Shown in pieces: positions 1 to 64,000 of a stretch of DNA of 64,000 nt. Under the pieces are notes generated by a model. That model searched no databases. It saw only the letters and a program-made list of their open reading frames with translations, and had not been told where the DNA came from. Location: contig CAIVSY010000111.1 in the NCBI GenBank assembly GCA_903908715.1, forward strand, positions 58,655 through 122,654. Reading direction: 5' to 3'. Source of the stretch: an uncultured bacterium (lineage in GTDB: Bacteria > Verrucomicrobiota > Kiritimatiellia > CAIKKV01 > CAITUY01). Each line of letters begins with the position of its first letter. Position 1 is the stretch's first letter. Both the position numbers and the translations under genes were made by a program.

Positions 1-157
1 CCGCCTTTTCACACGCCAGTACGGATGCCATCCCCAGCAGTACCGGGACCGGCACGGGCATTGAACCGTCACCATTCCTCATCAACCCTCAACCCTTCCC
101 GGGCTGCATCCGCATTCCGCTTGTCCAACCCACGTAATCCGGTTATTTTTCCGCCTT

Positions 158-961
158 ATGAAAGCCGTCAAATGGACTCCGGATAAGATCCGCGGATTGA
201 AGGGCAAGGCCAAGGTGGTCTGCGTGACCGCCTACGACTTCACCACGGCACGGTATGCCGATGCCGCGGGCATGCACCTGATCCTTGTCGGGGACTCCCT
301 TGCCACAACCGTCCTCGGCTATGCAAACACGATTCCCGTGACCGTATCGCAGATGCTCCACCACACCGCCGCGGTTTCCCGCGGCGCAGGCACAGCCATG
401 GTGGTGGCGGATATGCCGTTCATGTCCTACCAGGTCTCGACCGAACAGGCGCTGGCCAACGCCGCACGATTCATCAAGAAGGCCGGCGCCGATGCGGTGA
501 AACTGGAAGGCGGAGCCCTGCGCGCGGACACCATCCGCTCCCTGGTGAAGAACGGCATACCGGTCCTCGGCCACATCGGATTGACCCCGCAAACCGTCCT
601 GCAGACAGGCGGCTACAAGGTGCAGGGCAAGACCGACGCCTCCATCGAGGCCCTCCTTGCGGATGCACGCGCCGTGGAACAGGCCGGCGCTTTCGCGCTC
701 GTTGTGGAATGCGTACCCCGCGCCGTGGGGAAACTGATTTCCGAAACCGTCTCCATCCCCACGATCGGCATCGGCGCCGGCCCGGACTGCGACGGCCAGA
801 TCCTGGTGTCGCATGACCTGCTGGGACTCTCCGGCTCCACCGTGCCGCGGTTCGTCAAGCAGTATGCCGACCTCGGATCGCGCATCACCACCGCACTCGA
901 CCAATACCGCAGGGAAGTCGAGTCGGGCACCTTCCCGTCCGACGAACATTGCTACGGGTAA
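158..961 (+). CDS. panB: 3-methyl-2-oxobutanoate hydroxymethyltransferase (ketopantoate hydroxymethyltransferase)
   Basis: 267 aa matching PanB along its full length (VCVTAYD, VGDSLA, GAD-VKLEGG motifs). ATG at 158. Confidence 0.9.
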   Translation: MKAVKWTPDKIRGLKGKAKVVCVTAYDFTTARYADAAGMHLILVGDSLATTVLGYANTIPVTVSQMLHHTAAVSRGAGTAMVVADMPFMSYQVSTEQALANAARFIKKAGADAVKLEGGALRADTIRSLVKNGIPVLGHIGLTPQTVLQTGGYKVQGKTDASIEALLADARAVEQAGAFALVVECVPRAVGKLISETVSIPTIGIGAGPDCDGQILVSHDLLGLSGSTVPRFVKQYADLGSRITTALDQYRREVESGTFPSDEHCYG

Positions 962-2025
962 GACAGGATCTCCAGCCACCGCTGCCCCTTGGCTCCCATG
1001 CGCCATCCGCCACCTTCTCTTTGCACCAGGTGACAGCCATTCCGGCCCAGCACGCCGGCATCCGCCCGAAGGACAACCGCCTTGCGTTCCCCCGCCCGCC
1101 TGACCTCCTCCCCGGTCGCCATCCTGCCCCGGAGTGGCGTCCCGTTTTCTGAGCAGGACAGGACAATCCATCCAACACCAGTCCCGCCTTCCTCCCAGAG
1201 CGAGGGATACCGGCGGAAATAGTCCAACTCATGGCTGGTCTTCACAAGAATCTCAAACGCGACCGGAACGCGCTGAAGGAAATCCCGGAAAACAAACCCT
1301 CTCCGACCGCGCTGCGTGCGGAAGAATTCCACGGGGTCCAGCGCCAGCAGGTTCATGCCGTTGAACCTCCCATGGTCGGGTTTCATCTGTTGCGCCCGGA
1401 ACCAGTTCCCGAAGCCTGCGTTCGAAAGCAAACCAACCTCGAAATGAAGATGGCTCCGGGATGCCGGGATCACCGCGGCCGGCGTGTTACCCATCCGGCC
1501 AAGAACGGCTCCCGCCTCGACCGGGGCCCCCGCACGGATCGCCGGCTCCACCGAAGCCAGATGCGCATACAACGTATATACCTCACCCACCGGATCCTCA
1601 TGCAGCAGCACCACATAGATCCCGTAGTTGGAGTTGCCGGAAACCCGGTTAACATGCCCCACCGTGCCCTCGGCGACCGCAACCACCCCGTCCAGGGGCA
1701 GTCCGCGCGCGTCCCTCCGCACCGGCGCAATGTCGATCCCCTCGTGGAACGACGATGCCAACCCCTTCCCGGATCGCACGGTTCGCACCGAACCGTACAG
1801 GGCTGACGCGGGATTGCCGGATGCCGTGGGCTGAAACACCCCCGGCCGGTCCTTCTCAAGCAACGCCTCCTGCTCCGTGGGAAAAACCACCTTGCGGAAA
1901 GCCGGATCCTTCGGCCTGGGCTGTTCCGCCGGATGCGAAGCGGCTGGAATCTCCCGAGTGGCGGCATGCCACCAGAGACCAGCCCCCGCGAGTACCGCGA
2001 TTAAAATGACCACCCGGATACGCAT
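952..2025 (-). CDS. M23 family metallopeptidase (signal peptide plus M23 domain plus C-terminal tail)
   Basis: Internal ATG giving MRIRVVILIAVLAGAGLWW, read as a signal/TM segment. M23 signature HEGIDIA…GIYVVLLHE…YAHL…HLHFEV. The 3' end converges on panB with a 10-nt overlap. Confidence 0.65.
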   Translation of the reverse strand: MRIRVVILIAVLAGAGLWWHAATREIPAASHPAEQPRPKDPAFRKVVFPTEQEALLEKDRPGVFQPTASGNPASALYGSVRTVRSGKGLASSFHEGIDIAPVRRDARGLPLDGVVAVAEGTVGHVNRVSGNSNYGIYVVLLHEDPVGEVYTLYAHLASVEPAIRAGAPVEAGAVLGRMGNTPAAVIPASRSHLHFEVGLLSNAGFGNWFRAQQMKPDHGRFNGMNLLALDPVEFFRTQRGRRGFVFRDFLQRVPVAFEILVKTSHELDYFRRYPSLWEEGGTGVGWIVLSCSENGTPLRGRMATGEEVRRAGERKAVVLRADAGVLGRNGCHLVQREGGGWRMGAKGQRWLEILSYP

Positions 2026-2214
2026 GTTTTTCAAACCTCGGCCATCCCGCCCGCCACCGGAAAAAGCCGCGTGCATACCATAGTCGGAATCCCCGCGCAA
2101 TGCCTCCTTCGCCGGCCGCCACGGAAATACCCGGATTCTGGGTTTGACTCGCCTGCCTTTTTTTCAGACAAGAATTCCGTGAAATCCAACCGTAAGCGCA
2201 CATCGGCCCCAGGC

Positions 2215-3204
2215 ATGAAACCTATCGTGGGCCTGACCATGGGAGATCCGGCCGGCATTGGCCCCGAATTATGCCTCGCCATGCTGAACGATCGCACCGT
2301 CCGCGCCGCCTGCATTCCCGTCCTGTTCGGCGATGCTCGCCTCCTCGCCCGCGTCGCGAAACAGGTCGGGATCCCTTTCAATACACCGGTCGTACCGGCC
2401 GGTGACGGAGAGATCCCTGACCGCTGCTCCCGACTGGTGGTCGATCTCGATTGCCTGCACGGGGCCCCCGTCCGTGCCGGCCGGCTTTCCGCCGCGACCG
2501 GCTCCGCCGCCTACCAGTGCGTGGTCACCGCCGCCCGCGCCGCCCTGACCAGGCGGATCGATGCAATTGTCACCGCACCCCTTTGCAAGGAAGCCCTGCA
2601 CCTGGCGGGCTTATCCTATCCGGGTCATACGGAACTGCTGGCGGAACTCACGCACACCCGCAGGTATTGCATGATGCTGGCCTCCGAAAAAATCACCACG
2701 AGCCTCGTGACTACCCATACGGCCCTGAAGAATGTCCCTGCCGGAATCCGCACACCAAGGATCCTCGAGGTCATCCGCCTGACCCGCTCCGCCATGAAAT
2801 CCATGCGTGGCGGAAACCCCCGTCTGGTGGTTTGCGGCCTGAATCCCCATGGCGGTGAGAATGGGCTCATGGGCACGGAAGACCGCGACATCATCGCACC
2901 CGCCGTCGCGCAGGCCCGCAAGGAAGGCTGCGCCGTGGAAGGGCCCGTGCCGCCGGATACGGCGTTCCTGCCCGACCGGATGGCCCGGACCGATGCCTAC
3001 ATCTGCATGTACCACGACCAGGGCCTGATCCCGTTCAAGATGCTGGCTTTTGAAACCGGGGTGAACGTGACCCTCGGATTGCCGATCGTCCGCACCTCAC
3101 CCGATCACGGCACAGCATTCGATCTGGCCTGGAAAGGACTCGCGAACCCTTCCAGCATGCGGTCCGCCATCCTCTACGCCGCCCGCCTGGCCGGGTCCCG
3201 CTGA
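2215..3204 (+). CDS. pdxA: 4-hydroxythreonine-4-phosphate dehydrogenase
   Basis: Start trimmed to ATG 2215 (MKPIVGLTMGDPAGIGPE, the typical PdxA N-terminus). Conserved GLNPHGGE and HDQGLIP motifs. Confidence 0.85.
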   Translation: MKPIVGLTMGDPAGIGPELCLAMLNDRTVRAACIPVLFGDARLLARVAKQVGIPFNTPVVPAGDGEIPDRCSRLVVDLDCLHGAPVRAGRLSAATGSAAYQCVVTAARAALTRRIDAIVTAPLCKEALHLAGLSYPGHTELLAELTHTRRYCMMLASEKITTSLVTTHTALKNVPAGIRTPRILEVIRLTRSAMKSMRGGNPRLVVCGLNPHGGENGLMGTEDRDIIAPAVAQARKEGCAVEGPVPPDTAFLPDRMARTDAYICMYHDQGLIPFKMLAFETGVNVTLGLPIVRTSPDHGTAFDLAWKGLANPSSMRSAILYAARLAGSR

Positions 3205-3211
3205 CACCCTC

Positions 3212-4033
3212 TCACCCGAGCGCCACATCCAGGGTCATCATCACCGCAAAACCGACCATCGTCCCGATCGTGGCAATATCCGTTTCCTTGTCGGCCTGCG
3301 ATTCGGGAATGAGTTCCTCGACCACCACATAGATCATGGCTCCAGCCGCAAAAGCCAGCGCATAAGGCAATACGGGCCGCATCCACAACACCAGGGCCGC
3401 ACCAATCACACCCGCAACCGGCTCCACCATGCCCGACAACTGGCCCAGCCAGAAACTCTTCCGGCAGGACATTCCCTCGCGCCGCAACGGGACCGACACA
3501 GCCGCCCCTTCGGGAAAGTTCTGGATCCCGATCCCCAGCGCAAGCACCACCGCGCCCGCCAGCGTGGCGGAAGGCAATCCTGCGCCAAGCGCCCCGAAGG
3601 CCACGCCCACCGCAAGACCTTCCGGGATGTTGTGCAGGGTAATCGCCAGCACCAGCAGGACACTGCGCTGCCAACTCGTCTTGATCCCCTCCTCTTCTCC
3701 CGCAAGCCCCCACATGTGTAAATGCGGAAGAAGCTTGTCCACACCCCACAGGAACGCGCCACCGGCCAGGAAACCGATCAACGGCGCCACCCACGGGCTG
3801 CCGCCATCAGCCTCGCTCATCTCGATCGATGGCGCCAGCAAGGACCAGTAACTCGCCGCAATCATCACGCCCGCGGCAAAACCGAGCATGCCGTCCAGGA
3901 CCTTCCGGTTGATCGTTTTGAAAACAAAAACCGCCGTCGCACCCAGCGCCGTCACCCCCCACGTGAAACACGTGGCAAGCAACGCCTGCAGCACCGGATG
4001 CAATCCCTGGAACCATGCCACCATCCCGCTCAT
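3212..4033 (-). CDS. zupT: ZIP family zinc transporter
   Basis: 273 aa polytopic membrane protein with the ZIP signature HNIPEG and a second HN/EG metal motif. AGGAGG ribosome-binding site upstream of ATG 4033. Confidence 0.85.
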
Positions 4034-4118
4034 ATCTTGCCTCCTGACAGATGTGGCACCTTAGCAAATGTTCAAAGGTTTCGCCATAGGCGCCTTTTCA
4101 TGCTAGTTTGAACGGGTT

Positions 4119-5429
4119 ATGACGCAGTCCGCCGCCGAGCTGTATGAGGCATGGAGCCGGAAAAGCCTGGAACACGCCCTTTCCGAGGTTCCCGGGTACG
4201 CATCATGGCGCGCGCTCGACCCCGGTCCGCATACCCCGATCGATGCCCGCTACGCCGCCCTGCCCACCCTCACAAAACAGGCGCTCCGCGATCATTTCCC
4301 GCACGGATTCATCCCCGGCAACCGGGATTTCGACCAAGGTATGGCCTCCGGCGAAATCGAACTCGCCCAGACGAGCGGCAGCACCGAGGACCGGGTGACT
4401 CTGATCTTCCACTCCCCCTGGTGGGAGGCATCGGAACAAGCCTCATGGCAGTTGAACCGGCACGCCCGCCTCCTGGCAACCGGATCCCATCCGGAAGCTG
4501 TCCTCGCATCACCCCTCTGCGTCGGGCCCGGCTACGCCCCGCACCCGCAGGCAATGAAAACCAGGATCCTCGGACGCCACCTTTACTTGAATGAAAAGAT
4601 CAACCCGGCAACCTGGACCTCCGGGGACATCCGCCGCATGGCGGATGAACTGGCCTCGTACCAGCCCGTCGTGCTGGAGGCCGACCCCGCCTATCTGTCT
4701 TTCTTTGCCCGCCGCGCCCTGGCGCTGAATCTCGAGTTGTACCAGCCCCGGCTGATTTTCCTGACCTATTCGTTTCCCTCCCGCCTCTACCATAGACGCA
4801 TCCGTTCCGCCTTCTCCGCGCCTATCGCCAGTTCCTACGGATCCACCGAAACCGGACACGTCTTCCTGCAGTGCGAAGCCGGGCGACTTCACCAGAATGT
4901 CGCGCATTGCCGCGTGGATTTTCAACCGTGGGCTCCCCGATGGAACCGGCCGGACCACGGGCGGATGCTGGTGACCGTTTTCCATAATCCCTGGTTTTCC
5001 GTCCTGCGTTTCGATATCGGCGATATCGCCTGCCTGGATACCCGCGGCCCTTGCCCCTGCGGACGTCGGGACGGACTGACCCTCTCGTCAATCGCCGGGC
5101 GCACCAAGGATGTAACCTTTACACCGGAAGGACTTCCTGTCACGGTGGATGATCTGGATGACGCCTTGTCCGGAATCGAGGGCCTGGAGGGTTGGCAACT
5201 CGACCATCTCCAACCGGCCGCGTATCATCTCCGCCTTCTCCACGAAGGGCAAAAGAACCTGACCTTGCCGCAGCATTGCAGGGAAAGGCTCGCCGCCGTG
5301 TACGGGCCTGCGGCGGTCATCACCGTGGAACCGGGCGATGCACTGAAGCATGAACCTTCAGGGAAGTTCCGTTTTGCGCGGACCTTCTTCCCCGTCGATC
5401 ATGATGCCCTTTGGAGAAACCGCCCGTGA
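4119..5429 (+). CDS. Adenylate-forming enzyme, ANL superfamily, PaaK/coenzyme F390 synthetase/CapK branch
   Basis: 436 aa. P-loop-like TSGSTEDRV, a second SYGSTETGHV motif and a C-terminal PSGKFRF lysine motif typical of this branch of the ANL family. Substrate unknown. Confidence 0.6.
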   Translation: MTQSAAELYEAWSRKSLEHALSEVPGYASWRALDPGPHTPIDARYAALPTLTKQALRDHFPHGFIPGNRDFDQGMASGEIELAQTSGSTEDRVTLIFHSPWWEASEQASWQLNRHARLLATGSHPEAVLASPLCVGPGYAPHPQAMKTRILGRHLYLNEKINPATWTSGDIRRMADELASYQPVVLEADPAYLSFFARRALALNLELYQPRLIFLTYSFPSRLYHRRIRSAFSAPIASSYGSTETGHVFLQCEAGRLHQNVAHCRVDFQPWAPRWNRPDHGRMLVTVFHNPWFSVLRFDIGDIACLDTRGPCPCGRRDGLTLSSIAGRTKDVTFTPEGLPVTVDDLDDALSGIEGLEGWQLDHLQPAAYHLRLLHEGQKNLTLPQHCRERLAAVYGPAAVITVEPGDALKHEPSGKFRFARTFFPVDHDALWRNRP

Positions 5430-6202
5430 ATCCTCCTCCCAACGTTCAGGCGGGAATCTCTTTCCAGCCCATCCACCTTCTTGCGGGCGGGGGACGGAGC
5501 CGCCGCAAATCGGGGGATCCGCTGCTGGCTGACTGCCTGGCTCTCGCCGGAAAACCCGCACCCGAAGTCGCCTACGTGGGAGCCGCCAGCGGGGATGACC
5601 CCTCGTTCTTTAAATACTTGTCAGGTCTCTTCCGGGAGGCAGGGGCCGACCGCGTACACCTTGTCCCCCTTTCCTCCCCCGGGGCCGACGCCGATGCCGC
5701 ATGCCACCAGCTTTCCCGCGCGGATCTTGTCTTCATCAGCGGCGGGGATGTGGAGGCCGGCATGCAGTGCCTCCGCAGGCACAGACTGATCCCGTTCCTG
5801 CGCCGCCTGCATAGCGGTGGCAAGCCCTTCTTCGGACTTTCCGCAGGCAGCATCATGCTGTGCCACCACTGGGTCCGCTGGACCGATCCGGATGACGACG
5901 GGAGCGCCCGCCTTTTCCAGTGCCTGGGATTGGCGCCCCTCGTTTGCGATACCCACGCCGAAAAGGAGGACTGGGTGGAACTCAAGACCCTCTTGCACCT
6001 CATGCCGGAGGGAAACGTCGGCTATGGCATTCCTGCGGGCGGCGGGCTCCGCGTGTCCCGTCCGGATTGCATCCTGGCGCTGGGCAAGCCGATATCCAGG
6101 TTCCGCCGGGAACGTCAGGGAATCCGCAGGCTCCCGCCGCTGGAACCGGACGGACACCCGGCCCTTCATCCCCCGCTCACGCCCCCGCCGGAACCGCCTT
6201 GA
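5426..6202 (+). CDS. Peptidase S51 family protein (dipeptidase E/cyanophycinase-like)
   Basis: Nucleophile motif GLSAGSIM (GxSAG) and FISGGD motif. The only possible starts are TTG 5411 (track) or GTG 5426. The GTG overlaps the upstream TGA as GTGA, which I prefer. The 3' end converges on the next gene with a 26-nt overlap. Confidence 0.55.
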   Translation: MNPPPNVQAGISFQPIHLLAGGGRSRRKSGDPLLADCLALAGKPAPEVAYVGAASGDDPSFFKYLSGLFREAGADRVHLVPLSSPGADADAACHQLSRADLVFISGGDVEAGMQCLRRHRLIPFLRRLHSGGKPFFGLSAGSIMLCHHWVRWTDPDDDGSARLFQCLGLAPLVCDTHAEKEDWVELKTLLHLMPEGNVGYGIPAGGGLRVSRPDCILALGKPISRFRRERQGIRRLPPLEPDGHPALHPPLTPPPEPP

Positions 6203-6899
6203 TCACGTATGCATCATGCGAGGCCGCAATGACCTGCCCCGGTTCGACGACCAGAAACCGCTCTGGATCCCACGGGCCGTTCAGGAAATCAATCACCAGG
6301 CGCGCATCGCCGGTCAACTCATCACTCTTCCACCCCAGCCAGGCGGCGCACTCCCGCGTGTACTCCTTGTGCCGGTCGTTGTCCCCGAATCCCAGATCAA
6401 CATAGGCCGCGTTGTTGTACTCCCTGAGCCAGCCCTGCTCCATCTCCATAAGGTACCGGGCATTGTCTTCCCCGTACTTCTCCACATACTGGCGCATCAG
6501 CAGATCGTAACGTTCCTTGCCGGGCTGAACGGAACATTCAATCCAGCCCGGGGTATACCAGTAGGTACCCGGATGACTGTCGAAATACTCACGATACCTC
6601 TCTTTGGAACCCAGGAAGAACGTGATACAGTCATGGGCACGCGGGATCACGAGACGGTGCCGCCCGGCCCGGATCCCGGCCAGCCCGTTACTGCACAAGC
6701 CGTAACCGAGCAGCACAGCATCGCACGCCGGCTCATCCCACTCGTCCACCGCCGCCTGCAGCCGGTCGCGCAACAGCTCCGGTGTGTTGTGCAACCCCTG
6801 CTCCAGGAAATCAAAGGTATAGAAATTCCGCGCCAAGGCTGCGTGGTAGCAAAGCTCCCGCCACAACACCTGGCAGGCTATCAGGTGATAACGAGCCAT
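6177..6899 (-). CDS. Conserved hypothetical protein (possibly DUF1638-like)
   Basis: 240 aa, no TM segment, natural composition. LLGYGLC…HDCITFFLG block. The ATG abuts the tpx stop (TAAATG, 0-nt spacer), suggesting co-translation with tpx. Confidence 0.45.
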   Translation of the reverse strand: MARYHLIACQVLWRELCYHAALARNFYTFDFLEQGLHNTPELLRDRLQAAVDEWDEPACDAVLLGYGLCSNGLAGIRAGRHRLVIPRAHDCITFFLGSKERYREYFDSHPGTYWYTPGWIECSVQPGKERYDLLMRQYVEKYGEDNARYLMEMEQGWLREYNNAAYVDLGFGDNDRHKEYTRECAAWLGWKSDELTGDARLVIDFLNGPWDPERFLVVEPGQVIAASHDAYVIKAVPAGA

Positions 6900-7406
6900 T
6901 TATCCGCCCTTCTTCAGGGCCAGCAGCACGGCCTCATAGTTGGGTTCCTGCGCGATTTCCGGAACCTGCTCCGCGTAGATCACCTTGTTGTCCTTGCCCA
7001 GCACCAGCACCGCACGACTCATCAGGCCCGCCAGCGGCCCGGACACAATCGCCACACCGTAGGTCTTCCCGAATTCCGGCGACCGGAAGGTCGAAAGATT
7101 AACCACGTTCTGGAGCGAATGGCTCTCGCAAAACCGCTTCTGCGCAAAGGGCAGATCCGCCGAGATGTTCACAATCACGGTGTCCGGAAGAGCCCCCGCC
7201 TCGCGGTTGAACCGCTGGGCCGAAAGAGCGCACACCGGAGTGTCCAGACTGGGGACAATGTTCAGCACCTTCTTCCCCTGGAACGCATCGAGCCCCACAT
7301 CCGCCAGATCGGCGGCTGCCAGCTTGAACGCCGGCGCAACCATCCCTTCCCTGGGCAATGCGCCTGCTGTCTGAACCGGATTCCCCTTGAATGTAATCGT
7401 CGCCAT
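6900..7406 (-). CDS. tpx: Thiol peroxidase (atypical 2-Cys peroxiredoxin)
   Basis: 168 aa. Tpx-specific LNIVPSLDTPVC peroxidatic Cys context and a resolving Cys in RFCES. Confidence 0.85.
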   Translation of the reverse strand: MATITFKGNPVQTAGALPREGMVAPAFKLAAADLADVGLDAFQGKKVLNIVPSLDTPVCALSAQRFNREAGALPDTVIVNISADLPFAQKRFCESHSLQNVVNLSTFRSPEFGKTYGVAIVSGPLAGLMSRAVLVLGKDNKVIYAEQVPEIAQEPNYEAVLLALKKGG

Positions 7407-7525
7407 GGCTGTTCTCCTCTTGTTACTACAGGTTTTCCCAATCGGTCCGGCATCCTAGCACAATCCGCCGGATCCGTCACCTGCCGCGCCTCTGAATCCC
7501 GCACGAAGCAGCCCCCACTCCCGCT

Positions 7526-7554
7526 TTGACATCCCCCATAACCTCGCCTATTGT
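7526..7554 (+). promoter_or_regulatory. Candidate sigma-70 promoter for gspE (TTGACA, 17-nt spacer, TATTGT)
   Basis: Perfect -35 hexamer, 17-nt spacer and a 4/6 -10 hexamer, about 22 nt upstream of the gspE ATG. In the divergent tpx/gspE intergenic region. Confidence 0.4.
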
Positions 7555-7575
7555 ATTGGGCTGGAATACACGATT

Positions 7576-9282
7576 ATGACCACGGCACTGCCAACCAGTT
7601 TGACCGGCTTGCTGACCCGGACCGGCCTGCTTTCGGAATCCCAGATCGCCTCGGTCCTCCAGCATGCCCAGCAGACCGAGCTGTCCATCACCCGGGCGGT
7701 TACCACTCTGGGGTTTGCCGGCGAGGACGCCTTCCTGGAGGCGCTGGCCATGGCCCTGCATCTCCCCTTTGTCCGGCTCGGATCGCAGAACATCGAGGCC
7801 GATGTGCTCGCCAAGCTCCCGACCCGTGCCGTCTTCCAGTACAACGTGATCCCCTATGCGATCGAGAACGGCGCCCTGCGCGTCGCCACGAACGACCCCT
7901 TCGATGCCGGCCTCGTGGATGCCCTCCGGCTGGCATCCGGGATGCGCGTCCGCCTCGCCCTGGCGATGGAGAACGAGATCGCCGCCGCCATCAAGAAGTT
8001 CTACGGCGTCGGCGCCGACACGGTCGAAAAACTGATGCAGGACGGCGACCGGATCGAAGTCGCCCCGGAGGAAACCCTCGGCAAGACGGACCTGAGCGAA
8101 CTCGACCAGGAAGCCTCCATCGTCCGGTTTGTGAACCAGATCATCTGGGAGGCTTACCAGGAACGCTCCACGGATATCCATCTGGAGCCAATGGAGAACC
8201 AGCTCCGGATCCGGTACCGCGTGGACGGCGTCCTGCACCAGACCCCGCTCCCTCCCCAGCTGACCCGCTTCCAGGCCGCCATCATCTCACGTATCAAGGT
8301 CATGGCCAACATGGATATCGCCGAGAAACGCCTTCCCCAGGACGGGCGCATCGGCATGCGGATCCAGGGCGAGGATATCGACATCCGCGTCTCGACCATG
8401 CCTACCGTCTACGGCGAAAGCGTCAGCCTCCGCCTCCTCATGCGCGGCAAGGAGTTCATCGGGTTCAAGGAACTGGGTATGCGCCCGCGCGACGAAGCCA
8501 TCCTCCGGAAACTGATTGAAAAGCCGAACGGCATCATCCTCGTCACAGGCCCGACCGGCTCGGGCAAGTCCACCTCACTCTATGCCTACCTGCACGAAAT
8601 CAACACGATCGACCAGCGGATCATCACCGTCGAGGATCCGATCGAATACGAGATGGCAGGCATCAACCAGATCAGCGTCCGCTCGGAAATCGGATTGACC
8701 TTTGCCACCGCCCTGCGCCATATCCTGCGCCAGGACCCGGATATCATCATGATCGGTGAAATCCGCGACTTTGAGACCGCGGAAATCGCCATCCGCGCCT
8801 CGCTGACCGGGCATTTGGTCTTCAGCACGCTCCATACCAACGACGCGGCCGGAGCGGTGACCCGCCTCCTCGACATGGGCGTGGAACCCTTCCTGGTCGC
8901 GTCATCCCTGGAAGCGGTCGTCGCCCAGCGCCTCATCCGGCGCCTGTGCCCCTTCTGCAAGCGGCCGGCCAAGCCGGATGTCCCGTTCCTCTCCACCATC
9001 GGCTTCCCGGTCGACCGCCTTTCCAACACCCCCATCCTGGAGGCGGTCGGATGCGAGAAGTGCCGCATGACCGGGTTCAAGGGCCGCACAGGCCTCTATG
9101 AAGTCCTCCAGGTCACCGAGGAAATCGAACCTCTGATCCTCCAGCGTTCCTCCTCCCACGCGATCAAGTTGAAGGGTACCAGCCAGGGCATGATCACCCT
9201 CCGGGAAGACGGCTGGATGAAAGTCCTGGAAGGCGTTACCACGATCGAGGAAGTCCTGCGCGTATCGGAGGAAACGGATTGA
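7576..9282 (+). CDS. gspE: Type II secretion system ATPase GspE
   Basis: 568 aa. N-terminal T2SS-E N1 domain, Walker A GPTGSGKST, Asp/His boxes and a tetracysteine CPFC…CEKC motif. Confidence 0.9.
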   Translation: MTTALPTSLTGLLTRTGLLSESQIASVLQHAQQTELSITRAVTTLGFAGEDAFLEALAMALHLPFVRLGSQNIEADVLAKLPTRAVFQYNVIPYAIENGALRVATNDPFDAGLVDALRLASGMRVRLALAMENEIAAAIKKFYGVGADTVEKLMQDGDRIEVAPEETLGKTDLSELDQEASIVRFVNQIIWEAYQERSTDIHLEPMENQLRIRYRVDGVLHQTPLPPQLTRFQAAIISRIKVMANMDIAEKRLPQDGRIGMRIQGEDIDIRVSTMPTVYGESVSLRLLMRGKEFIGFKELGMRPRDEAILRKLIEKPNGIILVTGPTGSGKSTSLYAYLHEINTIDQRIITVEDPIEYEMAGINQISVRSEIGLTFATALRHILRQDPDIIMIGEIRDFETAEIAIRASLTGHLVFSTLHTNDAAGAVTRLLDMGVEPFLVASSLEAVVAQRLIRRLCPFCKRPAKPDVPFLSTIGFPVDRLSNTPILEAVGCEKCRMTGFKGRTGLYEVLQVTEEIEPLILQRSSSHAIKLKGTSQGMITLREDGWMKVLEGVTTIEEVLRVSEETD

Positions 9283-10514
9283 TCTTCTCCTATAAAGCCA
9301 AGGAAAAGTCCGGACAAACGGTGACCGGATCCCTCGAGGCCAACGACCGGATCAGCGCCCTGAAACAACTCTCGAAACTGGGACTGACCCCCATCTCGAT
9401 CGCCGCCTCCGAGTCCGGCACCGCCACTCCCGCCACTCCCGTCGCACAATTCAGGCTCACCCTGCGCCGCAAACCGCGCATGCGCACCGGCGAAGTCCTG
9501 AATTTCTCAACCGAACTCAGCGACCTGCTCGCCTCGGGCATGACCCTCGGCCATGCCCTCACGACGCTGAGCAAACGCAGGACCGGCGGCCCCGCCGATG
9601 ACATCATCCGGGACCTGCGAGACCAGATCGTGCAGGGTACCAACCTCTCCGACGCCATGGCTCGCCATCCGGACAGCTTCGGATCCCTGTATGTCAGCAT
9701 GGTGCGCGTCGGCGAAGCCAGCGGCGCCCTATCGGAAATCATGCTGCGCCTCGTGGAACACTACGAGCGCCTCCAGGACCTGAAGGAGAAGGTCATCATG
9801 GCCCTGGTCTACCCGGCGATCGTCCTCGGCATGGGCTTCGTTACGATGATCTTCTCCATGGTCTATGTTATCCCGAAGTTCTCCGCCATCTTCGAGGAAC
9901 TCGGCAGCACCCTGCCGCTGCCAACCCGTATGCTGATTGCCATGAGCGGATTCCTCCTGCGCTACGGGTGGCTGCTCCTCGGCCTCGTGGTCGCCGTCGG
10001 CGTCCTGCTCTCTCGCGCGCTGAAAACACCGGCCGGCCGCCTGCGATGGCACCGCGCCCAGCTGCGAATCCCGTTCCTGCGCAGCATCATCGCCTCCAGC
10101 ACCTATGCCAATTTCGCACGGACCCTCAGCACCCTGCTGACCAATGGCGTCCCCGCCCTGCAGGCGCTGGGTATCGTGGAACAGACCATCGGCAACGTCA
10201 TCATCGCCGGCGAAATCCGCAAGGCAAGGGACCGCGTCACCGATGGAACCACCATCTCGGGCCCGCTGGCCGCCGGCGGCGTCTTCCCGCCCCTGATGAC
10301 GGATATGCTGGCGATCGGCGAACAAACCGGCGATATGCCGGGCGCCCTGAAGCATATCGCGCATCGCTACGAAACCGAGCTGAGCCGGAATGTGAAACTC
10401 TTCACCACCGCACTGGAGCCCATTCTCATCGTCCTGGTCGCCGTTCTCGTGGGTTTCATTGCCGTCAGCATCGTGATGGCAGTGTTCAACGTCACAAACG
10501 GCCTTGGAGTCTGA
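9279..10514 (+). CDS. gspF: Type II secretion system inner-membrane platform protein GspF
   Basis: 411 aa. TTG start overlapping the gspE TGA (TTGA). Conserved GspF/PilC N-terminus (F-Y-KAK…G…G) and two GspF repeats with three TM segments. Confidence 0.85.
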   Translation: MIFSYKAKEKSGQTVTGSLEANDRISALKQLSKLGLTPISIAASESGTATPATPVAQFRLTLRRKPRMRTGEVLNFSTELSDLLASGMTLGHALTTLSKRRTGGPADDIIRDLRDQIVQGTNLSDAMARHPDSFGSLYVSMVRVGEASGALSEIMLRLVEHYERLQDLKEKVIMALVYPAIVLGMGFVTMIFSMVYVIPKFSAIFEELGSTLPLPTRMLIAMSGFLLRYGWLLLGLVVAVGVLLSRALKTPAGRLRWHRAQLRIPFLRSIIASSTYANFARTLSTLLTNGVPALQALGIVEQTIGNVIIAGEIRKARDRVTDGTTISGPLAAGGVFPPLMTDMLAIGEQTGDMPGALKHIAHRYETELSRNVKLFTTALEPILIVLVAVLVGFIAVSIVMAVFNVTNGLGV

Positions 10515-10529
10515 CGCCGAACCAGCGCC

Positions 10530-11381
10530 ATGAAATACGGGGCTCACATCTTCCTCTGGACCGAATGCTGGAACAACCGCGAACTCGGCCTGCTGGCCCG
10601 GGCGCGCCGGCTGGGGCTGGACACCCTCGAGATCGCCGTCGGAGACGATGTGGAGTTCGACAGCCGCGCCATCCGCAGGGAAGCGGAACAGCAGGGAATG
10701 GAGATCGTGACCAGCCCCGGCGGCCACTGGCCGATGCAGGCGGATGTCTCGCACCCGGATCCGTCCTGCAGGGACAATGCCCTGCAATGGCACAGGCAGT
10801 GGATCGAAAAAAGCGCCGAAGCCGGCGCCACAGCCTACACCGGCGCACTCTATTCGCACCCGGGCCACATCGAACGACGGAAACCCGATCCCGGGGAATT
10901 CCACCGTTCGGCCGGAAACCTGCACGCCCTTGCGGAATATGGACGGGAATGCGGCATCGCCATTGTCCTGGAACCGATGAGCCATTTCCGGGTCAGCCTC
11001 GTCAATACACCGGATCAGGTCATGCGCCTCATCGAAGCCGCCGACCACCCGAACCTGAAGGTCCTCCTGGACACCTACCACATGGTCACCGAAATCCGGG
11101 ATTTCCCGGCCGCCATACACAAGATGGCACCGCACCTCTGGGGCCTTCATGCCTGCGAGAATGACCGCGGCTGCCCGGGTGGCGGACTCATCCCGTGGCC
11201 GGCCATTACGCAAGCCCTCAAGGCTACCGGTTTCCACGGACACATCCTGATGGAAACCTATAACTCATCTCTCCGCAACGGCGAATTCGCCTGTTCCCGG
11301 GGGATGTTCCATAATGTCTGCCCCGATGGGGACGCTTTCGCCAAGTCAGGCATTGCCTTCCTGCGCGGCCTGATTGAGTAG
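10530..11381 (+). CDS. Sugar phosphate isomerase/epimerase (xylose isomerase-like TIM barrel)
   Basis: 283 aa. AP-endonuclease-2/xylose-isomerase-like TIM-barrel pattern (LGLDTLEI, VLEPMS, metal-ligand H/E/D spacing). Only 15 nt downstream of gspF. Confidence 0.65.
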   Translation: MKYGAHIFLWTECWNNRELGLLARARRLGLDTLEIAVGDDVEFDSRAIRREAEQQGMEIVTSPGGHWPMQADVSHPDPSCRDNALQWHRQWIEKSAEAGATAYTGALYSHPGHIERRKPDPGEFHRSAGNLHALAEYGRECGIAIVLEPMSHFRVSLVNTPDQVMRLIEAADHPNLKVLLDTYHMVTEIRDFPAAIHKMAPHLWGLHACENDRGCPGGGLIPWPAITQALKATGFHGHILMETYNSSLRNGEFACSRGMFHNVCPDGDAFAKSGIAFLRGLIE

Positions 11382-11545
11382 AAATTCCACTGCCATCCAG
11401 AAACGGCAAAATCTTTTCCCCGAATCTTGACTTTTTCCATCAATTTCTTCAACCTGCACCTCTTGAACCACTTCCGGCGAATGGAAAAGGAGAACATCTT
11501 CTGGAGAAATACCATTGCCGACAATGGCTCTTTCTGGATTCTAGA

Positions 11546-13543
11546 ATGAAGACAACAACCCTGATTCGAAAGCAAAAAATGGCAAAGAAAACCCGTGTAT
11601 CGAGCGTCAAAGGAAAACCAGATTTTTCAGCCAAGGCAAAGAAACTGCTCAACGGACGGCTGTTGAGTATCGGCATCCCCCAGGGGCAGGCCGTCCGCTT
11701 TTACCCCAAGGAATACGAGAAGATCCTTGCCTTTGCCGCAAAGTACGGAGCCACCGGTGTCGGCATCAGCATCCCGTACGAATACACATGGTTCCTTCCG
11801 GACAATACGGACCCGTATGCCTGCTGGTGCAACAATTTCACCCTGTTCCGCATCTTCCCGCCGAAAGCCCTTCAGCGCTGGATCCCGGTGAAGGAATCCC
11901 GGCGCCTGCAGGGACTGCTGCGCACCCAGCTCCAGATCGCCCGCAAGTACGGAATCACCCGGGCCTCCACCGGCGGCGCTGAACCGCTCTGGCTGCCGGA
12001 AGGGGTTTACGAGGCGCATCCGAACTGGCGCGGGGCCCAGCTCGAACTCGGCCGTATCGCCAAACGCCCCTATTTCGCGCCGGCAATCGATGATCCCGAA
12101 GTGCTGCAGCTCTACCATGACGCCATGCATGAACTGTCCACGAAATTCCCGGAGATTGAACATTTCGAGTGGCTGGCCAACGACTCCGGCAGCGGCATTC
12201 CCTGGGCGTCCAACCTCTACCCGGGCATGAATGGTCCGATCCGCCACCGCCACAATGACGGCGGCGCACGGCTGACCAACTGGCTCAAGGCCATGCAGGA
12301 TGGCTCGGCCAAGGCCGGCGCGAAGGTCCGGATCCATTGCTGGTTCCACGGAATGACCCCGGAATTCCATGCGTCCGCTGTTTCGAAACTGCGTTCCGGC
12401 CTCTTCGTGCGCTGGACCGGAGTGCCCGGCGAAAATATCGGCGGACCGGGAGCCGGATTCCCCGGCGGCATCTGGAGCACCTGTTATCCCGTGGTGGGCC
12501 TCGGTCACGGCGCCAGTTTCATCGGCGGCCTGCAGTCGATCTACAACAACCCGAACGGGGACAATGCACGTTGCGGCCTGGGCGTGGACATCCACCACCT
12601 GCCGCTGGCCCAACTGCTGATCGATACGTTCCTCGAAAACCCGGGCACAGGCATGATGCACCGCCTGGCAACCTCCCTCAAGGCGGCCAAGCGGATCACA
12701 GGCTCGGACAGCGGCGCCGAAACACTCCTGTCTGTCTGGGATGGCGTTTCGACTGCCGAAACCATCCTCCAGAAGGTGCAGCAAAAGGGATTCGGTCTGA
12801 TCATGCCCTTCTGCGGCGTCAGTATGCGCTGGTTCACCCGTCCGCTGGTTCCCCAGCCGGAGAAGCTGACGGTTGCGGAAAAGGCGCACTACCGCAAGCA
12901 CCTCCTGACCGTCGATTCGGAAGAGGACCTGGCCGACTACTGCCGCATCCTCGGGAAGCCGGTGTTCCACGGAGAAGGCGCCATGTGGATGGCTCGCTGG
13001 TCGCTGAATGATGTCGCCAACCGCTTCGGCGGCCTGGCCGGCACCGTGCAATCCCTTGCCAAGAATGCCCCGGATGCCGAATGGGCCGAGTGGCTTTCGC
13101 TCTACAGCCTGCGTCTGGCCGCCGCCGGATGCCTGGCCCGCACGGCCCGCAACGTCATCATGTACCAGTACGCGCTGGACACCGCGCGCCAGCCCCAGTT
13201 CGGACCAAACCCGATGGACTACGACGACAACATCATGTACGACCAGCGCGCGATCGTTATGCGCAAGATCGCCCGCGAAGAGGCCGACAACGTGATGGAA
13301 CTCATCGGCATCCTCGAGGAGGCCAGGGGACGCGGCATGATCCTTGACCAGGCTACGAAACCGGAAGAGGAAAGCGTGTTCCTCCTCGGCCCGAACCTGA
13401 TCGGCGACCTGAAGAAGAAACTGAAAATCATGATGGCGCACTGGCAGGAATACGAGACTCTCTATCCGGCCACCAAGGTCTACGACTTCGAGCCGGATCC
13501 GAAGGGCAATATCCTCCCGCCGCCCGCGCCGGCAGGCAAATAG
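11546..13543 (+). CDS. Hypothetical protein (665 aa, no recognisable family)
   Basis: Long ORF with natural (non-shadow) composition and a Lys-rich N-terminus without signal peptide. Preceded by a 164-nt lower-GC intergenic region. The antisense 604-aa ORF is a compositional shadow. Confidence 0.5.
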   Translation: MKTTTLIRKQKMAKKTRVSSVKGKPDFSAKAKKLLNGRLLSIGIPQGQAVRFYPKEYEKILAFAAKYGATGVGISIPYEYTWFLPDNTDPYACWCNNFTLFRIFPPKALQRWIPVKESRRLQGLLRTQLQIARKYGITRASTGGAEPLWLPEGVYEAHPNWRGAQLELGRIAKRPYFAPAIDDPEVLQLYHDAMHELSTKFPEIEHFEWLANDSGSGIPWASNLYPGMNGPIRHRHNDGGARLTNWLKAMQDGSAKAGAKVRIHCWFHGMTPEFHASAVSKLRSGLFVRWTGVPGENIGGPGAGFPGGIWSTCYPVVGLGHGASFIGGLQSIYNNPNGDNARCGLGVDIHHLPLAQLLIDTFLENPGTGMMHRLATSLKAAKRITGSDSGAETLLSVWDGVSTAETILQKVQQKGFGLIMPFCGVSMRWFTRPLVPQPEKLTVAEKAHYRKHLLTVDSEEDLADYCRILGKPVFHGEGAMWMARWSLNDVANRFGGLAGTVQSLAKNAPDAEWAEWLSLYSLRLAAAGCLARTARNVIMYQYALDTARQPQFGPNPMDYDDNIMYDQRAIVMRKIAREEADNVMELIGILEEARGRGMILDQATKPEEESVFLLGPNLIGDLKKKLKIMMAHWQEYETLYPATKVYDFEPDPKGNILPPPAPAGK

Positions 13544-13575
13544 TCGCGGCCTTCCCGTGCTGGAAAGAAGTCCAC

Positions 13576-13618
13576 GCCGGGAGATTCATGGGCAATCATG
13601 CGTCTCCCGGCTTTTTTT
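13576..13618 (+). terminator. Rho-independent terminator after the 665-aa ORF
   Basis: GCCGGGAGA…TCTCCCGGC, a 9-bp perfect stem followed by TTTTTTT. Confidence 0.6.
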
Positions 13619-13650
13619 GCCTGCCTTTGGCCTCCGGTCCGCTCTAGACT

Positions 13651-15177
13651 TTGATCACGGGAATACCGTATCCTCGCGGAATCATGACCGCGACAGTCCA
13701 GGACTTCGGACCCGAATTCACCGATTATCTGCGCGATGAATCCCGGCGCACAGGTCGTGCCGCGGCCATTGCCCTGCCAAGGAATGAAGACGAGGTGCGG
13801 CACGCCCTCCAGGTAGCCCGCCAGCGGGGTTGGACCGTCACGCCACAGGGCGCCCGTACCGGCATCGCCGCAGGCGCGGTACCGGAAGGCGGACTGATCC
13901 TCAACCTGAGCCACATGAACCACATGGGTCCGGTGCAACCGGGCGAGCGTATCACCGTGGAACCCGGTGTCGTGCTCTCCGAATTGCAGACGGCACTCGC
14001 CGGCCGAAATCTCTTCTTCCCGCCGGATCCCACCGAACGTTCAGCCTCCATTGGGGGCATGCTTTCGTGCAACGCTTCCGGCGCGCTCTCGTATCATTAT
14101 GGCCCGACCCGCAACTGGGTCCGGTCGGCCCGGATCATGCTGGCGGATGGCGATACCCTCCATCTTGAGCGGGGAATGAAAGCCAGGGCCCGCCATGTGG
14201 ACTTGGTTACCGGCGCCGGCCGGCGGATCCGAACGGAACTCCCGCTCCTGGACATGCCATCCGTGAAAAGTGCCGCCGGCTACCACGTGCGACCGGACAT
14301 GGATCTCCTCGACCTCTTCATCGGCATGGAAGGCACACTCGGCATCATTACCGCCGCCGAGCTCCAACTTCTGCCGCAACCGCATTGCCGGAACGCCCTG
14401 ACCGCCTTTTTCCCGAATGAGCCCGCGGCTCTTCAGTGCGTCCATTTTCTGCGCGGCGAAACCGGGATCCGGCTCCCGTCCCCTCCCGCCGCCATCGAGT
14501 TCTTCGACGCCCACGCCCTGAACCTGCTCCGGCAGGCCAAGGCTGGGAATCCCGCCTTCGCCAAACTGCCGGCGTTGGACAGCCGTTTCCATACCGCCCT
14601 GTACGTGGAATTCCACAGCGAGGATCCCGCGCCCGTCGAGGAATCGATCCTGCTGACCGCGGAACACCTGCAGACCGCAGGTGTCGGCGAGAACGACACC
14701 TGGTTCGCCGGCAGCGCCCGTGAAATCGAGACCATGAAGGACTTCCGCCATGCCACCCCTGAAGCGGTCAACCTGCTGATCGACCAGCGCAGGAAACAAC
14801 ACCCCACCCTGACCAAGCTGGGCACCGATATGTCGGTTCCCGATCCTGCGCTGGAAAGAGTCATGGCCCTCTACCATCAGGGCCTCGCCGGCGCGGGACT
14901 CGAATACGTCATCTTCGGTCACATCGGAAACAACCACGTGCACGTGAACATCCTGCCCCGCGATATGGATGACTTCCAGCGCGGCAAGGCCCTTTACCAG
15001 GAATGGGCCCGCGCCGTCGTGGCCCTGGGAGGTTCCGTCTCCGCCGAACACGGCATCGGGAAAATCAAGACGCCTCTCCTCCTCCAGATGTTCGGCGAAA
15101 GCGGCATCGCCGCCATGAAACACATCAAGCAGGTTTTCGATCCGGAAGGCCGCATGAACCCCGGCACCCTGTTCTAG
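13651..15177 (+). CDS. FAD-linked oxidase (GlcD/D-lactate dehydrogenase family)
   Basis: About 500 aa. FAD-binding PCMH domain (GARTG…GG) and a C-terminal FAD-oxidase domain (HIGNNHVHVNI, GGSVSAEHGIG). The true start may be ATG 13684. Confidence 0.75.
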   Translation: MITGIPYPRGIMTATVQDFGPEFTDYLRDESRRTGRAAAIALPRNEDEVRHALQVARQRGWTVTPQGARTGIAAGAVPEGGLILNLSHMNHMGPVQPGERITVEPGVVLSELQTALAGRNLFFPPDPTERSASIGGMLSCNASGALSYHYGPTRNWVRSARIMLADGDTLHLERGMKARARHVDLVTGAGRRIRTELPLLDMPSVKSAAGYHVRPDMDLLDLFIGMEGTLGIITAAELQLLPQPHCRNALTAFFPNEPAALQCVHFLRGETGIRLPSPPAAIEFFDAHALNLLRQAKAGNPAFAKLPALDSRFHTALYVEFHSEDPAPVEESILLTAEHLQTAGVGENDTWFAGSAREIETMKDFRHATPEAVNLLIDQRRKQHPTLTKLGTDMSVPDPALERVMALYHQGLAGAGLEYVIFGHIGNNHVHVNILPRDMDDFQRGKALYQEWARAVVALGGSVSAEHGIGKIKTPLLLQMFGESGIAAMKHIKQVFDPEGRMNPGTLF

Positions 15178-15270
15178 GAGCCCCCCATCGGAGACGTCAA
15201 AGAGGTCTTCCGCCGTCACAGCCGCTCTGCATGGAATAGCTGTTGTGACACCCCCCTCAAAATGATATAA

Positions 15271-15290
15271 CGAATTCGTAACGAATGACA
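15271..15290 (+). promoter_or_regulatory. 10-bp palindrome ACGAATTCGT plus AACGAAT direct repeat upstream of gspG
   Basis: Perfect palindrome immediately followed by a repeat of AACGAAT, about 20 nt upstream of the gspG start. Candidate operator. Confidence 0.3.
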
Positions 15291-15305
15291 ACCTATGGAG
15301 AACGT

Positions 15306-15728
15306 ATGAACAAGATCCAGCGAATCCTTCTCCTTGAACCCGCATCGGAAAACCGCAAGGCCGGCTTCACCCTCGTGGAAATCCTGCTTGTGGTCGCCAT
15401 ACTCGGGATTCTCTCGGGCGTGGCGGTCATCAGCCTGAAGGGCCGCACGAAATCAGCCAGCATTTCGGCCACCCGAACAAGCATCAAGGCAATCCAGACC
15501 GCCATCGACACCTACGAGGTCGACAACGGCGCCTATCCCGCCTCTCTGCAGGGCCTGCTGACCAAGACCAGCGAAAACAACTGGAACGGCCCCTACCTCA
15601 AGGATGGCCGCACCCCGAAGGATGCATGGGGCACCGAATTCGGCTACAGCCTGAAGGGCGACTCCTACGAAATCCGGTCGGCAGGACCCGACACCCAGAT
15701 GGGTTCGTCCGATGACATCACCAACTGA
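15306..15728 (+). CDS. gspG: Type II secretion major pseudopilin GspG
   Basis: Start set to the internal ATG (MNKIQ). Prepilin leader plus GFTLVEILLVVAILGIL N-methylation/cleavage motif, and a GspG core (NNWNGPYL). Confidence 0.85.
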   Translation: MNKIQRILLLEPASENRKAGFTLVEILLVVAILGILSGVAVISLKGRTKSASISATRTSIKAIQTAIDTYEVDNGAYPASLQGLLTKTSENNWNGPYLKDGRTPKDAWGTEFGYSLKGDSYEIRSAGPDTQMGSSDDITN

Positions 15729-16308
15729 CGGCCGCGCGAGGCGCCTCCCCGCCCGCTTCGCCTTTACCCTCGTGGAGGTCCTGCTGGTGCTGGCCATCCT
15801 CGGCATCACCACCGTCGTGACCATGCCGTACCTTGTCAAGTCCATCCGCGGCAATCGCCTGCGCGTAGCCGCCAACAGCGTCGTACGCGCAGGACGCTAC
15901 GCCCGGAGCATGGCCATTCTGGGAAATCGCGAAATGGTCCTCTCGTTCGACACCGCTAAAGCGACCCTTCAGGTGGCTCCCTACCGTTCCCCGCAGGCCG
16001 CACAGCCGGATGCACGGGCAACCTCACCGCAACCCCCCACACCCTCCACTGATCCCGTATCTCCCCAGGACGGCGCCTCGTCCGCCGCCCCCCCCATCAC
16101 CATTACGCGCGAACTCGACGGAGTACGGATCGAATCCGTACAGATTGCAAACCGCTCCGGCGCCTCCGGCGGAATCGTGGCAGTCCTCTACCGCAGCAAC
16201 GGCCGCTGCACGCCTTATGAGGTCAGACTCGTGGATGAGCGCGACGCCGCCATACGGATCACCGTCGATGCGCTCTCCTCCGCCTCCGCCACAAGGGAGG
16301 ATCGCTGA
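15712..16308 (+). CDS. gspH: Minor pseudopilin, GspH-like
   Basis: Prepilin-type N-terminus FAFTLVEVLLVLAILGI. 198 aa. Overlaps gspG by 17 nt. Confidence 0.6.
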   Translation: MTSPTDGRARRLPARFAFTLVEVLLVLAILGITTVVTMPYLVKSIRGNRLRVAANSVVRAGRYARSMAILGNREMVLSFDTAKATLQVAPYRSPQAAQPDARATSPQPPTPSTDPVSPQDGASSAAPPITITRELDGVRIESVQIANRSGASGGIVAVLYRSNGRCTPYEVRLVDERDAAIRITVDALSSASATREDR

Positions 16309-16311
16309 ACC

Positions 16312-16737
16312 ATGAGATCCGCCAGGCACGACAGGAACCGCACGGGACTGACCCTCGTGGAAGTCCTGATGGCCCTGGCCATCCTGGGCATCTCCGCCGC
16401 GGTCCTGATGACGGCCACTTCCCGCTGCCTGAGCGTGGTTCGTGTCGCCAACAACTACTATGAGGCCCGCCGCATCCTGGAACTGGCCGAGATCGAATAT
16501 CCTGTCCTCGTCTTCAAGGAGGACTCAGGACCCGCAGCCAAGGAAAAAATCCTGAATTCAAACGTCGGCCCCATCGAATATCCCGGAGGACTGGTTTTCA
16601 ACCGCGCCTGCACCCGTTCGGAAAACAACCAGGACCTGGTCGAGGTGAAAACCCGCGTCACCTGGTCGGCACGCGGCCGGTCAGGTTTCGAGGAAGTCTC
16701 CTCCTACCTCTATTTCACCAATGAAATCTCGTTGTAA
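16312..16737 (+). CDS. gspI: Minor pseudopilin, GspI-like
   Basis: GLTLVEVLMALAILGI prepilin motif. 141 aa. Confidence 0.6.
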   Translation: MRSARHDRNRTGLTLVEVLMALAILGISAAVLMTATSRCLSVVRVANNYYEARRILELAEIEYPVLVFKEDSGPAAKEKILNSNVGPIEYPGGLVFNRACTRSENNQDLVEVKTRVTWSARGRSGFEEVSSYLYFTNEISL

Positions 16738-17431
16738 CAACATCAGGCCAGGATCCGCGGCAGGCTTTACCCTGCTGGAACTCCTCGTCGGCATCGCCAT
16801 CTTCGTGCTGGTCGGATCGGTCACGTTCACCCTGATGGCGGCCGTGAGCAAGGCCTGGCAGCGCGGCACGGCCCTGTGCGAGAACCTCCATGCCGGCGAC
16901 TACGTCATGGACCAGATCGTGGATGGCCTGCTTGCCGCACGCTATCGCGACAACAACGACGGATTCCTGCTGGAGGACCGGGGGGACGGCAGCGGCGCAA
17001 TGGACTCCATCTCCTGGGTCAAGGAAGGCACCGCCCTCGTCGGCGAGGACTCCAAGATCGCCAGCACCTATCACCACATCCGCTTCTTTGTCGGGCGCGA
17101 CGAGGAAGGCACGTCCGGCGCCGCCTTCACAGTCTGGGGGGATGATTATCTCCAGCCCGACAACTTCGAACCCGAAGCCCTCCCGGCCGAGGTCCTCAGC
17201 GACCGCGTCGTCGGCTTTAACTGCCGCGTGGCCACCAACAATTTCGAAATGAACCGCCTCCAGTGGATGAACTCCTGGGACGAGGATATCGGCCAGGGGG
17301 ACAACATGACCAACCATATCCCGCGCTTTGTCGAGATCACGCTCTACCTGAAACCCCTGGCCGAAGGGGAACCGCCTGTCGAAATGCGACGCATGGCGGA
17401 CATCCCCGTGGCCAACAAGGGAATGAAATGA
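16721..17431 (+). CDS. gspJ: Minor pseudopilin, GspJ-like
   Basis: GFTLLELLVGIAIFVL prepilin motif. 236 aa. Overlaps gspI by 17 nt. Confidence 0.55.
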   Translation: MKSRCNNIRPGSAAGFTLLELLVGIAIFVLVGSVTFTLMAAVSKAWQRGTALCENLHAGDYVMDQIVDGLLAARYRDNNDGFLLEDRGDGSGAMDSISWVKEGTALVGEDSKIASTYHHIRFFVGRDEEGTSGAAFTVWGDDYLQPDNFEPEALPAEVLSDRVVGFNCRVATNNFEMNRLQWMNSWDEDIGQGDNMTNHIPRFVEITLYLKPLAEGEPPVEMRRMADIPVANKGMK

Positions 17432-18441
17432 AACGCAGCGGGTCAGCCCTCATCATCGTACTCTGGGTCATCGCCCTGCTGTCCGTCCTGATTGGCGGAT
17501 TCGCCTACGATATGCATCTGGAATCTCGCGTGGTTTCCTACCAGCGCAAGAAACTGAAGGCCATCTACCTGGCCAAAGGAGGAGTCGAACTCGCCCGCGC
17601 CCTGCTCGCCCGCAGCGCCCAGATCCAAGGCGCCACCGACCCCGACACCCTCAAGGCGGAACCCTGGTACCTGAACGCCAAACGCCTCCGCCAGGGGTAC
17701 GCCGTGGTCGGATTAACCGATTCACTCGGCGAAGGCACCATTATCGTGGATATCGCGCCCGAACCCGCCCTGCGCAATGTGAACACACTCAAGGACGACG
17801 ACTGGGAGCGCATCCTCGAGGTCGGCGGCGTACCGGAGGAAATGTGGAGCGAACTGGTCGACAGCTTCAACGACTGGCGCGACGCCGACGACCAGCCCAA
17901 CCTCGACGGCGCGGAAACCGATGACTACTACGCCCGCCTCGACCCCCCCTATAAGGCTCGCGGTCGCAAAGGCAAGTCCGCCTCCCTTGACACAGTCGAT
18001 GAACTTCTGCTCATCAAGGGTTTCTCCCGCACCATCCTCTACGGAGGCCCCCTGACCGAGGACGACACCAACAGCGTGGCCATTCCGGGCATCGCTGACC
18101 TGCTAACCGCGCTGAAGGATTCCGGCGAACAGGTCAATGTGAATGCCGCAGGCAAACGGGTTCTCATGACCCTGCCCGGCATTGACGATACCCTGGCCGA
18201 CGCCATTATCGACGCGCGGGAAGGGTTGACAGCCGGCACAAAAATGGGCGATGATTATTTTTTCAAGGATGCGAATGACTTTTTCGGGCGGATTCCCGAC
18301 CTGGGGGGAATCCCTCCGGACGATCAACAGCGGTTGAGATCCCTGGTGGGAACGGTGTCTTCCGTCTACCGTATCACCTCGATCGGTCGGGTTCATGGCG
18401 TGGAATACAAAATTGTTTCTGTGGTAACGGCTCAGCGATAA
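17428..18441 (+). CDS. gspK: Minor pseudopilin GspK
   Basis: ATG overlaps the gspJ stop (ATGA). GSALIIVLWVIALLSVL N-terminus. About 337 aa, typical GspK size. Confidence 0.65.
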   Translation: MKRSGSALIIVLWVIALLSVLIGGFAYDMHLESRVVSYQRKKLKAIYLAKGGVELARALLARSAQIQGATDPDTLKAEPWYLNAKRLRQGYAVVGLTDSLGEGTIIVDIAPEPALRNVNTLKDDDWERILEVGGVPEEMWSELVDSFNDWRDADDQPNLDGAETDDYYARLDPPYKARGRKGKSASLDTVDELLLIKGFSRTILYGGPLTEDDTNSVAIPGIADLLTALKDSGEQVNVNAAGKRVLMTLPGIDDTLADAIIDAREGLTAGTKMGDDYFFKDANDFFGRIPDLGGIPPDDQQRLRSLVGTVSSVYRITSIGRVHGVEYKIVSVVTAQR

Positions 18442-18446
18442 AACCT

Positions 18447-19841
18447 ATGACCGGGAAAACACACTCCAGCCTTGCCCTGACCGCCCGCTCGGCGGAATGG
18501 ATGGCCATTCCCAAGGCCGGCGAACCATCCACCCCGGGCCACGAAGTCGTTCTTCCCGCCGAATCCCCGCACCGGACCCTCATGGACGCCATAGCAGCCG
18601 ATCCGGATTCCATGGGTAAGGCCCTCCGGGAGAAGTGCGGCAGGCTTCCGAAACCCCTCACCACCGGAATTCCGGCATCCCATGTGCTCCTCCGCGTCCT
18701 GGACCTCCCCGAAGGCAGTCCCCAGGATCTTCGCGGCATGGTGGAACTGCAGGTCGACAAGCTCGCGCCATTCCCGGCTGACGAAGCCACCTTCTCCTAC
18801 GAGGTACTGGATACCGCCAACGGGCGCTGCCGCCTGTGGCTGGGCGCTATCCCAACGAAAACCGCGGAATCGCTGGGCTCCTGCCTCAGGGCAGCCGCCA
18901 TGCCGCCCCGGCGGATTGACATCAACCTCCTCGGATGGTGGCAACTCCTGCGCGACGCCGGGAAAACCGGGGATGGTAACGGCTCCCGGGCTTTCCTGAT
19001 CCTCGAAAACGAATCCTGCGACCTGGTTCTTGCCACAGCCGGAATCCCGGTCTCGGTCCGATCCCTCGACGGCCTCGAGGGTCTTTCGTCCGAGGAACTC
19101 GCCGAGGAAATCACCCGGGAATTCCTCTTTACCCTGACGTCTCTCGACCTCGACCGGACAGGGCAGCCGCTTACGGAAATCGCGGTCTGGCATCGCGGCA
19201 AGGCTCCGGATCTCACAATCCAGCGCCTGCACGAGCAAATCGGCGTGGCCGTGCATGCCTTCACCCTGGAGACCCTGCCCCCATTGGCTGAAGGCCTGAG
19301 CCGCAGGGCGATCGCCGGAACACCGCTGCTGGATCTGGCACCCGCCGCATGGCGCGAAGCCGAAGCCAGTCAACGTGCCAGGCGGCGGCTGGTCAGCGTC
19401 GGCGGGACCCTGCTGGGCCTCTGGGCCATCGCCATGGTGATCCTTTTCGGTGGTCTTCAGTATCACAAACAGCGCCTGGGACATCAGGAGACCCTGCTCG
19501 CCGGACTCGCTCCGGCCGCTGAAAACGCCCGTGCCGTGCGCGATCGGGTCAAAACCCTTGAACAGTATATCGAGCGGAAGCACTCGGCCTTGGAATGCCT
19601 GCGCGAAGTTTCCGACCTGCTCCCGCCGGGCATCGAGCTCAAGTCGTTCAACTACCGCAAGTCCAAGACCCTGGAATTGTCCGGCGAGGCTGACGCCGTC
19701 TCTCTCGTCTTCGACTTCAAGAAGGAGATGGAGAAGTCCGAGCTGTTTATCAAGACCGACCTGCCCCGCACCCAGCGGAACGCGCAGGGCAAGGAGGTAT
19801 TCAAGCTGATCGCCACACTGCCGGGAGGAGAGATACAATGA
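18447..19841 (+). CDS. gspL: GspL-like assembly protein (PilM-like cytoplasmic domain, TM segment, PilN-like periplasmic domain)
   Basis: 464 aa. One central TM segment (LLGLWAIAMVILFGGL) separates a cytoplasmic domain from a periplasmic domain. Position matches gspL in the operon order. Confidence 0.55.
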   Translation: MTGKTHSSLALTARSAEWMAIPKAGEPSTPGHEVVLPAESPHRTLMDAIAADPDSMGKALREKCGRLPKPLTTGIPASHVLLRVLDLPEGSPQDLRGMVELQVDKLAPFPADEATFSYEVLDTANGRCRLWLGAIPTKTAESLGSCLRAAAMPPRRIDINLLGWWQLLRDAGKTGDGNGSRAFLILENESCDLVLATAGIPVSVRSLDGLEGLSSEELAEEITREFLFTLTSLDLDRTGQPLTEIAVWHRGKAPDLTIQRLHEQIGVAVHAFTLETLPPLAEGLSRRAIAGTPLLDLAPAAWREAEASQRARRRLVSVGGTLLGLWAIAMVILFGGLQYHKQRLGHQETLLAGLAPAAENARAVRDRVKTLEQYIERKHSALECLREVSDLLPPGIELKSFNYRKSKTLELSGEADAVSLVFDFKKEMEKSELFIKTDLPRTQRNAQGKEVFKLIATLPGGEIQ

Positions 19842-20404
19842 AAATGTCCTCCCGGGAAATTCTTCTGGCCGGCATCACGGGCATGGTTGCCCTGTTCGGG
19901 GTCTCCTACCTCCTGGCTGTTCCGCGGATCAAGGACTGGAGTGTCCTGCGCGATAAGCGCGAGGAAGCGCAACGCCGCATCGACCTGACACAACGACTGA
20001 TCGAGCAGGCCCCCGCTTGGGACGTCAAGCTCAAGGAGCTACGGCGCAGGCTCCCGCAATATGCACCGGAAAAGGACGTCACGGCCGACCTGATGATCCG
20101 GATCGAAAAAATGGCTTCCGCCAGCGGACTGACCCTCGCAAGCCGTGACCTGGAAAAGGAAACGCGCTCCGCCGAAATGTACGAACTGGCTGCCAACTGC
20201 AAGTGGGAAGGCAAGCTGGAGCCCTTGGTCCAATTCCTCTTTGCACTCCAGCAGGAGGATGCTATCCTCGACGTCAGCCAACTTACGGTGGCACCAAACG
20301 AAAAGCGGATCCTGAAAGGAAGTTTCACCGTTTATTGCTCGTATTCCCGGGCCAAAGCCGGCGGATCCACCGATAAAAACGAACCCAAGGGCCAGCAACC
20401 ATGA
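19838..20404 (+). CDS. gspM: GspM/PilO-like inner-membrane protein
   Basis: 188 aa. N-terminal TM segment followed by a periplasmic domain. ATGA overlaps with both gspL and gspD. Confidence 0.5.
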   Translation: MKMSSREILLAGITGMVALFGVSYLLAVPRIKDWSVLRDKREEAQRRIDLTQRLIEQAPAWDVKLKELRRRLPQYAPEKDVTADLMIRIEKMASASGLTLASRDLEKETRSAEMYELAANCKWEGKLEPLVQFLFALQQEDAILDVSQLTVAPNEKRILKGSFTVYCSYSRAKAGGSTDKNEPKGQQP

Positions 20405-22776
20405 AATCCCCGATCCTGCGTACCTTCGGATGCATCGTAGCCATCCTGGCGGCCGGCCTCGGCGCCCCGCTCCCGGCCCAGATGCCGCCTGCAACGGCCA
20501 CTCCATCTGCGCCTCCCACCCCACCGGCGATCCCGGGCCTGACCCGCCCCGCACCAACCGTGAATCCTCAAACCGCCCCTTCAACCACCAAGACCGTCGC
20601 CCTGAAATTCAACGCCGCCCCCATGGAGCAGGTCCTGCAATTCTACAGCGAACTGACAGGCCGCACCATTCTCCCCGCGCCGGGAATCAATGCAACCGTC
20701 ACCCTGCGCAGCCAATCCGACCTGACCATCGCCGAAGCCATCCAGGCCATCAAGACCGTTCTCGCCATGAACAATGTCGGACTGGTCGACACCGGCCCCA
20801 AGTTCGTCAAGGTCGTCCCCATCGGCTCCGTCCAGCAGGAAGGCCTGCCGATACAGAGCAACATCTGGCAGGAAGTCCGCCACGAGGAAAATGACCAGTT
20901 GTTGAGCGAGATCATCCCGCTGAAATACATCGACCCCGCAGAGGCACAGAAAGCGATCAGCGGGCTGATCCATTCCTATGGCAAGATCCTGCCGCTGGAA
21001 CGAATCAACAGCCTGCTGATCGCCGACAGCTCCATCAATATCAACCGTATCAAGGACGTCCTCATCCAGATCGACCAACCCCTGGAACTGAAGGAAAAAC
21101 TGCATATCATGACCATCCGGCATGCGAAGGCGTCGGATATCAAGGCCCGCATGGAGGAAATCCTGGCCGACCAGAAGGAGAAGGAAAAACAAACTTCCGG
21201 CCGCCGCCTTAAGGAAACCGGATCCCCGGGCGTGGAAACCGCTACGCCGCCCACCATTCCAGGCGTCATCCGTGCACGGCCTGCCGCCACCACCCCGACC
21301 TCCACCACCGAACCGGCCGCAGTCGACGAAGGCGAGATGATCCGCGGCACGGTCAAGCTGATTGCCGACGACCGGACCGGTATGCTGATCATCATCACCC
21401 GCCCGGAAAATATGCTTTTCTTTGAACAGATCGTCACGGCCCTCGATGTACCCACCGCGCCGGATGTCAGCGTGCAGGTCATCCGCCTCGAATATGCCGA
21501 CGCCGAAAGCGTCGCGAGCATGCTGAACGCCCTGATCGGAGCGGCCTCATCCACGAAGGACAGCCAACCCGCTAAAGGCGCCACCAGCGGCACCGCCGCC
21601 TCTGCCGGGAAGACAGGAGAGTCCACCGAGCCCGCGCGCAGCAGCCAGCTCCAGGAGTTTATCGAACAGCAGCGCACGCTGGCCACCCGCTCCACCAGGG
21701 CCGGGGAAGCCAAGTCAAAGATCGGCCAGCTCTCGGCCGAAAATATCCGCATCCTGGCCGATGAACGGACAAACGCTCTCATCATCATGGCCAGCAAGGG
21801 TGATATGGCCTCCATCCTCGACCTGCTGAAGGATATGGACATCATGTTGTCCCAGGTGCTGATCGAGGCGGTCATCCTCCAGGTCGCACTGGACAAGACC
21901 CTGGAGCGCGGCGTGGACTGGGTCCAGCGCTCCATGGTGGCCTACGACACGGACAACGGCGGCCGCGATCCGCTCTTCGCCTTCGCGGGCGCAGGGGGCG
22001 GCGGAACCCTTTCGCCCAAGGATGCCTTGAGCCTCTCCTCCACCTTCTCCGCAGGTGGCGGCTTAACTTACTACTTCACACATTTCGGATTGAACATGGA
22101 TGCCGTCATAAAGCTCACCCAGACGGACTCCCGCGGAAAAGTTCTTTCCTCCCCGATCATCCTCACGACCGACAACAAGGAAGCCATCATCAAGATCACG
22201 GAAAACCGATACTTCTACAAGGGCGTGCGCTACGTGGGTTATTCGGGAACGGAGCAGCAACTGGCCCCCGATGTGGAATCCAAGGACATCGGGCTGACCT
22301 TGACCGTCAAACCGCGCATCAACGCGAAGAAGTTCGTCAGCATGGAGATCAAGCAGGAGATCCAGAATATCTCCGGCGAACAGGCAATCGAGGGGCAGGG
22401 CAACTGGCCGATCGTTGCCTCCCGCGAAATGACGGCCGCCATCTCCGTCCGCAGCGGCGAAACCATCGTGCTCGGCGGCCTTGTGGAGAAATCCGAGAAC
22501 AACAGCGGAATCCGCATTCCCCTCCTGGGTAGCATCCCGATCCTGGGCATCCCCTTCCGCTCCACCACCGATAAGGACCTGCGCCGCGAAATCGTCGTGT
22601 TTATCACACCCACTGTCCTGGATAACCCCGAGGAAATCGAGGCCGAATCCGCCCGCCGCAAGAGCGCCACCACAATGAACGGGGAGGGTATGTGGGAAAA
22701 CCGATGGTCGAACAGTAAACTGGCGGAGCCGCCCCGCGGTCGCGTGGGCCAGTGGTGGCGCAACCTCTTGAAATAG
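20401..22776 (+). CDS. gspD: Type II secretion outer-membrane secretin GspD
   Basis: 791 aa. Signal peptide, N0/N1 domains, a Thr/Pro/Ala-rich linker and a C-terminal secretin domain (VLSSPIILTTDNKEAII…IPILGIP). Confidence 0.9.
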   Translation: MKSPILRTFGCIVAILAAGLGAPLPAQMPPATATPSAPPTPPAIPGLTRPAPTVNPQTAPSTTKTVALKFNAAPMEQVLQFYSELTGRTILPAPGINATVTLRSQSDLTIAEAIQAIKTVLAMNNVGLVDTGPKFVKVVPIGSVQQEGLPIQSNIWQEVRHEENDQLLSEIIPLKYIDPAEAQKAISGLIHSYGKILPLERINSLLIADSSININRIKDVLIQIDQPLELKEKLHIMTIRHAKASDIKARMEEILADQKEKEKQTSGRRLKETGSPGVETATPPTIPGVIRARPAATTPTSTTEPAAVDEGEMIRGTVKLIADDRTGMLIIITRPENMLFFEQIVTALDVPTAPDVSVQVIRLEYADAESVASMLNALIGAASSTKDSQPAKGATSGTAASAGKTGESTEPARSSQLQEFIEQQRTLATRSTRAGEAKSKIGQLSAENIRILADERTNALIIMASKGDMASILDLLKDMDIMLSQVLIEAVILQVALDKTLERGVDWVQRSMVAYDTDNGGRDPLFAFAGAGGGGTLSPKDALSLSSTFSAGGGLTYYFTHFGLNMDAVIKLTQTDSRGKVLSSPIILTTDNKEAIIKITENRYFYKGVRYVGYSGTEQQLAPDVESKDIGLTLTVKPRINAKKFVSMEIKQEIQNISGEQAIEGQGNWPIVASREMTAAISVRSGETIVLGGLVEKSENNSGIRIPLLGSIPILGIPFRSTTDKDLRREIVVFITPTVLDNPEEIEAESARRKSATTMNGEGMWENRWSNSKLAEPPRGRVGQWWRNLLK

Positions 22777-22792
22777 CCGGAAAGGAAGAATC

Positions 22793-23446
22793 ATGAAGAA
22801 ATCATTTACCGTTACCGCCGCGTTGGCTCTTGCAATGCTGGCCGGTTCAGGATGCAGTTCGTTGCGCATCGTGCAGGGTCAGGCCGCACCGCCCAACTGG
22901 GTCGCCAACCCCTCCGCCCTGCCGGACGCTGATACCAATGCCTTCGTGTTCGCCAGCGGAATCAGCACCTACAACATGGTTCTCGAGGAGGGCATCAACG
23001 ATGCCCGGCATGATGCCATCCGGAAAATCGCCGAACGCGTCAGCGTAACCGCCGACGACATCTACCGGACAGACCGGAATGACAAGCTTTCGAATACCCA
23101 TACCGATATGCCGAATACCCCTCAGACGTTCTTCAACTCGCACAAGGCGGTCAGCACCGGCAGCAAGGTGGAAACAAAGAAAACCCGCAACCCGCAGGCA
23201 AACCATGTATCCCAGACCCGCCTGCACGGCATGGATGAGTTCAAGCTGTCGTACACGGTCTGGCAATACGGCCCAAGCCTCTGGGCAAAAATGATCTATG
23301 GCGATACCGCCGTCCGCTTCTACGATGTATACGTCCTGATGCGGTGCCCAAAGACAGAATTCACAAGGGCTCTGCGTCTTGAATCGGAGCAGGAAGGCAT
23401 CCTGCCCGCCGGCGAGGTCAGCCCAACCGAAGGGACCCGCCAGTAA
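22793..23446 (+). CDS. Lipoprotein (candidate secretin pilotin/accessory)
   Basis: 217 aa. Lipobox LAGSGC after the signal peptide. Lies 16 nt downstream of gspD. Confidence 0.5.
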   Translation: MKKSFTVTAALALAMLAGSGCSSLRIVQGQAAPPNWVANPSALPDADTNAFVFASGISTYNMVLEEGINDARHDAIRKIAERVSVTADDIYRTDRNDKLSNTHTDMPNTPQTFFNSHKAVSTGSKVETKKTRNPQANHVSQTRLHGMDEFKLSYTVWQYGPSLWAKMIYGDTAVRFYDVYVLMRCPKTEFTRALRLESEQEGILPAGEVSPTEGTRQ

Positions 23447-23519
23447 TTAGAATATTGACAAGCGGCGCCGTTTGGGATAAACAGCGTCGCTTTTTCACGG
23501 TTGGAAAGGTTATAGAATC

Positions 23520-23948
23520 ATGAAGACATCTCTTCCGAAAACAAGCGACATCCAGCGCGCCTGGCATCTGGTGGACGCATCGGGAAAACCGCTGGGCCGA
23601 TTGGCTGTCAAGGTGGCTAACCTGCTGCGGGGCCGCAACAAGGCTATTTTCACACCCCATATTGACACCGGCGATTTCGTTATCGTCATCAACGCCAAGG
23701 ACGTCAAGCTGACCGGCAGCAAGGACCAGAAGAAGGTCTACGCGCGCTATTCAGGCTACCGTAGCGGCCATAAGGTCACAACCGTCAAGACCATGCGCGA
23801 GCGTCACCCGGAAAGAATCATCCAGAAGGCTGTCGAAGGCATGCTGCCGGACAACAAGATGAGCCGGGTCATCGCCAAGCGCCTGAAGGTCTACGCCAAC
23901 GGGCATCACCCGCATGCGTCGCAGACCCCCGCACCGATCAAACTGTAA
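23520..23948 (+). CDS. rplM: 50S ribosomal protein L13
   Basis: 142 aa with full-length L13 identity pattern (RLAVKVANLLRGRNKAIFTPH…). Confidence 0.95.
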   Translation: MKTSLPKTSDIQRAWHLVDASGKPLGRLAVKVANLLRGRNKAIFTPHIDTGDFVIVINAKDVKLTGSKDQKKVYARYSGYRSGHKVTTVKTMRERHPERIIQKAVEGMLPDNKMSRVIAKRLKVYANGHHPHASQTPAPIKL

Positions 23949-23966
23949 ACAGGAAGGAATACTCCC

Positions 23967-24365
23967 GTGTCCGAAAAAGTCCCCACATTCAGTGCAACCG
24001 GCCGCCGCAAGACCGCGGTCGCCCGCGTCAACCTCGTGCCTGGAACCGGCAAGTGGCAGGTCAACAGCAAGGATCCGATGATCTACTTCGGAACCGAAGC
24101 TGTCGTGAAATTCATTGAACAGCCGATGAAGCTGACCGAAACCCGCGAGAAATTCGACCTTTGCGCGGATCTGAATGGCGGTGGAATCGTCGGTCAGGCC
24201 GGCGCCCTGCGCCACGCCATCGCGCGCGCACTGATTCTTTCCGATGCATCGCTCCGCGAAGTCCTGAAGGGCAGCGGATGCCTGACCCGTGATTCCCGTA
24301 TGAAGGAACGCAAGAAGTACGGTCAGCCCGGCGCCCGCAAACGCTTCCAGTTCTCGAAGCGTTAA
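23967..24365 (+). CDS. rpsI: 30S ribosomal protein S9
   Basis: 132 aa. S9 signature GGGIVGQAGALRHAIARAL and C-terminal KKYGQPGARKRFQFSKR. Confidence 0.95.
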   Translation: MSEKVPTFSATGRRKTAVARVNLVPGTGKWQVNSKDPMIYFGTEAVVKFIEQPMKLTETREKFDLCADLNGGGIVGQAGALRHAIARALILSDASLREVLKGSGCLTRDSRMKERKKYGQPGARKRFQFSKR

Positions 24366-24404
24366 ACCAACTGCCCGCGGCAAACGGGCCTGCGTAAACG
24401 GAAA

Positions 24405-24440
24405 CCCGCGGCGGATGTCAGAATCCGCGGCGGGTTTTTT
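24405..24440. terminator. Bidirectional intrinsic terminator (rpsI versus acyltransferase)
   Basis: CCCGCGGCGGAT-loop-ATCCGCGGCGGG with one mismatch, followed by TTTTTT. Sits between the convergent 3' ends of rpsI and the acyltransferase gene. Confidence 0.6.
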
Positions 24441-25350
24441 ATCGCTCCCTGCCGGAGGGAACCGGATCGAGGACCCATCGCTTGTTGTACCAGAACCACT
24501 GACCGGGATCCTCACGGATTCCCCGCTCCACAACATCCAGCACCGCCTGGGTCATCCGCTGGATATCGGCCTGTTTCTCCATTCCGGGATCCGCCAGCAC
24601 CGGCGCATGCATACGCCCCTCATGACGCGCCCAGCCAGTACGCCGCATCAGGATCGGATACACCGGGACGCCGGTATGCCGCGCAAACATCGCCATCCCG
24701 GGACCGACATTGGCCTCACCGCCCAGAAAACGCACACGAACCCCCTCCTCCCGCATACGGACATCGGGAAGCATCGCCAGGAAACCACCCTGCTCCAGGC
24801 GACGGACAATCTCCCTCAAAGACCCGGCACCCCGCAGAGTGATCGGAATCCCCGCCCGCTCCCGTGCCCGGTTGAGATAACGGTCAAACAGCGGATTGCG
24901 CTGCTTGCCGGCCACGGAAAACACCGGCATGCCGAGAAGTTGCATCGCACGCCCGGCTAATTCCCAGGATCCCATGTGGGGCACGGCGATCACCGCACCC
25001 TGACCCCTCTCCTTCTGCTCCTTCAACGCCGCCAGGAAATCACAATCGGCAATCGCCTGGAACCGTTCCAAGGTCAGGGAAGGCGACCGGATGATATCCA
25101 CCGCCGTGAACATCAGGTTGCGCAAGGACTCCCATGCAATCCGCCGCACCTCACGCTCCTCGTAACGATCCCCGAATACGAGGCGGATCCGTCGTTCCGC
25201 TTCAGCCCTCCGGAACCGCACCAGATGGAAACCGATGAACGCAAGACCCCAAGCCACGGCAAGTGCAATGCGGTAAGGGAGAACACCTACAACCCAAGCC
25301 ATTCCCCGCAGAAACCCATACTCCAGCAAATGCTTGACCCGGTATTTCAT
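24439..25350 (-). CDS. Lipid A biosynthesis lauroyl/myristoyl acyltransferase (LpxL/HtrB lysophospholipid acyltransferase family)
   Basis: 303 aa. N-terminal TM segment and PHMGSWE (H-x4-E, equivalent to HFGNWE in LpxL). ATGA overlap with the upstream DUF362 gene. Confidence 0.75.
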   Translation of the reverse strand: MKYRVKHLLEYGFLRGMAWVVGVLPYRIALAVAWGLAFIGFHLVRFRRAEAERRIRLVFGDRYEEREVRRIAWESLRNLMFTAVDIIRSPSLTLERFQAIADCDFLAALKEQKERGQGAVIAVPHMGSWELAGRAMQLLGMPVFSVAGKQRNPLFDRYLNRARERAGIPITLRGAGSLREIVRRLEQGGFLAMLPDVRMREEGVRVRFLGGEANVGPGMAMFARHTGVPVYPILMRRTGWARHEGRMHAPVLADPGMEKQADIQRMTQAVLDVVERGIREDPGQWFWYNKRWVLDPVPSGRER

Positions 25351-26504
25351 TCAACCCCTCCCCGCCCCTTGCGCCGCGGCCGCAGGGCCTGGATGACGCG
25401 GAACACGGGACCCGGCGCCATTTCAATGGCATGCGCCGGGCAGATTTCATGACAGCAGCAACAGGCAATACAGAGTCCGGAATTGAGTAACGGACTTGAA
25501 CCGGGCTCCATGTGCAAGGCATTGGCCGGACACGCCCGGACACACTTGCCGCAGGAAATACAGGCCGCACCGAAAACCGGGCGATGCCAGAACGCCGGAG
25601 CCACCATCCGGATCAACCAGCCGGGAATCCACGCTGTCGGCACGACCCGCGCCAGACGGAATTCCCGTACCCGCCCGCAATCCGCGCCCCCTTCTACTTC
25701 AATGTCCTCCGCATGGGCATTCCCGTGCCCGAGACGTTCCGCCGCCGCAAGGTGGGCAATCCGAGCCGGCTCCATCCCCAGCATCCAGCAGAAAACAGAA
25801 TCCAGCGCCACCCCGTCCGCCGAAGCTCCCACGATCCCAAGAGGGAAAGGCCGGCCCGCCGATGGCCCATCCCCATCCATCGCCAACACCCCATCCGCAA
25901 TCGCAAGAACCGGCTTCACCCTGCCATAAACCCGGGCCAGCATCTCGCTGAACTCCGACACACGGGGATACTGCTTGTGCAAGGCCGTCTTCTGGAATCC
26001 CGGAACCACGCCATACAGGTTCTTGACCGAAGCTGTGAGTCCCGTAAGCACATGAGTCTTGACCTTTGGCACCGTGATGATGGCGTCCGATTCCAGCACC
26101 GGCCGGGCAATCGTAAAGGAGATCCCTCCATCCTCAAACGTTTCCGATCCCGCCTTCTCCAGGTTCACAAGGGGCACAGACTCCTCCCTGCAAACCGCCG
26201 CCACGCCGGTCCTGTCCCACACCCTTGCCAGATCCGCGACATTGGCCGGGCTATCCCCCACCCAGGGCGAGGCGCCAGCCCCCTTGACGAGACGGATCAC
26301 CGCACGAACCATCTCCGGGTGTGTCGTGACCGCCTCTTCCGGTCGCGCGTCGGTGAGAAGATTGGGCTTGATGAGAACCTGCTGACCGGGGCGTACGAAT
26401 ATACCCATTCCGCCAAGACGGGCCATGAGGCCCTCCACGGATCCGGCAACCGCATCGTAACTGTCGCATCGAGCAAGGATCACCCGCGAGGTCATGCGCA
26501 GCAA
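25347..26504 (-). CDS. DUF362 domain protein with C-terminal 4Fe-4S dicluster ferredoxin domain
   Basis: 385 aa. C-terminal CxxCxxCxxxCP twice (CISCGKCVRACP, CIACCCCHEICP). Confidence 0.6.
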   Translation of the reverse strand: MLRMTSRVILARCDSYDAVAGSVEGLMARLGGMGIFVRPGQQVLIKPNLLTDARPEEAVTTHPEMVRAVIRLVKGAGASPWVGDSPANVADLARVWDRTGVAAVCREESVPLVNLEKAGSETFEDGGISFTIARPVLESDAIITVPKVKTHVLTGLTASVKNLYGVVPGFQKTALHKQYPRVSEFSEMLARVYGRVKPVLAIADGVLAMDGDGPSAGRPFPLGIVGASADGVALDSVFCWMLGMEPARIAHLAAAERLGHGNAHAEDIEVEGGADCGRVREFRLARVVPTAWIPGWLIRMVAPAFWHRPVFGAACISCGKCVRACPANALHMEPGSSPLLNSGLCIACCCCHEICPAHAIEMAPGPVFRVIQALRPRRKGRGGVE

Positions 26505-26543
26505 GGTACCGCCCCCTCCCCACCCTCCACAAGAGCAAAACCA

Positions 26544-27107
26544 TCACCAGTAGATGAAACTGGCCAGCAGGTCCCGGTCGGCTTCCGGCAGTTCCGAAAG
26601 ATCGGGTATGATGTAGCGGTTGTCAAAGGCATCCAGCAGGACCTTGCCCGATGACCCATAGTCTTCCGCGCGATCCCCGCGCCAAGGCATGACAAAGTCG
26701 AGTTTGCCACGGGTCGTTTCGACCTTGAAGAACAACAAGCCAAACCGGTTCTCGATCTTGTGGATGCGGATGATCCTCCGCTCGAAATAATGCTTGGCCA
26801 TGCTCTTGCGAACCATGTCCTGAGCCTCTTGCGAAAAAACCTTCAGGTCGTCAATAATCCCGATCTCCCGCTCCTTCTCATTCCGGTCATTGGTGTCCGT
26901 GTACCGCAGGGATATGAACCGGTCCGGCTGGCTGACGGGAAAGAGGACCACGGCATAGACCCCGCGGTACAACGTGTCGCCCTGGACCGCGCAATGCATG
27001 AGGGAGAATGAACCCTCGAAAAGGTTGGTGTTCTCCGGCGTCAACAGCCGGACCCCGACTTGTCCCAGCCGGGCGTCATCATAAACCTGGACTCCGGGCG
27101 CCTGCAT
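26544..27107 (-). CDS. Small cytoplasmic protein (DUF1854-like, an ABC-transporter-associated family, tentative)
   Basis: 187 aa, no TM segment. Its start lies 1 nt after the ABC exporter stop, suggesting translational coupling. Confidence 0.45.
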   Translation of the reverse strand: MQAPGVQVYDDARLGQVGVRLLTPENTNLFEGSFSLMHCAVQGDTLYRGVYAVVLFPVSQPDRFISLRYTDTNDRNEKEREIGIIDDLKVFSQEAQDMVRKSMAKHYFERRIIRIHKIENRFGLLFFKVETTRGKLDFVMPWRGDRAEDYGSSGKVLLDAFDNRYIIPDLSELPEADRDLLASFIYW

Positions 27108-27108
27108 C

Positions 27109-29412
27109 CTATTGAACCTCCAGCCGTGTCAGCTCCGTCTGAATCTTGACCAGTTTATAGTACACTCCCTGCTTCTCCAGGAGCTGCTCATGGGTGCCGG
27201 CCTCAATCACACGACCTTCGTCGATGACAAAAATGTGGTCGGCATTCTTGAGTGTCGAGAGCCTGTGTGCAATGGCAATCGTTGTCCGGCCCCTGCACAG
27301 GGTTGTCAGGGCCTTCTGGATTTCCTGTTCCGACTCGGTATCCACCGAGGAGGTCGCCTCGTCGAGGATGAGGATCTTGGGATCGCACAGCAGGGCACGG
27401 GCAATGCTGATGCGCTGTCGTTCACCGCCGGAGAGGCCCGCCCCTTGCTCACCGAGCTTGGTGTCATATGCCAGCGGTCGGCGCGCAATGAAATCATGAG
27501 CGTTGGCGGCGCGTGCGGCGTTCAGGATGGCCAGTGGGGACGCATCGGGCCGGCCGTAGGCGATGTTCTCGGCAATGCTGGCGCGGAAAAGGAACGGTTC
27601 CTGCAGGACCAGGGCCATCTGGCGGCGCAGGTCCTGTTGCTTCATCTCTCGCACATCCACGCCATCCACAAGAATTTTCCCCTCCAGGGGGTCGTAGAAC
27701 CGGCACAACAGGTTCACCAGCGTTGTCTTGCCAGACCCGCTCTTTCCCACGATCCCGATAAACTGTCCGGGCTCGATGGTCAGCGAAACGTTCTTCAGAA
27801 CCGGCGCGTAGGGATCGTACCCGAACGTCACATTCCGGAACTCGATCCGCCCTTCCATATGGCTCACCGGGCGCGCATCCTTGGTCTCGACCACCACCAC
27901 CGTGGCATCCAGCACCTCAAATACCCGCTGCCCGGCCGAGAGAAAACCCGTCACCCAGTTGGAGAACATGCTCAAGGCCGAAATCGGCCCGTAGAACATC
28001 CCCATATACCCGAAGAAGGCCATCAGGGTACCCAGGGTGATCTTGTCCTGCAGCACCTCGCGCCCGCCCGCATACCAGATGATCAAGCCGCCTAACCCGA
28101 ATACAAAACCCATGATCGGGTTGAATGTCGCCACGCTGGTCTCGAGGGAACGACGGCTTTCCTGAAGATACCCCGCCGTTGCGCCGAAACGACGCCGCTC
28201 ACGGTCCTCCTGGCTGAAGGCCTTCACTAAACGGATACCCGACAGCAGGCCCGATAGCAATTGCGCCGTCTTGGACTGACTGTCCCAGACCTTGTAGTAG
28301 CGGGGATAGATATGACGCCAGAAGAACGTGGTACCAACCACCACGAAGGGAATGGGCAGCAATACCAGCAATGCCAGCTTCCAGTTCATGAAGAACAACA
28401 TGCTGCCGATACCCAGAACCAGCATCATGTTGAGCATGAACCCTTGCGCCACCTGCGTCACAAATCCCTGGAAATAGTCGACGTCCCACAACACCCGGCT
28501 CATCAGACTTCCCACGGAATGACGGTTGTAATACTCCACCGCCAGGCTCATGAGTTTCGCCTGCAGCTTTTCCCTCAACTCCTTTGTGATCCGGGTCCCG
28601 ATCACACTGGTGGTCCGCCCGATGAAGATGTTCAGCAGGCAGCGTCCGCCCGATGCCACCACCAGGCCCAACAGGATCATCAGCAGGATGCGAACACTCT
28701 CCGCTCCCGAAAGAGGCTCCGCGCCCGGCTCCGGCTTGAGGACCCTGTCCACCATCGTCTTCTGCAGGAATGGCGGCAGCAGATCCAGGCATACCCCGGC
28801 GATCATCACCAGGAACAACAGGAGAATACTCGGCCAATAGGGCCGCATGAGCCCCAGGGTGCGGGCGAAGATTCCACGCCCGCCGCGGCATCGCGGACAC
28901 TGCGCCTTGCGGCCAGGCAAAGGCAGGCCGCATTGCTCACACCGCATATCACTCTGAGCCGACAACGCGGATTCCGGCAAAGGCTGCCCCTCAATCCGCC
29001 TCTGGATGTGGCGGGCCACCCGCCCGAACAACTCGCGCTCGGCATTACTGAATCGCGCCACATCCACGTACAGGCCATCCATCTTGACCTGCAGGAAGGC
29101 GCTGCCGACCTTCTGGTACGACCGGACTTTCTGGATATCCTTCAGGAGGAAAGGCCCTACAGGCGACTCCCGGGGCTCACCGGCCTTGAGCGCCGCAATC
29201 CGGTCCTCCGCCACCAGAGTCCACACCTCGGCTGGTTCACCTGCCAGATCCAGATCGCTGCGAACGGCAAACAAGAGTGCCTGGTCCGAAAACCCGAGGG
29301 AAAAAGCCTGCTCCCGTACCCCATCGGGAATCCGGCGGAAACAAAGCACGGCAGGGATCCCCTGCTCTTTACTTGTCATGATTGTCATCCCCTCCCTGCC
29401 TCTCCATGCCAC
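27109..29412 (-). CDS. ABC exporter, fused permease and ATPase (MsbA-like), with a roughly 170-aa N-terminal cytoplasmic extension
   Basis: 767 aa. Six-TM exporter domain, Walker A GKSGSGKTT, signature LSGGERQRISIARALL and Walker B ILILDEATS. The N-terminal extension carries CEQCG…CPRCRG (a zinc-ribbon-like four-Cys motif). Confidence 0.85.
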   Translation of the reverse strand: MAWRGREGMTIMTSKEQGIPAVLCFRRIPDGVREQAFSLGFSDQALLFAVRSDLDLAGEPAEVWTLVAEDRIAALKAGEPRESPVGPFLLKDIQKVRSYQKVGSAFLQVKMDGLYVDVARFSNAERELFGRVARHIQRRIEGQPLPESALSAQSDMRCEQCGLPLPGRKAQCPRCRGGRGIFARTLGLMRPYWPSILLLFLVMIAGVCLDLLPPFLQKTMVDRVLKPEPGAEPLSGAESVRILLMILLGLVVASGGRCLLNIFIGRTTSVIGTRITKELREKLQAKLMSLAVEYYNRHSVGSLMSRVLWDVDYFQGFVTQVAQGFMLNMMLVLGIGSMLFFMNWKLALLVLLPIPFVVVGTTFFWRHIYPRYYKVWDSQSKTAQLLSGLLSGIRLVKAFSQEDRERRRFGATAGYLQESRRSLETSVATFNPIMGFVFGLGGLIIWYAGGREVLQDKITLGTLMAFFGYMGMFYGPISALSMFSNWVTGFLSAGQRVFEVLDATVVVVETKDARPVSHMEGRIEFRNVTFGYDPYAPVLKNVSLTIEPGQFIGIVGKSGSGKTTLVNLLCRFYDPLEGKILVDGVDVREMKQQDLRRQMALVLQEPFLFRASIAENIAYGRPDASPLAILNAARAANAHDFIARRPLAYDTKLGEQGAGLSGGERQRISIARALLCDPKILILDEATSSVDTESEQEIQKALTTLCRGRTTIAIAHRLSTLKNADHIFVIDEGRVIEAGTHEQLLEKQGVYYKLVKIQTELTRLEVQ

Positions 29413-29464
29413 GAACTGCAGGAGGAACGGCCGGAGGTTACAACGGATTACACAGGACCCGGGT

Positions 29465-30421
29465 TCACTTCGCCGACTTGAGCATCACCCGGACGTCTTC
29501 CAACTTGCCGGCGCTGCCGAGCTTGACGTTCTTTTCCGCGATGAACTTGGCGTATTCCTTCATGAACACCTTGCCCGGGGGGCGCAGGTCGAAATTCTTC
29601 GGATCGTCACGGAATGACTCGCGATGCACGCGGCACCACACCAGCCGGCCGTCGGTATCGATGTTGATTTTGGTAACGCCCAGCGTCGCCGCGCGCTTGA
29701 ATTCGTCGGCATTAACACCCTTGGCGCCCTTGAGTTGGCCGCCGGCAGCGTTGATGCGGGCCACTTCGTCCTGCGGAACACTGCTGGAACCGTGCATGAC
29801 CAGTGGGAATCCGGGCAACCGCTTCTGGATCGCCGCCAGAACATCAAAGTGCAAGCCCTGCGAACCCGAGAACTTGAAGGCTCCATGGCTCGTGCCAATT
29901 GCACAGGCCAGGCTGTCGCACCCGCTCTTCTTGACAAACTCCTCCGCCTGCGCCGGATCGGTCAGCTTGGCATCGGCTTCCGCCACGGAAACGTGCTCCT
30001 CCACGCCGCCCAGCTTGCCCAACTCGGCCTCCACGCTGATCCCGCGCGCATGCGCCGCATCCACGACCCGCTTGGTAATCTCAATGTTCTTTTCAAACGG
30101 CTCGGCGCTGGCATCAATCATCACAGAACTGTAGAACCCGCTCTTGATGCAATCCATGCAGGTTTCCTCGTCACCATGATCCAGATGCACCGCGAAAATC
30201 GCATCCGGGAAGATCTCGTCGGCCGTCCGGATCATGGCCTCGAGCATCTTCTTGTTCGTGTAGGAGCGGGCTCCCTTGGACAACTGGATGATGAACGGGG
30301 CCTTGCTGTCGATATTCCCCTGGAACAGACCCATCGTCTGCTCCAGGTTGTTGATGTTATAGGCGCCAATCGCATACTTGCCATACGCATGGCTGAACAA
30401 CTGCTTCGTCGCGACAATCAT
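29465..30421 (-). CDS. fba: Fructose-bisphosphate aldolase, class II
   Basis: Start trimmed to ATG 30421 (AGGAGA ribosome-binding site). 319 aa. Class II FBA motifs (HLDHG, GTSHG, zinc ligands). Confidence 0.85.
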   Translation of the reverse strand: MIVATKQLFSHAYGKYAIGAYNINNLEQTMGLFQGNIDSKAPFIIQLSKGARSYTNKKMLEAMIRTADEIFPDAIFAVHLDHGDEETCMDCIKSGFYSSVMIDASAEPFEKNIEITKRVVDAAHARGISVEAELGKLGGVEEHVSVAEADAKLTDPAQAEEFVKKSGCDSLACAIGTSHGAFKFSGSQGLHFDVLAAIQKRLPGFPLVMHGSSSVPQDEVARINAAGGQLKGAKGVNADEFKRAATLGVTKINIDTDGRLVWCRVHRESFRDDPKNFDLRPPGKVFMKEYAKFIAEKNVKLGSAGKLEDVRVMLKSAK

Positions 30422-30608
30422 ATTCTCCTGCCTTCCTTGCGTTAAATAAATCGGGTGACCCCGGCGACTCCTTCCGCCGGAGAAGAAACGATACTGTAGA
30501 GCATGCCGCCTGTACGTCAACAACATATTCCCGCGCTCCACCAGCCTGCTTTTCCTGTTGCCAATCCTCCGTTTCTCTTGGCACCCTGATCTCCTGACAG
30601 GGAGAACC

Positions 30609-31451
30609 ATGAGCACAACCGTTTCCCATCCGATTCCCGCCCGCGGAAACCTGTTCCACAGGACTTCCATGTTGCTCGGCCACCCGGCCATGCAGGCCCT
30701 GGCAAAGACCCGCGTGGCGCTCTTTGGGGTTGGCGGCGTCGGCAGCTGGGCCGCCGAGGCGCTGGTCCGGTCCGGCGTGGAACATCTCCTGCTGGTGGAT
30801 TCGGACTGCATCTGCTCCACCAACGTCAATCGCCAGATCCAGGCGACGGCCCTTAACACCGGCATGTCCAAGGTCGAGGCGTTGCGCCTCCGCCTGCTGG
30901 AGATCAACCCCCATGCGGCGATCGCCACACACCATGGCGCCTATAACGAACATACCGCCAACCAGTTCACCCTCGCGGAATTCGATTACGTTCTCGACGC
31001 CATCGACAGCCTGAAAAACAAGGTTCTCCTGATCCAGCGCACCCTTGAGGCCGGGGTGCCCTTGTACGCCTCAATGGGTGCCGCCGCCAAACTGGACCCC
31101 ACCCTGGTCCGGGTCGCCCCCCTTGCAAAAACCCGGATCTGCCCCCTCGCCCGAATGGTCCGGAAACGGCTGCACCGCCTCGGTGTTCCCTGCGATTTCC
31201 CCTGCGTCTACAGCGAGGAAATGCCCTTGACCCCGGCCGCCGAGTCGCTCTGCGGAACCGGCCGGTGCGCCTGCTCCCGGAAGCCGACCGGGGCCACGAA
31301 AGGCGATGGCGATTCGGCAGATCCCGACTGGTGCGCCTTGAAAAGGCAGATCAACGGAACGGTTGTGCACGTGACCGCTGTTTTCGGGCTGACCCTGGCC
31401 AGCCTCGTCATCCGCGATATTGCCGGGAAACACCCGCCCCGCCAGGCGTAA
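30609..31451 (+). CDS. tcdA: tRNA threonylcarbamoyladenosine dehydratase (ThiF/MoeB-type E1-like, TcdA/CsdL)
   Basis: Start at ATG 30609 (GGAGAA ribosome-binding site). Rossmann motif LFGVGGVGSW and TcdA-type organisation without ThiS or rhodanese parts. Confidence 0.75.
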   Translation: MSTTVSHPIPARGNLFHRTSMLLGHPAMQALAKTRVALFGVGGVGSWAAEALVRSGVEHLLLVDSDCICSTNVNRQIQATALNTGMSKVEALRLRLLEINPHAAIATHHGAYNEHTANQFTLAEFDYVLDAIDSLKNKVLLIQRTLEAGVPLYASMGAAAKLDPTLVRVAPLAKTRICPLARMVRKRLHRLGVPCDFPCVYSEEMPLTPAAESLCGTGRCACSRKPTGATKGDGDSADPDWCALKRQINGTVVHVTAVFGLTLASLVIRDIAGKHPPRQA

Positions 31452-31489
31452 TGCCGCGGGGCTGCAACGGTCCCAGGATGGACCGGCTC

Positions 31490-32620
31490 CTAGACGGCCG
31501 GAACCTTCATCGGCGTGCCGCCCGACCGCAGGGACAGTGTGGCCTGGCATCCCGTAGCCACGGCCATCCGGGCCGCCTCCGGAGTGGCGGTCGTCTTACC
31601 GCCATGCCGGGCAAACTGCAGGAATTCCTTAACGATGACCGGGTCTGCGCCGCCATGACCCCCATCATCCGCCTTGTCGCCCCGATGCACTTCATCCCCG
31701 ATGATCCGGTAATGATCCGCACGCTGGTTCCACAGGAAGATGGGGCTGTCAGGCCCGTCCCCGAGGTTCTCCATCCGCCCCTCGGTTCCGATGAGGGTGT
31801 AGTTCCGGCAGGAATCCGGAGTAAAATGGCATTGCAGATAAGAGCCGACAATGCCGTTCTCCATTTCCATGATCACGGCACTCTGGTCTTCCACGTCGAT
31901 CTTCGGGCTGAACCCCTTCTGCTTGAGAGGCGGCCAGTGTGCGCTGTTGAACATCGCATTACCCAGTTCCGACTCCTTCCGCCGCCCGCAGCGGTTATAG
32001 ACCGAGAGATTCCCGAACGCGGATACGCGCTTGCTGTAAGACCCCGTCAGCCAGTGCATCATGTCGATGTCGTGGGCGCCCTTCTGCAACAACAGGCCCG
32101 TGCTGTACCGGCGCTCGGAATGCCAGTCGCGGAAATAGGCGTCCCCGCCGTAGGAAACGAAATGACGGCACCAGATGGTCCTGACTTCGCCGATCGCACC
32201 CTTATCAACCAGTTCCTTCATCTTCCGGAAAATAGTCATGTACCGCATGTTGTGCCCGACAAACAGCCGCGCCTTCCTCTCCTTCGCCTTGCGCAGCAGC
32301 CGGTCGCAACCCTTGATGGTGATCGCCATGGGCTTTTCCAGGTAGACCGCGATACCCCGTTCCAGCGAAGCCACCCCTTGCTCCTCATGCAGGAAATCCG
32401 GGGAGGTGACAAACACCGCATCGAGATCCATAGCCAGCAGGTCCTGATACTTGCGTGTGGCGAAAACATCCTTCCCGTACCATTCCCTCCCGGCTTCCAA
32501 CGCCTTGGGATTCACATCACAGCATGCCACAACCCGGGAGCCCTGCCCCGGCTTGTGCGCATGACGCGCCAGTTGACCCCGCCCGCCGGTTCCAATGACT
32601 CCAATGCGCAGATCCTTCAT
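31490..32620 (-). CDS. Gfo/Idh/MocA family NAD(P)-dependent oxidoreductase
   Basis: Start at ATG 32620 (AGGAGA ribosome-binding site). IGVIGTGGRG Rossmann motif and EKP motif (YLEKPMA). Confidence 0.8.
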   Translation of the reverse strand: MKDLRIGVIGTGGRGQLARHAHKPGQGSRVVACCDVNPKALEAGREWYGKDVFATRKYQDLLAMDLDAVFVTSPDFLHEEQGVASLERGIAVYLEKPMAITIKGCDRLLRKAKERKARLFVGHNMRYMTIFRKMKELVDKGAIGEVRTIWCRHFVSYGGDAYFRDWHSERRYSTGLLLQKGAHDIDMMHWLTGSYSKRVSAFGNLSVYNRCGRRKESELGNAMFNSAHWPPLKQKGFSPKIDVEDQSAVIMEMENGIVGSYLQCHFTPDSCRNYTLIGTEGRMENLGDGPDSPIFLWNQRADHYRIIGDEVHRGDKADDGGHGGADPVIVKEFLQFARHGGKTTATPEAARMAVATGCQATLSLRSGGTPMKVPAV

Positions 32621-32796
32621 GATTCTCCTCTGGAATAGGTTCACATAACAAGTGCCGTCATCGAACCACACACACGTCCGGTAATCCAGAAAAAACCTGC
32701 TTTCCGCAACGCCTGCGCTCCTTGCCGACTGTCTTCGCACTTGCGCCAAGATCCAGCCGGGTGTACATACAAAGGCACAACCAACGAGGTGTTCCA

Positions 32797-34644
32797 ATGG
32801 CATCACGAATTACCCCCACCGGCCACACGGACGGCGAACGGCAGGAGATCGCCGGCTCCACCAAGCCCCTGCTGTTCGAAATCGCCTGGGAAGTCTGCCA
32901 GCAGCTGGGCGGCATCTACACCGTGATCCGGTCCAAGGTACCCAGCATTGTCGAGCACTGGGGCAGCCGCTATTGCCTTGTGGGCCCGTATAACCCGCAG
33001 ACGTCCCCGACCGAATTCGAGGAAGCGCAGCCGACCGGGATCCTGCGCGACACGATGAATATCCTGCGCGAACAGGGCATTGAGGCCCATTACGGCCACT
33101 GGCTGATCACCGGACGCCCGCGCGTGATCCTCCTGAACCCGGAATCCGTCCGGCCCGCCATGGGCTGGGTGAAATACCTGCTCTGGGAGCATCACGACAT
33201 CAGTCTCCCTGCGGACGATGCACTGATCAACCAGGTTGTATCCTTCGGGCACTGCGTGGAACACCTGTTCCGCGCAGTGGCGCGGGTGCAAACGGCCCGC
33301 CGCCCGATCATCGCCCACTTCCACGAGTGGATGGGGGCCTCCGCCATTCCGGAAGTCCGCCGCGCGGAAATTCCCGTTTCCATCGTCTTCACCACTCATG
33401 CCACCCTTCTCGGCCGTTATCTGGCCATGAATGACCCGTGGTTCTACGACCATGTGCCGTTCGTGGACTGGCTGGCAGACGCGCGGCGCTTCAACATCGA
33501 GGCGCAGGTTCGCATCGAACGGGCTGCCGCCCATGGATGTCATATCTTCACCACGGTGAGTGAGATCACAGGCTACGAATGCGAGCACCTGCTGGGACGG
33601 AAACCGGATGTCCTGCTGCCGAACGGCTTGAATATCGAGCGGTTCGTCGCCCTGCACGAGTTCCAGAACCTCCACCGGGTCTACAAGGAGAAGATCAACG
33701 AGTTCGTGATGGCCCACTTCTTCCCCAGCTACTCGTTCGATCTGGACCGGACTCTCTATTTCTTCACCTCGGGCCGCTTTGAATACCGCAACAAGGGGTT
33801 CGACCTGACCCTCGAGGCGCTGGCACGCCTGAACTGGCGCATGAAACAGTCGGGCACCAACAAAACAGTCGTGTTCTTCATCATCACCCGCCAACCAATC
33901 CGCTCCATCAACGCCGAAGCCCTCCGCCGCCGTGCCATGATGCAGGAAATGCAGCACGACTGCCGCGCCATCGCCGACCAGATCGGCGAGCGCCTGTTCG
34001 TCGCCACATCCACCGGAAAGTTCCCGGCCATGGAGGAACTCGTCGACGACTACTGGCGCCTGCGGCTCCGCCGCCTGATGCACGTCTGGCGTTCCTCCAG
34101 CATGCCCACGGTCGTCACGCATGACCTGATGGATGACAGCCGCGACGAAATCCTGAACCAGATCCGCTCCTGTTCCCTCATCAACCTGCCCGGCGACCCC
34201 GTGAAGGTGGTCTACCACCCGGATTTCGTCACCACGAACGACCCCCTGTTCGGTATGGACTATGACCAGTTCGTGCGCGGATGCCATCTGGGAATATTCC
34301 CCAGCTCCTACGAGCCATGGGGGTACGCTCCTCTGGAATGCGCCGCCCTCGGCCTGCCGTCCATCACCAGCAACCTGGCCGGCTTCGGCAATTACGTGGA
34401 GCACAACATTCCCGACAATGTCCGGAACGGGATGCTGGTGCTGAACCGGCGCTTCAGCGCGTTCGACGAATCGGCCAACGCGCTGACCCAGATGATGTTC
34501 GACTTCCTGCAGATGGACCGCAGGGAGCGAATTGCCCAGCGGAACCGCGTGCAGAACGTGTCCGAACAGTTCGATTGGCACCAGTTGGGAAGCCATTACG
34601 CCGAGGCGTACACTCAGGTGCTCACGCGCAGCGGACAGGACTGA
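32797..34644 (+). CDS. Glycogen synthase, eukaryotic-type (GT3 family)
   Basis: N-terminal LLFEIAWEVCQQLGGIYTVIRSKVP…LVGPYNP. This aligns with the hallmark N-terminus of animal/fungal glycogen synthases (LFEVAWEV…GGIYTV). 615 aa. Confidence 0.8.
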   Translation: MASRITPTGHTDGERQEIAGSTKPLLFEIAWEVCQQLGGIYTVIRSKVPSIVEHWGSRYCLVGPYNPQTSPTEFEEAQPTGILRDTMNILREQGIEAHYGHWLITGRPRVILLNPESVRPAMGWVKYLLWEHHDISLPADDALINQVVSFGHCVEHLFRAVARVQTARRPIIAHFHEWMGASAIPEVRRAEIPVSIVFTTHATLLGRYLAMNDPWFYDHVPFVDWLADARRFNIEAQVRIERAAAHGCHIFTTVSEITGYECEHLLGRKPDVLLPNGLNIERFVALHEFQNLHRVYKEKINEFVMAHFFPSYSFDLDRTLYFFTSGRFEYRNKGFDLTLEALARLNWRMKQSGTNKTVVFFIITRQPIRSINAEALRRRAMMQEMQHDCRAIADQIGERLFVATSTGKFPAMEELVDDYWRLRLRRLMHVWRSSSMPTVVTHDLMDDSRDEILNQIRSCSLINLPGDPVKVVYHPDFVTTNDPLFGMDYDQFVRGCHLGIFPSSYEPWGYAPLECAALGLPSITSNLAGFGNYVEHNIPDNVRNGMLVLNRRFSAFDESANALTQMMFDFLQMDRRERIAQRNRVQNVSEQFDWHQLGSHYAEAYTQVLTRSGQD

Positions 34645-34795
34645 GAAGCTATCGGACCATCAATCATTCCCCATCCTCCCCTCATCTCAGTTCCAAAACA
34701 GTTCCCATGGCGGGCGCGAGTTCATACAGCCCCATATCCACCCGCCAGTAAGGACATCAGCCGGAACGACTCAGTTCAAACCACCCTCACCCCAG

Positions 34796-34818
34796 CCCTC
34801 TCCCGTCAAGGGAGAGGG
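34796..34818 (+). other. Perfect 9-bp GC-rich hairpin (CCCTCTCCC-GTCAA-GGGAGAGGG) without U-tract
   Basis: Lies in the 304-nt non-coding gap between the glycogen synthase and the response regulator. Confidence 0.4.
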
Positions 34819-34909
34819 AATTGTGAATCCTTGTGAGGCTCCATCGGTTTCGAGCATTTTCCCCGCTCATTCCCGTTCAGGAATACGCTTTACCTTCCAC
34901 AAGGCTAAC

Positions 34910-34918
34910 TGGTATAGT
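34910..34918 (+). promoter_or_regulatory. Extended -10 element TGgTATAGT upstream of the LuxR-type regulator
   Basis: TGnTATAGT about 30 nt upstream of ATG 34949. Confidence 0.35.
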
Positions 34919-34948
34919 TTGCGTCCATTTTTTCAACGAAAAGATTTA

Positions 34949-35602
34949 ATGCCCAACCCCCGGAAAATCACAGTCCTGCTCGTGGACGACCATCAACTGG
35001 TCAGGGAGAGCTGCCGGGAAATCCTTTCCAAGGAGCCAGACATGGAGGTCATCGGCGAGGCCTCAGACGGCCTGATGGCCGTCGAATTGGCCCAGGAATT
35101 GCAACCCGATGTAGTCGTCATGGATGTAACCATGCCGCATATGGGCGGCATCGAAGCCACACGCCTGATCCGCGAAGCTCTTCGTCACACCATCGTCCTG
35201 GCCTTGTCCATGCATACGAATCCGGGCATGATCTGCGCCATCCTTAATGCTGGAGCCGCCGGCTATGTGAGCAAGACCTGCCGATCGAGCGAATTGCCCG
35301 CCGCCATCCGCATCGTGACCCAGGGGGGGACCTACGTGGATGATTCCGTCGCAATGGCAGTCGCCACCGAAAAGGAAAGAAAAGGAGGACAAGCCCCCTT
35401 CCTCTCCATGCTTACGGAACGCGAAAGGGAAGTCCTGCGGCTGCTTGCCGACGGCAATAGCGCCGAGATGATCGCCCGGAAACTCGATATCAGCGAAAAA
35501 ACCGTGTTTTCACACAGGAAAAACCTGACACGAAAGCTGGGTATCGAGACGATCGCCGAACTGACGAAATTGGCCATACGGGAAGGCCTGATAACCATCT
35601 AA
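34949..35602 (+). CDS. Two-component response regulator, NarL/FixJ (LuxR) family
   Basis: 217 aa. Receiver domain (VLLVDDHQLVRE, phospho-acceptor D in VVVMDVTMP) and a C-terminal LuxR helix-turn-helix (LTEREREVLRLLADGNS…IA). No cognate kinase adjacent. Confidence 0.85.
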   Translation: MPNPRKITVLLVDDHQLVRESCREILSKEPDMEVIGEASDGLMAVELAQELQPDVVVMDVTMPHMGGIEATRLIREALRHTIVLALSMHTNPGMICAILNAGAAGYVSKTCRSSELPAAIRIVTQGGTYVDDSVAMAVATEKERKGGQAPFLSMLTEREREVLRLLADGNSAEMIARKLDISEKTVFSHRKNLTRKLGIETIAELTKLAIREGLITI

Positions 35603-35606
35603 ACCG

Positions 35607-36497
35607 TCACGGGGCCGAAGGCAGAACGGACTTCTCGGGCAGCAAGCCCTCCCGCAGGATGGCAAGATTACGTTCCATGGCCTGTATATAGGCGTCCGCC
35701 CGAATCGGTCCCGTCACCACAGGATCCAGCATCAAAACCTTGGCCCCCGTCTCACCCGCAATAACCTTCGCGGATCCGGACGGGAATTGAGGCTCCGCAA
35801 AGATCGCCCGTATCCTTTTCGCCCGCACAGTCTGGATGGTCTTCTTCAACTCCTGCGCTCCAGGTTCCGACCCAGGATGCCGCTGAACAACAGCGGCAAT
35901 CTTGAAACCGAATTCTGCCGCAAAATACGGAAAGGCGTCATGGAAGGTGACAATATTCTTTTGTTGTATCTCATTGACATCCTTTAAGAAACGCTTTCTC
36001 AAACTATCCAGTCGTTGCATATAAGCCGTAGCATTTTCCGCATACCGATCCGCATGGTCAGGGTCGGCCGCGGCCAATCCTTCGGCAATCCGCCTTACCT
36101 GACGCATATGCAATGCAATCCCAAGCCAAACATGCGGATTGACCTCCCCTTCGCCCATTATCGGCTCGATCCCCTCGCTTGCGTTAATGACCTTCACATT
36201 CCCAAGGCGGCTCATCGGCTCATCAAGAAACGAATCCGCACCCATCCCGTTACATATAACGACATCCGCCTTGGATAAACGGACCATATCGTCTGCCGAA
36301 AGGCTGAAGTCATGCAAACACCCCCCATCCGGCGGCGCCAAACACTGCACCTTCAAGTCCGGGACCCCTGCGACAACATTAAGGGTGGCAATGTGGATCG
36401 GATAAAGGCTTGTGATGACCTGCATCTCCCTCCCTGAGCACTCCACCCCGATAAGAATCATCAGCACCCAAAAGAACCAGTTCCTGAGTCTCTGCAT
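35607..36497 (-). CDS. Metal ABC transporter substrate-binding protein (ZnuA/TroA cluster A-I)
   Basis: 296 aa. N-terminal signal/TM segment, His ligand contexts (PIHIA, NPHVWL, TFHDAFPYF). No permease or ATPase gene adjacent. Confidence 0.75.
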   Translation of the reverse strand: MQRLRNWFFWVLMILIGVECSGREMQVITSLYPIHIATLNVVAGVPDLKVQCLAPPDGGCLHDFSLSADDMVRLSKADVVICNGMGADSFLDEPMSRLGNVKVINASEGIEPIMGEGEVNPHVWLGIALHMRQVRRIAEGLAAADPDHADRYAENATAYMQRLDSLRKRFLKDVNEIQQKNIVTFHDAFPYFAAEFGFKIAAVVQRHPGSEPGAQELKKTIQTVRAKRIRAIFAEPQFPSGSAKVIAGETGAKVLMLDPVVTGPIRADAYIQAMERNLAILREGLLPEKSVLPSAP

Positions 36498-36519
36498 CCT
36501 TCACATGCCTTTCCGCTCT

Positions 36520-37617
36520 CTATCCATTGCCCAAAAGGGCAATCAGCACCAAATCAACGATAAAAAGGGCCACAATCGAAGCTTCCAGAATCAGCATGAG
36601 CCTGTTGTTGCTGTCCTGTTGAAGCATCGTATAAAGGCTGTCCAGCGTCCGCAACTTCTGAATCACGCTGTCTTCCCATTTTCCCAGATGAAATCTTTCC
36701 GCGCACCCCATGTAGACGCGGGCCAAGTGCCAGTCCCCGAAGAACTTGGAGATATTGGAAAGTTCGTCGGCCATCTTGGTGATGTCCATCCGAATCCCGC
36801 GCAGCTCTTTCAAGACACGGCTGCGAGCGCCTAGTGCATGCACTTTCGCAGCCCGCTCCACGTCATCATAGGCCTTGTCGAGTGCACGGTCCAGCATCTG
36901 ATCGTAGGCGCGCCACTGGCCCAATTGGACACTCGCCAGTTCCATTACGTACAAGGTGTCACTGAACTCGCCCGGTTTGTCCAGAACCAGCGAGGCATCC
37001 CAATCCACAACCACCAGGTCATTCCCGTAATAGGCGTAGGAATGCTGCAGTGTCTCCCCAACCTCCTGCAGGCTCAAGATCGAAGCCCTCGCCTCGCCGG
37101 CCAGGAGCCCGGCAACCTCACGTCTATGGGACTCCAGCCATGCCCCGCTGTCCTCCTGCTCCAACGGGGTCTCCACACAGTAAACCGTATACACTTCCGG
37201 ACCGGACAGGGATTCAACGGGGGTGTCCAATCCGGCGCGGATACGCTCAAATACCCGCCTGGCAATCTGATCCGCACGGTCCTGCAACATTCCGCCATCC
37301 GCAAACACAAGCCGCCGGTACCGCAGCAACTCCCCCACCGAACCGCAGTTCACAGGAATGCGGATCTTCACCGACAGGGCGCCAACGGAAAAAATTTTCA
37401 CCGAAGGAAGAAGGCGTATCACTTCCCCATCCGTTTCTTCCGTGATTTCCTGCATCTGGACCGAGAGGGGACGGTAGACAGGAAACCCCATCGGCGAATC
37501 CTTGAGCCGCCCGAAACGGAAAGGCTCGAGCGGCTCACGCATGGCGACCTCTATGGATTTGAGATCCGCTTCCTGCGCAATGTCGTAGGCATGGAAATAT
37601 ACAACTTCAGCCTTCAT
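36520..37617 (-). CDS. Hypothetical membrane-anchored protein (cytoplasmic domain plus single C-terminal TM segment; DUF155/Rmd1-like architecture possible)
   Basis: Start trimmed to ATG 37617 (MKAEVVYFHAYD). C-terminal LMLILEASIVALFIVDLVLIALLG. Confidence 0.45.
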   Translation of the reverse strand: MKAEVVYFHAYDIAQEADLKSIEVAMREPLEPFRFGRLKDSPMGFPVYRPLSVQMQEITEETDGEVIRLLPSVKIFSVGALSVKIRIPVNCGSVGELLRYRRLVFADGGMLQDRADQIARRVFERIRAGLDTPVESLSGPEVYTVYCVETPLEQEDSGAWLESHRREVAGLLAGEARASILSLQEVGETLQHSYAYYGNDLVVVDWDASLVLDKPGEFSDTLYVMELASVQLGQWRAYDQMLDRALDKAYDDVERAAKVHALGARSRVLKELRGIRMDITKMADELSNISKFFGDWHLARVYMGCAERFHLGKWEDSVIQKLRTLDSLYTMLQQDSNNRLMLILEASIVALFIVDLVLIALLGNG

Positions 37618-37713
37618 GGGGGGCCCTCCAGCTGAATGATACCGTTTCCCACGAAAAAAACCAATCCCACCGGCCCCACTTCCCCACACCCTGCGTCCAG
37701 CAACGGGCGACTG

Positions 37714-39024
37714 TCAGCCTTCAACAACTTGCATGGCAATCCCGGCCCATTCCGTCAGACGAGCCGGATCATATCGTACCGTGCTGATATCCTTGAGAAT
37801 GATCTCCAGAGGACACCCGTGCCTTTGACAGATCGTGCGCGTTGCCAGAAGATCGGCTCTCACCTGGTCCCCATGGAACTGGTCCGTAGCGAGAAAGGCA
37901 GGACTGGGCTTGCGGGAGTACACGAATTCGTCGCGCATTTCCGCTGCCCCGCGCTCCTGATCGACCCACGGGCTCATGGAAACCTTGCGGACGTTCGGAA
38001 TCTTACGCACCTGCGCCATCTTCATGTCCAAGGGTTCACAGCAGCCGTAATAGACCAACCCGAAGCGCCTGGCGATCCGGCTGACATATGTTACCTCGAA
38101 TTCATCGAACATGTCGGGTGAAACCGTACCCAGCATCTGCGCCATGGAGAACATCCAAAGGTCCTTGACCCTCGGGGAATCCGGATTATAGCCGGGCGCC
38201 GGCAGGTCATCCGTATAAGCCCCCGTGCAATGCACTTCATCCTGCGGACCGCAAAGCAATCCCTGCGCCTCCAACTGGTCCAGTTGGCTCAAATATCCAT
38301 CCGTCACACGGGAAAGCAGCTCATGCATCAGTTCCGGGTTGTCTACCATCATGTAAAGGGCATTCTCAACCCCCATCCACATGGAGACGGGGTCCCAGAT
38401 GGTCTTGTAGGACGGATCCGCCCCGGACGCGCGCACTTCCAGCAAGCCATCGAAAAGCTCATGCGCGACCGCCATCTTCTGCTCCGTTTCAGCGGCCTCA
38501 TGCCAGATGCGGGGCATCTTGATCTTCTCAAGATCCTCCATGGTGTTGAACTGGTTCTCGTACTTGTGCCCAACGACGCTGTTTGAGGGATCGCCCACCG
38601 CAATCTCCTCCTGGATCGAAACGCCAAAACCCGTATTGTGGATAACCTTGTGCACGTCAATATAAGACTCCACGACCTTATCCACCGGGAAATGCCGCCA
38701 CTGGTAGAGGGTCTTCCGCAGAATGTCCTCGTAGTAGCGGCAGAAGGAATCCGTGCAACGCAAGGTCAACTCATCGTTGACGTTGATCTCGTTCCAGCAC
38801 ACCTGATCGATCATGACCATCGGACGGACCGGCTTGCGTGCGTTGAGCTTACGCCACATGGCGCGCTTCTCTGCCTGGACAGGCAACGCTGCAATTTCCG
38901 CAACACGGGCCGCCAAGTCGCGTATGATCTTCTTGTCCTGCGCACATATCTTCATGGTGTCCAAACTCTCTCCCATTGCCTGACCCAAGAGGGCACGGTC
39001 TGCCATCGACATGAACCGACGCAA
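37714..39024 (-). CDS. Hypothetical protein (URO-D/MtaA-like fold suspected)
   Basis: 436 aa, natural composition, no TM segment. Weak resemblance to uroporphyrinogen-decarboxylase-family (MtaA/CmuA-type) proteins. Confidence 0.4.
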   Translation of the reverse strand: MRRFMSMADRALLGQAMGESLDTMKICAQDKKIIRDLAARVAEIAALPVQAEKRAMWRKLNARKPVRPMVMIDQVCWNEINVNDELTLRCTDSFCRYYEDILRKTLYQWRHFPVDKVVESYIDVHKVIHNTGFGVSIQEEIAVGDPSNSVVGHKYENQFNTMEDLEKIKMPRIWHEAAETEQKMAVAHELFDGLLEVRASGADPSYKTIWDPVSMWMGVENALYMMVDNPELMHELLSRVTDGYLSQLDQLEAQGLLCGPQDEVHCTGAYTDDLPAPGYNPDSPRVKDLWMFSMAQMLGTVSPDMFDEFEVTYVSRIARRFGLVYYGCCEPLDMKMAQVRKIPNVRKVSMSPWVDQERGAAEMRDEFVYSRKPSPAFLATDQFHGDQVRADLLATRTICQRHGCPLEIILKDISTVRYDPARLTEWAGIAMQVVEG

Positions 39025-39126
39025 AAACTATGGGGTATCACGTCAGGAGTCAACTTCCATCACAACGGCTGCGGAACAACTGCTTTGGGCTTTCCTCTCA
39101 GAGCCGAATGTTCCTATAATGGCCGG

Positions 39127-42100
39127 GTGAAAGCATTGCGTACCCTTGTCATGCTCTTGCTGGCAACCGCCCTCTATTCGGTCCGGCATACCCTGCAAGG
39201 GGATCACACACCCTTATCCCCTACCGCCGGTCCGCATGCCAGTCCCTTGCACGCAGACGCCAGAGGAATCCCAAACGCCCCTCTCCCACCCCCGCAAAAC
39301 GTAACGGGTACAATACCGGCGGCCATGAGCCCTGGTCCAGACCCCACCTCGCAACTTCCGACAGTTGCATCCCGCTTCACACCCATCTCCCCCGCCGGCC
39401 AGTTGACCCGAGTGGTGCGCCTGGTGCGCACGAATACCAAGTACGCCTTCTGGCGTATCGAGGAAATCCGCGGAACGGCATCCGGCCCTACCCCGCCTTC
39501 CACCCGCTCCCGTATGATTGCTGTGGCCGACCACGTGATTGTCCGCACCAAGCCGGGCCTACCGCGGAACACCCTCGCGGCTGTTTGTGCCCGCCACGGC
39601 GCCACCATACGGAAGTCCCTTCACCTGCCTGATCACTACCTTGTTGCCGTTCCAGAGGCCGATCTGGATACACTCCCCAATCTCATGGCCCGCCTGAACA
39701 GCGAAACCTCTTCCATCCTCTACGCCGAACCTGACCATATTGTTTTTGCCACCCAGACCTTTCCCAATGATCCCTCCTTCACCAACCTCTGGGGACTGCA
39801 TAACACAGGACAATCCGGAGGCAAGACAGATGCCGATATCGACGCTCCGGAAGCCTGGGATATCTCCCAGGGGAGCCCGGAAATGATTGTTGGCGTGATC
39901 GATTCCGGCGTGGATCTCTCCCATCCGGACTTGGCCTCGAACATCTGGACTAATCCCATGGAAACGGCGAACGGGCTGGATGATGACGGCAATGGCTATG
40001 TCGACGACCTCAACGGATGGGATTTCCTGACGGAGGACAATTCCCCCAGCGACGCCAATTCACACGGGACTCACTGTGCCGGCACCATTGCGGCCATCGG
40101 CAACAACGACCTTGGGGTCGCCGGGCTGACCTGGCGATGCAAGATCATGCCCCTGCGTTTCCTGGATGCGAGTGGAAGCGGGACCACTTCCGACGCCATG
40201 GAAGCCATTCTCTATGCAACCGACCTGCGGCGCCGCGGCATCCCTATCCGCCTCACCAGCAACAGCTGGGGTGGCGGCGGAGATCTGTCACTTTCCGAAG
40301 CCATCCGTGCCAGTGGCGAAGCGGGCATGCTGTTTGTTGCAGCCGCCGGAAACTCCGGATCCAACAACGACCTTCAGCCTTTCTATCCAGCCAGTTATTC
40401 CTGGGACAATATCATCTCGGTGGCGGCAACAGACCGCCTGGATGAACGCGCAAGCTTTTCCTGTTATGGCGCAAACTCCGTGGATCTGGCTGCGCCCGGC
40501 TCCGACATCTACAGCACGGTACCCGGCGGCTACGGATCGAAGAGCGGCACCTCGATGGCCACCCCGCATGTGGCCGCCCTCGCCGCCCTCCTGTGGAGCG
40601 AACGACCCGAAGCCAGTCCTGCCGAAATCCGCACCCTTCTCTTCTCTACCGTGGATCCGCTGCCCTCGCTCGCCGGGAAAATGGTCACAGGCGGAAGAAT
40701 CAACGCCCGGAAGGCACTCGAGAAGCTTTTCCGGATCACGCATTCCCCCGCCGGAAACCGCATCAATACTGGATCCCCTTACGTCATAACGGCCAGCATA
40801 GCCCCGCCAGCCCTGGCGGATACCAATCAGGTGTGGCTGTACTGGAATCAGGATGAATCCACCAATTTCCTGGCAGTCCCGATGGAGCCGGTCCAGTCAA
40901 ACCTGTTCCAGGCATCCATCCCCACCCAACCGGAAGGGTCCACCATCAGCTACTGGCTGAAGGCTGTATCCCTCTCCGGCTTGACTGCGACGCACCCGTC
41001 CAACGCACCCGGCGCCATTCACCGCTTCACCCTGATGCCATCCGTGACCCTGGAGGTCACCGGAACACCGGGAACCAACGGCCCGGCAAGCCCCGATTAC
41101 GGGCTACACATCCTCCCGTCAAACATGGAAGTAACGGCCACCGCCGTATGGCATACCACCCCACTGCAAGGAGCAAGATGGGCCTGCCTCGGCTGGACCG
41201 GTACAGGCGATACGCCCGAGAGCGGTTCCTCCAATTCCCTGGTCTTCACCCTGGATCATCCCTCAACCCTCGAATGGCGCTGGACCAGGGAATTCGGACT
41301 GGATCAGACCACCCTGGTGGCAGGCGTCCAGGAAACCACAACCTGGTGGCAGGCCGACTCCACAGCCACAACCCTCACCGCACCGGAAAGCCTTGCACGC
41401 CAGGGAACCAACTTCATGTTCGTCTACTGGAATCTGGATGGAGCCCGTCAACCCTCCCCCGAAGAACCAGCCGTGAACCCCATTGCCGGTATCCCAATGG
41501 GAGCGCCACGCAAAGCCTCAGCCCTATATGTATCCGCCGACCTTGACGCCGATGCCGACACCATGCCGGACTGGTGGGAACTGCGGTTCTTCGGCACAAC
41601 CAATGCCGCTCCGGAAAGCGATGACGATGGCGATGGGTTCTCCAACCTGGATGAGTACCGGGATCACACCTCGCCCCGCAGCACCAATGACGCCCCCGTT
41701 CTGCCCCTGATTCTTCATACGCCCTTGGAAGACCCGATGCCCCGCCCTGCCCCGTACACGTTGGAAGCCTATGTGGCCGATAATTTCGATGTGGCCGACG
41801 TTATGCTGTTCTGGATCCGTTCCGGCAATCCTGTGCAATCCATTCCAATGACAGAAGCCCCGGATATCAACCAATATTCAGCCATAATTCCCGCGCCGGG
41901 CACGAACGGAGATGTCCTTGTGTACTGGATCACTGCCAGTGATCCGCTGGGCCAGACCGCCACCAACGGCCCTCACACCGTGCATGTTTCCTATCCCTTG
42001 CTGCAAGTCACCCCTCACGCCTTTTCTCCTGTTGTCGAGCCCCAGACAACCACCAATCAACCCCTCTCCATCAAAAATCTCGGGAATGCCGTACTGGATA

Positions 42101-44184
42101 CCGTCATCCAGGCCATCCACGCCGGCTATTCGAACACTTTCGACTCGAGCGCCGGAGAATGGGTCACAAGCGGAACCGGCGGCCCCTGGAACCTTTCCTC
42201 CAACCGGTTTATCTCGGCACCCCTCGCGTGGTATTGCGGCAATCCCGTCACGCGCCGCTACTCCAGCAGTATGCACGCCCGCCTGGATTCGCCTCCCTTT
42301 TACCTGGGCAGCAATTCTGTCCTCTCCTTCAATCATTGGATCAAGTCGGAACTCGACACTCAGTACGGGCGCTACGGATGGAAACCCAATCATGCATGGG
42401 ACGGCGGCATCGTCGAGATTTCCACCAACAGCGGCGTCGCCTTCCACCAGATCGCTCCGCTCGGCGGATACTCCCACGCCATAACCGGGTGGAGTCAATC
42501 CCCCTGGCCTTCGGAAACCCCATGTTTCGCCGGGTCAGGCGCATGGTCACAGGCGGTCTTCGATCTGGGCGCCTACTCAAGGAAACTCATCATCCTGCGG
42601 TTTCACTTCGGAACGGACTCGAACACCGAGGATGAGGGGTGGTATATCGACAACGTGGTCATCTCCCCCTCTCCATCAACCGAACCATGGCTTTCATGGC
42701 ACCCCACAAACCTCTCGATTCAGGCCTATTCAGGCAGCACTGCCACGATTTCCTTTGCCGCCGGCACGATCCCCACCGGCGACCGCGAGGCCGCACTCGT
42801 GGTAACCTGCAATGACCCTGTCACACCGTCGACAGTCATCCCCATCCATCTACGCGTACGTTCAAAACCCCTGCTCGCCCCCCTGACTGCCGCACAGACC
42901 TCCACCAATGGCGAAGGATGGGTAACCCTGTCCACCTCCGTTCAGGACAAGGATGGCGACCCTTGCTCCATTGAACTGGAATGGACGACCAATAGCAGTT
43001 CATGGGGCAAGGCGTGGATCCGCTCCGCTTCACCCGGCTTCGGATCCGCTTCGACACAAACCTCCACCCCTCCCCAGGTCACCAACATCCTGACGACCGA
43101 CGCAACCCAGATGATTACCAATTCGATTTCGTTAATCTGGGATACATCCACCAATGGGAACAACCTCGGATACACCTCATCGGCACGCATTCGCGCGCGC
43201 CCAATCGACTCCTGGATGTCGGGCACATGGCAGACAAGCGCGCTCCTCACCGTGGATAATGTGGCCCCGCCGGCCGTCCCCCGGTTTACGAATCTCGCGC
43301 AATCCGTGGGAACCTGGTCCCCCGACCCTTCCATGAACCTTTTCTGGCGCCGAGTGACAGACATCGGAACCGGTCTGGCAGGATATCGCATCACAATCCG
43401 GAACAGCACACTGGCGATCCTGAATCAATACGATACCACCGAAACCTCGCTGCGCACACCTTCCCTCCCCGACGGTTCCAACTGGTGGGCATCCGTCTCC
43501 CCGAGGGATCTTCGTGGCAATCTCGGCCCGGCCGTTACGATTGGCCCCTATGCCATGGATACGATGCCGCCATCAGCCACCTCCGCCGTCATCCATCTGG
43601 ATTTTGGCCCCGGCCGGACCTGCCTTGTGGCCTCCGATCATTTTCCAGCCAGCTGGGCGGGATTTTCCGACTCCGGCTCGGGAATCTCCGGGTATTTCTG
43701 CGCTCTGGCCCCAACCCAACCGCTCCCGGCTTCCCCTTGGAACCCTGCGTCAACCGCCATAGTCACCGGCGTTCAAATGGACCTGACCAATGTCGTTCAA
43801 GTGTGGGCAATCGACAAGACCGGATGGATCAGCCCGCCGGCAACCCGTGCCTTCCTGGCTCTTAGTGCAGGCGGGGATTGGGACCGCGACGGCATGCCAA
43901 ACCTGTCCGAAGGCACCGCAGGAACAGACCCCGCCAACTCTTTAAGCCTTCTCCGCCTGGAAACACAGGCTAACCCGGATGGATCCATCACTCTCTCATG
44001 GCCGGCATTCACAAACCGGCTTTACACACTTGCCTGGCATGATACGCTGCTCCCCGCGGACGCTAACTGGCTGCCTCTGACGAATTGTCTTCGAATTTCC
44101 GGCATGGACGGCAGGATGATGCATACCGATCAGGTTCGGACCAACCCCGCCCGTTTCTACCGGTTAACCGTGGAGGAACCATGA
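39127..44184 (+). CDS. Secreted subtilisin-like serine peptidase (S8) with a very large C-terminal multidomain region
   Basis: In-frame GTG 39127 (or ATG 39151) gives signal peptide KALRTLVMLLLATALYS. TATAAT lies 9 nt upstream. S8 triad contexts VIDSGVD, HGTHCAG and GTSMATPHVA. About 1,300 aa of β-rich repeats follow, including a MAM/jelly-roll-like block (GWYIDNVVI). The track ORF starts earlier only because it runs antisense through the upstream gene. Confidence 0.85.
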   Translation: MKALRTLVMLLLATALYSVRHTLQGDHTPLSPTAGPHASPLHADARGIPNAPLPPPQNVTGTIPAAMSPGPDPTSQLPTVASRFTPISPAGQLTRVVRLVRTNTKYAFWRIEEIRGTASGPTPPSTRSRMIAVADHVIVRTKPGLPRNTLAAVCARHGATIRKSLHLPDHYLVAVPEADLDTLPNLMARLNSETSSILYAEPDHIVFATQTFPNDPSFTNLWGLHNTGQSGGKTDADIDAPEAWDISQGSPEMIVGVIDSGVDLSHPDLASNIWTNPMETANGLDDDGNGYVDDLNGWDFLTEDNSPSDANSHGTHCAGTIAAIGNNDLGVAGLTWRCKIMPLRFLDASGSGTTSDAMEAILYATDLRRRGIPIRLTSNSWGGGGDLSLSEAIRASGEAGMLFVAAAGNSGSNNDLQPFYPASYSWDNIISVAATDRLDERASFSCYGANSVDLAAPGSDIYSTVPGGYGSKSGTSMATPHVAALAALLWSERPEASPAEIRTLLFSTVDPLPSLAGKMVTGGRINARKALEKLFRITHSPAGNRINTGSPYVITASIAPPALADTNQVWLYWNQDESTNFLAVPMEPVQSNLFQASIPTQPEGSTISYWLKAVSLSGLTATHPSNAPGAIHRFTLMPSVTLEVTGTPGTNGPASPDYGLHILPSNMEVTATAVWHTTPLQGARWACLGWTGTGDTPESGSSNSLVFTLDHPSTLEWRWTREFGLDQTTLVAGVQETTTWWQADSTATTLTAPESLARQGTNFMFVYWNLDGARQPSPEEPAVNPIAGIPMGAPRKASALYVSADLDADADTMPDWWELRFFGTTNAAPESDDDGDGFSNLDEYRDHTSPRSTNDAPVLPLILHTPLEDPMPRPAPYTLEAYVADNFDVADVMLFWIRSGNPVQSIPMTEAPDINQYSAIIPAPGTNGDVLVYWITASDPLGQTATNGPHTVHVSYPLLQVTPHAFSPVVEPQTTTNQPLSIKNLGNAVLDTVIQAIHAGYSNTFDSSAGEWVTSGTGGPWNLSSNRFISAPLAWYCGNPVTRRYSSSMHARLDSPPFYLGSNSVLSFNHWIKSELDTQYGRYGWKPNHAWDGGIVEISTNSGVAFHQIAPLGGYSHAITGWSQSPWPSETPCFAGSGAWSQAVFDLGAYSRKLIILRFHFGTDSNTEDEGWYIDNVVISPSPSTEPWLSWHPTNLSIQAYSGSTATISFAAGTIPTGDREAALVVTCNDPVTPSTVIPIHLRVRSKPLLAPLTAAQTSTNGEGWVTLSTSVQDKDGDPCSIELEWTTNSSSWGKAWIRSASPGFGSASTQTSTPPQVTNILTTDATQMITNSISLIWDTSTNGNNLGYTSSARIRARPIDSWMSGTWQTSALLTVDNVAPPAVPRFTNLAQSVGTWSPDPSMNLFWRRVTDIGTGLAGYRITIRNSTLAILNQYDTTETSLRTPSLPDGSNWWASVSPRDLRGNLGPAVTIGPYAMDTMPPSATSAVIHLDFGPGRTCLVASDHFPASWAGFSDSGSGISGYFCALAPTQPLPASPWNPASTAIVTGVQMDLTNVVQVWAIDKTGWISPPATRAFLALSAGGDWDRDGMPNLSEGTAGTDPANSLSLLRLETQANPDGSITLSWPAFTNRLYTLAWHDTLLPADANWLPLTNCLRISGMDGRMMHTDQVRTNPARFYRLTVEEP

Positions 44185-44531
44185 TTCGAAAAGCCGCCGA
44201 AATGAAAACCGAAGTCCGCTCCGCCATGCGCGGAGGGTCCGGGTCCGTCACCATCCAGCATTTCTTCGAAAAGGAAGAAATCACCGCCAAGTCGCGCCTG
44301 TGCGCCCGCCTGACACTTCCGCCTGGATCCAGCATTGGCGTGCATGATCACGTGAACGAGGATGAAGTCTACATCATTACAAAAGGCACCGGGGTCTTGA
44401 ACGACGGAAAGTCCAACACGCCTGTTTCCGCCGGGGACGCGGTTCTCACGGGCAAAGGGGAATCACACGCCATCACCAATACCGGCTCATCCGATCTGGA
44501 AATCATCGCCGTCATCCTGTGCTATGCCTGA
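44181..44531 (+). CDS. Cupin domain protein
   Basis: 116 aa from ATG 44181 (GGAGGA ribosome-binding site). The start overlaps the peptidase stop (ATGA). Cupin motifs G(V)HDH…E and G…H…N. Confidence 0.65.
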   Translation: MIRKAAEMKTEVRSAMRGGSGSVTIQHFFEKEEITAKSRLCARLTLPPGSSIGVHDHVNEDEVYIITKGTGVLNDGKSNTPVSAGDAVLTGKGESHAITNTGSSDLEIIAVILCYA

Positions 44532-45648
44532 CCCCGAAGCCATGCTGCCAGATACCCTCCTCCTGCCTGCCCACGTCCTGCACACAAGGGGAGCCATTCG
44601 TAAACTGCTTCCGGAATGCCTCCGCTACGGCCGCCGGGGTCTCATCCTTCACGGACGGGCACTGGAAACCCGCGGCACCGTCGCCTCCCTCCTGGGCCCC
44701 GCCCCGGACGGCTCTGATCTCGTCATTCTCCGCCATCAAGGCGGGGAACCAACCGTCGCCGAACTCGACGCCCTGATCCAGAAAATCCATGCGCATGGCA
44801 CCGAATGGGTCGCTGGAATCGGCGGGGGCAGTGTACTGGACCTCGCCAAAGCCGCCGCCGCCCTCGCAAATGCACCCCGCGACCCCTGGCAATACCATGA
44901 TGGCGCGCCATTGGAAACTCCCGGCATTCCTTTCATCGCCGCCCCCACCACGGCAGGAACCGGCTCGGAGGCCACCGTCAATGCTGTTCTGACGAACGAG
45001 CGGACCAACTGCAAGAAATCAATCCGGGATCATTCCATGATGGCGCGCATCGTCATCCTGGATGCCGACCTCCTCACTTCCTGCCCGCATCCCGTCATCG
45101 CGGCCTCAGGAATGGACGCCCTCACACAGGCAATCGAGGCCTTCACCAGCCGGCATGCAACCACCTTCAGTGACGCCCTCGCCCTGGAAGGCATCCGCCT
45201 CCTGTCCGCCAACCTTCTCCCTGGCTGGGAAAATCCGGAGAGCCCGCATATGGACGCCCTTCTGTCCGGCAGTTTCCTGGCAGGCATCGCCCTGTCTTCC
45301 GCCCGGCTGGGCGTCGTTCATGGCATTGCCCACCCCCTGGGTTCCATCTACCATATGCCCCACGGGCAAGTCTGCGCCGCATGCCTGCCGCATGCCATCG
45401 ACCTAAACCGGGAAGTCATCGGAAGGAAATATGACCGGATGAGTCAGACGATTGGCACCGACCTTCAGACCTTTGTCAGACAACTCGCCTCCGGGCTCGG
45501 ACTGGGACGCCCTTTCGCCGGTCTGCCTGTGAAAGACCGCGAACGAATCATCGCCGAAACCTTGTCATCCGGCTCCACCAAGGCAAACCCCAAGACCATC
45601 GACCGCAAGGATGTGGAATGGATGCTGGACCGCCTTTTCAGAATCTAG
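44524..45648 (+). CDS. Iron-containing alcohol dehydrogenase family protein
   Basis: 374 aa. Fe-ADH GGGSVLD nucleotide motif and metal-binding His cluster (HGIAHPLG, HMPHG). Overlaps the cupin gene by 8 nt. Confidence 0.8.
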   Translation: MPDPEAMLPDTLLLPAHVLHTRGAIRKLLPECLRYGRRGLILHGRALETRGTVASLLGPAPDGSDLVILRHQGGEPTVAELDALIQKIHAHGTEWVAGIGGGSVLDLAKAAAALANAPRDPWQYHDGAPLETPGIPFIAAPTTAGTGSEATVNAVLTNERTNCKKSIRDHSMMARIVILDADLLTSCPHPVIAASGMDALTQAIEAFTSRHATTFSDALALEGIRLLSANLLPGWENPESPHMDALLSGSFLAGIALSSARLGVVHGIAHPLGSIYHMPHGQVCAACLPHAIDLNREVIGRKYDRMSQTIGTDLQTFVRQLASGLGLGRPFAGLPVKDRERIIAETLSSGSTKANPKTIDRKDVEWMLDRLFRI

Positions 45649-45866
45649 GCACAAGCAAACCATCGCAACCACGGATCGAGCAGACATCGGCTTCGCTTCA
45701 GGCGTGGCAGCCCTCACAAACACTATTGCTTTCCACAAGTCATTCTGGCATAGGGTCCATTTCGCAGAAACGGGTATCGGCAAGAAGAGCAAACGACAAC
45801 ACCGGGGCCGACAACGCCGGGCATTCAGAAAGTCATAATAGAAACAATCAGGAAAACAGGATAGCC

Positions 45867-47135
45867 ATGCAGAGAAAACAGCAAACTCCCATTCGCGTCG
45901 GCGTCATCGGCGTGGGCCGCGGTGAGAGCTTCGCGAACGGCGCCAACGACCTCACCGGCATGAAGCTGGTCGCGCTCTGCGACCAGTGGAAGGAGCGCGT
46001 GGAACGATCCGCGAAGAACTACGGCGTAACCGCTTACACCGACTTCGACAAGTTCCTCGAGCATGACATGGATGCCGTGATCCTGGCGAACTACTTCCAC
46101 GAACATGCCCCCTTCGCCATCAAGGCGCTGGAAGCAGGCAAGCACGTGATGAGCGAGTGCAGCAGCAACGCCACCCTCGCAGAAGGCGTCGCCCTGTGCC
46201 GCGCGGTCGAGAAGTCAAAGAAAATCTACATGCTCGCCGAGAACTACCCCTACACGAAGTTCAACATGGAGATGCGCCGCCTGTACGGGACCGGTGAGAT
46301 CGGACGGGTCATGTTCGCCGAGGGCGAGTACAACCACCCTATGGACATCGAATCCAACGCCTCGATCTCACTGGGCGAGAAGCATTGGCGCAACTGGATT
46401 CCCTCCACCTACTACTGCACCCATGCGCTGGCGCCGCTGATGATGATCACCGACACCATGCCCATCTCCGTGAACGCCCATGCCATAGCCGGCCGCGATG
46501 TGACCGAGGCGGACTACGCCGGCAAGCGGAACGACCCCGGCAGCTGCATCCTCTGCCGCATGGACAACGGAGCGGTCTTCCACATCTTCGGACTCTGGTG
46601 TCCGGGGCACAGCAACTGGTACCGCGTCCACGGCACCAAGGGCGCCATGGAGGTCGTGCGCGGCCACGGTTACTTCGGCACCGAGCAGGTCCGCGTCTGG
46701 CACGAGGAATGGCACCGCGGCAAAGGCGTGCCGTCCGAACGGGTCTATGTTCCCGACTGGCCGGAGCACGGCGACCTTGCGAGCCGGGCCGGCCACGGCG
46801 GCGGTGACTTCTGGACCAACTTCGAGTTCGTCAATGCCATCCGCACCGGCAAGCAGCCGTACCTCGACGTCTACCGCGGCGTGGCCATGAGCTCGGTCGG
46901 CATTCTTGCCTGGAAGAGCGCGTTACAGAACGGCGCGCCATTCGAGATGCCGGACTGGAAGAAGGAATCCAGCCGCAAGAAGTGGGAGAACGACCAGTGG
47001 TCGCCGTTCCCGTCGCATGCCAACCGCCAGCCCAACCAGCCGCCGCCCAGCATCCTCGGGATGAACGAGCCCTCGGCCGCGAACATGGCCCGGGCCCGCA
47101 AGCTATGGAAGAAGCATGGCTACAAAGGGAAGTGA
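45867..47135 (+). CDS. Gfo/Idh/MocA family oxidoreductase (paralogue 1, GHGGGDFW motif)
   Basis: Start at ATG 45867. IRVGVIGVGRG Rossmann motif. Shares ENYPY and AGHGGGDFW blocks with the ORFs at 50874 and 55144. Confidence 0.8.
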   Translation: MQRKQQTPIRVGVIGVGRGESFANGANDLTGMKLVALCDQWKERVERSAKNYGVTAYTDFDKFLEHDMDAVILANYFHEHAPFAIKALEAGKHVMSECSSNATLAEGVALCRAVEKSKKIYMLAENYPYTKFNMEMRRLYGTGEIGRVMFAEGEYNHPMDIESNASISLGEKHWRNWIPSTYYCTHALAPLMMITDTMPISVNAHAIAGRDVTEADYAGKRNDPGSCILCRMDNGAVFHIFGLWCPGHSNWYRVHGTKGAMEVVRGHGYFGTEQVRVWHEEWHRGKGVPSERVYVPDWPEHGDLASRAGHGGGDFWTNFEFVNAIRTGKQPYLDVYRGVAMSSVGILAWKSALQNGAPFEMPDWKKESSRKKWENDQWSPFPSHANRQPNQPPPSILGMNEPSAANMARARKLWKKHGYKGK

Positions 47136-47172
47136 GCAGAGTTCATAAAATGAACCGCAAAGATGCACCCTC

Positions 47173-47913
47173 ATGAACCCCTGGGATATAGCCCTGATCG
47201 CCGTGGTCTCGGTCATGGGAACCGCCGTGGCCTACCTCCGCAATCCGCAACATAAGGCGTTCATGCTGATGCTCCCGGTGCCGTTCTCCCTGGCAACCAT
47301 GTCAGTGGGGCAACCGGTCGACGCCACAAATGTCGTGGGGATCGCTGTCCTGTTCCTTTTCTCCGCAGGGGTCTGGTTCCTCCATGCCCGCCTCCGCTGG
47401 CCCATCGTGCCAGTGATCCTCCTCTGCGCCATCGCCTACTGCCTCATCGGATCTGGACTGGCTCGTCTGCTCCCTAAGGGTAATCTCGCCTTCTGGGCGG
47501 CAATCGCCATCGTCGGCCTCATCGCCCTGCTCCTGATACGGAGCCTCCCCCATTTGGAGGAACCCCACTACCGCACACCGCTGCCCGTCTGGATCAAACT
47601 TCCGGCCATTGCGCTGATCATTCTTGGCATCGTTGCCATCAAGCAGCAACTCGGCGGGTTCATGACCGCATTCCCGATGGTCGGCACCATCACCGCCTAT
47701 GAGGCACGGCACAGCCTCTGGACCATCCTCCGGCGCATCCCCTGGATCATGATCCTCATCCTCCCCATGCATAGCGTCATGCGTCTCACCCAGGACCATA
47801 TCGGGGTGGGCGGGGCGCTGCTGGTCGGCTGGCCGGTTTTCCTGTTTTTCCTCTGGCTCCTGCGCAGAAGCTACACCGTGGCGTCCCACCCTATCGCACA
47901 AGGGGAGGCATGA
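47173..47913 (+). CDS. Polytopic membrane protein, unknown function
   Basis: 246 aa with about 7 hydrophobic helices. Its stop overlaps the start of the next gene (ATGATG). Confidence 0.5.
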   Translation: MNPWDIALIAVVSVMGTAVAYLRNPQHKAFMLMLPVPFSLATMSVGQPVDATNVVGIAVLFLFSAGVWFLHARLRWPIVPVILLCAIAYCLIGSGLARLLPKGNLAFWAAIAIVGLIALLLIRSLPHLEEPHYRTPLPVWIKLPAIALIILGIVAIKQQLGGFMTAFPMVGTITAYEARHSLWTILRRIPWIMILILPMHSVMRLTQDHIGVGGALLVGWPVFLFFLWLLRRSYTVASHPIAQGEA

Positions 47914-49640
47914 TGTTCATGCGTTGGCCAAGATCCTGCCTTGCGCCTGGTCAAAGGTTACTGGCAACAATCGCGGGAGGACTGCTCATGATCGTGAATG
48001 CCCATGCCGCCGGGGAAGACGACCCGATCCGCCTGCACGTCGGTAACCGTGTGCTGAACCCGATTGATTCACGTCTCTTCGGGCAGTTCCTCGAACGCCC
48101 GAGCTGGGGTGAGACCGGGCCGGAAGCGGCGGTAAACCATGAGGGATCCCTGCCGGGAGACATCACCACGGAACTGCGCGCCATGCGCATCCCCATTGTG
48201 CGCTTTCCAGGCGGCACGGATGTCGACTTCACCGACTGGACCGACATGGTTTCAAATGTGCCCGGCCGCGCGGAACCCGGCCGCCCCGTCACCGTGGGAC
48301 ACCAAGGCCACAAGGTGACGAACCGCTTCGGCTACGATGAATACTTCCGCCTCGCCAAGGACCTGGACTGGCAGACCATCCTGGTCGTCAACTTCCTCGA
48401 CGGCCTGCTGAAGCGCAAGCCGCTTGATGAGGCCGCACGCCACGCGGCCGGCCTCGTCGCCTACGTCACTGCCCGCGAAGGCTCGAAACTCCCCCCGGGA
48501 ATGCCAGACTGGCCCGCCCTGCGCCGTTCCAACGGGCACGCCGAGCCGCATGGGGTCAGGATCTTCCAGATCGGCAACGAATGGTTCATGGGGCATTACA
48601 AGGAGCATGCCCTGAAGACCACCGGCGCCAGGGACATGAAGGAGTTGGCCGCCTGGTACGTCACCTGCATCGCTGCCTACGCGGATGCCATGCGCGCGGT
48701 GGATCCAGGCATCGAACTCATCATGGATGCCCAGATGGGCGACGGCGAACTCGAGCGGCTGGTACTCGAGCATCCCGAGGTCCGGCGCCGCGTCCAGTAT
48801 GTGGCCATGCATCGCTATGCACCGTGGAAGACCGCAGCCGCCGAACGCGACGGCAAGTCCGTCCCCTTGGACAGCCTCGATCCGGCGGAGACCTGGCTCG
48901 CCCTGGCCTCCACTCCAGGCTGCTATGAGGACGGGGTGAGTACTGCCTTCGGAACAAGGCACCTCTTTCTTAAGGACCTCGGCTACAAGGTCGCGGCCAC
49001 CGAATGGAACTGGAACGGATCCGGCCTGCGTGCGCTCAGGCTGCCTGCCGGCCTCCATTACACCCATGCCGCCGCTCTCGGCGCCGCCGGCTTCCTGCAG
49101 GGCCTGCTGCGCCTCGGCGACCTGGTCGCCATCGCCAACCAGTCCATGCTGGTTGGCCAGAACTGGCAGATCGCCGCCATCCGCCCGGCCAACCCGGAGA
49201 AGGGGTCTCCCCTCCACCTCAACGGCCAGGGGGCCGTGACCACCCTTTACAACCTCCACCACGGCGACCGCCGGCTGGAACTCACCGCGGAGCATGTGCC
49301 GACAGTCGTGCAGCATCTGGCACTGGGAGCGGCCTCTCCGATTCCGCAGGTTGCCCTGCTCGACGCAGTGGCCACCCGCTCCGAAAAGTCGCTCTACCTG
49401 CACGTAATCAACCGCGCCTGCGACCGGGACCTTGCGGCGGAAATCGACCTGAAAGCACTCGGCGTGGGCGACAGCAGGGCGACACTCCATTCACTCGTCC
49501 CCGCACCGATGGAAGCCGATCCGCGGAAGATGCGCGCGATCATGATCAACCAGGACGCAACGGCGACGGTCCGAAACGGGATCGGCGCTGTGGTTTTTCC
49601 GCGATGCTCGGTCTCGGTAATGGAAATCAATCTCGAATGA
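47910..49640 (+). CDS. Secreted glycoside hydrolase, clan GH-A-like (β/α)8 barrel plus C-terminal β-sandwich (GH51/GH79-like)
   Basis: 576 aa. Signal peptide (…LLMIVNAHAAG), FQIGNEWF (NE acid/base motif of clan GH-A), and a C-terminal β-sandwich region. Confidence 0.5.
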   Translation: MMFMRWPRSCLAPGQRLLATIAGGLLMIVNAHAAGEDDPIRLHVGNRVLNPIDSRLFGQFLERPSWGETGPEAAVNHEGSLPGDITTELRAMRIPIVRFPGGTDVDFTDWTDMVSNVPGRAEPGRPVTVGHQGHKVTNRFGYDEYFRLAKDLDWQTILVVNFLDGLLKRKPLDEAARHAAGLVAYVTAREGSKLPPGMPDWPALRRSNGHAEPHGVRIFQIGNEWFMGHYKEHALKTTGARDMKELAAWYVTCIAAYADAMRAVDPGIELIMDAQMGDGELERLVLEHPEVRRRVQYVAMHRYAPWKTAAAERDGKSVPLDSLDPAETWLALASTPGCYEDGVSTAFGTRHLFLKDLGYKVAATEWNWNGSGLRALRLPAGLHYTHAAALGAAGFLQGLLRLGDLVAIANQSMLVGQNWQIAAIRPANPEKGSPLHLNGQGAVTTLYNLHHGDRRLELTAEHVPTVVQHLALGAASPIPQVALLDAVATRSEKSLYLHVINRACDRDLAAEIDLKALGVGDSRATLHSLVPAPMEADPRKMRAIMINQDATATVRNGIGAVVFPRCSVSVMEINLE

Positions 49641-49668
49641 AAGCACTGCAATCAAGGGGACATCCTCA

Positions 49669-50835
49669 ATGAACAACACGCAAGGGTTTACTCAGTTTTC
49701 CGGAAAGTGGCAGGAACGCGCACAGCTCACATGGGATACCATTGCGCTGAAGCCCACGAAGGGCATTCCCACCTGGGGCATCAACGACATGCAATGGTCG
49801 CACTTGGATGACCTGAGCGGCAACCCGCGCGGCAGCTATGAGAGGGAGCCCGAACGCGTATACCTGGAGTTCCAGCAGAAGGCCGTGGGCTGCTGCGGCG
49901 GTGACCAATGGATCCCCACCAACCCGCTCTCCATGAAGGACCAGGGCTATGAGACCGAAGAGCGCAGCGCCACAACCGGATCACACGAGATTGTCTGCGA
50001 CGGCATGGTGATCGACTCGCCGGAGGCGGTCGTCGAGCATTTGGAGAAACATTGGTTCCCAAACATGGTGTCCTGGGGGCAGAACGTGGAGAAGGACGCG
50101 GACGCGTTCGTTGCCAGGCACATCGCCGAGGAAGTGGACATCCAGAAGTTCTTCGGAATGAACATGCTCAAGTGGCCCTACTGGAACATGCATCCCCACT
50201 TCCGGTACTACGAATACGGCTACGAGAACTACTTCATGGCCTACGCGCTCTATCCGGAGGTGATCGAGCACGACTTCAAGTTGCAGGCGGACCTTGGCGA
50301 GATCCACAACAAGCTGTATGCCCGCGCCATCATCGAGGGCGGGCTCCCGCGCCTGATGCGGCTCGATCACGACATGGCTGACTCGCGCGGCATGCTTGTG
50401 GACATCAAGACGCTCGACAAGATCTGGCTCCCCCACTTCGCACGCTCCATCAAGCCGCTGATCGATGCCGGTATTCGCTGCATCTGGCACTGCGACGGTA
50501 ACCTGATGGACCTCGTGCCGCGCCTGCTGGAGTCCGGGCTCGGCGGCTTCCAGGGGTTCCAGTACGAGGATGGCATGGATTACGAGAAGATCTGCAAGAT
50601 GAAGACCCGCGACGGCGACGACCTCTTCATCATCGCCGGCGTCTCGGTCACCACCACCATCCCCCTCGGCACACCCGCCGACATCCGCAAGCAGATGAAG
50701 TGGCTCGTGGACAACGGCCCGAAGCGCGGCCTCATGCTGGGCGGATCCAGCTCCATCGCGCCCGGTGTGCCGATCGAGAACATCAAGGCCCTGTGCGAGG
50801 GTTTTGCGTATTACCGCGAACACGGAAGAGGATAG
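49669..50835 (+). CDS. Uroporphyrinogen decarboxylase (URO-D) family protein, MtaA/CmuA-like
   Basis: 388 aa. CDGNLMDLVPRLLESGLGGFQGFQ and LMLGGSSSIAPGVPIENIKAL resemble the URO-D/MtaA C-terminal half. Confidence 0.55.
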   Translation: MNNTQGFTQFSGKWQERAQLTWDTIALKPTKGIPTWGINDMQWSHLDDLSGNPRGSYEREPERVYLEFQQKAVGCCGGDQWIPTNPLSMKDQGYETEERSATTGSHEIVCDGMVIDSPEAVVEHLEKHWFPNMVSWGQNVEKDADAFVARHIAEEVDIQKFFGMNMLKWPYWNMHPHFRYYEYGYENYFMAYALYPEVIEHDFKLQADLGEIHNKLYARAIIEGGLPRLMRLDHDMADSRGMLVDIKTLDKIWLPHFARSIKPLIDAGIRCIWHCDGNLMDLVPRLLESGLGGFQGFQYEDGMDYEKICKMKTRDGDDLFIIAGVSVTTTIPLGTPADIRKQMKWLVDNGPKRGLMLGGSSSIAPGVPIENIKALCEGFAYYREHGRG

Positions 50836-50873
50836 GAAGAGTCTAGAAGGAATCCAGAAGAGAAAGACAGACA

Positions 50874-52820
50874 ATGAAACAGGTAAAGCTATTCAACACC
50901 AACAAGCGCGTCAAACTGGGCATGTGGGGGCTGGGGCGCGGCTTCAGCTTCTTCGACATGTGCAAGCAGCTCAACATCGATGTGGTCGCCGGCTGCGACT
51001 ACAACGAGCACATGCGCGAGAACTTCCTGCGCCACAACCCCGGCGCCTTCGCCACGGCCGATGCGGATGAGTTCCTGCAACAGGATTTCGACGCGGTGCT
51101 GCTGGCCACCTATTGCCCTAACCATGCACCCGATGCCATCCGTTGCCTCAAGGCGGGCAAGCATGTGTTGTCGGAGGTAACCTCTTTCCGCACCATGGCC
51201 GAGGGCGTCGAACTGGTCGATGCGGTCGAGAAATACGGGAAGATTTACAACCTGGCCGAAAATTATCCCTTCAGCGCGGCCAATTCATGGCTCACCCGGA
51301 AGTGGAAGGAAGGCCTCTTCGGCGAGCTCCAGTACGCCGAGTACGAGTACGTCCACGAGTGCCGCGGCCTCCAGTACACCTACATCGATGGCGTGCCGGT
51401 CCAGCCCGGCCACGCCCTGCACAATTGGCGCAGCTGGCAGGCGTACCACTATTACTGCACCCACTCGCTCGGCCCGGTCATGATCATCACCGGCCTGCGG
51501 CCGGTCCAGGTCGTGGCGCTCCCTACGGCCCACGCCATCCCGGGCCAGGTCCGGCCCCGCGTTGACGGGCATGATATGGCGGTCGCGCCCTCGCTCATCC
51601 GCATGAGCAATGGCGGCGTGGTCCGCAATCTCATGGGCACCACCACAAACGACACCCACCACCAACGCCTCTGGGGCACGCTCGCCTCAGCTGAGGTCGA
51701 AGGCGACAGCCTCTCCCTGCGCCTGGGCGGGTCCGGCGGAACCCTCAAGCAGCCCGTCACACCCAGCTGGGACAGCCTCGGAAAACTGGCAGCCAGTACC
51801 GGCCACGGCGGCGGCGACTTCTGGGTCCTTTACTACTTCGTCCGCCAAATCCTCACGGGTGAACCGGCCCCGTTCGACATCTACACCGCCGCCGATGTCA
51901 CCATCCCCGGCATCCTCTCCCTGCGCTCCGCAGTGGAGGGCGGCAAGGCCTACGACGTCCCGGACTTCCGCGATAAGGCCCAACGCGAAGCCTGGCGCAA
52001 CGACACCTGGGCCCAGGAGCCGATCGACACGCGGACCTACGCATTCGGACCTGGCGCAGATACATCACGCGGCGCGGCCGACTTCTCCCGCACGATGGCC
52101 GACCTTACCCGCCACGCCCCGGATGTGCGCGCCTGGCTCGATTGGCAGAAGGTCGAGATCCAGAGCCCCGAGGCCATCGTTCCGGTCGGACAGACCGTCG
52201 TGAACAATCATCCGGCCACCGTCGAGATCTACCGGCGCGCCCGCCGTATCGCCGAGGCCTACCCCGGCACCGAAGGCGCACGCGTACTGCTGGAGATGCT
52301 CGACCTCGGCTGCGAGAAGGATGTCCTGGACAAGGGGTTCCTGGCCAAGGTCAAGCGGACGCTCGCCGCCATCAAGCGCAAGCACAACCTCTCCGGACTT
52401 CGCATCGAGGACGTCAAGGCCACCGGCCTGTTGCCGAAGCCGAAGAAGATCGCCGAGGCGGTCAAGCCCGGCAAAACGGTGCGCTTCTCGCATGACGCCG
52501 AGTTCGCAACCCACGGCGGCGGCATGTGGTTCGTCTGCCACATCCACGAGAAGAAGAAGGACGGCCTAATCTACCTGCGCGGCACGATCGATATGGCGAA
52601 GGCTGGCAAGGGCACGCTCCTCTACGGCGTGGACGGCCCCGCCAAACTCTGGCTGAACGGCAAGGAAGTGGATTGCCGGCCTGCCGCGAAAAATCCCGTC
52701 ATTCCCGATCAGTACAAGCTCAACGTGTCCTGGAAGAAAGGCGCAAACGAGGTACTCTTCGCGCTGGATACAAAGAAGGGCCATTCCTGGGGCGTCTGCG
52801 CACGGGGCGAGTTGAATTAG
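50874..52820 (+). CDS. Gfo/Idh/MocA family oxidoreductase (paralogue 2) fused to a roughly 250-aa C-terminal extension
   Basis: The N-terminal 400 aa is a Gfo/Idh/MocA fold with ENYPF and TGHGGGDFW motifs. The extension ends in a β-sandwich-like segment (…KLWLNGKEV…). Confidence 0.75.
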   Translation: MKQVKLFNTNKRVKLGMWGLGRGFSFFDMCKQLNIDVVAGCDYNEHMRENFLRHNPGAFATADADEFLQQDFDAVLLATYCPNHAPDAIRCLKAGKHVLSEVTSFRTMAEGVELVDAVEKYGKIYNLAENYPFSAANSWLTRKWKEGLFGELQYAEYEYVHECRGLQYTYIDGVPVQPGHALHNWRSWQAYHYYCTHSLGPVMIITGLRPVQVVALPTAHAIPGQVRPRVDGHDMAVAPSLIRMSNGGVVRNLMGTTTNDTHHQRLWGTLASAEVEGDSLSLRLGGSGGTLKQPVTPSWDSLGKLAASTGHGGGDFWVLYYFVRQILTGEPAPFDIYTAADVTIPGILSLRSAVEGGKAYDVPDFRDKAQREAWRNDTWAQEPIDTRTYAFGPGADTSRGAADFSRTMADLTRHAPDVRAWLDWQKVEIQSPEAIVPVGQTVVNNHPATVEIYRRARRIAEAYPGTEGARVLLEMLDLGCEKDVLDKGFLAKVKRTLAAIKRKHNLSGLRIEDVKATGLLPKPKKIAEAVKPGKTVRFSHDAEFATHGGGMWFVCHIHEKKKDGLIYLRGTIDMAKAGKGTLLYGVDGPAKLWLNGKEVDCRPAAKNPVIPDQYKLNVSWKKGANEVLFALDTKKGHSWGVCARGELN

Positions 52821-52838
52821 ACAAAAAGGGAACACCAC

Positions 52839-53906
52839 ATGACCGACCTCATCCATATCAAGGACGTTGACCGCAAGTTCTACGCCGAGCGCATCCGGGA
52901 CTGGCTGCCGGAAAGAATCATCGACGTTCACACCCATATCTGGCGCAAGAGCGACTTTGTCGCGAACGAAAAGGTCAAAGGCGCACAGAACATTGTCAGT
53001 TGGCCCGGCCTCGTGGCCGCCGATAACCCGGTCGAGGACCTGGTCGAGACCTACAGGCTCATGTTGCCCGGCAAGAAGGTCACCCCGTTGGTCTTCCCGA
53101 CCGTGCCGCAGGAGGGCAACCTCGAGGCCCAGAACCGGTACACGTCCGAGGCGTCGAAAAGGGCAAAGCTTCCGGCCCTGATCTGGAGCAGCCCGAAGTG
53201 GAGCGCCAGCGAATTCGAGCAGCGCATCCGCAACGGCGGCTTTCTCGGCATCAAGGCCTACCTCACCGACGCCGCCGACTACATTCCGGCCAAGGAGGTG
53301 CGGATGTACGACTTCTTCCCGCACCACCAGCTCGAGGTCTGCGACCGCAACAAGTGGATCGTGATGCTGCACATCCCGCGGGATGGCCGTCTTAAGGATC
53401 CGGTCAACATCGCACAGATGATTGAGATCGACCGCGACTTCCCGAACGCGCAGGTCATCATCGCCCACGTCGGCCGCGCCTACGTCGACGCCGACATGGA
53501 GGGAGCCTTCGAGAAGCTTTCCGTGACGCGAAACATCGTCTTCGACTTCTCGGCCAACACCAACGCCAACGTCTTCACGGCCCTCCTGCGCTGCGTCGGA
53601 CCGAAGCGGGTCTGCTTCGGCAGCGACATGCCCATCCTGCGCATGCGCATGAAGCGCATCGAGCGCAACGGCCACTACGTCAACCTCGTCCCCAGGGGCC
53701 TCTACGGCGACGTCTCGAACGACAAGAACATGGGCGAAGTCGACGGCGCCGAAGCCGACGCCCTCACCTTCTTCCTCTACGAGGAACTCAACGCCTTCCG
53801 CACAGCCGCCGAACGCGTCGGCCTCTCCCGCGCCGACCTCGAGGACGTCTTCTACAACAACGCGGCGCACATACTGAAGAAGGCCGGATATGCAAACCTT
53901 GGCTAG
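52839..53906 (+). CDS. Amidohydrolase-2 family metal-dependent hydrolase (TIM barrel; lactonase/decarboxylase family)
   Basis: 355 aa. IDVHTHIW N-terminal His-x-His metal motif and a later HVGRAY…D pattern. Confidence 0.65.
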   Translation: MTDLIHIKDVDRKFYAERIRDWLPERIIDVHTHIWRKSDFVANEKVKGAQNIVSWPGLVAADNPVEDLVETYRLMLPGKKVTPLVFPTVPQEGNLEAQNRYTSEASKRAKLPALIWSSPKWSASEFEQRIRNGGFLGIKAYLTDAADYIPAKEVRMYDFFPHHQLEVCDRNKWIVMLHIPRDGRLKDPVNIAQMIEIDRDFPNAQVIIAHVGRAYVDADMEGAFEKLSVTRNIVFDFSANTNANVFTALLRCVGPKRVCFGSDMPILRMRMKRIERNGHYVNLVPRGLYGDVSNDKNMGEVDGAEADALTFFLYEELNAFRTAAERVGLSRADLEDVFYNNAAHILKKAGYANLG

Positions 53907-54012
53907 CGGAGGCTACCCAAAAGAACTGGAGGGCCGGTTTTCACCCCGACCCAAGAGCAGCGGGCGGCGTGGAAGCCGTCCCTCCACAGGTAAGAAACGA
54001 TAAGGACACAAT

Positions 54013-55104
54013 ATGGACACCCTGCTGTACAAGTCCGACTGGAAGGAAACCAAGGAACGCTACAAGGCCTGGTGGAATCATGAGTACATCGGCCGCGCCG
54101 CCATCTGGGTGGAGGCGCCGCTGGACAATCCGCCGCCCATTGCCGAACCGCCCCGCCATACCTCGGTGCACCAGAAGTGGTACGATCTCGAACACATCGA
54201 CCGCTGGAACCGGTACAACATGGCCCGGACGTTCTACGGCGGTGAGGCGGTTCCCCACTGGCACCCCGGCTATCCCGGCAACAACAGCATGTACGCGCTG
54301 CTGGGAGGCAAGGTCAACCTGGATGAGGAGACCGGGTGGGCCGACGAACATCACCTGCCGCTGGCTGAGAACACGGATTTCCGCCGCCTCAAAACCAACC
54401 TCCAGCACCCCGACTGGCTATGGACTCAGGAGATGCTGCGCTTCGCGGTTGAGCGCTCAGCCGGCAAGTGCCTTGTCGCCACCGGCGCTTTCGGCGGCTC
54501 CGGCGACACGCTGGCGGGCCTGCGCGGCAACCAGCAACTTCTCGTCGACTGCATGGACTGCCCCGACTGGGTGCGCGAGGCCGACCTCTATCTGATGGAT
54601 CTCTGGATCGAGCACTACGAGCGCCTCTACGCCTGCGTGGACCAGCACAATGAGGGCTCGATCGGCTGGTTCCCGCTCTGGGCACCCGGAAAATTCTACG
54701 CCGCCCAAAACGACTTCTCCTACATGATCGGGCCCCACACCTTCCGCGAACTGTTCATGCCGGCGCTGCGCAAGCAAATGGACTACCTGGACTATGCCAT
54801 CTACCATGTGGACGGCAAAGGTGCCTTTGCCCACGTCGAAGCCCTCTGCGAGATCGAACGGCTCCAGGCCATCCAGATCCTGCCCGGCGAGGGGCAGCCC
54901 AGTGCACTGCATTTCATGGATGTGCTGCACAAGGTGCAGCGCGCGGGCAAGAACCTCCAATTCTACCTGCCGCCCGATGAAATCGAACAGGCCCTGTCGC
55001 AACTGTCTGCACGTGGACTGATCATCCACACCTGGGCGCGCAGCGAGACCGAGGCCAGGGAACTCCTGAGGAATGTGGAGCGGTGGTCCGTCGACAGGGG
55101 ATAA
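54013..55104 (+). CDS. Hypothetical protein
   Basis: 363 aa, natural composition, no TM segment. Sits between the amidohydrolase and the third Gfo/Idh/MocA gene. Confidence 0.45.
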   Translation: MDTLLYKSDWKETKERYKAWWNHEYIGRAAIWVEAPLDNPPPIAEPPRHTSVHQKWYDLEHIDRWNRYNMARTFYGGEAVPHWHPGYPGNNSMYALLGGKVNLDEETGWADEHHLPLAENTDFRRLKTNLQHPDWLWTQEMLRFAVERSAGKCLVATGAFGGSGDTLAGLRGNQQLLVDCMDCPDWVREADLYLMDLWIEHYERLYACVDQHNEGSIGWFPLWAPGKFYAAQNDFSYMIGPHTFRELFMPALRKQMDYLDYAIYHVDGKGAFAHVEALCEIERLQAIQILPGEGQPSALHFMDVLHKVQRAGKNLQFYLPPDEIEQALSQLSARGLIIHTWARSETEARELLRNVERWSVDRG

Positions 55105-55143
55105 GGAATTTGTTATAGAGCCCGGCAACAGGAGACAAACGAC

Positions 55144-56253
55144 ATGAAATCCACGCTCAATCTCGGAATCGTTGGAGCCTGCGGACGCGGTTCCAGCTTC
55201 AAGGCCGCCTGCGACGCCATGCCCAATGTTTCCGTACACGCCGTGTGCGACACGAACGAGGCAGGCCTCGCCGAGGCCCGCGAGCGCCTCGGGGCCCGTG
55301 AGCAATACACCAGCTACGAGGCCATGATCGAGAAATCGGACCTCGACGCGGTCATCATCGGCACGCCCATGCATTTCCACGTGCCGCAGGCGCTCGCCGC
55401 GCTCCAGCGCAACCTGCACGTGCTTTCTGAAGTGACCGCCGGGATCTCGATCGAGGAATGCCGCGCGCTCGTCGCCGCCTGCAAGGCGAGCAAGGGCGTC
55501 TATATGATGGCCGAGAACTACACCTACATGCAGCAGAACGTGATTGTCCGCGAGTTGGTCCGCCGCGGCCTGTTCGGAACGCCGTACTACGCCGAGGGCG
55601 AATACATCCACGAGCTCAAGGGCCTGAACGAGGCCACCGTCTGGCGCCGCAAGTGGCAGACCGGCATCAACGGCGTCACCTACGGCACCCACAGCCTCGG
55701 CCCCATTCTCCAGTGGATGCCCGGCGAACGCGTGGTCTCCGTTTGCGGCGCCGGCTCAGGCCACCATTACCGCGACGCGCGCGGCGCCCAGTACGAGAAC
55801 GAGGATTCCTGCATCATGCTCTGCAAAATGACCTCCGGCGGCCTGGTCAAGATCCGTGTGGACATGCTCTCCGACCGCCCGCATGCCTGCACCAACTACC
55901 AGCTCCAGGGCACCGATGGCGCCTACGAGTCCGGCCGGGCGCATGGGGAGAAGGACCGCGTCTGGCTGCGTGCGCGCTCCTCGAACTGCGACAACTGGAC
56001 CGACCTCGCCGATCTCAAGGAGGAATTCCTCCCCGACTTCTGGAAGGAAGGCATGGAGCGCGCCGAGGCAGCCGGCCACGGCGGCGGTGACTACTTCGAA
56101 ATCCTCGACTTCGTCGACGCCATCCTCGGCCGACGCCCTTGCCCCATCGGCATCCACGAGGCGATGGATATGACCTTGCCGGGGCTGGTCAGCCAGCAGT
56201 CCATACTCCGGAGCGGAGCCTGGCTCGATGTCCCCGATTCGCGCACATGGTAA
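55144..56253 (+). CDS. Gfo/Idh/MocA family oxidoreductase (paralogue 3, GHGGGDYF motif)
   Basis: 369 aa. LGIVGACGRG Rossmann motif, ENYTY and AGHGGGDYF blocks. Confidence 0.8.
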   Translation: MKSTLNLGIVGACGRGSSFKAACDAMPNVSVHAVCDTNEAGLAEARERLGAREQYTSYEAMIEKSDLDAVIIGTPMHFHVPQALAALQRNLHVLSEVTAGISIEECRALVAACKASKGVYMMAENYTYMQQNVIVRELVRRGLFGTPYYAEGEYIHELKGLNEATVWRRKWQTGINGVTYGTHSLGPILQWMPGERVVSVCGAGSGHHYRDARGAQYENEDSCIMLCKMTSGGLVKIRVDMLSDRPHACTNYQLQGTDGAYESGRAHGEKDRVWLRARSSNCDNWTDLADLKEEFLPDFWKEGMERAEAAGHGGGDYFEILDFVDAILGRRPCPIGIHEAMDMTLPGLVSQQSILRSGAWLDVPDSRTW

Positions 56254-56353
56254 AAAGCCGCCCGCCCAGGAATCGGACGCGGTTGAGTCGATCCGGCGCA
56301 CGCCCTGCACCATGGAACGGATTGACGAGCACCGGCTTGGAATGCCGAATTCT

Positions 56354-57175
56354 TCACCCCCCTGACCGGGCAACCGGTGTTTCTCCCAGCAATAGCTGAA
56401 GGACAACATCCGCCTGCATGTGCGCCGCAATACCCACTCGCGGCGCCATCAGCCCACGTCCCGGTCGCGCATCCTTCTGCAGGTCTCCGATCACATACAC
56501 GCGGGCGCCCATCTTCAGCACCCCCAGGCTCTCCAGTGAACCGTAGCCCGCCACCCCGGAAGCCATGACCACCGGTTTCCCGGGAAATGCCTGTCCGAAG
56601 CTCTCTACAAGCATCGCCTTGGCCTGCGGGGAATCAAACGCTTCCACCAGAATATCCACCCCTCCAAAAACCACCGGGACATTCCCGGACTCGAGTCGCA
56701 CACAGTGTGTCACAACCGTCACATAGGGATTCACCCGGCGAAGATTCGACGCCAGCGCCTCCGTCTTTGGCAGCCCCAGCTGATCGACAAAATACTGCTG
56801 GCGGTTCAGGTTGGACGGCTCCACAACATCGAAGTCGGCCAGCACAAGGCAGCCCACTCCCGTGCGGGCCAATGCGACGGCAACCGCCGAACCCAGACCT
56901 CCGAGCCCCGCAATCCCCACAACGGCGGACTTCACCCGCTCATGCACGCCGGGCGTGTGGCGTGCCACCAGCAGGAACTCCAACTCCTCGCGCGAAGGGA
57001 TTTCCCCCCTGCGTATAAACACCACGCGGTCGCCCTCCGACAGGGCACAATCCTTCGCCGCAACCGCTCCATTCCGGATGACGACGTCGGCCCCCGGCCT
57101 GAGCCGGTCGCGCAGGGAAAAAAGGCTTATGCCTTCCTCCACCTCCACGACCTGCTCCGCCACATGGACATGCAT
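56354..57175 (-). CDS. thiF: ThiF-family adenylyltransferase with N-terminal ThiS-like β-grasp domain
   Basis: N-terminal 60 aa ThiS-like (…GDRVVFIRRGE) with no GG at the junction. ThiF Rossmann motif VGIAGLGGLGS. The protein ends …ARSGG. Confidence 0.7.
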   Translation of the reverse strand: MHVHVAEQVVEVEEGISLFSLRDRLRPGADVVIRNGAVAAKDCALSEGDRVVFIRRGEIPSREELEFLLVARHTPGVHERVKSAVVGIAGLGGLGSAVAVALARTGVGCLVLADFDVVEPSNLNRQQYFVDQLGLPKTEALASNLRRVNPYVTVVTHCVRLESGNVPVVFGGVDILVEAFDSPQAKAMLVESFGQAFPGKPVVMASGVAGYGSLESLGVLKMGARVYVIGDLQKDARPGRGLMAPRVGIAAHMQADVVLQLLLGETPVARSGG

Positions 57176-57205
57176 ATTCCCACCGCCATTCGCCCTGCAA
57201 GAGGA

Positions 57206-58783
57206 TCAGAACGTCGCCGAGAACGACATGGTCGCATGGATCTGGTGCGCGATCTTCGCGACCACCGCTTCCTCCACGCCCTTGTTCACGCGGAAAATCG
57301 CAAGCGACTGGTCACTGTTCATGGGATGCGAATGGCGCACATCTTCGATATTCAGCGAAGCCTCCGCCAAGGCCGCGCCAATCAATCCGACCACACCGGG
57401 CCGGTCCTTGTACTGGAAGCACACCACATGCCCCTTGGGCTCGAAATAGAGCTTGTCGAAATCATTGATCCTCGAAACCATCACCACGCCTTCGGCCACG
57501 GTCCCGCGGACGCTGACCTGCTTCATAGTCTGAGCATCGATGTTTCCGATGAGATCCACTGTGATCGAATTCGCAAAGCCCTTCCGGTCATCCGGCTGGC
57601 GGCTTCGGTAGGAAATGCCGCGTTCCTGCAGGAACTTGAGGGCCACCTTCGAGTCCGCCGAACGGTTGAACTCCTCCCACAAGGCGGCCACCGCCGGAAC
57701 CACCAGGTAATCGGCGAACGGCTGCAGCGAACCGTAGCAGCTCATCTCGATCTCCTTGAGGTTGGCCCCCTTGCCCAGAACCATCCGGCAAACCTTGGCA
57801 AGCGTGTTGACCAGAACACAATAGGCTTCATCCAGTCCTTCCGGGATATCCCGGTTGACGATGTAGGACGTCACGCCCTTTTCATCGAACTCAATCAGTT
57901 GCTCGGCGGAACGCCGCGCGGCATTCGCGTTGGCCTCCTTGGTGCTGGCCCCCAGGTGCGGCACCATGATATCCGCAATATCCGCGATGCTCTTCGGGCC
58001 TGGCTCGTCCTTGGGATACACGTCATTCAGAAGGCGCAGCCCCTTCTCCGCCTTGCTCTTGCGGAACGCGTCCTCGTCCAGCACGCCGGCGCGCGCGCAG
58101 TTGATGACCGTGGCGCCTTTCTTCATCAGGCCCAGCAGCTTGGCGCCAATCAGTTTCTTGGTCTCGGCGGTCTCGGGAATGTGGAGACTCACATAGTCGG
58201 ATTTGGCAAAAATCGTCTCCAGGTCCGTCAATTCCACATCCACTTCCGAGGCGCGTTCGGCCGACACCATGGGATCATATCCCAGCAACCTGCACTCGAA
58301 CCCGGAAAGCCTCTTTGCGACGAGACGTCCGATGTTCCCCAGTCCGACAATGCCCACGGTCTTGCCGGCCACTTCACGGCCCATGAACGCCTTCTTTTCC
58401 CACTCCCCTGCGCGACAGGAGGCATCCGCCTTGATCAGGTGCCGCGCATCGGCCAGCATGAGCGCCACGACTTCCTCGGCCACGCCGTTGGAATTCGCCC
58501 CCGGCGTGTTCATCACGTCCACGCCCTTCTTGCGCGCATACTTGGTGTCGATGGTATTGAAACCCGCTCCCGCCCGGATCACAACCTTGAGCGACGGCAG
58601 CATATTGATGATATCAGCCGTGACCGGTTCGCTGCGCACGATGAGCGCATAGGCATCGGGATGCTTTCCACACAAGGCCACCACATCACCGCCATCGTCC
58701 TGTACGACCTCATAATGACCGTTCGCCTTGAGAATATCCCCTGCCACCTTGTCCAACTTCGTGGGTATCAACACCTTCTTCAT
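57206..58783 (-). CDS. serA: D-3-phosphoglycerate dehydrogenase
   Basis: 525 aa. 2-hydroxyacid dehydrogenase NAD motif GIVGLGNIGR, catalytic R/E/H, and C-terminal ASB/ACT domains. Confidence 0.9.
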   Translation of the reverse strand: MKKVLIPTKLDKVAGDILKANGHYEVVQDDGGDVVALCGKHPDAYALIVRSEPVTADIINMLPSLKVVIRAGAGFNTIDTKYARKKGVDVMNTPGANSNGVAEEVVALMLADARHLIKADASCRAGEWEKKAFMGREVAGKTVGIVGLGNIGRLVAKRLSGFECRLLGYDPMVSAERASEVDVELTDLETIFAKSDYVSLHIPETAETKKLIGAKLLGLMKKGATVINCARAGVLDEDAFRKSKAEKGLRLLNDVYPKDEPGPKSIADIADIMVPHLGASTKEANANAARRSAEQLIEFDEKGVTSYIVNRDIPEGLDEAYCVLVNTLAKVCRMVLGKGANLKEIEMSCYGSLQPFADYLVVPAVAALWEEFNRSADSKVALKFLQERGISYRSRQPDDRKGFANSITVDLIGNIDAQTMKQVSVRGTVAEGVVMVSRINDFDKLYFEPKGHVVCFQYKDRPGVVGLIGAALAEASLNIEDVRHSHPMNSDQSLAIFRVNKGVEEAVVAKIAHQIHATMSFSATF

Positions 58784-58828
58784 GTCATTTCCTCTCCTTC
58801 TTGAACGATTCTCCGCCGCCCTGCGTCT

Positions 58829-61270
58829 TCACCTGGCTTGCGGTTTGAAACACAGCTCCACTACATCCTGGAAAGTCCGCACGAAGTGCGGACGCAACCC
58901 CTTGCGTATATGCGCGGGAAGCTCCTGGTAATCCTTCTCGTTTTCCTTCGGGAATATCAGGTCGACCACCTGGGCACGCTTGGCCGCTATGGTCTTCTCC
59001 TTGATCCCGCCGATCGGCAACACGAAACCGCTCAGCGAAAGCTCCCCGGTCATCGCGTAATGCGCGCGGATCGGCTGGTTCCGCGCCAGGGAGTAGAGGG
59101 CCGTCGCCATCGTGATTCCTGCCGAAGGCCCGTCCTTCGGCGTTGCCCCAGCCGGTACATGCAGGTGGACAAAATGCGTCTCGAAGAACTCCCGGGCCCG
59201 GACATCATCGCTCAAGAGCGAGCGCACAAAGGTGTAGGCGATTTCGGAAGATTCAACCATGACGTTGCCCAGCTGTCCGGTCTGCTTGAATCCCGGACTC
59301 TTCGCCACCACGCCAGTCGCCTCAATGTACAGCGTGGAACCTCCAAGGCTGGTCCAAGCCAACCCCATCACAACACCCACCCGGGGTTTCTTGAACGGAT
59401 CACTTTCCGAGTAAATCCGCCGCCCCAGGAAATCGGTCAGGTTCTTGACCCCCACGGTAACGCGGTCCGCCTTGCCTTCCACGATCCGCTTAACCGCCTT
59501 GCGGCAGATCTTCTTGACCTGGTTCTCCAGGCCGCGAACACCCGGCTCGCGCGCATACCCGTCGATCGTGGCCTCCAGGGCCGCATCGGTGATCTCCAGG
59601 CGGCGTGGCTCAATCCCGTGCGCCTTGAGTTGCTTCGGGAGCAGGAATCGCCGGGCAATCTGGAGCTTCTCCTCCAGGATATACCCCGAAAGCTTGATGA
59701 TCTCCATGCGGTCCAGCAACGGCGCGGGGATCGTATCCGCCTGATTTGCCGTGCAGATGAACATCACATTGGAAAGATCGAACCGGACATCCAGGTAGTG
59801 GTCCAGGAAGTCCTTGTTCTGCTCGGGATCCAGAACCTCCAGAAGCGCCGACGCGGGATCCCCCTGGTAACTGGCGCCGATCTTGTCCACCTCGTCCAGC
59901 ATGATAACCGGATTCTGGGTCTTGCAGACCTTGATCGCCTGCAGGAATTTCCCCGGCATCGCACCGATATACGTCCTCCGATGCCCCTTGATCTCCGCCT
60001 CGTCCCGCATCCCGCCTACCGAAAAACGGTAGAACTTACGTCCCACGCTACGGGCAATCGACTGCCCGATGGAGGTCTTGCCGACCCCCGGAGGCCCGAT
60101 GAAACAGATGATCGAACCCGATATGTTCCCCTTGAGAATCCCCACCGACAGGAATTCGAGAATACGGTCCTTCACATCCTCCAGCCCGTAGTGATCGCCA
60201 TTGAGAATCGACGAGGCTTTCCGGATGTCATAACTGTCCTTGCTGAACACGCCCCATGGCAGGGAGGTGAGCCAGTCAACATAATTGCGGCTGACGGAGA
60301 ACTCCGGCGAGTGCGGCTCGATCACGGCCAGCTTGTTCATCTCCTCGTCGATCCGCTCCTTGGCCTCGTCCGTCAGCGTCAGCTTGGACAAGCGCTCCTT
60401 GAACTCGTCGAGCTCGGTCTCCTTCCCCTCCTTGAGCAGTCCCAATTCCTTCTTGATGGCCTTGAGCTGTTCCCGCAGGAAGAAATCCCGCTGCTGCTTG
60501 GAAACCTTTTCCTCGATCTGCTTGCTGATCTTGGCCTGCAGCCGCGAGATGTCGATCTCCCGCTTGAGAAGCAGCAGGACCTTCTCGATCCGGACCCGGA
60601 TGCTGAAGGCCTCGAGCACCTCCTGCAGATCCTTTCCGCTGGCGGTCGTCATCACCGCCGCGAAATCCGCCAGCCGCCCGGGTTCACGGATATTGGACCG
60701 GTTCAGGAAGAGATTCAGTTCCTCCTTGAACAGGGGGTTCAGTTGCAGCAGGTCCTTCATGGCAGTCACAATGCTCAGCGAATACGCCTTGAGCTCGTCG
60801 TTGTCCGCCATCTCGGTCTCAATCACATAATGCACCCGGACCTTGATGTACGGATCCTCCGAGAGCACATCCAGGATGCGGAACCTTTCCAGGATACCCA
60901 GCATGACCTGGATCGCGCCTTCCGCCCCGGCTTGAGAAACCTGTACAATCTCCGCAATGACACCCACCTTGTGAAGATCCTCCGCCTTACGGGGAATCGG
61001 ACGGTCCTCCACTCCCGGAACCTCGCGGGCCAGGACGAGCCCGACGAACTTGGAGGAAGACTTGGCCGCCGTACTGATCAGTTCCTTGAGCGGCCCGTCA
61101 TCAATGCTGAGCGGCACCATCATCCGAGGGAAAAGCGGCCTCGACATCAACGGAAGGACCGGTAGCGTTTCCGGGAAAACATACCGCGCAGGGATAATGT
61201 TCTTTTCCGAAGACTTCTCTCCCTGCTCCTTTTCCACAACTTCCGCTTCGACTGCCTTCGTATCGGCCAT
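58829..61270 (-). CDS. lon: ATP-dependent protease Lon
   Basis: Start at ATG 61270 (GGAGG ribosome-binding site). LON N-domain, AAA+ Walker [10 protein letters not shown], and protease domain [15 protein letters not shown] with catalytic Ser. Confidence 0.95.
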
Positions 61271-61330
61271 ACCTCGCCTCCGTACTACCCTCGGATATTT
61301 CCAGTATGAAACGATTGGAGAAAAATTCAA

Positions 61331-61774
61331 TCAATAAGCCAAGGAAACCCGAATTCTTCCGGAACCGGACCGGACAGGGATCCTGGCTTCCTCGTAGCGC
61401 GGAGCCCGCCATGTCCGCCGGGCCCCGCCGGACACCCCATACCCTTCACGCGGCCGACCCAGGATGTCGAAGTCCAGATGCCCATCCCCATCCTGGTCAT
61501 GGTACACAAGCACCGCGTACTCCCCCGGGGAAACTCCACCAACCGTGACAACCGTGACCGCACCGGTTACACCAGCAACCGCGCCTGTCACAGCCCTTGA
61601 TTCGTCCCGCGGGAAGCCGGCCTCCATGAACAATCCCACCCGCAGGGAGCCGTTGGTCCCGCGCAGGCCGGAAACCTCGACTTCCACACGCACAAGCTCC
61701 TCCGCACACAACCTTGCTGCACAGGTCGCCAAAAGCCAACCCCACCAGATGCATCGCGTCACCATGCCCGTCAT
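61331..61774 (-). CDS. DUF2141 family secreted protein
   Basis: ATG overlaps the asnB stop (ATGA). Signal-like N-terminus. VLVYHDQDGDGHLDFDILGRPREGYGVS matches the DUF2141 core (YNDxNGNGKLD…G.P.EGYGFS). Confidence 0.55.
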   Translation of the reverse strand: MTGMVTRCIWWGWLLATCAARLCAEELVRVEVEVSGLRGTNGSLRVGLFMEAGFPRDESRAVTGAVAGVTGAVTVVTVGGVSPGEYAVLVYHDQDGDGHLDFDILGRPREGYGVSGGARRTWRAPRYEEARIPVRSGSGRIRVSLAY

Positions 61775-63636
61775 CCCCGGAAAAACCGGTTGTGCCAGAT
61801 CGCCACGTTCATCAACGCCCATAATACATGGTTATGGTTGTGTTTCATCGCCAGATGCTCACCGATAAGGGCATTGACGTGATCCACGCTCATGTTCTCC
61901 CGGATCACAGGCGACTCGTTGAGCAGCGAGGTCATGTAGTCCCGGAGCCGGTCCCGCAGGAGATGCTTCACCGGGAGGCTGTACCCCTGCTTGCCTCTGT
62001 ATACGATCGAATCCGGCAGGATCCCCTTCAAGGCGGAGCGGAAAACATACTTGGTGGTCATACGGCGCAGTTTCCAGTCGCCGGGCAGTCCCGCCATGTA
62101 TTCCACGAAGACATGATCGATCAGCGGCACACGGATCTCAAGCGAACTGGCCATGCTCATCTTGTCAACCTTCATCAGCACGCTGTCCGTCATCATGAAA
62201 CGCATATCCAGGTAGACTTCCCGGTTGACGCGGTCTGTCGTGGCGCAATGGGCCATGTGGTCACGGATCAGCCGGAACCGGTCGAATACCGCCTTCTCGC
62301 GGAAACCGCGGGAGAAAAGCTTGAGATCCTGTTCCAGCCCGGAGAAATACTGCCACCGCAAGTGTTCCCCCTCGGGCGGGAGGCTGGCCCCCTCCACGAA
62401 ACGCTTGAGCATGTTGACCGCCCCCTTTTTCTGAGGCTGGTCGGGCAAACCCGCAACAAGGGGCCCCACCACATAACGCCGCACCGGCGCGGGGATAAAG
62501 CGGAAATACTGGTTAAGCCGGCTGGCCTTGAACCGGTCATACCCCGCGAAACTCTCGTCGCCCCCCTCGCCGCTCAGGCAGACGGTGATGAATTCGCGCG
62601 CCTTGCGGCATACCAGCATCAGTGGAACCGCCGAAAGGTCCGTCATAGGCTCATCGAGGTGCCACACGGACTGCTCGATGTTCTCCGCGTTCAGATCATC
62701 AATCATGAGCACGTGATGCTCCGTACCGAAGGCGTCGGCCACGATCCTGGCATATTCCAGTTCGCTGAAGGTCTTGTCGTGGTAGCCAATGGTAAAAGTC
62801 CGGAGCGGACCGCTGATGTGGCGGCGCATCATCGCCACCAGCGCGCTGGAATCGAGGCCGCCGGAAAGGAAAACCCCGAGAGGAACATCACTAATCAGGT
62901 GGCTCTTTACGCAGGAGTCGAGATGGAACCGGAGGGTTTCCACGGCGTCCTCGAACCGGATGTCCTGCTTCGGCGCCATGTCCAGGTCCCAGTATGCCTT
63001 CACCTCAGCCTGCCCGTCACGCCACAGCAATTGGTGTCCGGCAGGCAGCTTCCAGATGTTCCGGAACATGGTCTCGGGAGCCGGCACGAACTCGAATCCA
63101 AGGTAATCGTACAATGCCTGGTGATTGACTTCACGGGGAATCGACCGGTCCTCGAGAATGGCCTTGATTTCAGAGGCAAAGACCAGTTTTCCACCCGCCT
63201 GATGATAGTAGAGCGGCTTGATTCCGATCCTGTCCCGCACGAGCCATAACCAACGGCGGCGGCTGTCCCAAAGCGCAAACGCAAACATTCCCCGGAGCTT
63301 GTGAACCGCCTCGGTTCCATACTCCTCGTATGCATGCAGGATGACCTCGGTGTCGGTCCGGCTGGCGAAGGTATGCCCCCGCCGGATCAGATCGTCGCGC
63401 AATTCCTTGAAATTATAGATCTCCCCATTGAAGACCAGCCTGAGGGAGCCATCCTCATTCGCCATCGGCTGGCGGCCATGGTCGCTCAAATCGATGATAC
63501 TGAGCCGGCGATGCCCGAGGGAAACCCCTTCGTCGCAATACAAACCCTCCTGGTCAGGGCCGCGATGACGGATCGTATCCGCCATCCGCTTGACCAGTTT
63601 CTCGTCCCTCCAGCTGAACCCTACGATTCCACACAT
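61771..63636 (-). CDS. asnB: Asparagine synthase (glutamine-hydrolysing)
   Basis: 621 aa. N-terminal MCGI nucleophile Cys2 and PP-loop SGGLDSS. Confidence 0.9.
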   Translation of the reverse strand: MCGIVGFSWRDEKLVKRMADTIRHRGPDQEGLYCDEGVSLGHRRLSIIDLSDHGRQPMANEDGSLRLVFNGEIYNFKELRDDLIRRGHTFASRTDTEVILHAYEEYGTEAVHKLRGMFAFALWDSRRRWLWLVRDRIGIKPLYYHQAGGKLVFASEIKAILEDRSIPREVNHQALYDYLGFEFVPAPETMFRNIWKLPAGHQLLWRDGQAEVKAYWDLDMAPKQDIRFEDAVETLRFHLDSCVKSHLISDVPLGVFLSGGLDSSALVAMMRRHISGPLRTFTIGYHDKTFSELEYARIVADAFGTEHHVLMIDDLNAENIEQSVWHLDEPMTDLSAVPLMLVCRKAREFITVCLSGEGGDESFAGYDRFKASRLNQYFRFIPAPVRRYVVGPLVAGLPDQPQKKGAVNMLKRFVEGASLPPEGEHLRWQYFSGLEQDLKLFSRGFREKAVFDRFRLIRDHMAHCATTDRVNREVYLDMRFMMTDSVLMKVDKMSMASSLEIRVPLIDHVFVEYMAGLPGDWKLRRMTTKYVFRSALKGILPDSIVYRGKQGYSLPVKHLLRDRLRDYMTSLLNESPVIRENMSVDHVNALIGEHLAMKHNHNHVLWALMNVAIWHNRFFRG

Positions 63637-63669
63637 GCATCACCCCATCCTTCTCCAATCCCTGCATCC

Positions 63670-63984
63670 TCAGTGGTTCAGAGGCCTGCGCATCTCGACA
63701 ATGACCGGCGAGCCCCAGCGCCGGGTCAGGCCAAGCAGCCGGCAACAGGCTTCAAGTCCGGCTGAGAAAGGCCGACAGCGCAACATCCTGTGCAAGACCA
63801 TGGGCAGGAAGAACTGCGGTGCACGGCGCGCCTCCCTGTACCCGTGGCGGGCAAACTCCGTCCGCACCTCCTCATGCACGAAAAGACGCCAGTGCCGGGT
63901 ATTGCCTTCCATCTTCTTCTTGGCATTGAACAATGCAGGGGCAAAGGCATTGATCCCCTGGCTGGTCGGATAGTCCACAATCAC
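63670..63984 (-). CDS. Hypothetical protein, probably the 3' part of a gene whose 5' end lies beyond the window
   Basis: The frame stays open to the window edge. The annotated start is GTG. Confidence 0.3.
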   Translation of the reverse strand: MIVDYPTSQGINAFAPALFNAKKKMEGNTRHWRLFVHEEVRTEFARHGYREARRAPQFFLPMVLHRMLRCRPFSAGLEACCRLLGLTRRWGSPVIVEMRRPLNH

Positions 63985-64000
63985 AGTCCCCCGCGAAACC

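Follow-up and report, generated by a model that had tools for sequence, protein, structure and literature searches.

A conserved gene pair of a PaaK-like adenylate-forming enzyme and an S51-fold serine hydrolase, with a tentative link to sulfur trafficking

Analysis of the window, i.e., the whole 64-kb stretch of DNA studied here, revealed two adjacent genes, ORF1 for a PaaK-like adenylate-forming (ANL) enzyme and ORF2 for a predicted S51-fold serine hydrolase, which on sequence grounds represent a co-inherited unit of two translationally coupled genes. Both superfamilies are well known, and it is their fixed pairing that is undescribed. No description of it was found in the curated libraries (NCBIfam, Pfam), in PADLOC, or in the literature searched on ANL-S51 pairing, on the genomic context of S51 genes, and on links of ANL enzymes to desulfurases, thiocarboxylates, persulfides, and sulfur carriers, in line with an earlier note on this DNA, whose author did not know the pairing as a described system. 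The two proteins very probably work on one common substrate, and the best reading, still a tentative one, is that of a module for carboxylate activation and amide release in sulfur trafficking. Both reading frames lie where the earlier note had placed them:

4119..5429, + strand: ORF1, PaaK-like adenylate-forming (ANL) enzyme, 436 aa (reading frame, NCBIfam, PDB sequence matches, AF2 fold)
5413..5416, + strand: GGAG, Shine-Dalgarno-like site within the 3' end of ORF1, 9 nt upstream of the ORF2 GTG (read from the sequence)
5426..6202, + strand: ORF2, predicted S51-fold serine hydrolase, 258 aa (Pfam, public gene calls, predicted structure)

ORF1, which matched public protein P0001 at 100%, was assigned to the PaaK-like ANL enzymes based on weak matches to NCBIfam models, on PDB sequence matches (AjiA1, E 4e-12; NatL2, E 7e-11), and on its predicted fold. 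The AF2 model (pLDDT 93.5) displayed the large N-terminal and small C-terminal domain of ANL enzymes and resembled BT_0428 and PaaK1 in Foldseek (E 8e-21, TM 0.72-0.74). A Pfam search with E up to 0.01 resulted in no family at all, AMP-binding (PF00501) included, and distant members of the ORF1 family revealed only sub-threshold matches to PF00501. None of the curated NCBIfam or Pfam cut-offs was reached; the PaaK equivalog NF041878 gave 17.9 bits where 700 are required, the PaaK equivalog TIGR02155 did not appear in the NCBIfam match list, and no paa genes were found near ORF1. The assignment to the PaaK branch made in the earlier note is borne out by motifs, fold, and PDB matches, with Pfam silent, and ORF1 lies inside the ANL superfamily; PF01266, which had been named there as an AMP-binding model, is DAO. 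The following motifs were identified in ORF1:

4371..4388, + strand: TSGSTE, ANL phosphate-binding motif, residues 85-90 (sequence and alignment)
4413..4436, + strand: SPWWEASE, the WW-x2-SE family signature, present in each of the three ANL branches
4509..4538, + strand: SPLCVGPGYA, segment with the single Cys134 (alignment)
4833..4856, + strand: SYGSTETG, ANL motif of the YGxTE type, residues 239-246 (sequence and alignment)
5049..5066, + strand: PCPCGR with Cys312 and Cys314 (alignment)
5097..5111, + strand: GRTKD, hinge motif (GRxxD), residues 327-331 (alignment)
5352..5372, + strand: C-terminal EPSGKFR with the predicted catalytic Lys416 (alignment)

The TSGSTE motif satisfies the phosphate-loop pattern [ST][ST]G[ST][TS][GE], and its T85, S86, and G87 were invariant across the 90 aligned ORF1 homologues, as were E412, S414, G415, K416, and R418 at the C-terminal end in the family. 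The GD at residues 301-302 provides the Asp of the ATP-ribose motif. YGxTE, GD, GRxxD, and the C-terminal Lys motif were conserved in all three ANL branches, and a set of four cysteines (Cys252, Cys264, Cys312, and Cys314) was kept family-wide. From its alignment to the corresponding stretch of AjiA1 and NatL2, we infer that SPLCVGPGYA lines the acyl pocket. Altogether, by motifs and fold, ORF1 is a catalytically complete adenylate-forming enzyme of the PaaK type, and its family is uncharacterised.

For ORF2, the Peptidase_S51 model (PF03575) scored 62.6 bits against a cut-off of 23.9, and the predicted structure displayed the S51 fold, which confirms the S51 identity with a GLSAGS nucleophile proposed before. 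The equivalog models for PepE (25.1 bits against 156) and cyanophycinase (28 against 126.6) stayed below their cut-offs. The active site and the C-terminal end are organized as follows:

5834..5851, + strand: GLSAGS, nucleophile elbow, residues 137-142, with Ser139 (alignment)
5945..5962, + strand: CDTHAE with invariant Asp175, His177, and Glu179 (His-x-Glu; alignment)
6020..6046, + strand: GYGIPAGGG, with Ala204 aligned to CphB Glu201, the canonical S51 acid (alignment)
6131..6199, + strand: proline-rich C-terminal tail, not conserved, predicted with low confidence (alignment and predicted structure)

Ser139 and His177 were invariant and aligned with Ser132 and His174 of CphB, the elbow nucleophile being Ser in all 92 aligned family members and in 52 further members from the fetched loci. 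Where S51 enzymes have their canonical acid, the ORF2 family displayed Ala, Ser, Thr, or Gly, with an acid in none of its members, a feature that goes beyond the earlier note. ORF2 is thus a predicted serine hydrolase with the S51 fold, from an uncharacterised family that lacks the canonical acid and carries an invariant Glu179 two residues past His177; with this acid absent, it may not be a simple hydrolase.

Such an active site could also belong to a two-subunit amidotransferase, in which ORF2, as a Ser-type glutaminase or amidase, would feed ammonia to the acyl-adenylate of ORF1 and turn a carboxylate into a carboxamide by the logic of MurT/GatD, while in other branches the cysteine desulfurase SufS (see below) would be the sulfur-donating counterpart. 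The invariant His177-x-Glu179, a weak Pfam match of ORF2 to GATase_3, and the glutaminase PdxT as its best PDB match by sequence alone (E 1.4e-4, across the nucleophile elbow) are consistent with this, and overlapping genes are typical of heteromeric amidotransferases. However, the nucleophile is Ser and never Cys in every member, loci with ANL, SufS, and S51 genes would hold two different nucleophile donors, and the S51 gene is absent from the ThiS/MnmA branch, so that an amidotransferase seems improbable to us.

The coupling of both genes, already proposed in the earlier note, is visible at their junction, where the GTG start of ORF2 (5426-5428) overlaps the TGA of ORF1 (5427-5429) as GTGA with the GGAG located 9 nt upstream; the public gene calls on the contig use the same GTG and result in a product of 258 aa. 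An overlap of 4 nt was found in loci L010, L012, and L015 and is frequent among related loci. Among the dereplicated related loci of clade A with room for a downstream gene (n = 40), the S51 gene was located directly 3' of the ANL gene in 38 loci, so the comparison of gene neighbourhoods suggested earlier revealed regular adjacency. The genes flanking the pair were unrelated from locus to locus, and a wider neighbourhood shared by the window's branch was rejected as flanks vary in nearly every lineage. In addition, the pairwise divergences of ANL and S51 proteins were correlated (r = 0.66; 0 of 2000 permutations). Since adjacency, unrelated flanks, and correlated divergence coincide, the pairing goes beyond chance. 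With about 60% identity, it is conserved in six or more phyla, mostly in uncultured bacteria, with carriers, e.g., in Aminicenantes, Verrucomicrobiota and other PVC bacteria, Deltaproteobacteria, Thermodesulfobacteriota, and Clostridia. Fusions of ANL with S51, SufS, or ThiS were not detected among the best 150 cluster representatives; the only fusions in this set were alpha/beta-hydrolase-PqqD-ANL ones, from a more distant sister group.

In L017, the closest relative of the window, only a 65-residue remnant of the S51 gene is left beside an intact ANL gene, which indicates that the ANL gene can persist without its S51 partner. This would suit a role of ORF2 in editing or detoxification, in which it would, in the manner of MccG, hydrolyse an acyl- or aminoacyl-adenylate-like compound that is toxic or wrongly made, with only loosely linked genes, or even an adjacency devoid of functional meaning. 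S51 enzymes of the MccG type do cut aspartamidyl-nucleotides. Nevertheless, the adjacency in 38 of 40 loci, the overlap kept across phyla, and the correlated divergence argue for an obligate partnership, microcin-like biosynthetic genes and PADLOC matches are absent, and MccG carries the canonical acid (Asp196) that the ORF2 family lacks, which makes this the case we regard as very unlikely.

Regarding the surroundings of the pair, an M3 oligoendopeptidase gene adjoins it, upstream or downstream, in about 16 loci that all belong to a single lineage, the encoded proteins being 76-91% identical to the copy in L012 (used as query). Occasional neighbours encode an S9 peptidase (L002), an aminotransferase (L016), and an Atg22-like transporter (L008). 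These peptide and amino-acid genes, the S51 dipeptidase fold of ORF2, and the classical role of PaaK-type enzymes as CoA ligases would fit a catabolic or salvage pair that cleaves first and activates afterwards: ORF2, as a dipeptidase or amidase, would cut a small peptide or N-acyl amino acid to yield an acid, which ORF1 would turn into its CoA thioester for further metabolism. We consider this rather unlikely, as the M3 link is limited to one lineage, neither downstream genes of a CoA-ester pathway nor a transporter is conserved, ORF2 is devoid of the canonical S51 acid, and the data on SufS, ThiS, and the Cys motif described below are left unexplained.

Several other roles of the region were rejected. 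Neither of the two ORFs nor the DUF1638 neighbour had a PADLOC match, speaking against a defence system, and the best plasmid matches were at most 28% identical and the window contained no tRNA gene, speaking against a mobile element. Nothing was found in the window at the Rfam gathering score, while only tRNAs were detected in 13 related loci; with SAM, T-box, and other riboswitches absent from the window and these 13 loci according to Rfam, a regulatory RNA was rejected as well. Promoter and terminator matches around positions 3900-6500 did not exceed the shuffled expectation.

The sister branches within the ANL family provided hints on the chemistry; they share 41-49% identity with that of ORF1, and their ties to sulfur genes were not part of the earlier note. 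At the position of SPLCVGPGYA, the SufS-linked relatives carry P-x-C-x4-C-H-[VI]-G, and this Cys-x4-Cys-His motif was always present in ANL proteins of the SufS branches and absent from the window's branch. In 23 of 24 sister-branch loci with a Cys-x4-Cys-His ANL, a gene for a SufS-type cysteine desulfurase is located directly 3' of the ANL gene (TIGR01979, 405-413 bits; Aminotran_5, 378 bits). Behind ANL genes with one Cys or none in the motif, SufS was never found (0/34), and an S51 gene followed in 31/34. Loci L047 and L049 harbor a CysK-ANL-SufS-S51 operon, and the S51 proteins at SufS-linked loci revealed the same invariant residues as ORF2. A longer operon, MetX-MetW-NifS-NifU-ThiS-like-ANL-SufS-MnmA-CysE, was identified in about 12 loci; its ThiS-like ORF passed the cut-off of PF02597 (26.7-39.2 bits against 22.5), about half of these ORFs lacked a Gly-Gly end, and the flanks of this ThiS/NifU/MnmA branch contained no S51 gene. 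No E1-like gene (ThiF/MoeB) was found in the annotated ThiS-like/ANL/SufS operons. Other branches of the ANL family are thus physically linked to sulfur mobilisation, and this linkage to SufS, ThiS, NifS, NifU, MnmA, and Cys/Met genes points to sulfur chemistry rather than to generic amino-acid tailoring. The earlier note had put forward a putative activate-then-cleave or ligate-then-trim role on an amino-acid-derived small molecule.

The same loci bear on an ATP-dependent acyl-transfer (ligase) pair, in which an acyl- or aminoacyl-adenylate made by ORF1 would be passed as an ester to Ser139 and from there to an acceptor with an amine, thiol, or hydroxyl group, i.e., a minimal, carrier-free synthetase for a dipeptide or amide composed of an adenylation enzyme and a thioesterase-like partner. 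Translational coupling and co-inheritance would agree with it, and so would the non-canonical His-x-Glu, which is the arrangement of class I amidotransferase-fold enzymes. MetA/HTS, an acyl-enzyme transferase, likewise uses a His-x-Glu triad. The closest solved relatives of ORF1, NatL2, AjiA1, and ClxA, catalyze CoA-independent ester or amide formation alongside a partner with a hydrolase fold, and the alpha/beta-hydrolase-PqqD-ANL fusions of the sister family join a serine hydrolase to such an ANL enzyme. Furthermore, an aminoacyl-adenylate isostere is accepted at the active site of an S51 enzyme, namely MccG, which attacks an aspartyl-adenylate isostere at its acyl carbon (PMC9239234). Yet acyl transfer leaves the insertion of SufS between ANL and S51 genes and its correlation with Cys-x4-Cys-His unexplained, no gene for supply of an acceptor or for export is conserved nearby, and the ANL-S51 fusions sought among the best 150 cluster representatives did not occur; hence, we regard such a synthetase as a doubtful candidate.

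In the sulfur-trafficking cycle that we tentatively prefer, the ANL family would activate a carboxylate for sulfur transfer. ORF1 would adenylate an amino-acid-type acid or the C-terminus of a peptide or protein encoded elsewhere, and a sulfur nucleophile would turn the acyl-adenylate into a thiocarboxylate, namely a SufS persulfide in the Cys-x4-Cys-His branches and free sulfide in the window's branch with its one Cys and no SufS. The thiocarboxylate would then give its sulfur to activated serine or homoserine on an enzyme of the CysK, CysM, or MetY type encoded elsewhere, and after an S-to-N acyl shift, ORF2 would cleave the resulting N-acyl-cysteine or N-acyl-homocysteine amide, thereby freeing the thiol amino acid and regenerating the carboxylate. 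The logic would be that of MoeZ/CysO/CysM/Mec+, implemented with non-homologous parts: the E1-like enzyme would give way to an ANL enzyme and the JAMM protease to an S51 hydrolase. In the MoeZ/CysO/CysM/Mec+ pathway, adenylation and thiocarboxylation of CysO depend on MoeZR, and the Mec+ protease later frees cysteine from its adduct with CysO (PMC3227635). The clean co-occurrence of Cys-x4-Cys-His with SufS and the operons with CysK, ThiS-like, NifS/NifU, and MnmA genes suggest such a cycle.

Several observations stand against the sulfur cycle. Homologues of SufS, ThiS, NifS, MnmA, and CysK were absent from the 64-kb window (E < 1e-15), the ANL protein of the window has a single Cys in the motif, and the ANL proteins of L007 and L008 have none and are still paired with an S51 gene. 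Cys/Met genes were found near only two of about 40 clade-A loci, MetX-MetW-CysE at L005 and CysK at L041, which is close to a chance expectation that we roughly estimate, without formal computation, at 0.3-0.5 loci. A ThiS-like carrier was detected neither in the window nor in clade A or the ANL-SufS-S51 loci (Gly-Gly-ending ORFs and a six-frame search with a ThiS-like HMM); a Gly-Gly carrier gene of the thiocarboxylation type occurred only in the NifU-ThiS-ANL-SufS-MnmA branch, which lacks S51 and has the Gly-Gly end in only part of its loci. Moreover, passing the sulfur of cysteine via SufS back to cysteine would be circular and makes sense only for homocysteine or another thiol, and the characterised S51 substrates carry an N-terminal aspartyl group and are not N-acyl amino acids.

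More speculative, and rather unlikely in our estimation, is an extended form of the sulfur cycle, in which a PaaK-like ANL family would have assumed the role of the E1-like enzymes (ThiF/MoeB/MoeZ), with SufS persulfide used via Cys-x4-Cys-His in the active site or free sulfide used in the single-Cys branch of the window, an S51 enzyme with a Ser-His-Glu(+2) site would serve in release or recycling, and the pair in the window would be a minimal thiocarboxylate cycle in anaerobes, either carrier-free or with a carrier encoded elsewhere. If the sulfur reading is true, it would add a third enzymatic way to activate a carboxylate for sulfur transfer, beside E1-like enzymes and PP-loop ATPases, and a new use for the S51 fold. 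The association of Cys-x4-Cys-His with SufS and of a single Cys with S51 only names residues and partner proteins for direct tests. If it is wrong, the non-canonical triad of ORF2 and its obligate ANL partner would still make a test case for the interconversion of S51 and amidotransferase folds.

Compared to known systems, ORF1 shares the two-domain fold of the PaaK family (PaaK1, BT_0428, NatL2, AjiA1, ClxA, BagE/FevW, and FlxY; Foldseek E 8e-21 to 1e-17, TM 0.63-0.73) and all of its adenylation motifs including the C-terminal Lys, and has the C-x-C-G loop and Cys252 in common with AjiA1 and NatL2. Nevertheless, identity to the solved structures is only 13-20%, all NCBIfam scores were far below cut-off, WW-x2-SE, SP-x-C-VGPG, and Cys264 are signatures of the ORF1 family's own, and its partner is an S51 hydrolase instead of paa genes or an amidohydrolase. 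ORF2 passes the PF03575 cut-off and shares the G-x-S-x-G Ser elbow and a His within D-x-H with PepE, CphB, pseudo-CphB, and MccG. While in such S51 enzymes the canonical acid follows the His by 27-35 residues, as a Glu in PepE and CphB and as an Asp in MccG and Orf2, the ORF2 family displays Ala, Ser, Thr, or Gly there and an invariant Glu at His+2, and its gene is in all cases accompanied by one for an adenylating enzyme. The small flavodoxin-like subunits of PdxS/PdxT, HisF/HisH, and MurT/GatD, with their elbow, His-x-Glu, and a gene overlapping that of an ATP-dependent partner, resemble the pair as well, but ORF2 has Ser in place of the Cys nucleophile of these class I GATase subunits, and its partner is an ANL enzyme. 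The set of roles in MoeZR/CysO/CysM/Mec+, HcyS/HcyF/HcyD/MetY, and TtuB/TtuC/TtuA, namely carboxylate adenylation, a sulfur source, a cysteine synthase, and a releasing peptidase, matches that proposed here; the sulfur source in thiocarboxylate pathways is a cysteine desulfurase or sulfide and the synthase is PLP-dependent (PMC3227635). The adenylating enzyme here is of the ANL type instead of the E1-like ThiF/MoeB type, and the window's branch differs in that a carrier gene, SufS, and the second Cys are all absent. Related loci gather these roles either in one CysK-ANL-SufS-S51 operon or with a ThiS-family gene before ANL-SufS-MnmA. None of the parts are homologous, and the resemblance to the thiocarboxylate pathways is a likeness of logic and not membership.

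The ORF that the earlier note placed at 4119–5429 (ORF1, 436 aa) was recovered in the window on the forward strand, where it overlaps ORF2 and is followed by several further genes.

4119–5429 (+): ORF1, PaaK-like adenylate-forming (ANL) enzyme
5426–6202 (+): ORF2, S51-fold serine hydrolase, 258-aa product with GTG start (gene calls of the identical public contig)
6131–6199 (+): proline-rich tail of ORF2 (LPPLEPDGHPALHPPLTPPPEPP), not present in homologues, low-confidence prediction
6177–6899 (−): DUF1638 gene (154.7 bits), convergent, its 3' end overlapping that of ORF2 by 26 bp
6900–7406 (−): Tpx (thiol peroxidase) gene, after DUF1638
7576–10514 (+): gene for a GspE/PilB-type secretion ATPase (MshEN and T2SSE domains, identical public contig), then a 411-aa ORF, putatively GspF/PilC-like; both have no relation to the ANL/S51 finding

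The adenylation motifs claimed for ORF1, TSGSTE (residues 85–90) and SYGSTETG (residues 239–246), were both found, and together with GD (301–302), GRTKD (327–331) and SGK416FR (Lys416) its sequence carries the full set. Comparison of ORF1 with Pfam resulted in no match, while its homologue P0045 has a precomputed match to PF27533. NCBIfam revealed weak matches to FlxY, the DVU_1553 family, BagE/FevW, and PaaK (18–29 bits vs. cut-offs of 300–800), and the nearest solved proteins by sequence were AjiA1 (E 3.8e-12) and NatL2 (E 7e-11). The AlphaFold2 model was confident (pLDDT 93.5, pTM 0.91) and matched BT_0428, PaaK1, NatL2, AjiA1, and ClxA (E 1e-17 to 8e-21, TM up to 0.74), with only 13–20% sequence identity to them. 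A search of 1.8 billion cluster representatives with an ANL profile yielded 236 clusters at E < 1e-30, and none of their tested members reached a curated cut-off. ORF1 belongs among the PaaK-like ANL enzymes but to no named family; a set of four cysteines (Cys252, Cys264, Cys312, and Cys314) is kept in all branches.

Both the GTGA overlap and the S51 nucleophile motif of the earlier note were borne out for ORF2: its GTG (5426–5428), with GGAG 9 nt upstream, overlaps the ORF1 TGA (5427–5429), and GLSAGS lies at residues 137–142 of a product that passed Pfam Peptidase_S51 (62.6 bits vs. a cut-off of 23.9). Its structure model was likewise confident (pLDDT 92.9). The invariant Ser139 and His177 align with Ser132 and His174 of cyanophycinase CphB, whereas CphB Glu201 (in GIDEDT) is aligned to Ala204 (in GYGIPAGGG), a column occupied by Ala, Ser, Thr, or Gly in all family members and by a canonical acid in characterized S51 enzymes, namely Glu in aspartyl dipeptidase PepE and CphB and Asp in the immunity enzyme MccG (Asp196) and in Orf2 (Asp198). 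Asp175-x-His177-x-Glu179 is invariant in the ORF2 family. Based on these alignments, ORF2 is S51 by fold with an active site predicted to be atypical. His-x-Glu is the spacing of class I amidotransferases, and the best PDB match of ORF2 by sequence alone was the glutaminase PdxT, probably because of this spacing; that ORF2 serves as an amidotransferase seems quite improbable. The main rival to the sulfur model developed below is an acyl transfer in which acyl-AMP would be handed directly to Ser139. Since MccG attacks the acyl carbon of an aminoacyl-adenylate isostere (PMC9239234), such a hand-over is chemically reasonable, though on balance we consider it unlikely.

Homologues of both genes were abundant in metagenomes (57–76% identity for ORF1, 49–66% for ORF2), and both lists pointed to shared contigs, with matching contig sizes. 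In species-representative genomes, labelled Aminicenantes, PVC group, Deltaproteobacteria, Verrucomicrobiota, Clostridia, Thermodesulfobacteriota, and unclassified 'bacterium', the S51 gene lay directly downstream of the ANL gene in seven of eight loci. Among 96 fetched loci (L numbers below), the same held for 38 of the 40 dereplicated loci with room in clade A, the branch of the window, whose ANLs share 57% identity or more with ORF1. A 4-nt overlap joins the two genes in L010, L012, and L015, and a longer one in L013 and L016; the flanks of the pair vary between lineages, and pairwise identities within the two families were correlated (r = 0.66, reached by 0 of 2000 permutations). The adjacency, which the earlier note had suggested checking in other genomes, recurs across related genomes, and the pair is a conserved unit; loose coupling or none at all is highly improbable. 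The two genes, inherited together, encode an adenylating enzyme that is complete and a partner with a Ser/His hydrolase fold. A catabolic pair is another rival reading, about as unlikely as the acyl transfer.

The sole recurrent neighbor in clade A was an M3 oligoendopeptidase gene, found in one lineage on either side of the pair and immediately adjoining it in L012–L014, L024, L026, L029, L030, L035, L037–L040, L044, and L090; its products shared 76–91% identity with the query copy from L012, and a PDZ-domain protein was usually encoded nearby. The closest relative of the window, L017:883-2427 (metagenome contig Ga0209609_10011537), shares its ZupT/ANL/DUF1638/Tpx synteny with flanking proteins 85–91% identical; Tpx adjacency was also seen in L004. 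The ANL gene of L017 is intact, yet 68% identical to that of the window, and its S51 gene is a remnant matching residues 194–258 only, which may mean that the module is decaying there or that the pair evolves faster than its flanks. In L005 (9262–14437), L022, and L023, where the ANLs share 65–67% identity with ORF1, no S51 gene is present; its place is taken by a hexapeptide-repeat transferase gene and an Orn/Arg-decarboxylase-like gene in convergent orientation. In L005, MetX-MetW-CysE follow 2.4 kb further downstream.

A cysteine motif in the ANL tracked the partner gene. SufS lay directly downstream in 23 of 24 dereplicated ANLs with room downstream that carried P-x-C-x4-C-H-[VI]-G (window residues 133–141) and in none of 34 with SP[RL]CVGPG or no Cys, with S51 in the locus in 9/24 and 31/34, respectively, an essentially exceptionless association to be read as a pattern and not as a probability, the loci being phylogenetically related. 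The lone Cys-x4-Cys-His locus without SufS had just 614 bp downstream. ORF1 of the window is of the single-Cys, S51-only type. The motif segment aligned to the stretch after the phosphate loop in AjiA1 and NatL2, and the corresponding stretch of PaaK1 presumably lines the acyl pocket, so that the segment of ORF1 may lie there as well.

In the sister branches, with ANLs 41–49% identical to ORF1, three locus arrangements were found.

[CysK]-ANL-SufS-like-S51: L047, L049, L053, L056, L066, L067, L070, L071, L081
(EF2568-type desulfurase or CysE)-MetX-MetW-NifS-NifU-ThiS-like-ANL-SufS-like-MnmA-CysE: about 12 loci
S51 divergent from or upstream of ANL: L054, L084, L094, L060, L087

The inserted gene codes for a SufS-family cysteine desulfurase with PLP-Lys and HCA Cys motifs (TIGR01979 at 405–413 bits, Aminotran_5 at 378 bits). 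Between NifU and ANL, a small ORF passed Pfam ThiS (26.7–39.2 bits vs. a cut-off of 22.5) and was located upstream of ANL at L061:334-516, L075:4662-4844, L063:3157-3339, L069:4703-4873, and L073:4743-4913; neither the window nor clade A nor the ANL-SufS-S51 loci contained such an ORF. A Gly-Gly tail is required in sulfur carriers. The lineages differ here: the ORF either has 60 aa with FEGG or LEGG at its end (FEDG in one lineage) or is shorter by four residues (56 aa), with IPV, IPI, or ISI as its last residues and no such tail. Within about 8–20 nt after the stop in the 56-aa lineages L073/L079, L074, and L088, an AT-rich sequence, ATTATTCATTACATTAAAT (L073, L079, L088) or ATATTCATTACATCAAAT (L074), might be an operator. 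The peat-metagenome operon L069:75-9648 comprises genes for an EF2568-type desulfurase, MetX, MetW, NifS, NifU, ThiS-like, ANL, SufS-like, MnmA, and CysE, that is, three cysteine desulfurase paralogues in one gene string and no E1-like enzyme; the same operon occurs in L063–L065, L073–L075, L078, L079, L083, and L088.

A more distant ANL sister group (150–220 bits to the profile) contained fusions of an alpha/beta-hydrolase, a PqqD-like domain, and an ANL, such as the homologues P0305 (823 aa) and P0345 (842 aa), as well as many members of 500–540 aa with an N-terminal extension without assignment. The hydrolase is proline-iminopeptidase-like and the PqqD-like domain a peptide-recognition domain, which suggests peptide-modifying (RiPP-like) relatives with a serine hydrolase again joined to an ANL.

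Altogether, the ANL and S51 families are physically linked to SufS, and the ANL family also to ThiS, NifS/NifU, MnmA, and Cys/Met genes. In the sulfur cycle that we propose, the ANL would activate a carboxylate so that sulfur can attack it and a thiocarboxylate forms; the amide arising once the sulfur is delivered would then be hydrolysed by the S51 partner. We hold this model only tentatively, because homologues of SufS, ThiS, NifS, MnmA, and CysK were not found in the window, Cys/Met neighbors occurred only twice in clade-A loci (L005 and L041), Cys134 is missing in L007 and L008 while the S51 partner is kept, the ThiS branch has no S51 gene, Gly-Gly is absent from about half of the ThiS-like ORFs, known S51 enzymes act on substrates with N-terminal Asp, and using cysteine-derived sulfur to make cysteine is circular.

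In line with the earlier note, which knew of no such system, no description of the pairing was found in Pfam, NCBIfam, PADLOC, or the literature searched. Both folds are known, and apart from the Peptidase_S51 match of ORF2 neither protein reached a curated family. The main yield is a concrete, testable lead, namely how Cys-x4-Cys-His, SufS, and ThiS go together and how the S51 triad departs from the canonical one. The ThiS-ANL-SufS-MnmA string recalls the TtuB/TtuC/TtuA logic of tRNA thiolation. In the sulfur-carrier cysteine pathway, CysO is adenylated and thiocarboxylated, CysM adds it to O-phosphoserine, and a protease then frees cysteine (PMC3227635). The proposed ANL/S51 cycle would follow this MoeZR/CysO/CysM/Mec+ logic, and the CysK-ANL-SufS-S51 loci contain all of its roles save the carrier.

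Follow-up and report, generated by a model that had tools for sequence, protein, structure and literature searches.

The 64-kb window analysed here (the whole stretch of DNA, from a metagenome assembly of an uncultured freshwater Kiritimatiellia-like bacterium) exhibits a type II secretion system (T2SS) gene cluster in two parts: gspE-gspF (7576-10514) and gspG-H-I-J-K-L-M-D with a lipoprotein gene (15306-23446). The gspF stop and the gspG start are 4791 nt apart, with three non-T2SS genes between them, in agreement with the first-pass annotation, which had described a T2SS split by 4.8 kb of metabolic genes (Table 1). Its description of the gene coupling is also confirmed. The TTG start of gspF overlaps the TGA stop of gspE (TTGA), and five of the eight junctions from gspG to the lipoprotein gene are overlaps, of 17 nt at G/H and I/J and of the ATGA type at J/K, L/M and M/D; the other three (H/I, K/L, D/lipoprotein) are gaps of +3, +5 and +16 nt. 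No room is left within the cluster for an additional gene such as gspC. The gene order and assignments stand as first called, except that alignment with relatives places the gspG start at 15306, not 15285; the corrected gspK start (17428) agrees with the called gene of 337 aa. All eleven genes of the cluster are full length and without frameshifts (lengths here/in relatives: E 568/568, F 411/411, K 337/336-337, M 188/188, D 791/795).

Table 1. Features of the T2SS cluster and its surroundings (positions in the window).
Feature	Position	Strand	Evidence or remark
gspE, assembly ATPase, 568 aa	7576..9282	+	PF00437 464.6 bits; PF05157 62.9 bits
gspF, inner-membrane platform, 411 aa	9279..10514	+	PF00482 twice
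Inserted block, ~4.7 kb, three metabolic genes and spacers	10515..15210	+	Synteny; flanks aligned with relatives' F-G spacers
Ketose-3-epimerase-like/xylose-isomerase-like TIM-barrel enzyme, 283 aa	10530..11381	+	PF01261 (AP_endonuc_2) 124.6 bits
Uncharacterised cytoplasmic protein, 665 aa	11546..13543	+	GH20/GH84/GH89-like TIM barrel, helical C-domain
GlcD-like FAD-linked 2-hydroxyacid oxidase/dehydrogenase, 497 aa	13684..15177	+	PF01565 (FAD_binding_4), PF02913 (FAD-oxidase_C)
Ancestral gspF-gspG spacer, now gspG leader	15211..15305	+	Aligns with F-G spacers of L006, L011, L012, L031
gspG, major pseudopilin, 140 aa	15306..15728	+	PF08334, PF07963; site G↓FTLVE
gspH-like minor pseudopilin, 198 aa	15712..16308	+	PF12019 25.2 bits (cut-off 21), PF07963; site A↓FTLVE
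gspI-like minor pseudopilin, 141 aa	16312..16737	+	PF07963; TIGR01707 weak best match; site G↓LTLVE
gspJ-like minor pseudopilin, 236 aa	16721..17431	+	PF07963; TIGR01711 weak best match; site G↓FTLLE
gspK minor pseudopilin, 337 aa	17428..18441	+	PF21687 47.6 bits (cut-off 26.2), PF03934
GspL-equivalent, 464 aa	18447..19841	+	PF05137 PilN, PF11104 PilM_2, TIGR01175 matches
gspM, PilO-like, 188 aa	19838..20404	+	PF10741 25 bits (cut-off 21.7), PF04350
gspD secretin, 791 aa	20401..22776	+	PF00263, PF03958 (three copies), PF21305
Lipoprotein of predicted LPP20 fold, 217 aa, lipobox LAGSG↓C (Cys21)	22793..23446	+	Clade-specific
rplM-rpsI	23520..24365	+	PF00572, PF00380 matches; downstream context, synteny kept in many related loci

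All ten core T2SS genes were identified from profile matches, and the original assignment to a T2SS is well founded. GspG (TIGR01710, 91.3 bits) and GspD (TIGR02517, 386.8 bits) exceed the NCBIfam equivalog cut-offs of 88.85 and 351.35, respectively. For GspE, GspF, GspK and GspM the best matches are T2SS models with sub-cut-off scores (TIGR02533, 612 bits against 630; TIGR02120, 364.8 against 424; NF037980, 94.8 against 130; NF040576, 55.1 against 60). The N-domain of GspE is of the MshEN type, and the protein has a tetracysteine motif (CPFC...CEKC). In GspD, a signal peptide accompanies N0, three copies of Secretin_N and the secretin domain. GspI and GspJ were called from an N_methyl match, the weak TIGR01707 and TIGR01711 matches, gene order and size. 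The pseudopilin calls of the G, H, I and J proteins are upheld by their PilD sites, which are conserved across the clade: the G↓F of GspG is kept in 59/59 relatives, and GspH is divided between A↓F (28 loci) and G↓F (26). GspK lacks Glu5. In the L protein a transmembrane segment separates a cytoplasmic domain that resembles PilM from a periplasmic one that resembles PilN, which is the arrangement expected of GspL; the protein also matches the PilM structure 2ych of the PDB (E = 1.7e-5). The GspL of the earlier call is a PilM/PilN-type fusion and a putative GspL equivalent; the Pfam GspL models do not match it.

The lipoprotein gene lies directly 3' of gspD in every close relative, and its product is clade-restricted and of a predicted LPP20 fold. 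Its Pfam LPP20 (PF02169) score is 16.5 bits against a threshold of 25.9, and its remote sequence relatives carry Pfam LPP20. It has the lipobox in common with LPP20-family proteins (Helicobacter pylori Lpp20/HP1456; flagellar outer-ring relatives), and differs from them in its sub-threshold score, in a disordered insert of about 50 residues and in the linkage to a secretin gene. No description of such a linkage was found in the literature searched. Comparison with the known T2SS pilotins (PulS/OutS, AspS) did not place the protein among them, and its identification as GspC/PilP was rejected.

The first-pass annotation had seen no gspC and no prepilin peptidase gene in the 64 kb, and our profile and motif searches agree. 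Peptidase_A24, T2SSC and PDZ have no match in about 45 window ORFs, PilP has none in any window ORF, and none of the window's six frames contains the prepilin-peptidase motif G.GD[VIAFLM]K. To regard this absence as an oddity was an overstatement, for neither gene is found in the cluster or the +/-10 kb flanks of about 60 related clusters, and Pfam and motif searches detected no prepilin peptidase in 88 loci (L001-L088). This indicates that the absence is the normal layout of the clade. The split T2SS is a real finding, and a largely ordinary one, because gspC and peptidase genes are missing from the cluster in every relative examined. The conserved canonical pseudopilin sites imply a peptidase encoded elsewhere, which would be supplied in trans from another part of the genome. 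Prepilin peptidase genes routinely lie apart from the system and are shared between systems, such a "loner" being an accepted T2SS layout (PMC6668835). GspC would be absent from the whole clade, its linking role being either dispensable or assumed by another component. TFFscan lists GspC as mandatory, yet scores by a quorum of components.

Canonical proteobacterial Gsp/Pul/Eps systems share with this cluster the classic order of GspE, F, G, H, I, J, K, M and D, the prepilin-peptidase sites, an N0 to N3 secretin and a compact, translationally coupled operon. In contrast to them, the present locus contains no GspC (HR + PDZ) and no GspO, is interrupted between F and G, encodes a PilM/PilN-type GspL, and has the clade-specific lipoprotein instead of a PulS/AspS-type pilotin. 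The same E-F-G-H-I-J-K-L-M-D order next to rplM-rpsI is observed in PVC-group T2SSs of dozens of Kiritimatiellia, Lentisphaerota and Verrucomicrobiota MAGs, all within one phylum-level group with the present bacterium; this lineage differs from them by its 4.7-kb metabolic insert, and shares the extra lipoprotein gene with close relatives. The cultured Kiritimatiella glycovorans has an annotated T2SS (PMC5148204), and the literature searched yielded no experimental studies of PVC-group T2SSs. T2SS genes that are not all adjacent are also a feature of Legionella pneumophila, with five loci and the peptidase encoded apart (PMC4793230), whereas here there is a single break of three genes. This break is within the 5-gene co-localisation limit of TXSScan, and therefore the cluster would be called a single locus.

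As an alternative identity, the cluster might encode a fibre machine of the type IVa pilus kind, serving adhesion, motility or uptake and not protein secretion. GspE scores nearly as well on the PilB model (595 bits) as on the GspE model, the L protein (PilM and PilN matches) and the M protein (PilO) are as T4P-like as Gsp-like, and the missing GspC is treated by TXSScan as the T2SS-specific discriminator, which its T4P and Tad models do not allow. We nevertheless consider this identity improbable, given the equivalog scores of GspG and GspD (PilQ reaches 210 bits against a cut-off of 284), the presence of a GspK-type minor pseudopilin, and a major subunit of the short GspG type, not PilA. No PilT/PilU retraction ATPase is encoded in the 64 kb (TIGR01420 is only a weak secondary match of GspE), and a compact single operon is typical of T2SS, not of T4aP (PMC4793230). 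The PilMNOPQ subcomplex of the type IVa pilus shares with the cluster the PilM-, PilN- and PilO-like domains and a secretin. The cluster departs from it, and from type IVa pili in general, in having PilM and PilN fused, no PilP lipoprotein with an HR beta-sandwich, no PilT, and GspG/GspK-type pseudopilins with no PilA-type major pilin.

The inserted genes belong to other functional classes. The start of the epimerase-like gene lies 15 nt past the gspF stop, and its product scores 149 bits on the D-psicose 3-epimerase model NF051856, under the cut-off of 300. The second protein (654 aa with the alternative start 11579) has no match in Pfam and NCBIfam searches, and has 91 homologues in Kiritimatiellia, Lentisphaerae, Armatimonadota and Puniceicoccus. 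Its AF2 model (pLDDT 86) retrieves GH20 hexosaminidases in Foldseek (E = 7e-8, TM about 0.4). The GlcD-like oxidase scores 208.9 bits on TIGR00387, under the cut-off of 567.9. None of the three products exhibits a signal peptide, and homologues of the 665-aa gene are found in AraC/DeoC/FGGY/AraA-type sugar-catabolism loci whose surroundings contain no T2SS genes. These family assignments and gene contexts bear out the earlier statement that the three genes are unrelated to T2SS, and indicate cytoplasmic sugar or hydroxy-acid metabolism.

Among 59 related species-level loci with gspG downstream of gspF, the two genes are adjacent in 56 (median gap 84 nt). L006, L007 and L008 are examples of contiguous clusters, and relatives at 73-85% GspF identity exhibit an unbroken E-F-G...D-lipoprotein cluster. 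This prevalent adjacency shows that the insertion is derived and lineage-specific and the contiguous cluster ancestral; the view of the insertion as a feature of this lineage, and not a layout present in all relatives, is thereby sustained. The block is collinear in L089, with 81% nucleotide identity and the same left junction, the epimerase-like gene there overlapping the gspF stop codon. The split arrangement persists across about 19% nucleotide divergence, with GspF still 92% identical, and the insertion is old and stable. Independent assemblies, L001 and L002 among them, also contain the left junction (gspF-epimerase), which was recovered from several ENA samples in five assemblies or more; apart from the window, the right junction (oxidase-gspG) is seen in a single 30-kb contig. 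The F-G junction has been reused, four other lineages having unrelated DNA there, such as CAZyme, ATPase, restriction-modification and toxin-antitoxin genes or a topoisomerase accompanied by VapBC. The insert of L026 at this site encodes secreted CAZyme-like proteins. The present insert shows none of the hallmarks of a mobile element or genomic island: there is no integrase or transposase among the three genes, no attachment tRNA, only short flanking repeats at chance level, and no composition break, GC and GC3 matching those of the flanks.

The ancestral F-G spacer is found wholly to the right of the insert, and therefore gspG-D is probably still transcribable on its own. This leader contains TTGTGA (15243-15248), a 17-nt gap, TATAAC (15266-15271) and a GGAG Shine-Dalgarno sequence (15297-15300), and its alignment with the ancestral spacer extends over the -35/-10-like boxes and the Shine-Dalgarno sequence. 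The spacers of L006, L011, L012 and L031 carry TTGCAT-17/18-TAnnAT, and L024 and L026, despite their own insertions, retain TTGACG-17-TATAGT/TATTAT ahead of gspG. A 17-nt indel in the present sequence breaks the ancestral -35/-10 spacing, with the TTGTGA box as the proposed substitute. The call of this candidate promoter relies on a consensus of the sigma-70 type; promoters of this phylum have received little study, and a generic promoter scan did not list the element.

From the gene content and its comparison with relatives, we think it likely that the locus encodes a complete and probably functional T2SS of the PVC type, with a derived, tolerated insertion and its peptidase provided in trans. 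First in order are the ATPase (GspE) and the platform (GspF), followed by the pseudopilus set G, H, I, J, K, then by an assembly platform formed of the PilM/PilN-fusion GspL equivalent and the PilO-like GspM, and finally by the secretin GspD and a clade-specific, putative outer-membrane lipoprotein of predicted LPP20 fold. The ancestral layout was a contiguous E-F-G-H-I-J-K-L-M-D(-lipoprotein)-rplM-rpsI, in which a block of about 4.7 kb landed, in an ancestor of this lineage, about 10 nt past the gspF stop codon. Such a landing site is upstream of the ancestral gspG leader, so that the genes from gspG to the lipoprotein retained a ribosome-binding site and a promoter-like element of their own. 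Transcription of gspEF probably continues into the first inserted gene. The system would thus tolerate the split, and would be expressed as two units. Promoter activity, two-unit transcription, secretion activity and a role for the lipoprotein are what we infer from sequence.

The inserted genes might instead be new functional partners of the system, for instance in a co-regulated processing of the products of secreted glycosidases, and not a neutral passenger. The proximity of the epimerase-like gene to gspF, with the overlap in L089, makes its co-transcription with gspEF likely; two diverged lineages retain the block, and in L026 genes for secreted CAZyme-like proteins occupy the same site. 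Yet the three proteins have no signal peptide, homologues reside in sugar-catabolic loci away from T2SS genes, the block is missing in 56 of the 59 related clusters, and other insertions at this site carry unrelated defence or toxin-antitoxin genes, all of which makes a partnership doubtful. Still less probable is a decaying remnant, disabled by the insertion. The operon is indeed broken by 4.8 kb, the indel alters the ancestral -35/-10 spacing, and gspC and gspO are not nearby; but eleven full-length genes with intact cleavage motifs, kept through the divergence from L089, are not the picture of decay, and every intact relative likewise lacks gspC and gspO. A chimeric contig produced by metagenome mis-assembly, which the source of the sequence and the rarely recovered right junction might suggest, is highly implausible in view of the left junction shared by several samples and the diverged L089, the even composition, and a right flank that is the genuine ancestral F-G spacer.

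Two candidate cargos with signal peptides had been proposed in the window, an S8 peptidase and a glycoside hydrolase (GH). Both proteins are present. The S8 peptidase (1677 aa, from 39151) begins with MLLLATALYSV..., which is only signal-like; the GH (576 aa, 47910-49640) exhibits a clear signal-like N-terminus, together with weak arabinofuranosidase-type matches.

The window exhibits gspE and gspF separated by 4.8 kb (4791 nt from the gspF stop to the gspG start) from gspG-H-I-J-K-L-M-D and a lipoprotein gene (Table), as the first-pass annotation had described. The tight coupling that it had reported for these genes is also found, with 17-nt overlaps at G/H and I/J, ATGA overlaps at J/K, L/M and M/D, and other gaps of 3-16 nt. 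Its pseudopilin assignments are borne out by class III signal peptides in G, H, I and J, the cleavage sites (slash) being G/FTLVE, A/FTLVE, G/LTLVE and G/FTLLE, respectively. Glu5 is absent from the window GspK, as it generally is from GspK proteins. GspG and GspD pass the NCBIfam T2SS equivalog cut-offs (91.3 bits versus 88.85, and 386.8 versus 351.35, respectively), and the best NCBIfam matches of E, F, K and M are T2SS models, just below threshold. The platform proteins resemble PilM/N/O. The reading as a type IV pilus was set aside, because GspG and GspD pass these cut-offs, the major subunit is a short GspG-type pseudopilin, and no PilT-type ATPase was found in the window. By quorum of its components the predicted system is a T2SS, and it should work like one. 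The same or nearly the same copies of the cluster are found in metagenome assemblies only; at species level the closest genomes are MAGs, many of them from lakes, that bear the labels Kiritimatiellia, Verrucomicrobiota or PVC group. An Rfam search for structured RNAs gave no matches in the window.

Table. Genes of the T2SS cluster in the window, called from ORF listing, GC3 frame analysis and profile searches, and insertions or rearrangements at the junction of gspF and gspG (F/G) in related genome loci (L numbers, with their own coordinates)
Feature	Position	Strand	Remarks
gspE	7576-9282	+	
gspF	9279-10514	+	TTG start within gspE TGA stop (TTGA)
AP_endonuc_2 TIM barrel	10530-11381	+	15 nt past gspF
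665-aa protein	11546-13543	+	no Pfam or NCBIfam family
FAD-linked oxidase	13684-15177	+	
gspG	15306-15728	+	
gspH	15712-16308	+	
gspI	16312-16737	+	
gspJ	16721-17431	+	
gspK	17428-18441	+	
GspL equivalent	18447-19841	+	PilM/PilN-type fusion
gspM	19838-20404	+	
gspD	20401-22776	+	
Lipoprotein	22793-23446	+	
rplM-rpsI	23520-24365	+	downstream neighbours, conserved
Insertion at F/G	L024:3950-8440		4.5 kb; MmeI-type restriction-modification enzyme, AbiEii-like gene
Insertion at F/G	L026:6960-10690		3.7 kb; secreted 3-keto-disaccharide-hydrolase-like and glucuronyl-esterase-like proteins, rsmH
Insertion at F/G	L035:11240-12690		1.5 kb; DUF4143 AAA ATPase
Genes after gspF	L009:4530-8787		topoisomerase, HTH protein, VapBC, second T2SSF paralogue; also L090-L093; 93% GspF identity

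The block between gspF and gspG is a derived insertion and not the ancestral layout, in agreement with the earlier claim. GspF homologues at 85%, 76% and 73% identity belong to contiguous E-F-G-H-I-J-K-L-M-D-lipoprotein clusters. We surveyed relatives with one genome per GTDB species, yielding 80 loci, to which all window proteins were mapped by tblastn. The three inserted genes were found in none of these 80 loci. F and G lie a median of 84 nt apart in the 59 loci having gspG downstream of gspF, and only 3 exhibit a large gap. The insert is shared with one diverged lineage (L089, 92% GspF identity), collinear with the window over gspE, gspF, the epimerase, the 665-aa gene and the oxidase at 81% nucleotide identity. 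Since the left junction of L089 is the same as that of the window, this collinearity indicates a single old insertion event, stably kept. All T2SS ORFs are still full length.

The label "metabolic" given to the insert is justified: ketose-3-epimerase-like and GlcD-like genes flank a protein of glycosidase fold, and none of the three products has a signal peptide. Homologues of the 665-aa gene are found in Kiritimatiellia, Lentisphaerae, Armatimonadota and Puniceicoccus. One, at 65% identity, lies amid AraC, DeoC, FGGY-kinase and AraA-like genes, and a second, at 77% identity, has another AP_endonuc_2 gene as its neighbour; T2SS genes are missing from both loci. The AlphaFold model is confident (pLDDT 86) and consists of a TIM barrel and a helical domain, with a likeness to GH20/GH84/GH89 TIM-barrel glycosidases at the level of the fold only (E-value = 7e-8, TM about 0.4). 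A role as a T2SS accessory protein was rejected, given this glycosidase-like fold and the homologues in sugar-catabolism loci devoid of T2SS genes. The 665-aa family comprises 91 well conserved members and has no Pfam or NCBIfam model; it may be an undescribed family of cytoplasmic glycosidases.

A mobile-element origin of the insert was rejected in view of the lack of any integrase or transposase, meaningful flanking direct or inverted repeats, tRNA or composition break; a possible 10-nt duplication (CGCCGAACCA at 10515 and CGCCGTCACA at 15211), matching at 7 of 10 positions, is not relied on. Another origin is hinted at by the related locus L003 (GCA_036681025.1, 5200-21971), where a 665-aa homologue is located between orthologues of window 26544-29412, the ABC-transporter/DUF1854 pair, and of window 45618-47913, the genes at 45.6-47.9 kb. 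This copy sits in an AraC/DeoC/FGGY/AraA-like sugar locus. Because it neighbours orthologues of window genes, the 665-aa gene may be native to the lineage and have been relocated, rather than imported as foreign DNA.

An alignment of the oxidase-gspG spacer with the F-G spacers of contiguous relatives places the ancestral spacer wholly to the right of the insert (15211-15305), its first bases being those found immediately after the gspF stop in the relatives. Within the retained spacer are a conserved element, TTGCAT-17/18-TAnnAT, and a ribosome-binding site, GGAG. A 17-nt indel alters the spacing of this element in the window, where TTGTGA-17-TATAAC (15243-15271) is available instead. The two loci with their own insertions, L024 and L026, keep TTGACG-17-TATAGT/TATTAT before gspG. 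From these we infer that gspG-D has its own putative promoter, at a site not picked up by a generic scan, and that the insertion took place immediately before it; this would be why the split is tolerated. To our knowledge, promoters of this phylum are uncharacterised. A generic terminator scan performed no better than on shuffled sequence, and it gave no convincing candidate behind either gspF or the insert.

Insertions or rearrangements at the F/G junction also occur in other Kiritimatiellia-like lineages, where they are independent and unrelated in content (Table). In the lineage of 93% GspF identity (L009, L090-L093), no gspG is found before the contig ends; in the L009/L090 arrangement the last gene on the contigs is the second T2SSF gene. 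Thirteen further loci (L032, L050, L052, L053, L055, L056, L063, L070, L077, L078, L080, L086, L088; GspF identity 54-65%, GspE up to 77%) exhibit gspEF but, over the 2-10 kb of sequence that could be read past gspF, no ORF with a class III signal peptide. Either E and F are located away from G-D there, or some of these loci are paralogous EF pairs. The recurrence of insertions at F/G, together with the gspEF loci lacking gspG, suggests that the cluster behaves as two evolutionary modules, gspEF and gspG-D, meeting at a permissive boundary, a joint that accepts foreign DNA. In this phylum the junction may tolerate insertion and repeatedly capture defence, toxin-antitoxin, CAZyme and metabolic cargo.

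The first-pass annotation had noted the lack of gspC and of a prepilin peptidase gene. For the window this is correct: Pfam detects no Peptidase_A24, T2SSC, PDZ or PilP-like protein, scans for PilD and GspC covering essentially all window ORFs (unannotated ones to E = 1) gave nothing, and neither the six reading frames of the window nor 88 loci contain the active-site motif of prepilin peptidases, G.GD[VIAFLM]K. The absence is not, however, an oddity of the window, being clade-wide. No related cluster, flanks included, contains gspC or gspO, so that the clade is ancestrally without them at this locus. Conservation of the cleavage motifs extends throughout the clade (G/F in 59/59 GspG; A/F or G/F in GspH) and the peptidase gene is not in the clusters, so that a prepilin peptidase must, as far as these sequences tell, act in trans. 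In the detection models for type IV filaments and T2SS, the prepilin peptidase is treated as a "loner" exchangeable with PilD (PMC6668835), and GspC as T2SS-specific or mandatory. Its lack here is thus a genuine departure from canonical T2SS.

The lipoprotein encoded after gspD exhibits a lipobox (LAGSG/C, Cys21). Its family is a tight one, with 94 proteins that share 50% identity or more and have no Pfam assignment; a profile search of 1.84 billion representatives returned essentially one cluster and about 10 weak matches, several with Pfam LPP20. Where GspF identity is 73% or higher, the gene follows gspD in 12/12 loci; 21 deeper loci lack it. In the latter, gspD abuts rplM and GspD bears a long C-terminal tail, which in L033, L038, L043, L047 and L064 is about 110-150 aa, charged and of low complexity, and ends with a conserved "DLDP...FI...WD...VD" motif with rplM directly next. 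GspD of the window subclade has a short tail, with the lipoprotein gene at that position. The lipoprotein may have arisen as the ancestral secretin lost its long, charged C-terminal tail. An identification with the HR domain of PilP/GspC was rejected, the predicted fold being LPP20-like and not a beta-sandwich, and the fold is not that of the known pilotins PulS/AspS either; a sequence-profile search against the PDB found nothing. A putative association with the secretin, as a pilotin or stabiliser, is plausible. The protein could be a pilotin, a ring-stabiliser or a stand-in for the missing GspC/PilP link. Taken jointly, the lipoprotein as an unrecognised secretin partner and the F/G junction as a cargo-capturing module boundary make a reading that we offer only tentatively.

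Compared with the canonical Gsp system, that of the window lacks GspC, has a PilM/PilN-type GspL and an LPP20-fold lipoprotein, and, in the window lineage, is interrupted between gspF and gspG by a metabolic insert of three genes. PVC-group bacteria (e.g. Kiritimatiellia, Lentisphaerota) are polysaccharide degraders and must export many enzymes; we know of no experimental study of their secretion machinery. A T2SS has already been annotated in Kiritimatiella glycovorans (PMC5148204), of the same little-studied PVC type as that of the window. The three-gene split falls inside the co-localisation limit of five genes used by TXSScan. The first-pass description is correct and its significance modest: the finding mainly illustrates the ordinary plasticity of genomes, here in a lineage-specific T2SS that is otherwise typical, and current views are not overturned. 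The locus records a conserved GspC-less T2SS architecture beside rplM-rpsI across the group. Its points of interest are how the inner-membrane platform couples to the secretin without GspC, the role of the LPP20-fold lipoprotein, a concrete and directly testable candidate partner, and F/G as a recurrent insertion site.

Both genes proposed as encoding secreted cargo are present in the window. The weakly arabinofuranosidase-like protein at 47910-49640 has the signal peptide ascribed to it; the S8 subtilase at 39151-44184 (1677 aa, with a MAM-like region and a long C-terminal extension) has a hydrophobic N-terminus without the typical charged n-region. The region 44524-56253 is dense in GFO_IDH_MocA/GH109-like oxidoreductases, amidohydrolase_2, URO-D-like and Fe-ADH genes, with a secreted arabinofuranosidase-like protein, and looks like a sugar-utilisation island typical of the group. 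Upstream of gspE, a 570-aa Arg/Pro-rich ORF (5817-7529, plus strand) opposes minus-strand DUF1638 and AhpC genes and a plus-strand S51 peptidase gene; GC3 and the called genes mark it as a spurious frame, which should not be annotated. A 436-aa protein without Pfam match (4119-5429) is conserved upstream, beside the S51 peptidase and DUF1638/AhpC genes.

Follow-up and report, generated by a model that had tools for sequence, protein, structure and literature searches.

Do the four adjacent minus-strand genes at positions 24439-29412 of the window (the whole 64,000-nt stretch of DNA analysed here, from an uncultured bacterium of the Kiritimatiellia) form one operon for lipid modification and export, or do they belong to two systems that lie side by side? 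The set of genes named in the original prediction is present as described: an exporter, a DUF1854 protein, a DUF362 protein with Fer4 and a Lip_A_acyltrans protein were recovered as four ORFs, and the domains of all four exceed the Pfam gathering scores. Read along the minus strand, the ABC half-transporter (27109..29388; 759 aa from ATG 29388), which combines a predicted PH-like domain, a zinc ribbon, a 6-TM domain and a nucleotide-binding domain (NBD), is followed by a DUF1854 accessory protein of 187 aa (26544..27107; Pfam PF08909), a DUF362 protein with a C-terminal 2x[4Fe-4S] ferredoxin domain (25347..26504; PF04015 and Fer4 families) and an LpxL/HtrB-type late acyltransferase of 303 aa (24439..25350; PF03279). 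The gene for a class II fructose-bisphosphate aldolase, fba (29465..30421, minus strand; PF01116 in the public gene table), precedes them; it is outside both of the gene pairs discussed below and serves as the upstream syntenic anchor.

The start of the exporter can be placed at several codons. Counted from the furthest GTG (29412), the ORF 27109-29412 encodes 767 aa; the public gene call, with the identical public protein P0001, begins at ATG 29388 and gives 759 aa, and an alternative ATG at 29379 (756 aa) best fits both the Shine-Dalgarno spacing and a 90%-identical homolog. The exporter and DUF1854 genes meet in a TAG-g-ATG junction with a 1-nt gap, and by sequence reading the GGAGG Shine-Dalgarno element of DUF1854 is located within the 3' end of the exporter gene (27117..27121, minus strand), 9 nt 5' of the DUF1854 ATG. 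The DUF362 and LpxL genes overlap by 4 nt (ATGA). The gap between DUF1854 and DUF362 amounts to 39 nt from a TTG start, 48 nt from the first ATG or 117 nt in the public call, and therefore this junction is not tight. The proposed chaining of all four genes by 1-nt and 4-nt junctions thus applies within each pair but not between the pairs. Given that the genes are co-directional and closely spaced and that the only terminator-like hairpin between DUF1854 and DUF362 is weak, the four genes may be co-transcribed in this genome, which would entail some local functional coupling.

The core of the exporter is that of an ABCB-type half-transporter. In the 767-aa ORF, the transmembrane domain of the type IV (ABCB-like) exporters occupies residues 197-476 (27985..28824, minus strand; Pfam PF00664, ABC_membrane, 118 bits) and the NBD residues 539-688 (27349..27798, minus strand; PF00005, ABC_tran, 126 bits, E 2.5e-36), whereas the first hydrophobic segment begins at residue 178 of the 759-aa form. 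The label MsbA-like is appropriate in the generic sense of such a half-transporter, but the protein is not MsbA, because both MsbA equivalog cut-offs were missed (TIGR02203, 455.5 vs 602 bits; NF008381, 368 vs 867 bits). In the comparison with PDB, chains of ABCB1, TmrAB, TM287/288 and Sav1866 score at least as high against the exporter as the MsbA chains do. Among 189 NCBIfam families, the highest score belongs to NF052233, 'cyanophycin metabolism-associated ABC transporter' (579.5 bits, below its equivalog cut-off of 880 bits), and positions 30-746 of the 766 in this model align with exporter residues 43-761, the extension included. The architecture of NF052233 was found in full: an N-terminal extension, the 6-TM domain and the NBD, with a DUF1854 gene immediately downstream. 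Exporter identity is 56-90% across the phyla sampled. An anti-phage defence role was also considered and rejected, as PADLOC returned only generic ATPase matches for the exporter and none for the other three proteins. We place the exporter/DUF1854 pair, as a new member, in an exporter family that is known but has not been characterised biochemically.

The most distinctive part of the exporter is its N-terminal extension of about 170 aa, in which CEQCG...CPRCRG precedes TM1. The concern that the extension is an ORF-calling artefact can be set aside, since alignments with homologs 740-800 aa long extend over 94-99% of the exporter query and the CxxC-x12-CxxC pattern of the zinc ribbon is conserved in 119 of 120 close homologs. 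Among distant representatives, 116 of 149 have the pattern too, as do all 21 that are full-length. Homologs with the extension occur in Verrucomicrobiota, Lentisphaerae, Kiritimatiellia, Planctomycetota and Armatimonadota. The ribbon itself, CEQCGLPLPGRKAQCPRC (28888..28941, minus strand; residues 150-167 of the 759-aa form), ends about 10 residues before TM1, and all four of its cysteines are invariant in the exporter homolog alignment (A1). A profile search with the extension matched 633 representatives of clusters formed at 50% identity, in every case at the N-terminus, and the Walker A motif was found in 21/21 full-length representatives matched by this profile.

Upstream of the ribbon, residues 15-132 of the 759-aa form (28993..29346, minus strand) are predicted by AlphaFold2 and Foldseek to form a cytoplasmic PH-like domain, with W56, R89, G95, N115, R118, E119 and R123 as its invariant residues. 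In the AlphaFold2 model of the extension (mean pLDDT 88.2, pTM 0.77), a short strand and a helix precede a seven-strand sandwich closed by a C-terminal helix (E38-46, E52-60, E63-68, E77-81, E87-93, E96-103, E106-114, H115-132). The top 50 Foldseek matches in PDB are almost all PH, PTB or FERM-F3 domains at a probability of 0.9-1.0, with weak E-values (2e-3 to 4e-2) and TM-scores of 0.3-0.6. The earlier guess that the extension is PH-like is borne out by these predictions at the level of the fold only, and homology is not implied. When the extension was scanned by itself against Pfam, with E-values up to 10 allowed, no family emerged beyond marginal zinc-ribbon matches, and sequence and profile searches of PDB with either the extension or DUF1854 gave nothing credible. 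Homology between the extension and DUF1854 was rejected by hhalign of their alignments (A1 vs A2, probability 0.1%).

The 187-aa partner had been assigned to DUF1854 tentatively, and the assignment is now secure: PF08909 matches residues 47-184 over profile positions 1-130 of 130 with 86.9 bits, against a gathering score of 26.8. Its only NCBIfam match is NF052234, 'cyanophycin metabolism-associated DUF1854 family protein' (48.3 bits, below the cut-off of 150). The AlphaFold2 model (pLDDT 87.6) comprises two beta-rich halves with a helix at the end of each, and a C-terminal [YF][IV]YW motif, YIYW in this protein, is present in all 120 DUF1854 homologs. The coupling of the partner to the exporter, also part of the original prediction, is corroborated by the 1-nt gap, by the exporter gene directly upstream of DUF1854 in 34/34 loci and by fusions, in which DUF1854 follows the exporter NBD at the C-terminus (6 of 21 full-length relatives; in protein P0401 the fusion was confirmed by Pfam). 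DUF1854 is an obligatory partner of the exporter, fused to it in some relatives, and the pair travels as a self-contained unit.

The second pair consists of well-recognized but less specifically classified proteins. The DUF362 protein scores 191.5 bits with PF04015 (threshold 24) and 32.2 bits with Fer4 (residues 314-330), dicluster models cover residues 313-362, and its homologs are mostly 376-384 aa long. PF04015 is placed in Pfam clan CL0471 together with the LarA N-terminal domain (PMC11770544). The acyltransferase scores 145.9 bits with PF03279 (threshold 22.3), and its HMGSWE sequence carries the H-x4-D/E catalytic motif. Neither protein reached an NCBIfam equivalog (best for LpxL, 115.6 vs 248). 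DUF362 and LpxL genes are adjacent to each other without the exporter pair in five of six sampled relatives; one of these has the order fba-DUF362-LpxL-rpsI-rplM-216aa-secretin, i.e., the neighbourhood of the window minus the exporter pair. A literature search recovered no description of a conserved DUF362-LpxL pair, the DUF362 results being mostly prefix false positives (DUF3623, DUF3627). As a pair, DUF362 and LpxL are conserved independently of the exporter.

The linkage between the two pairs was assessed in 31 loci having at least 2.5 kb of sequence downstream of exporter-DUF1854. DUF362 and LpxL genes follow in only three of them, and each pair occurs without the other, so the four-gene order is not conserved. 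The order fba-exporter-DUF1854-DUF362-LpxL is also found in loci L005, L006 and L007, with exporter identity as low as 78% and LpxL identity as low as 57%; the four-gene order is kept in four genomes. In L008, the exporter is as similar to that of the window (80%) as the exporters of L006 and L007 are, yet DUF362 and LpxL are missing downstream. The fba gene lies upstream of the exporter pair in seven loci and, in sampled relatives, also upstream of DUF362-LpxL. Loci L012-L014 share the order fba-exporter-DUF1854; neither DUF362 nor LpxL was found in about 10 kb downstream in L012 and L014, whereas the 486 nt available downstream in L013 are too little to judge. Since this arrangement exists, we do not commit to a direction for an insertion of the exporter pair between fba and DUF362. 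Exporter-DUF1854 neighbourhoods are highly variable among loci, clustering of the neighbours in related loci revealed no other recurrent gene, and 31 of the 34 pairs are orphans that lack a conserved biosynthetic neighbour. In two unrelated loci, a Ser/Thr kinase gene lies directly downstream of DUF1854.

A possible cargo is suggested by distant relatives of the pair. Price et al. reported that DUF1854 and the ABC transporter are co-fit with cphA/cphA' in two beta-proteobacteria, Acidovorax and Cupriavidus, noted fusions of the two proteins and proposed that the pair is an efflux system for an amino-acid polymer (bioRxiv 10.1101/072470). We searched for cphA in the window and 38 related loci using Pfam scans of large ORFs, neighbour clustering and a P-loop regular expression and found none; by this crude expression, none of the ORFs of 550 aa or more in these sequences carries a Mur-ligase-type P-loop. 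With NCBIfam scores below the cut-offs and no cphA nearby, the idea of a polymer cargo is one transferred from distant relatives.

We favour, with moderate confidence, the explanation that two separate two-gene modules, exporter-DUF1854 and DUF362-LpxL, happen to lie in tandem in this lineage, the first being an exporter with a cytoplasmic cargo-recognition or gating assembly for a probably non-lipid cargo. Module 1 would be a homodimeric ABCB-type half-transporter, each protomer carrying the PH-like domain and the zinc ribbon directly before TM1, and the translationally coupled, cytoplasmic DUF1854 protein would work with it, possibly in a physical complex. By analogy with the N-terminal C39 and C39-like domains of bacteriocin and HlyB exporters and with the PH-domain helpers of leaderless-bacteriocin ABC exporters, we infer that the PH-like/zinc-ribbon domain and DUF1854 make up this assembly beneath the NBDs. 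The assembly may pass cargo made in the cytoplasm, probably a peptide or polyamide-like molecule rather than a lipid, to the ATP-driven alternating-access exporter. In module 2, the DUF362/Fe-S protein, translationally coupled to the LpxL-type acyltransferase, would probably act in the acylation of envelope lipids.

The dedicated operon of the original prediction, in which LpxL and the DUF362 Fe-S protein acylate a lipid A-like molecule or glycolipid that an MsbA-like exporter and DUF1854 flip or export, appears very unlikely. The shared strand, the short gaps (1 nt, 39-48 nt and the 4-nt overlap), the lack of a convincing terminator between DUF1854 and DUF362, the order including fba in three further loci and the scores of 455 and 368 bits with the MsbA models speak for it, but four-gene linkage confined to a few close relatives (3/31 loci) does not make a good case for an operon dedicated to lipid export. 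Moreover, a close homolog of the exporter (L008) lacks the downstream genes, DUF362-LpxL stands alone in most sampled relatives, one of them with otherwise identical synteny, the MsbA cut-offs of 602 and 867 bits are missed while ABCB, TmrAB and Sav1866 chains score no lower than MsbA chains, the PH-like domain, zinc ribbon and DUF1854 are absent from MsbA, and the fitness data on the nearest specific family point to an amino-acid polymer instead of a lipid. Equally doubtful is a mixed scenario of a widespread exporter class, in which a PH-like/zinc-ribbon receptor and a YIYW-COOH adaptor select specific macromolecular cargo and which has here been recruited together with DUF362-LpxL, an acylated envelope molecule being made and exported together.

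Two other explanations concern module 1 alone. It is unlikely, although less so than a lipid-export operon, that the PH-like/zinc-ribbon domain and DUF1854 serve in regulation and do not bind cargo, sensing a cytoplasmic signal and gating a general-purpose ABCB-type efflux pump. The generic core, with its similar scores against multidrug, peptide and lipid exporters, the orphan status of the pair in most loci and the kinase genes directly 3' of DUF1854 in two of them would agree with such a role; however, no motif for ligand binding was recognized, a specific housekeeping cargo and not general efflux is suggested by three accessory elements being strictly inherited together and by the exporter identity of 56-90%, and the cphA co-fitness in relatives points to a defined substrate. 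The remaining candidate, genuine functional orthology with the cphA-associated system of beta-proteobacteria and export of a cyanophycin-like polyamide whose synthetase is encoded elsewhere in the genome, also seems rather improbable. It is consistent with NF052233 and NF052234 being the best or only specific family matches, with the alignment of the whole architecture and with the co-fitness in Acidovorax and Cupriavidus, but the scores fall well under the equivalog cut-offs, neither a Mur-ligase P-loop ORF of at least 550 aa nor a recurrent synthetase-like neighbour was found in the window and the 38 loci, and the neighbourhoods are highly variable.

Exporter/DUF1854 proteins make up a large family distributed over many phyla, known so far through curated names and one fitness-based hint. 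Added here are the recognition of the extension as a predicted PH-like domain plus zinc ribbon and of DUF1854 as an obligatory, at times fused partner whose C-terminal aromatic motif is invariant, in a self-contained pair. These findings offer concrete handles for structural or genetic study. They also carry a lesson for annotation: the exporter gene should not be named msbA, and the adjacency of lpxL is here no sign of a lipid-export operon.

Among known systems, the NF052233/NF052234 pairs share with module 1 the whole architecture, extension included, the DUF1854 gene after the exporter and the existence of fusions. They differ in that the proteins of the window score under the cut-offs (579.5 vs 880; 48.3 vs 150) and have no cphA/cphA' nearby, the hosts belong to the PVC group, Armatimonadota and Planctomycetota instead of the beta-proteobacteria, and the neighbourhoods are unrelated to nitrogen-polymer metabolism. 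The exporter has in common with MsbA the type IV/ABCB fold and the build of a homodimeric half-transporter (TMD-NBD), and its position in this lineage, two genes away from a late lipid A acyltransferase, may be counted as a further likeness, whereas MsbA has no counterpart of the ~170-aa N-terminal extension, the zinc ribbon or the obligatory DUF1854. Module 2 resembles LpxL/HtrB (PF03279) and DUF362 (PF04015) proteins, being well over both cut-offs and having the H-x4-E motif (HMGSWE), but differs from them in reaching no NCBIfam equivalog. Finally, PCAT exporters carry a C39 peptidase domain and HlyB a C39-like domain, both N-terminal and cytoplasmic, and module 1 shares with them an extra cytoplasmic domain before TM1 of an ABCB-type exporter. 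The enterocin DD14 exporter DdHIJ is described with the PH-domain helper proteins DdE and DdF (PMC8657885), a further case of PH-fold proteins assisting an ABC exporter. Neither C39 domains nor bPH families resemble the extension in sequence or profile (no Pfam match), and in contrast to the C39, HlyB and DdHIJ exporters, the exporter of the window combines a zinc ribbon with a DUF1854 partner.

All four predicted minus-strand ORFs were found in the sequence: an ABC exporter with ABC_membrane and ABC_tran Pfam domains (27109-29412), a DUF1854 protein (26544-27107; Pfam, 86.9 bits), which confirms the tentative assignment of this partner, a DUF362 protein with 4Fe-4S ferredoxin motifs (25347-26504; Pfam DUF362, 191.5 bits) and an LpxL-type acyltransferase (24439-25350; Pfam Lip_A_acyltrans, 145.9 bits). 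The original prediction that they form a chain of 1-nt and 4-nt junctions holds at both ends of the cluster but not in the middle. The TAG stop codon of the exporter is followed by one base and the ATG of DUF1854, with GGAGG located within the exporter gene 9 nt 5' of this ATG, and the DUF362 and acyltransferase genes overlap in ATGA. The gap between DUF1854 and DUF362 is 39, 48 or 117 nt, counted from the furthest TTG, the first ATG or the start of the public gene call, respectively. Since this junction is loose, the 1-nt and 4-nt junctions describe two tight pairs rather than one chain. The exporter most likely starts at ATG 29388, which gives a 759-aa protein identical to a public one, or at ATG 29379, which has better Shine-Dalgarno spacing and agrees with the N-terminus of a 90%-identical homolog. 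On the plus strand, long ORFs of 327-406 aa run antisense to the exporter and DUF362 genes (27112-28095, 28261-29481 and 25512-26654), and related loci show comparable shadow ORFs facing these genes; they are expected in GC-rich coding DNA and are not genes.

One genome per species was scanned with a DUF1854 alignment, yielding 40 loci. The exporter lies immediately 5' of DUF1854 in all 34 loci with room for it (tblastn), and DUF362 and LpxL follow this pair in only three (L005, L006 and L007) of the 31 loci whose downstream sequence reaches 2.5 kb or more. The original prediction, which read the four genes as a dedicated lipid modification-and-export module and staked this on a conserved gene order, is thus not borne out. 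For example, oxidoreductases and a deacetylase replace DUF362 and LpxL in L008, a related locus with an exporter that shares 80% identity with that of the window; a beta-CASP RNase, Ddl and FtsQ follow the pair in L012, and a Ser/Thr kinase does so in L014. Clustering of all flanking ORFs returned no further recurrent neighbour except the class II fructose-bisphosphate aldolase gene fba, present in seven related loci. In two unrelated loci, the gene immediately 3' of DUF1854, in the same orientation, encodes a Ser/Thr protein kinase (606 aa, L001 10920-12740; 1264 aa, L014 8901-12695), which may reflect chance in kinase-rich PVC genomes or hint at regulation. A URO-D family gene (PF01208) recurs near either pair: after DUF1854 in a Lentisphaerae MAG (L003 11176-12186), near DUF362 in a Kiritimatiellae MAG (L046 2018-3277) and, in a further contig (L050 2827-3828), with fba on one side and DUF362 on the other.

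The DUF362 and LpxL genes, adjacent on the minus strand of the window (24439-26504), form a pair of their own. DUF362 homologs (51-67% identity) are located directly 5' of an LpxL-type gene in five of the six contexts examined, e.g., L045 5001-7099, L046 5001-7087, L050 4001-5985 and L051 4001-6041, and these five contain neither an exporter nor DUF1854. The two genes frequently overlap by 4 nt, and their neighbourhoods otherwise differ among relatives. One context, fba-DUF362-LpxL-rpsI-rplM-216aa-secretin, is exactly the neighbourhood of the window minus the exporter pair. As each pair is found alone beside fba, we conclude from gene order that they are modularly independent, an arrangement that could stem from insertion or from loss. 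The DUF362 protein combines a LarA-clan domain with a 2x[4Fe-4S] domain; together with LpxL it is plausibly the part concerned with lipid acylation, and the literature searched contained no description of this pairing. The secretin block of the window (within 18447-22776, plus strand), syntenic with the relative that has the fba-DUF362-LpxL-rpsI-rplM context, comprises a 791-aa secretin with type II GspD N0, Secretin_N and Secretin domains, and PilN/PilM-like genes upstream; with a 217-aa lipoprotein-like ORF (22793-23446, plus strand) it adjoins rplM-rpsI. Also on the plus strand are a 640-aa protein (32722-34644) that matches PF05693, the glycogen synthase family of eukaryote type, along almost its entire length (E 1e-205), which is unusual for bacteria, and an 1848-aa protein (38638-44184) with one subtilase S8 domain at residues 416-672 and no Pfam match outside it.

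The N-terminal extension of the exporter is genuine: alignments with 740-800-aa homologs (Verrucomicrobiota, Lentisphaerae, Kiritimatiellia, Planctomycetota and Armatimonadota) cover 94-99% of the query. The CxxC-x12-CxxC motif is present in 119 of 120 homologs, the sole exception being an incomplete fragment, and W56, R89, G95, N115, R118, E119, R123 and all four cysteines are invariant in an alignment of 35 extensions. The AlphaFold2 model built on this alignment is confident (pLDDT 88.2) and shows seven strands with a long C-terminal helix capping them, after which comes a small zinc ribbon. Nearly all Foldseek matches in PDB were PH, PTB and FERM-F3 domains, including GRK2, p190RhoGEF, TAPP1 and the bacterial PH protein 3b77, with probabilities near 1 and weak E-values, so that the predicted PH-like domain is supported at the fold level only; Pfam has no family for it, and sequence and profile searches of PDB returned no credible relative of the extension. 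The first hydrophobic segment starts at residue 178, which, given the known membrane topology of type IV ABC exporters, places the extension in the cytoplasm. The DUF1854 model (AlphaFold2, pLDDT 87.6) consists of two halves rich in beta structure, with a helix at the end of each; hhalign found no relation between DUF1854 and the extension, and the PDB searches returned no credible relative of DUF1854 either. All 120 DUF1854 homologs end in [YF][IV]YW-COOH (26544-26558, minus strand, in the window).

When 1.84 billion representatives were searched with a profile of the extension, 633 proteins matched at E <= 1e-3 and 226 at E <= 1e-10, without exception N-terminally. Zinc ribbon and Walker A motif are present in all 21 full-length matches, and in six of them DUF1854 is fused after the NBD (in the database protein P0401 the fusion is backed by precomputed Pfam annotation); four of these six also end in the YW motif, and this shared C-terminus suggests a docking motif. 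The fusions provide good indirect support for DUF1854 being a cytoplasmic exporter subunit. The top match of the exporter was NF052233, the "cyanophycin metabolism-associated ABC transporter" (579.5 bits, residues 43 to 761), a span showing that the known family already contains the extension, and the sole NCBIfam match of the partner was the corresponding DUF1854 family NF052234; neither score reaches its equivalog cut-off. MsbA was rejected, with both cut-offs missed (455.5 vs 602 and 368 vs 867 bits). Among solved structures the exporter core is generic ABCB-like, ABCB1, BSEP, TmrAB, TM287/288 and Sav1866 scoring equal to or higher than MsbA chains. The only paper on DUF1854 found in our literature search (bioRxiv 10.1101/072470) reports co-fitness of DUF1854 and its neighbouring ABC transporter with cphA/cphA' in Acidovorax and Cupriavidus, and proposes that the pair exports an amino-acid polymer. 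No cphA-like gene was identified within the window or beside any related locus.

The best reading of the region is a tandem arrangement of two conserved, mutually independent pairs. Only a weak hairpin lies between them in the window, so all four genes may well share a transcript in this genome; a lineage-specific functional link between the pairs is conceivable on this ground, but receives no support from the comparative evidence. The original prediction described the genes largely correctly, and its structural guesses on the extension and its assignment of DUF1854 are borne out; its headline lipid-module interpretation is not supported. The exporter and DUF1854 belong to a known, biochemically uncharacterised exporter family, and the main value of the analysis is a clearer anatomical description of this unstudied family. 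To judge from distant relatives, a peptide- or polyamide-like molecule produced in the cytoplasm is a more likely cargo of the exporter than lipid A. The PH-like and zinc-ribbon domains would form, together with DUF1854, a cytoplasmic cargo-recognition or gating assembly. Such an assembly may be likened to the accessory domains at the N-terminus of PCAT and HlyB exporters. The PH-domain proteins that assist a leaderless-bacteriocin exporter (PMC8657885) would be a second parallel.
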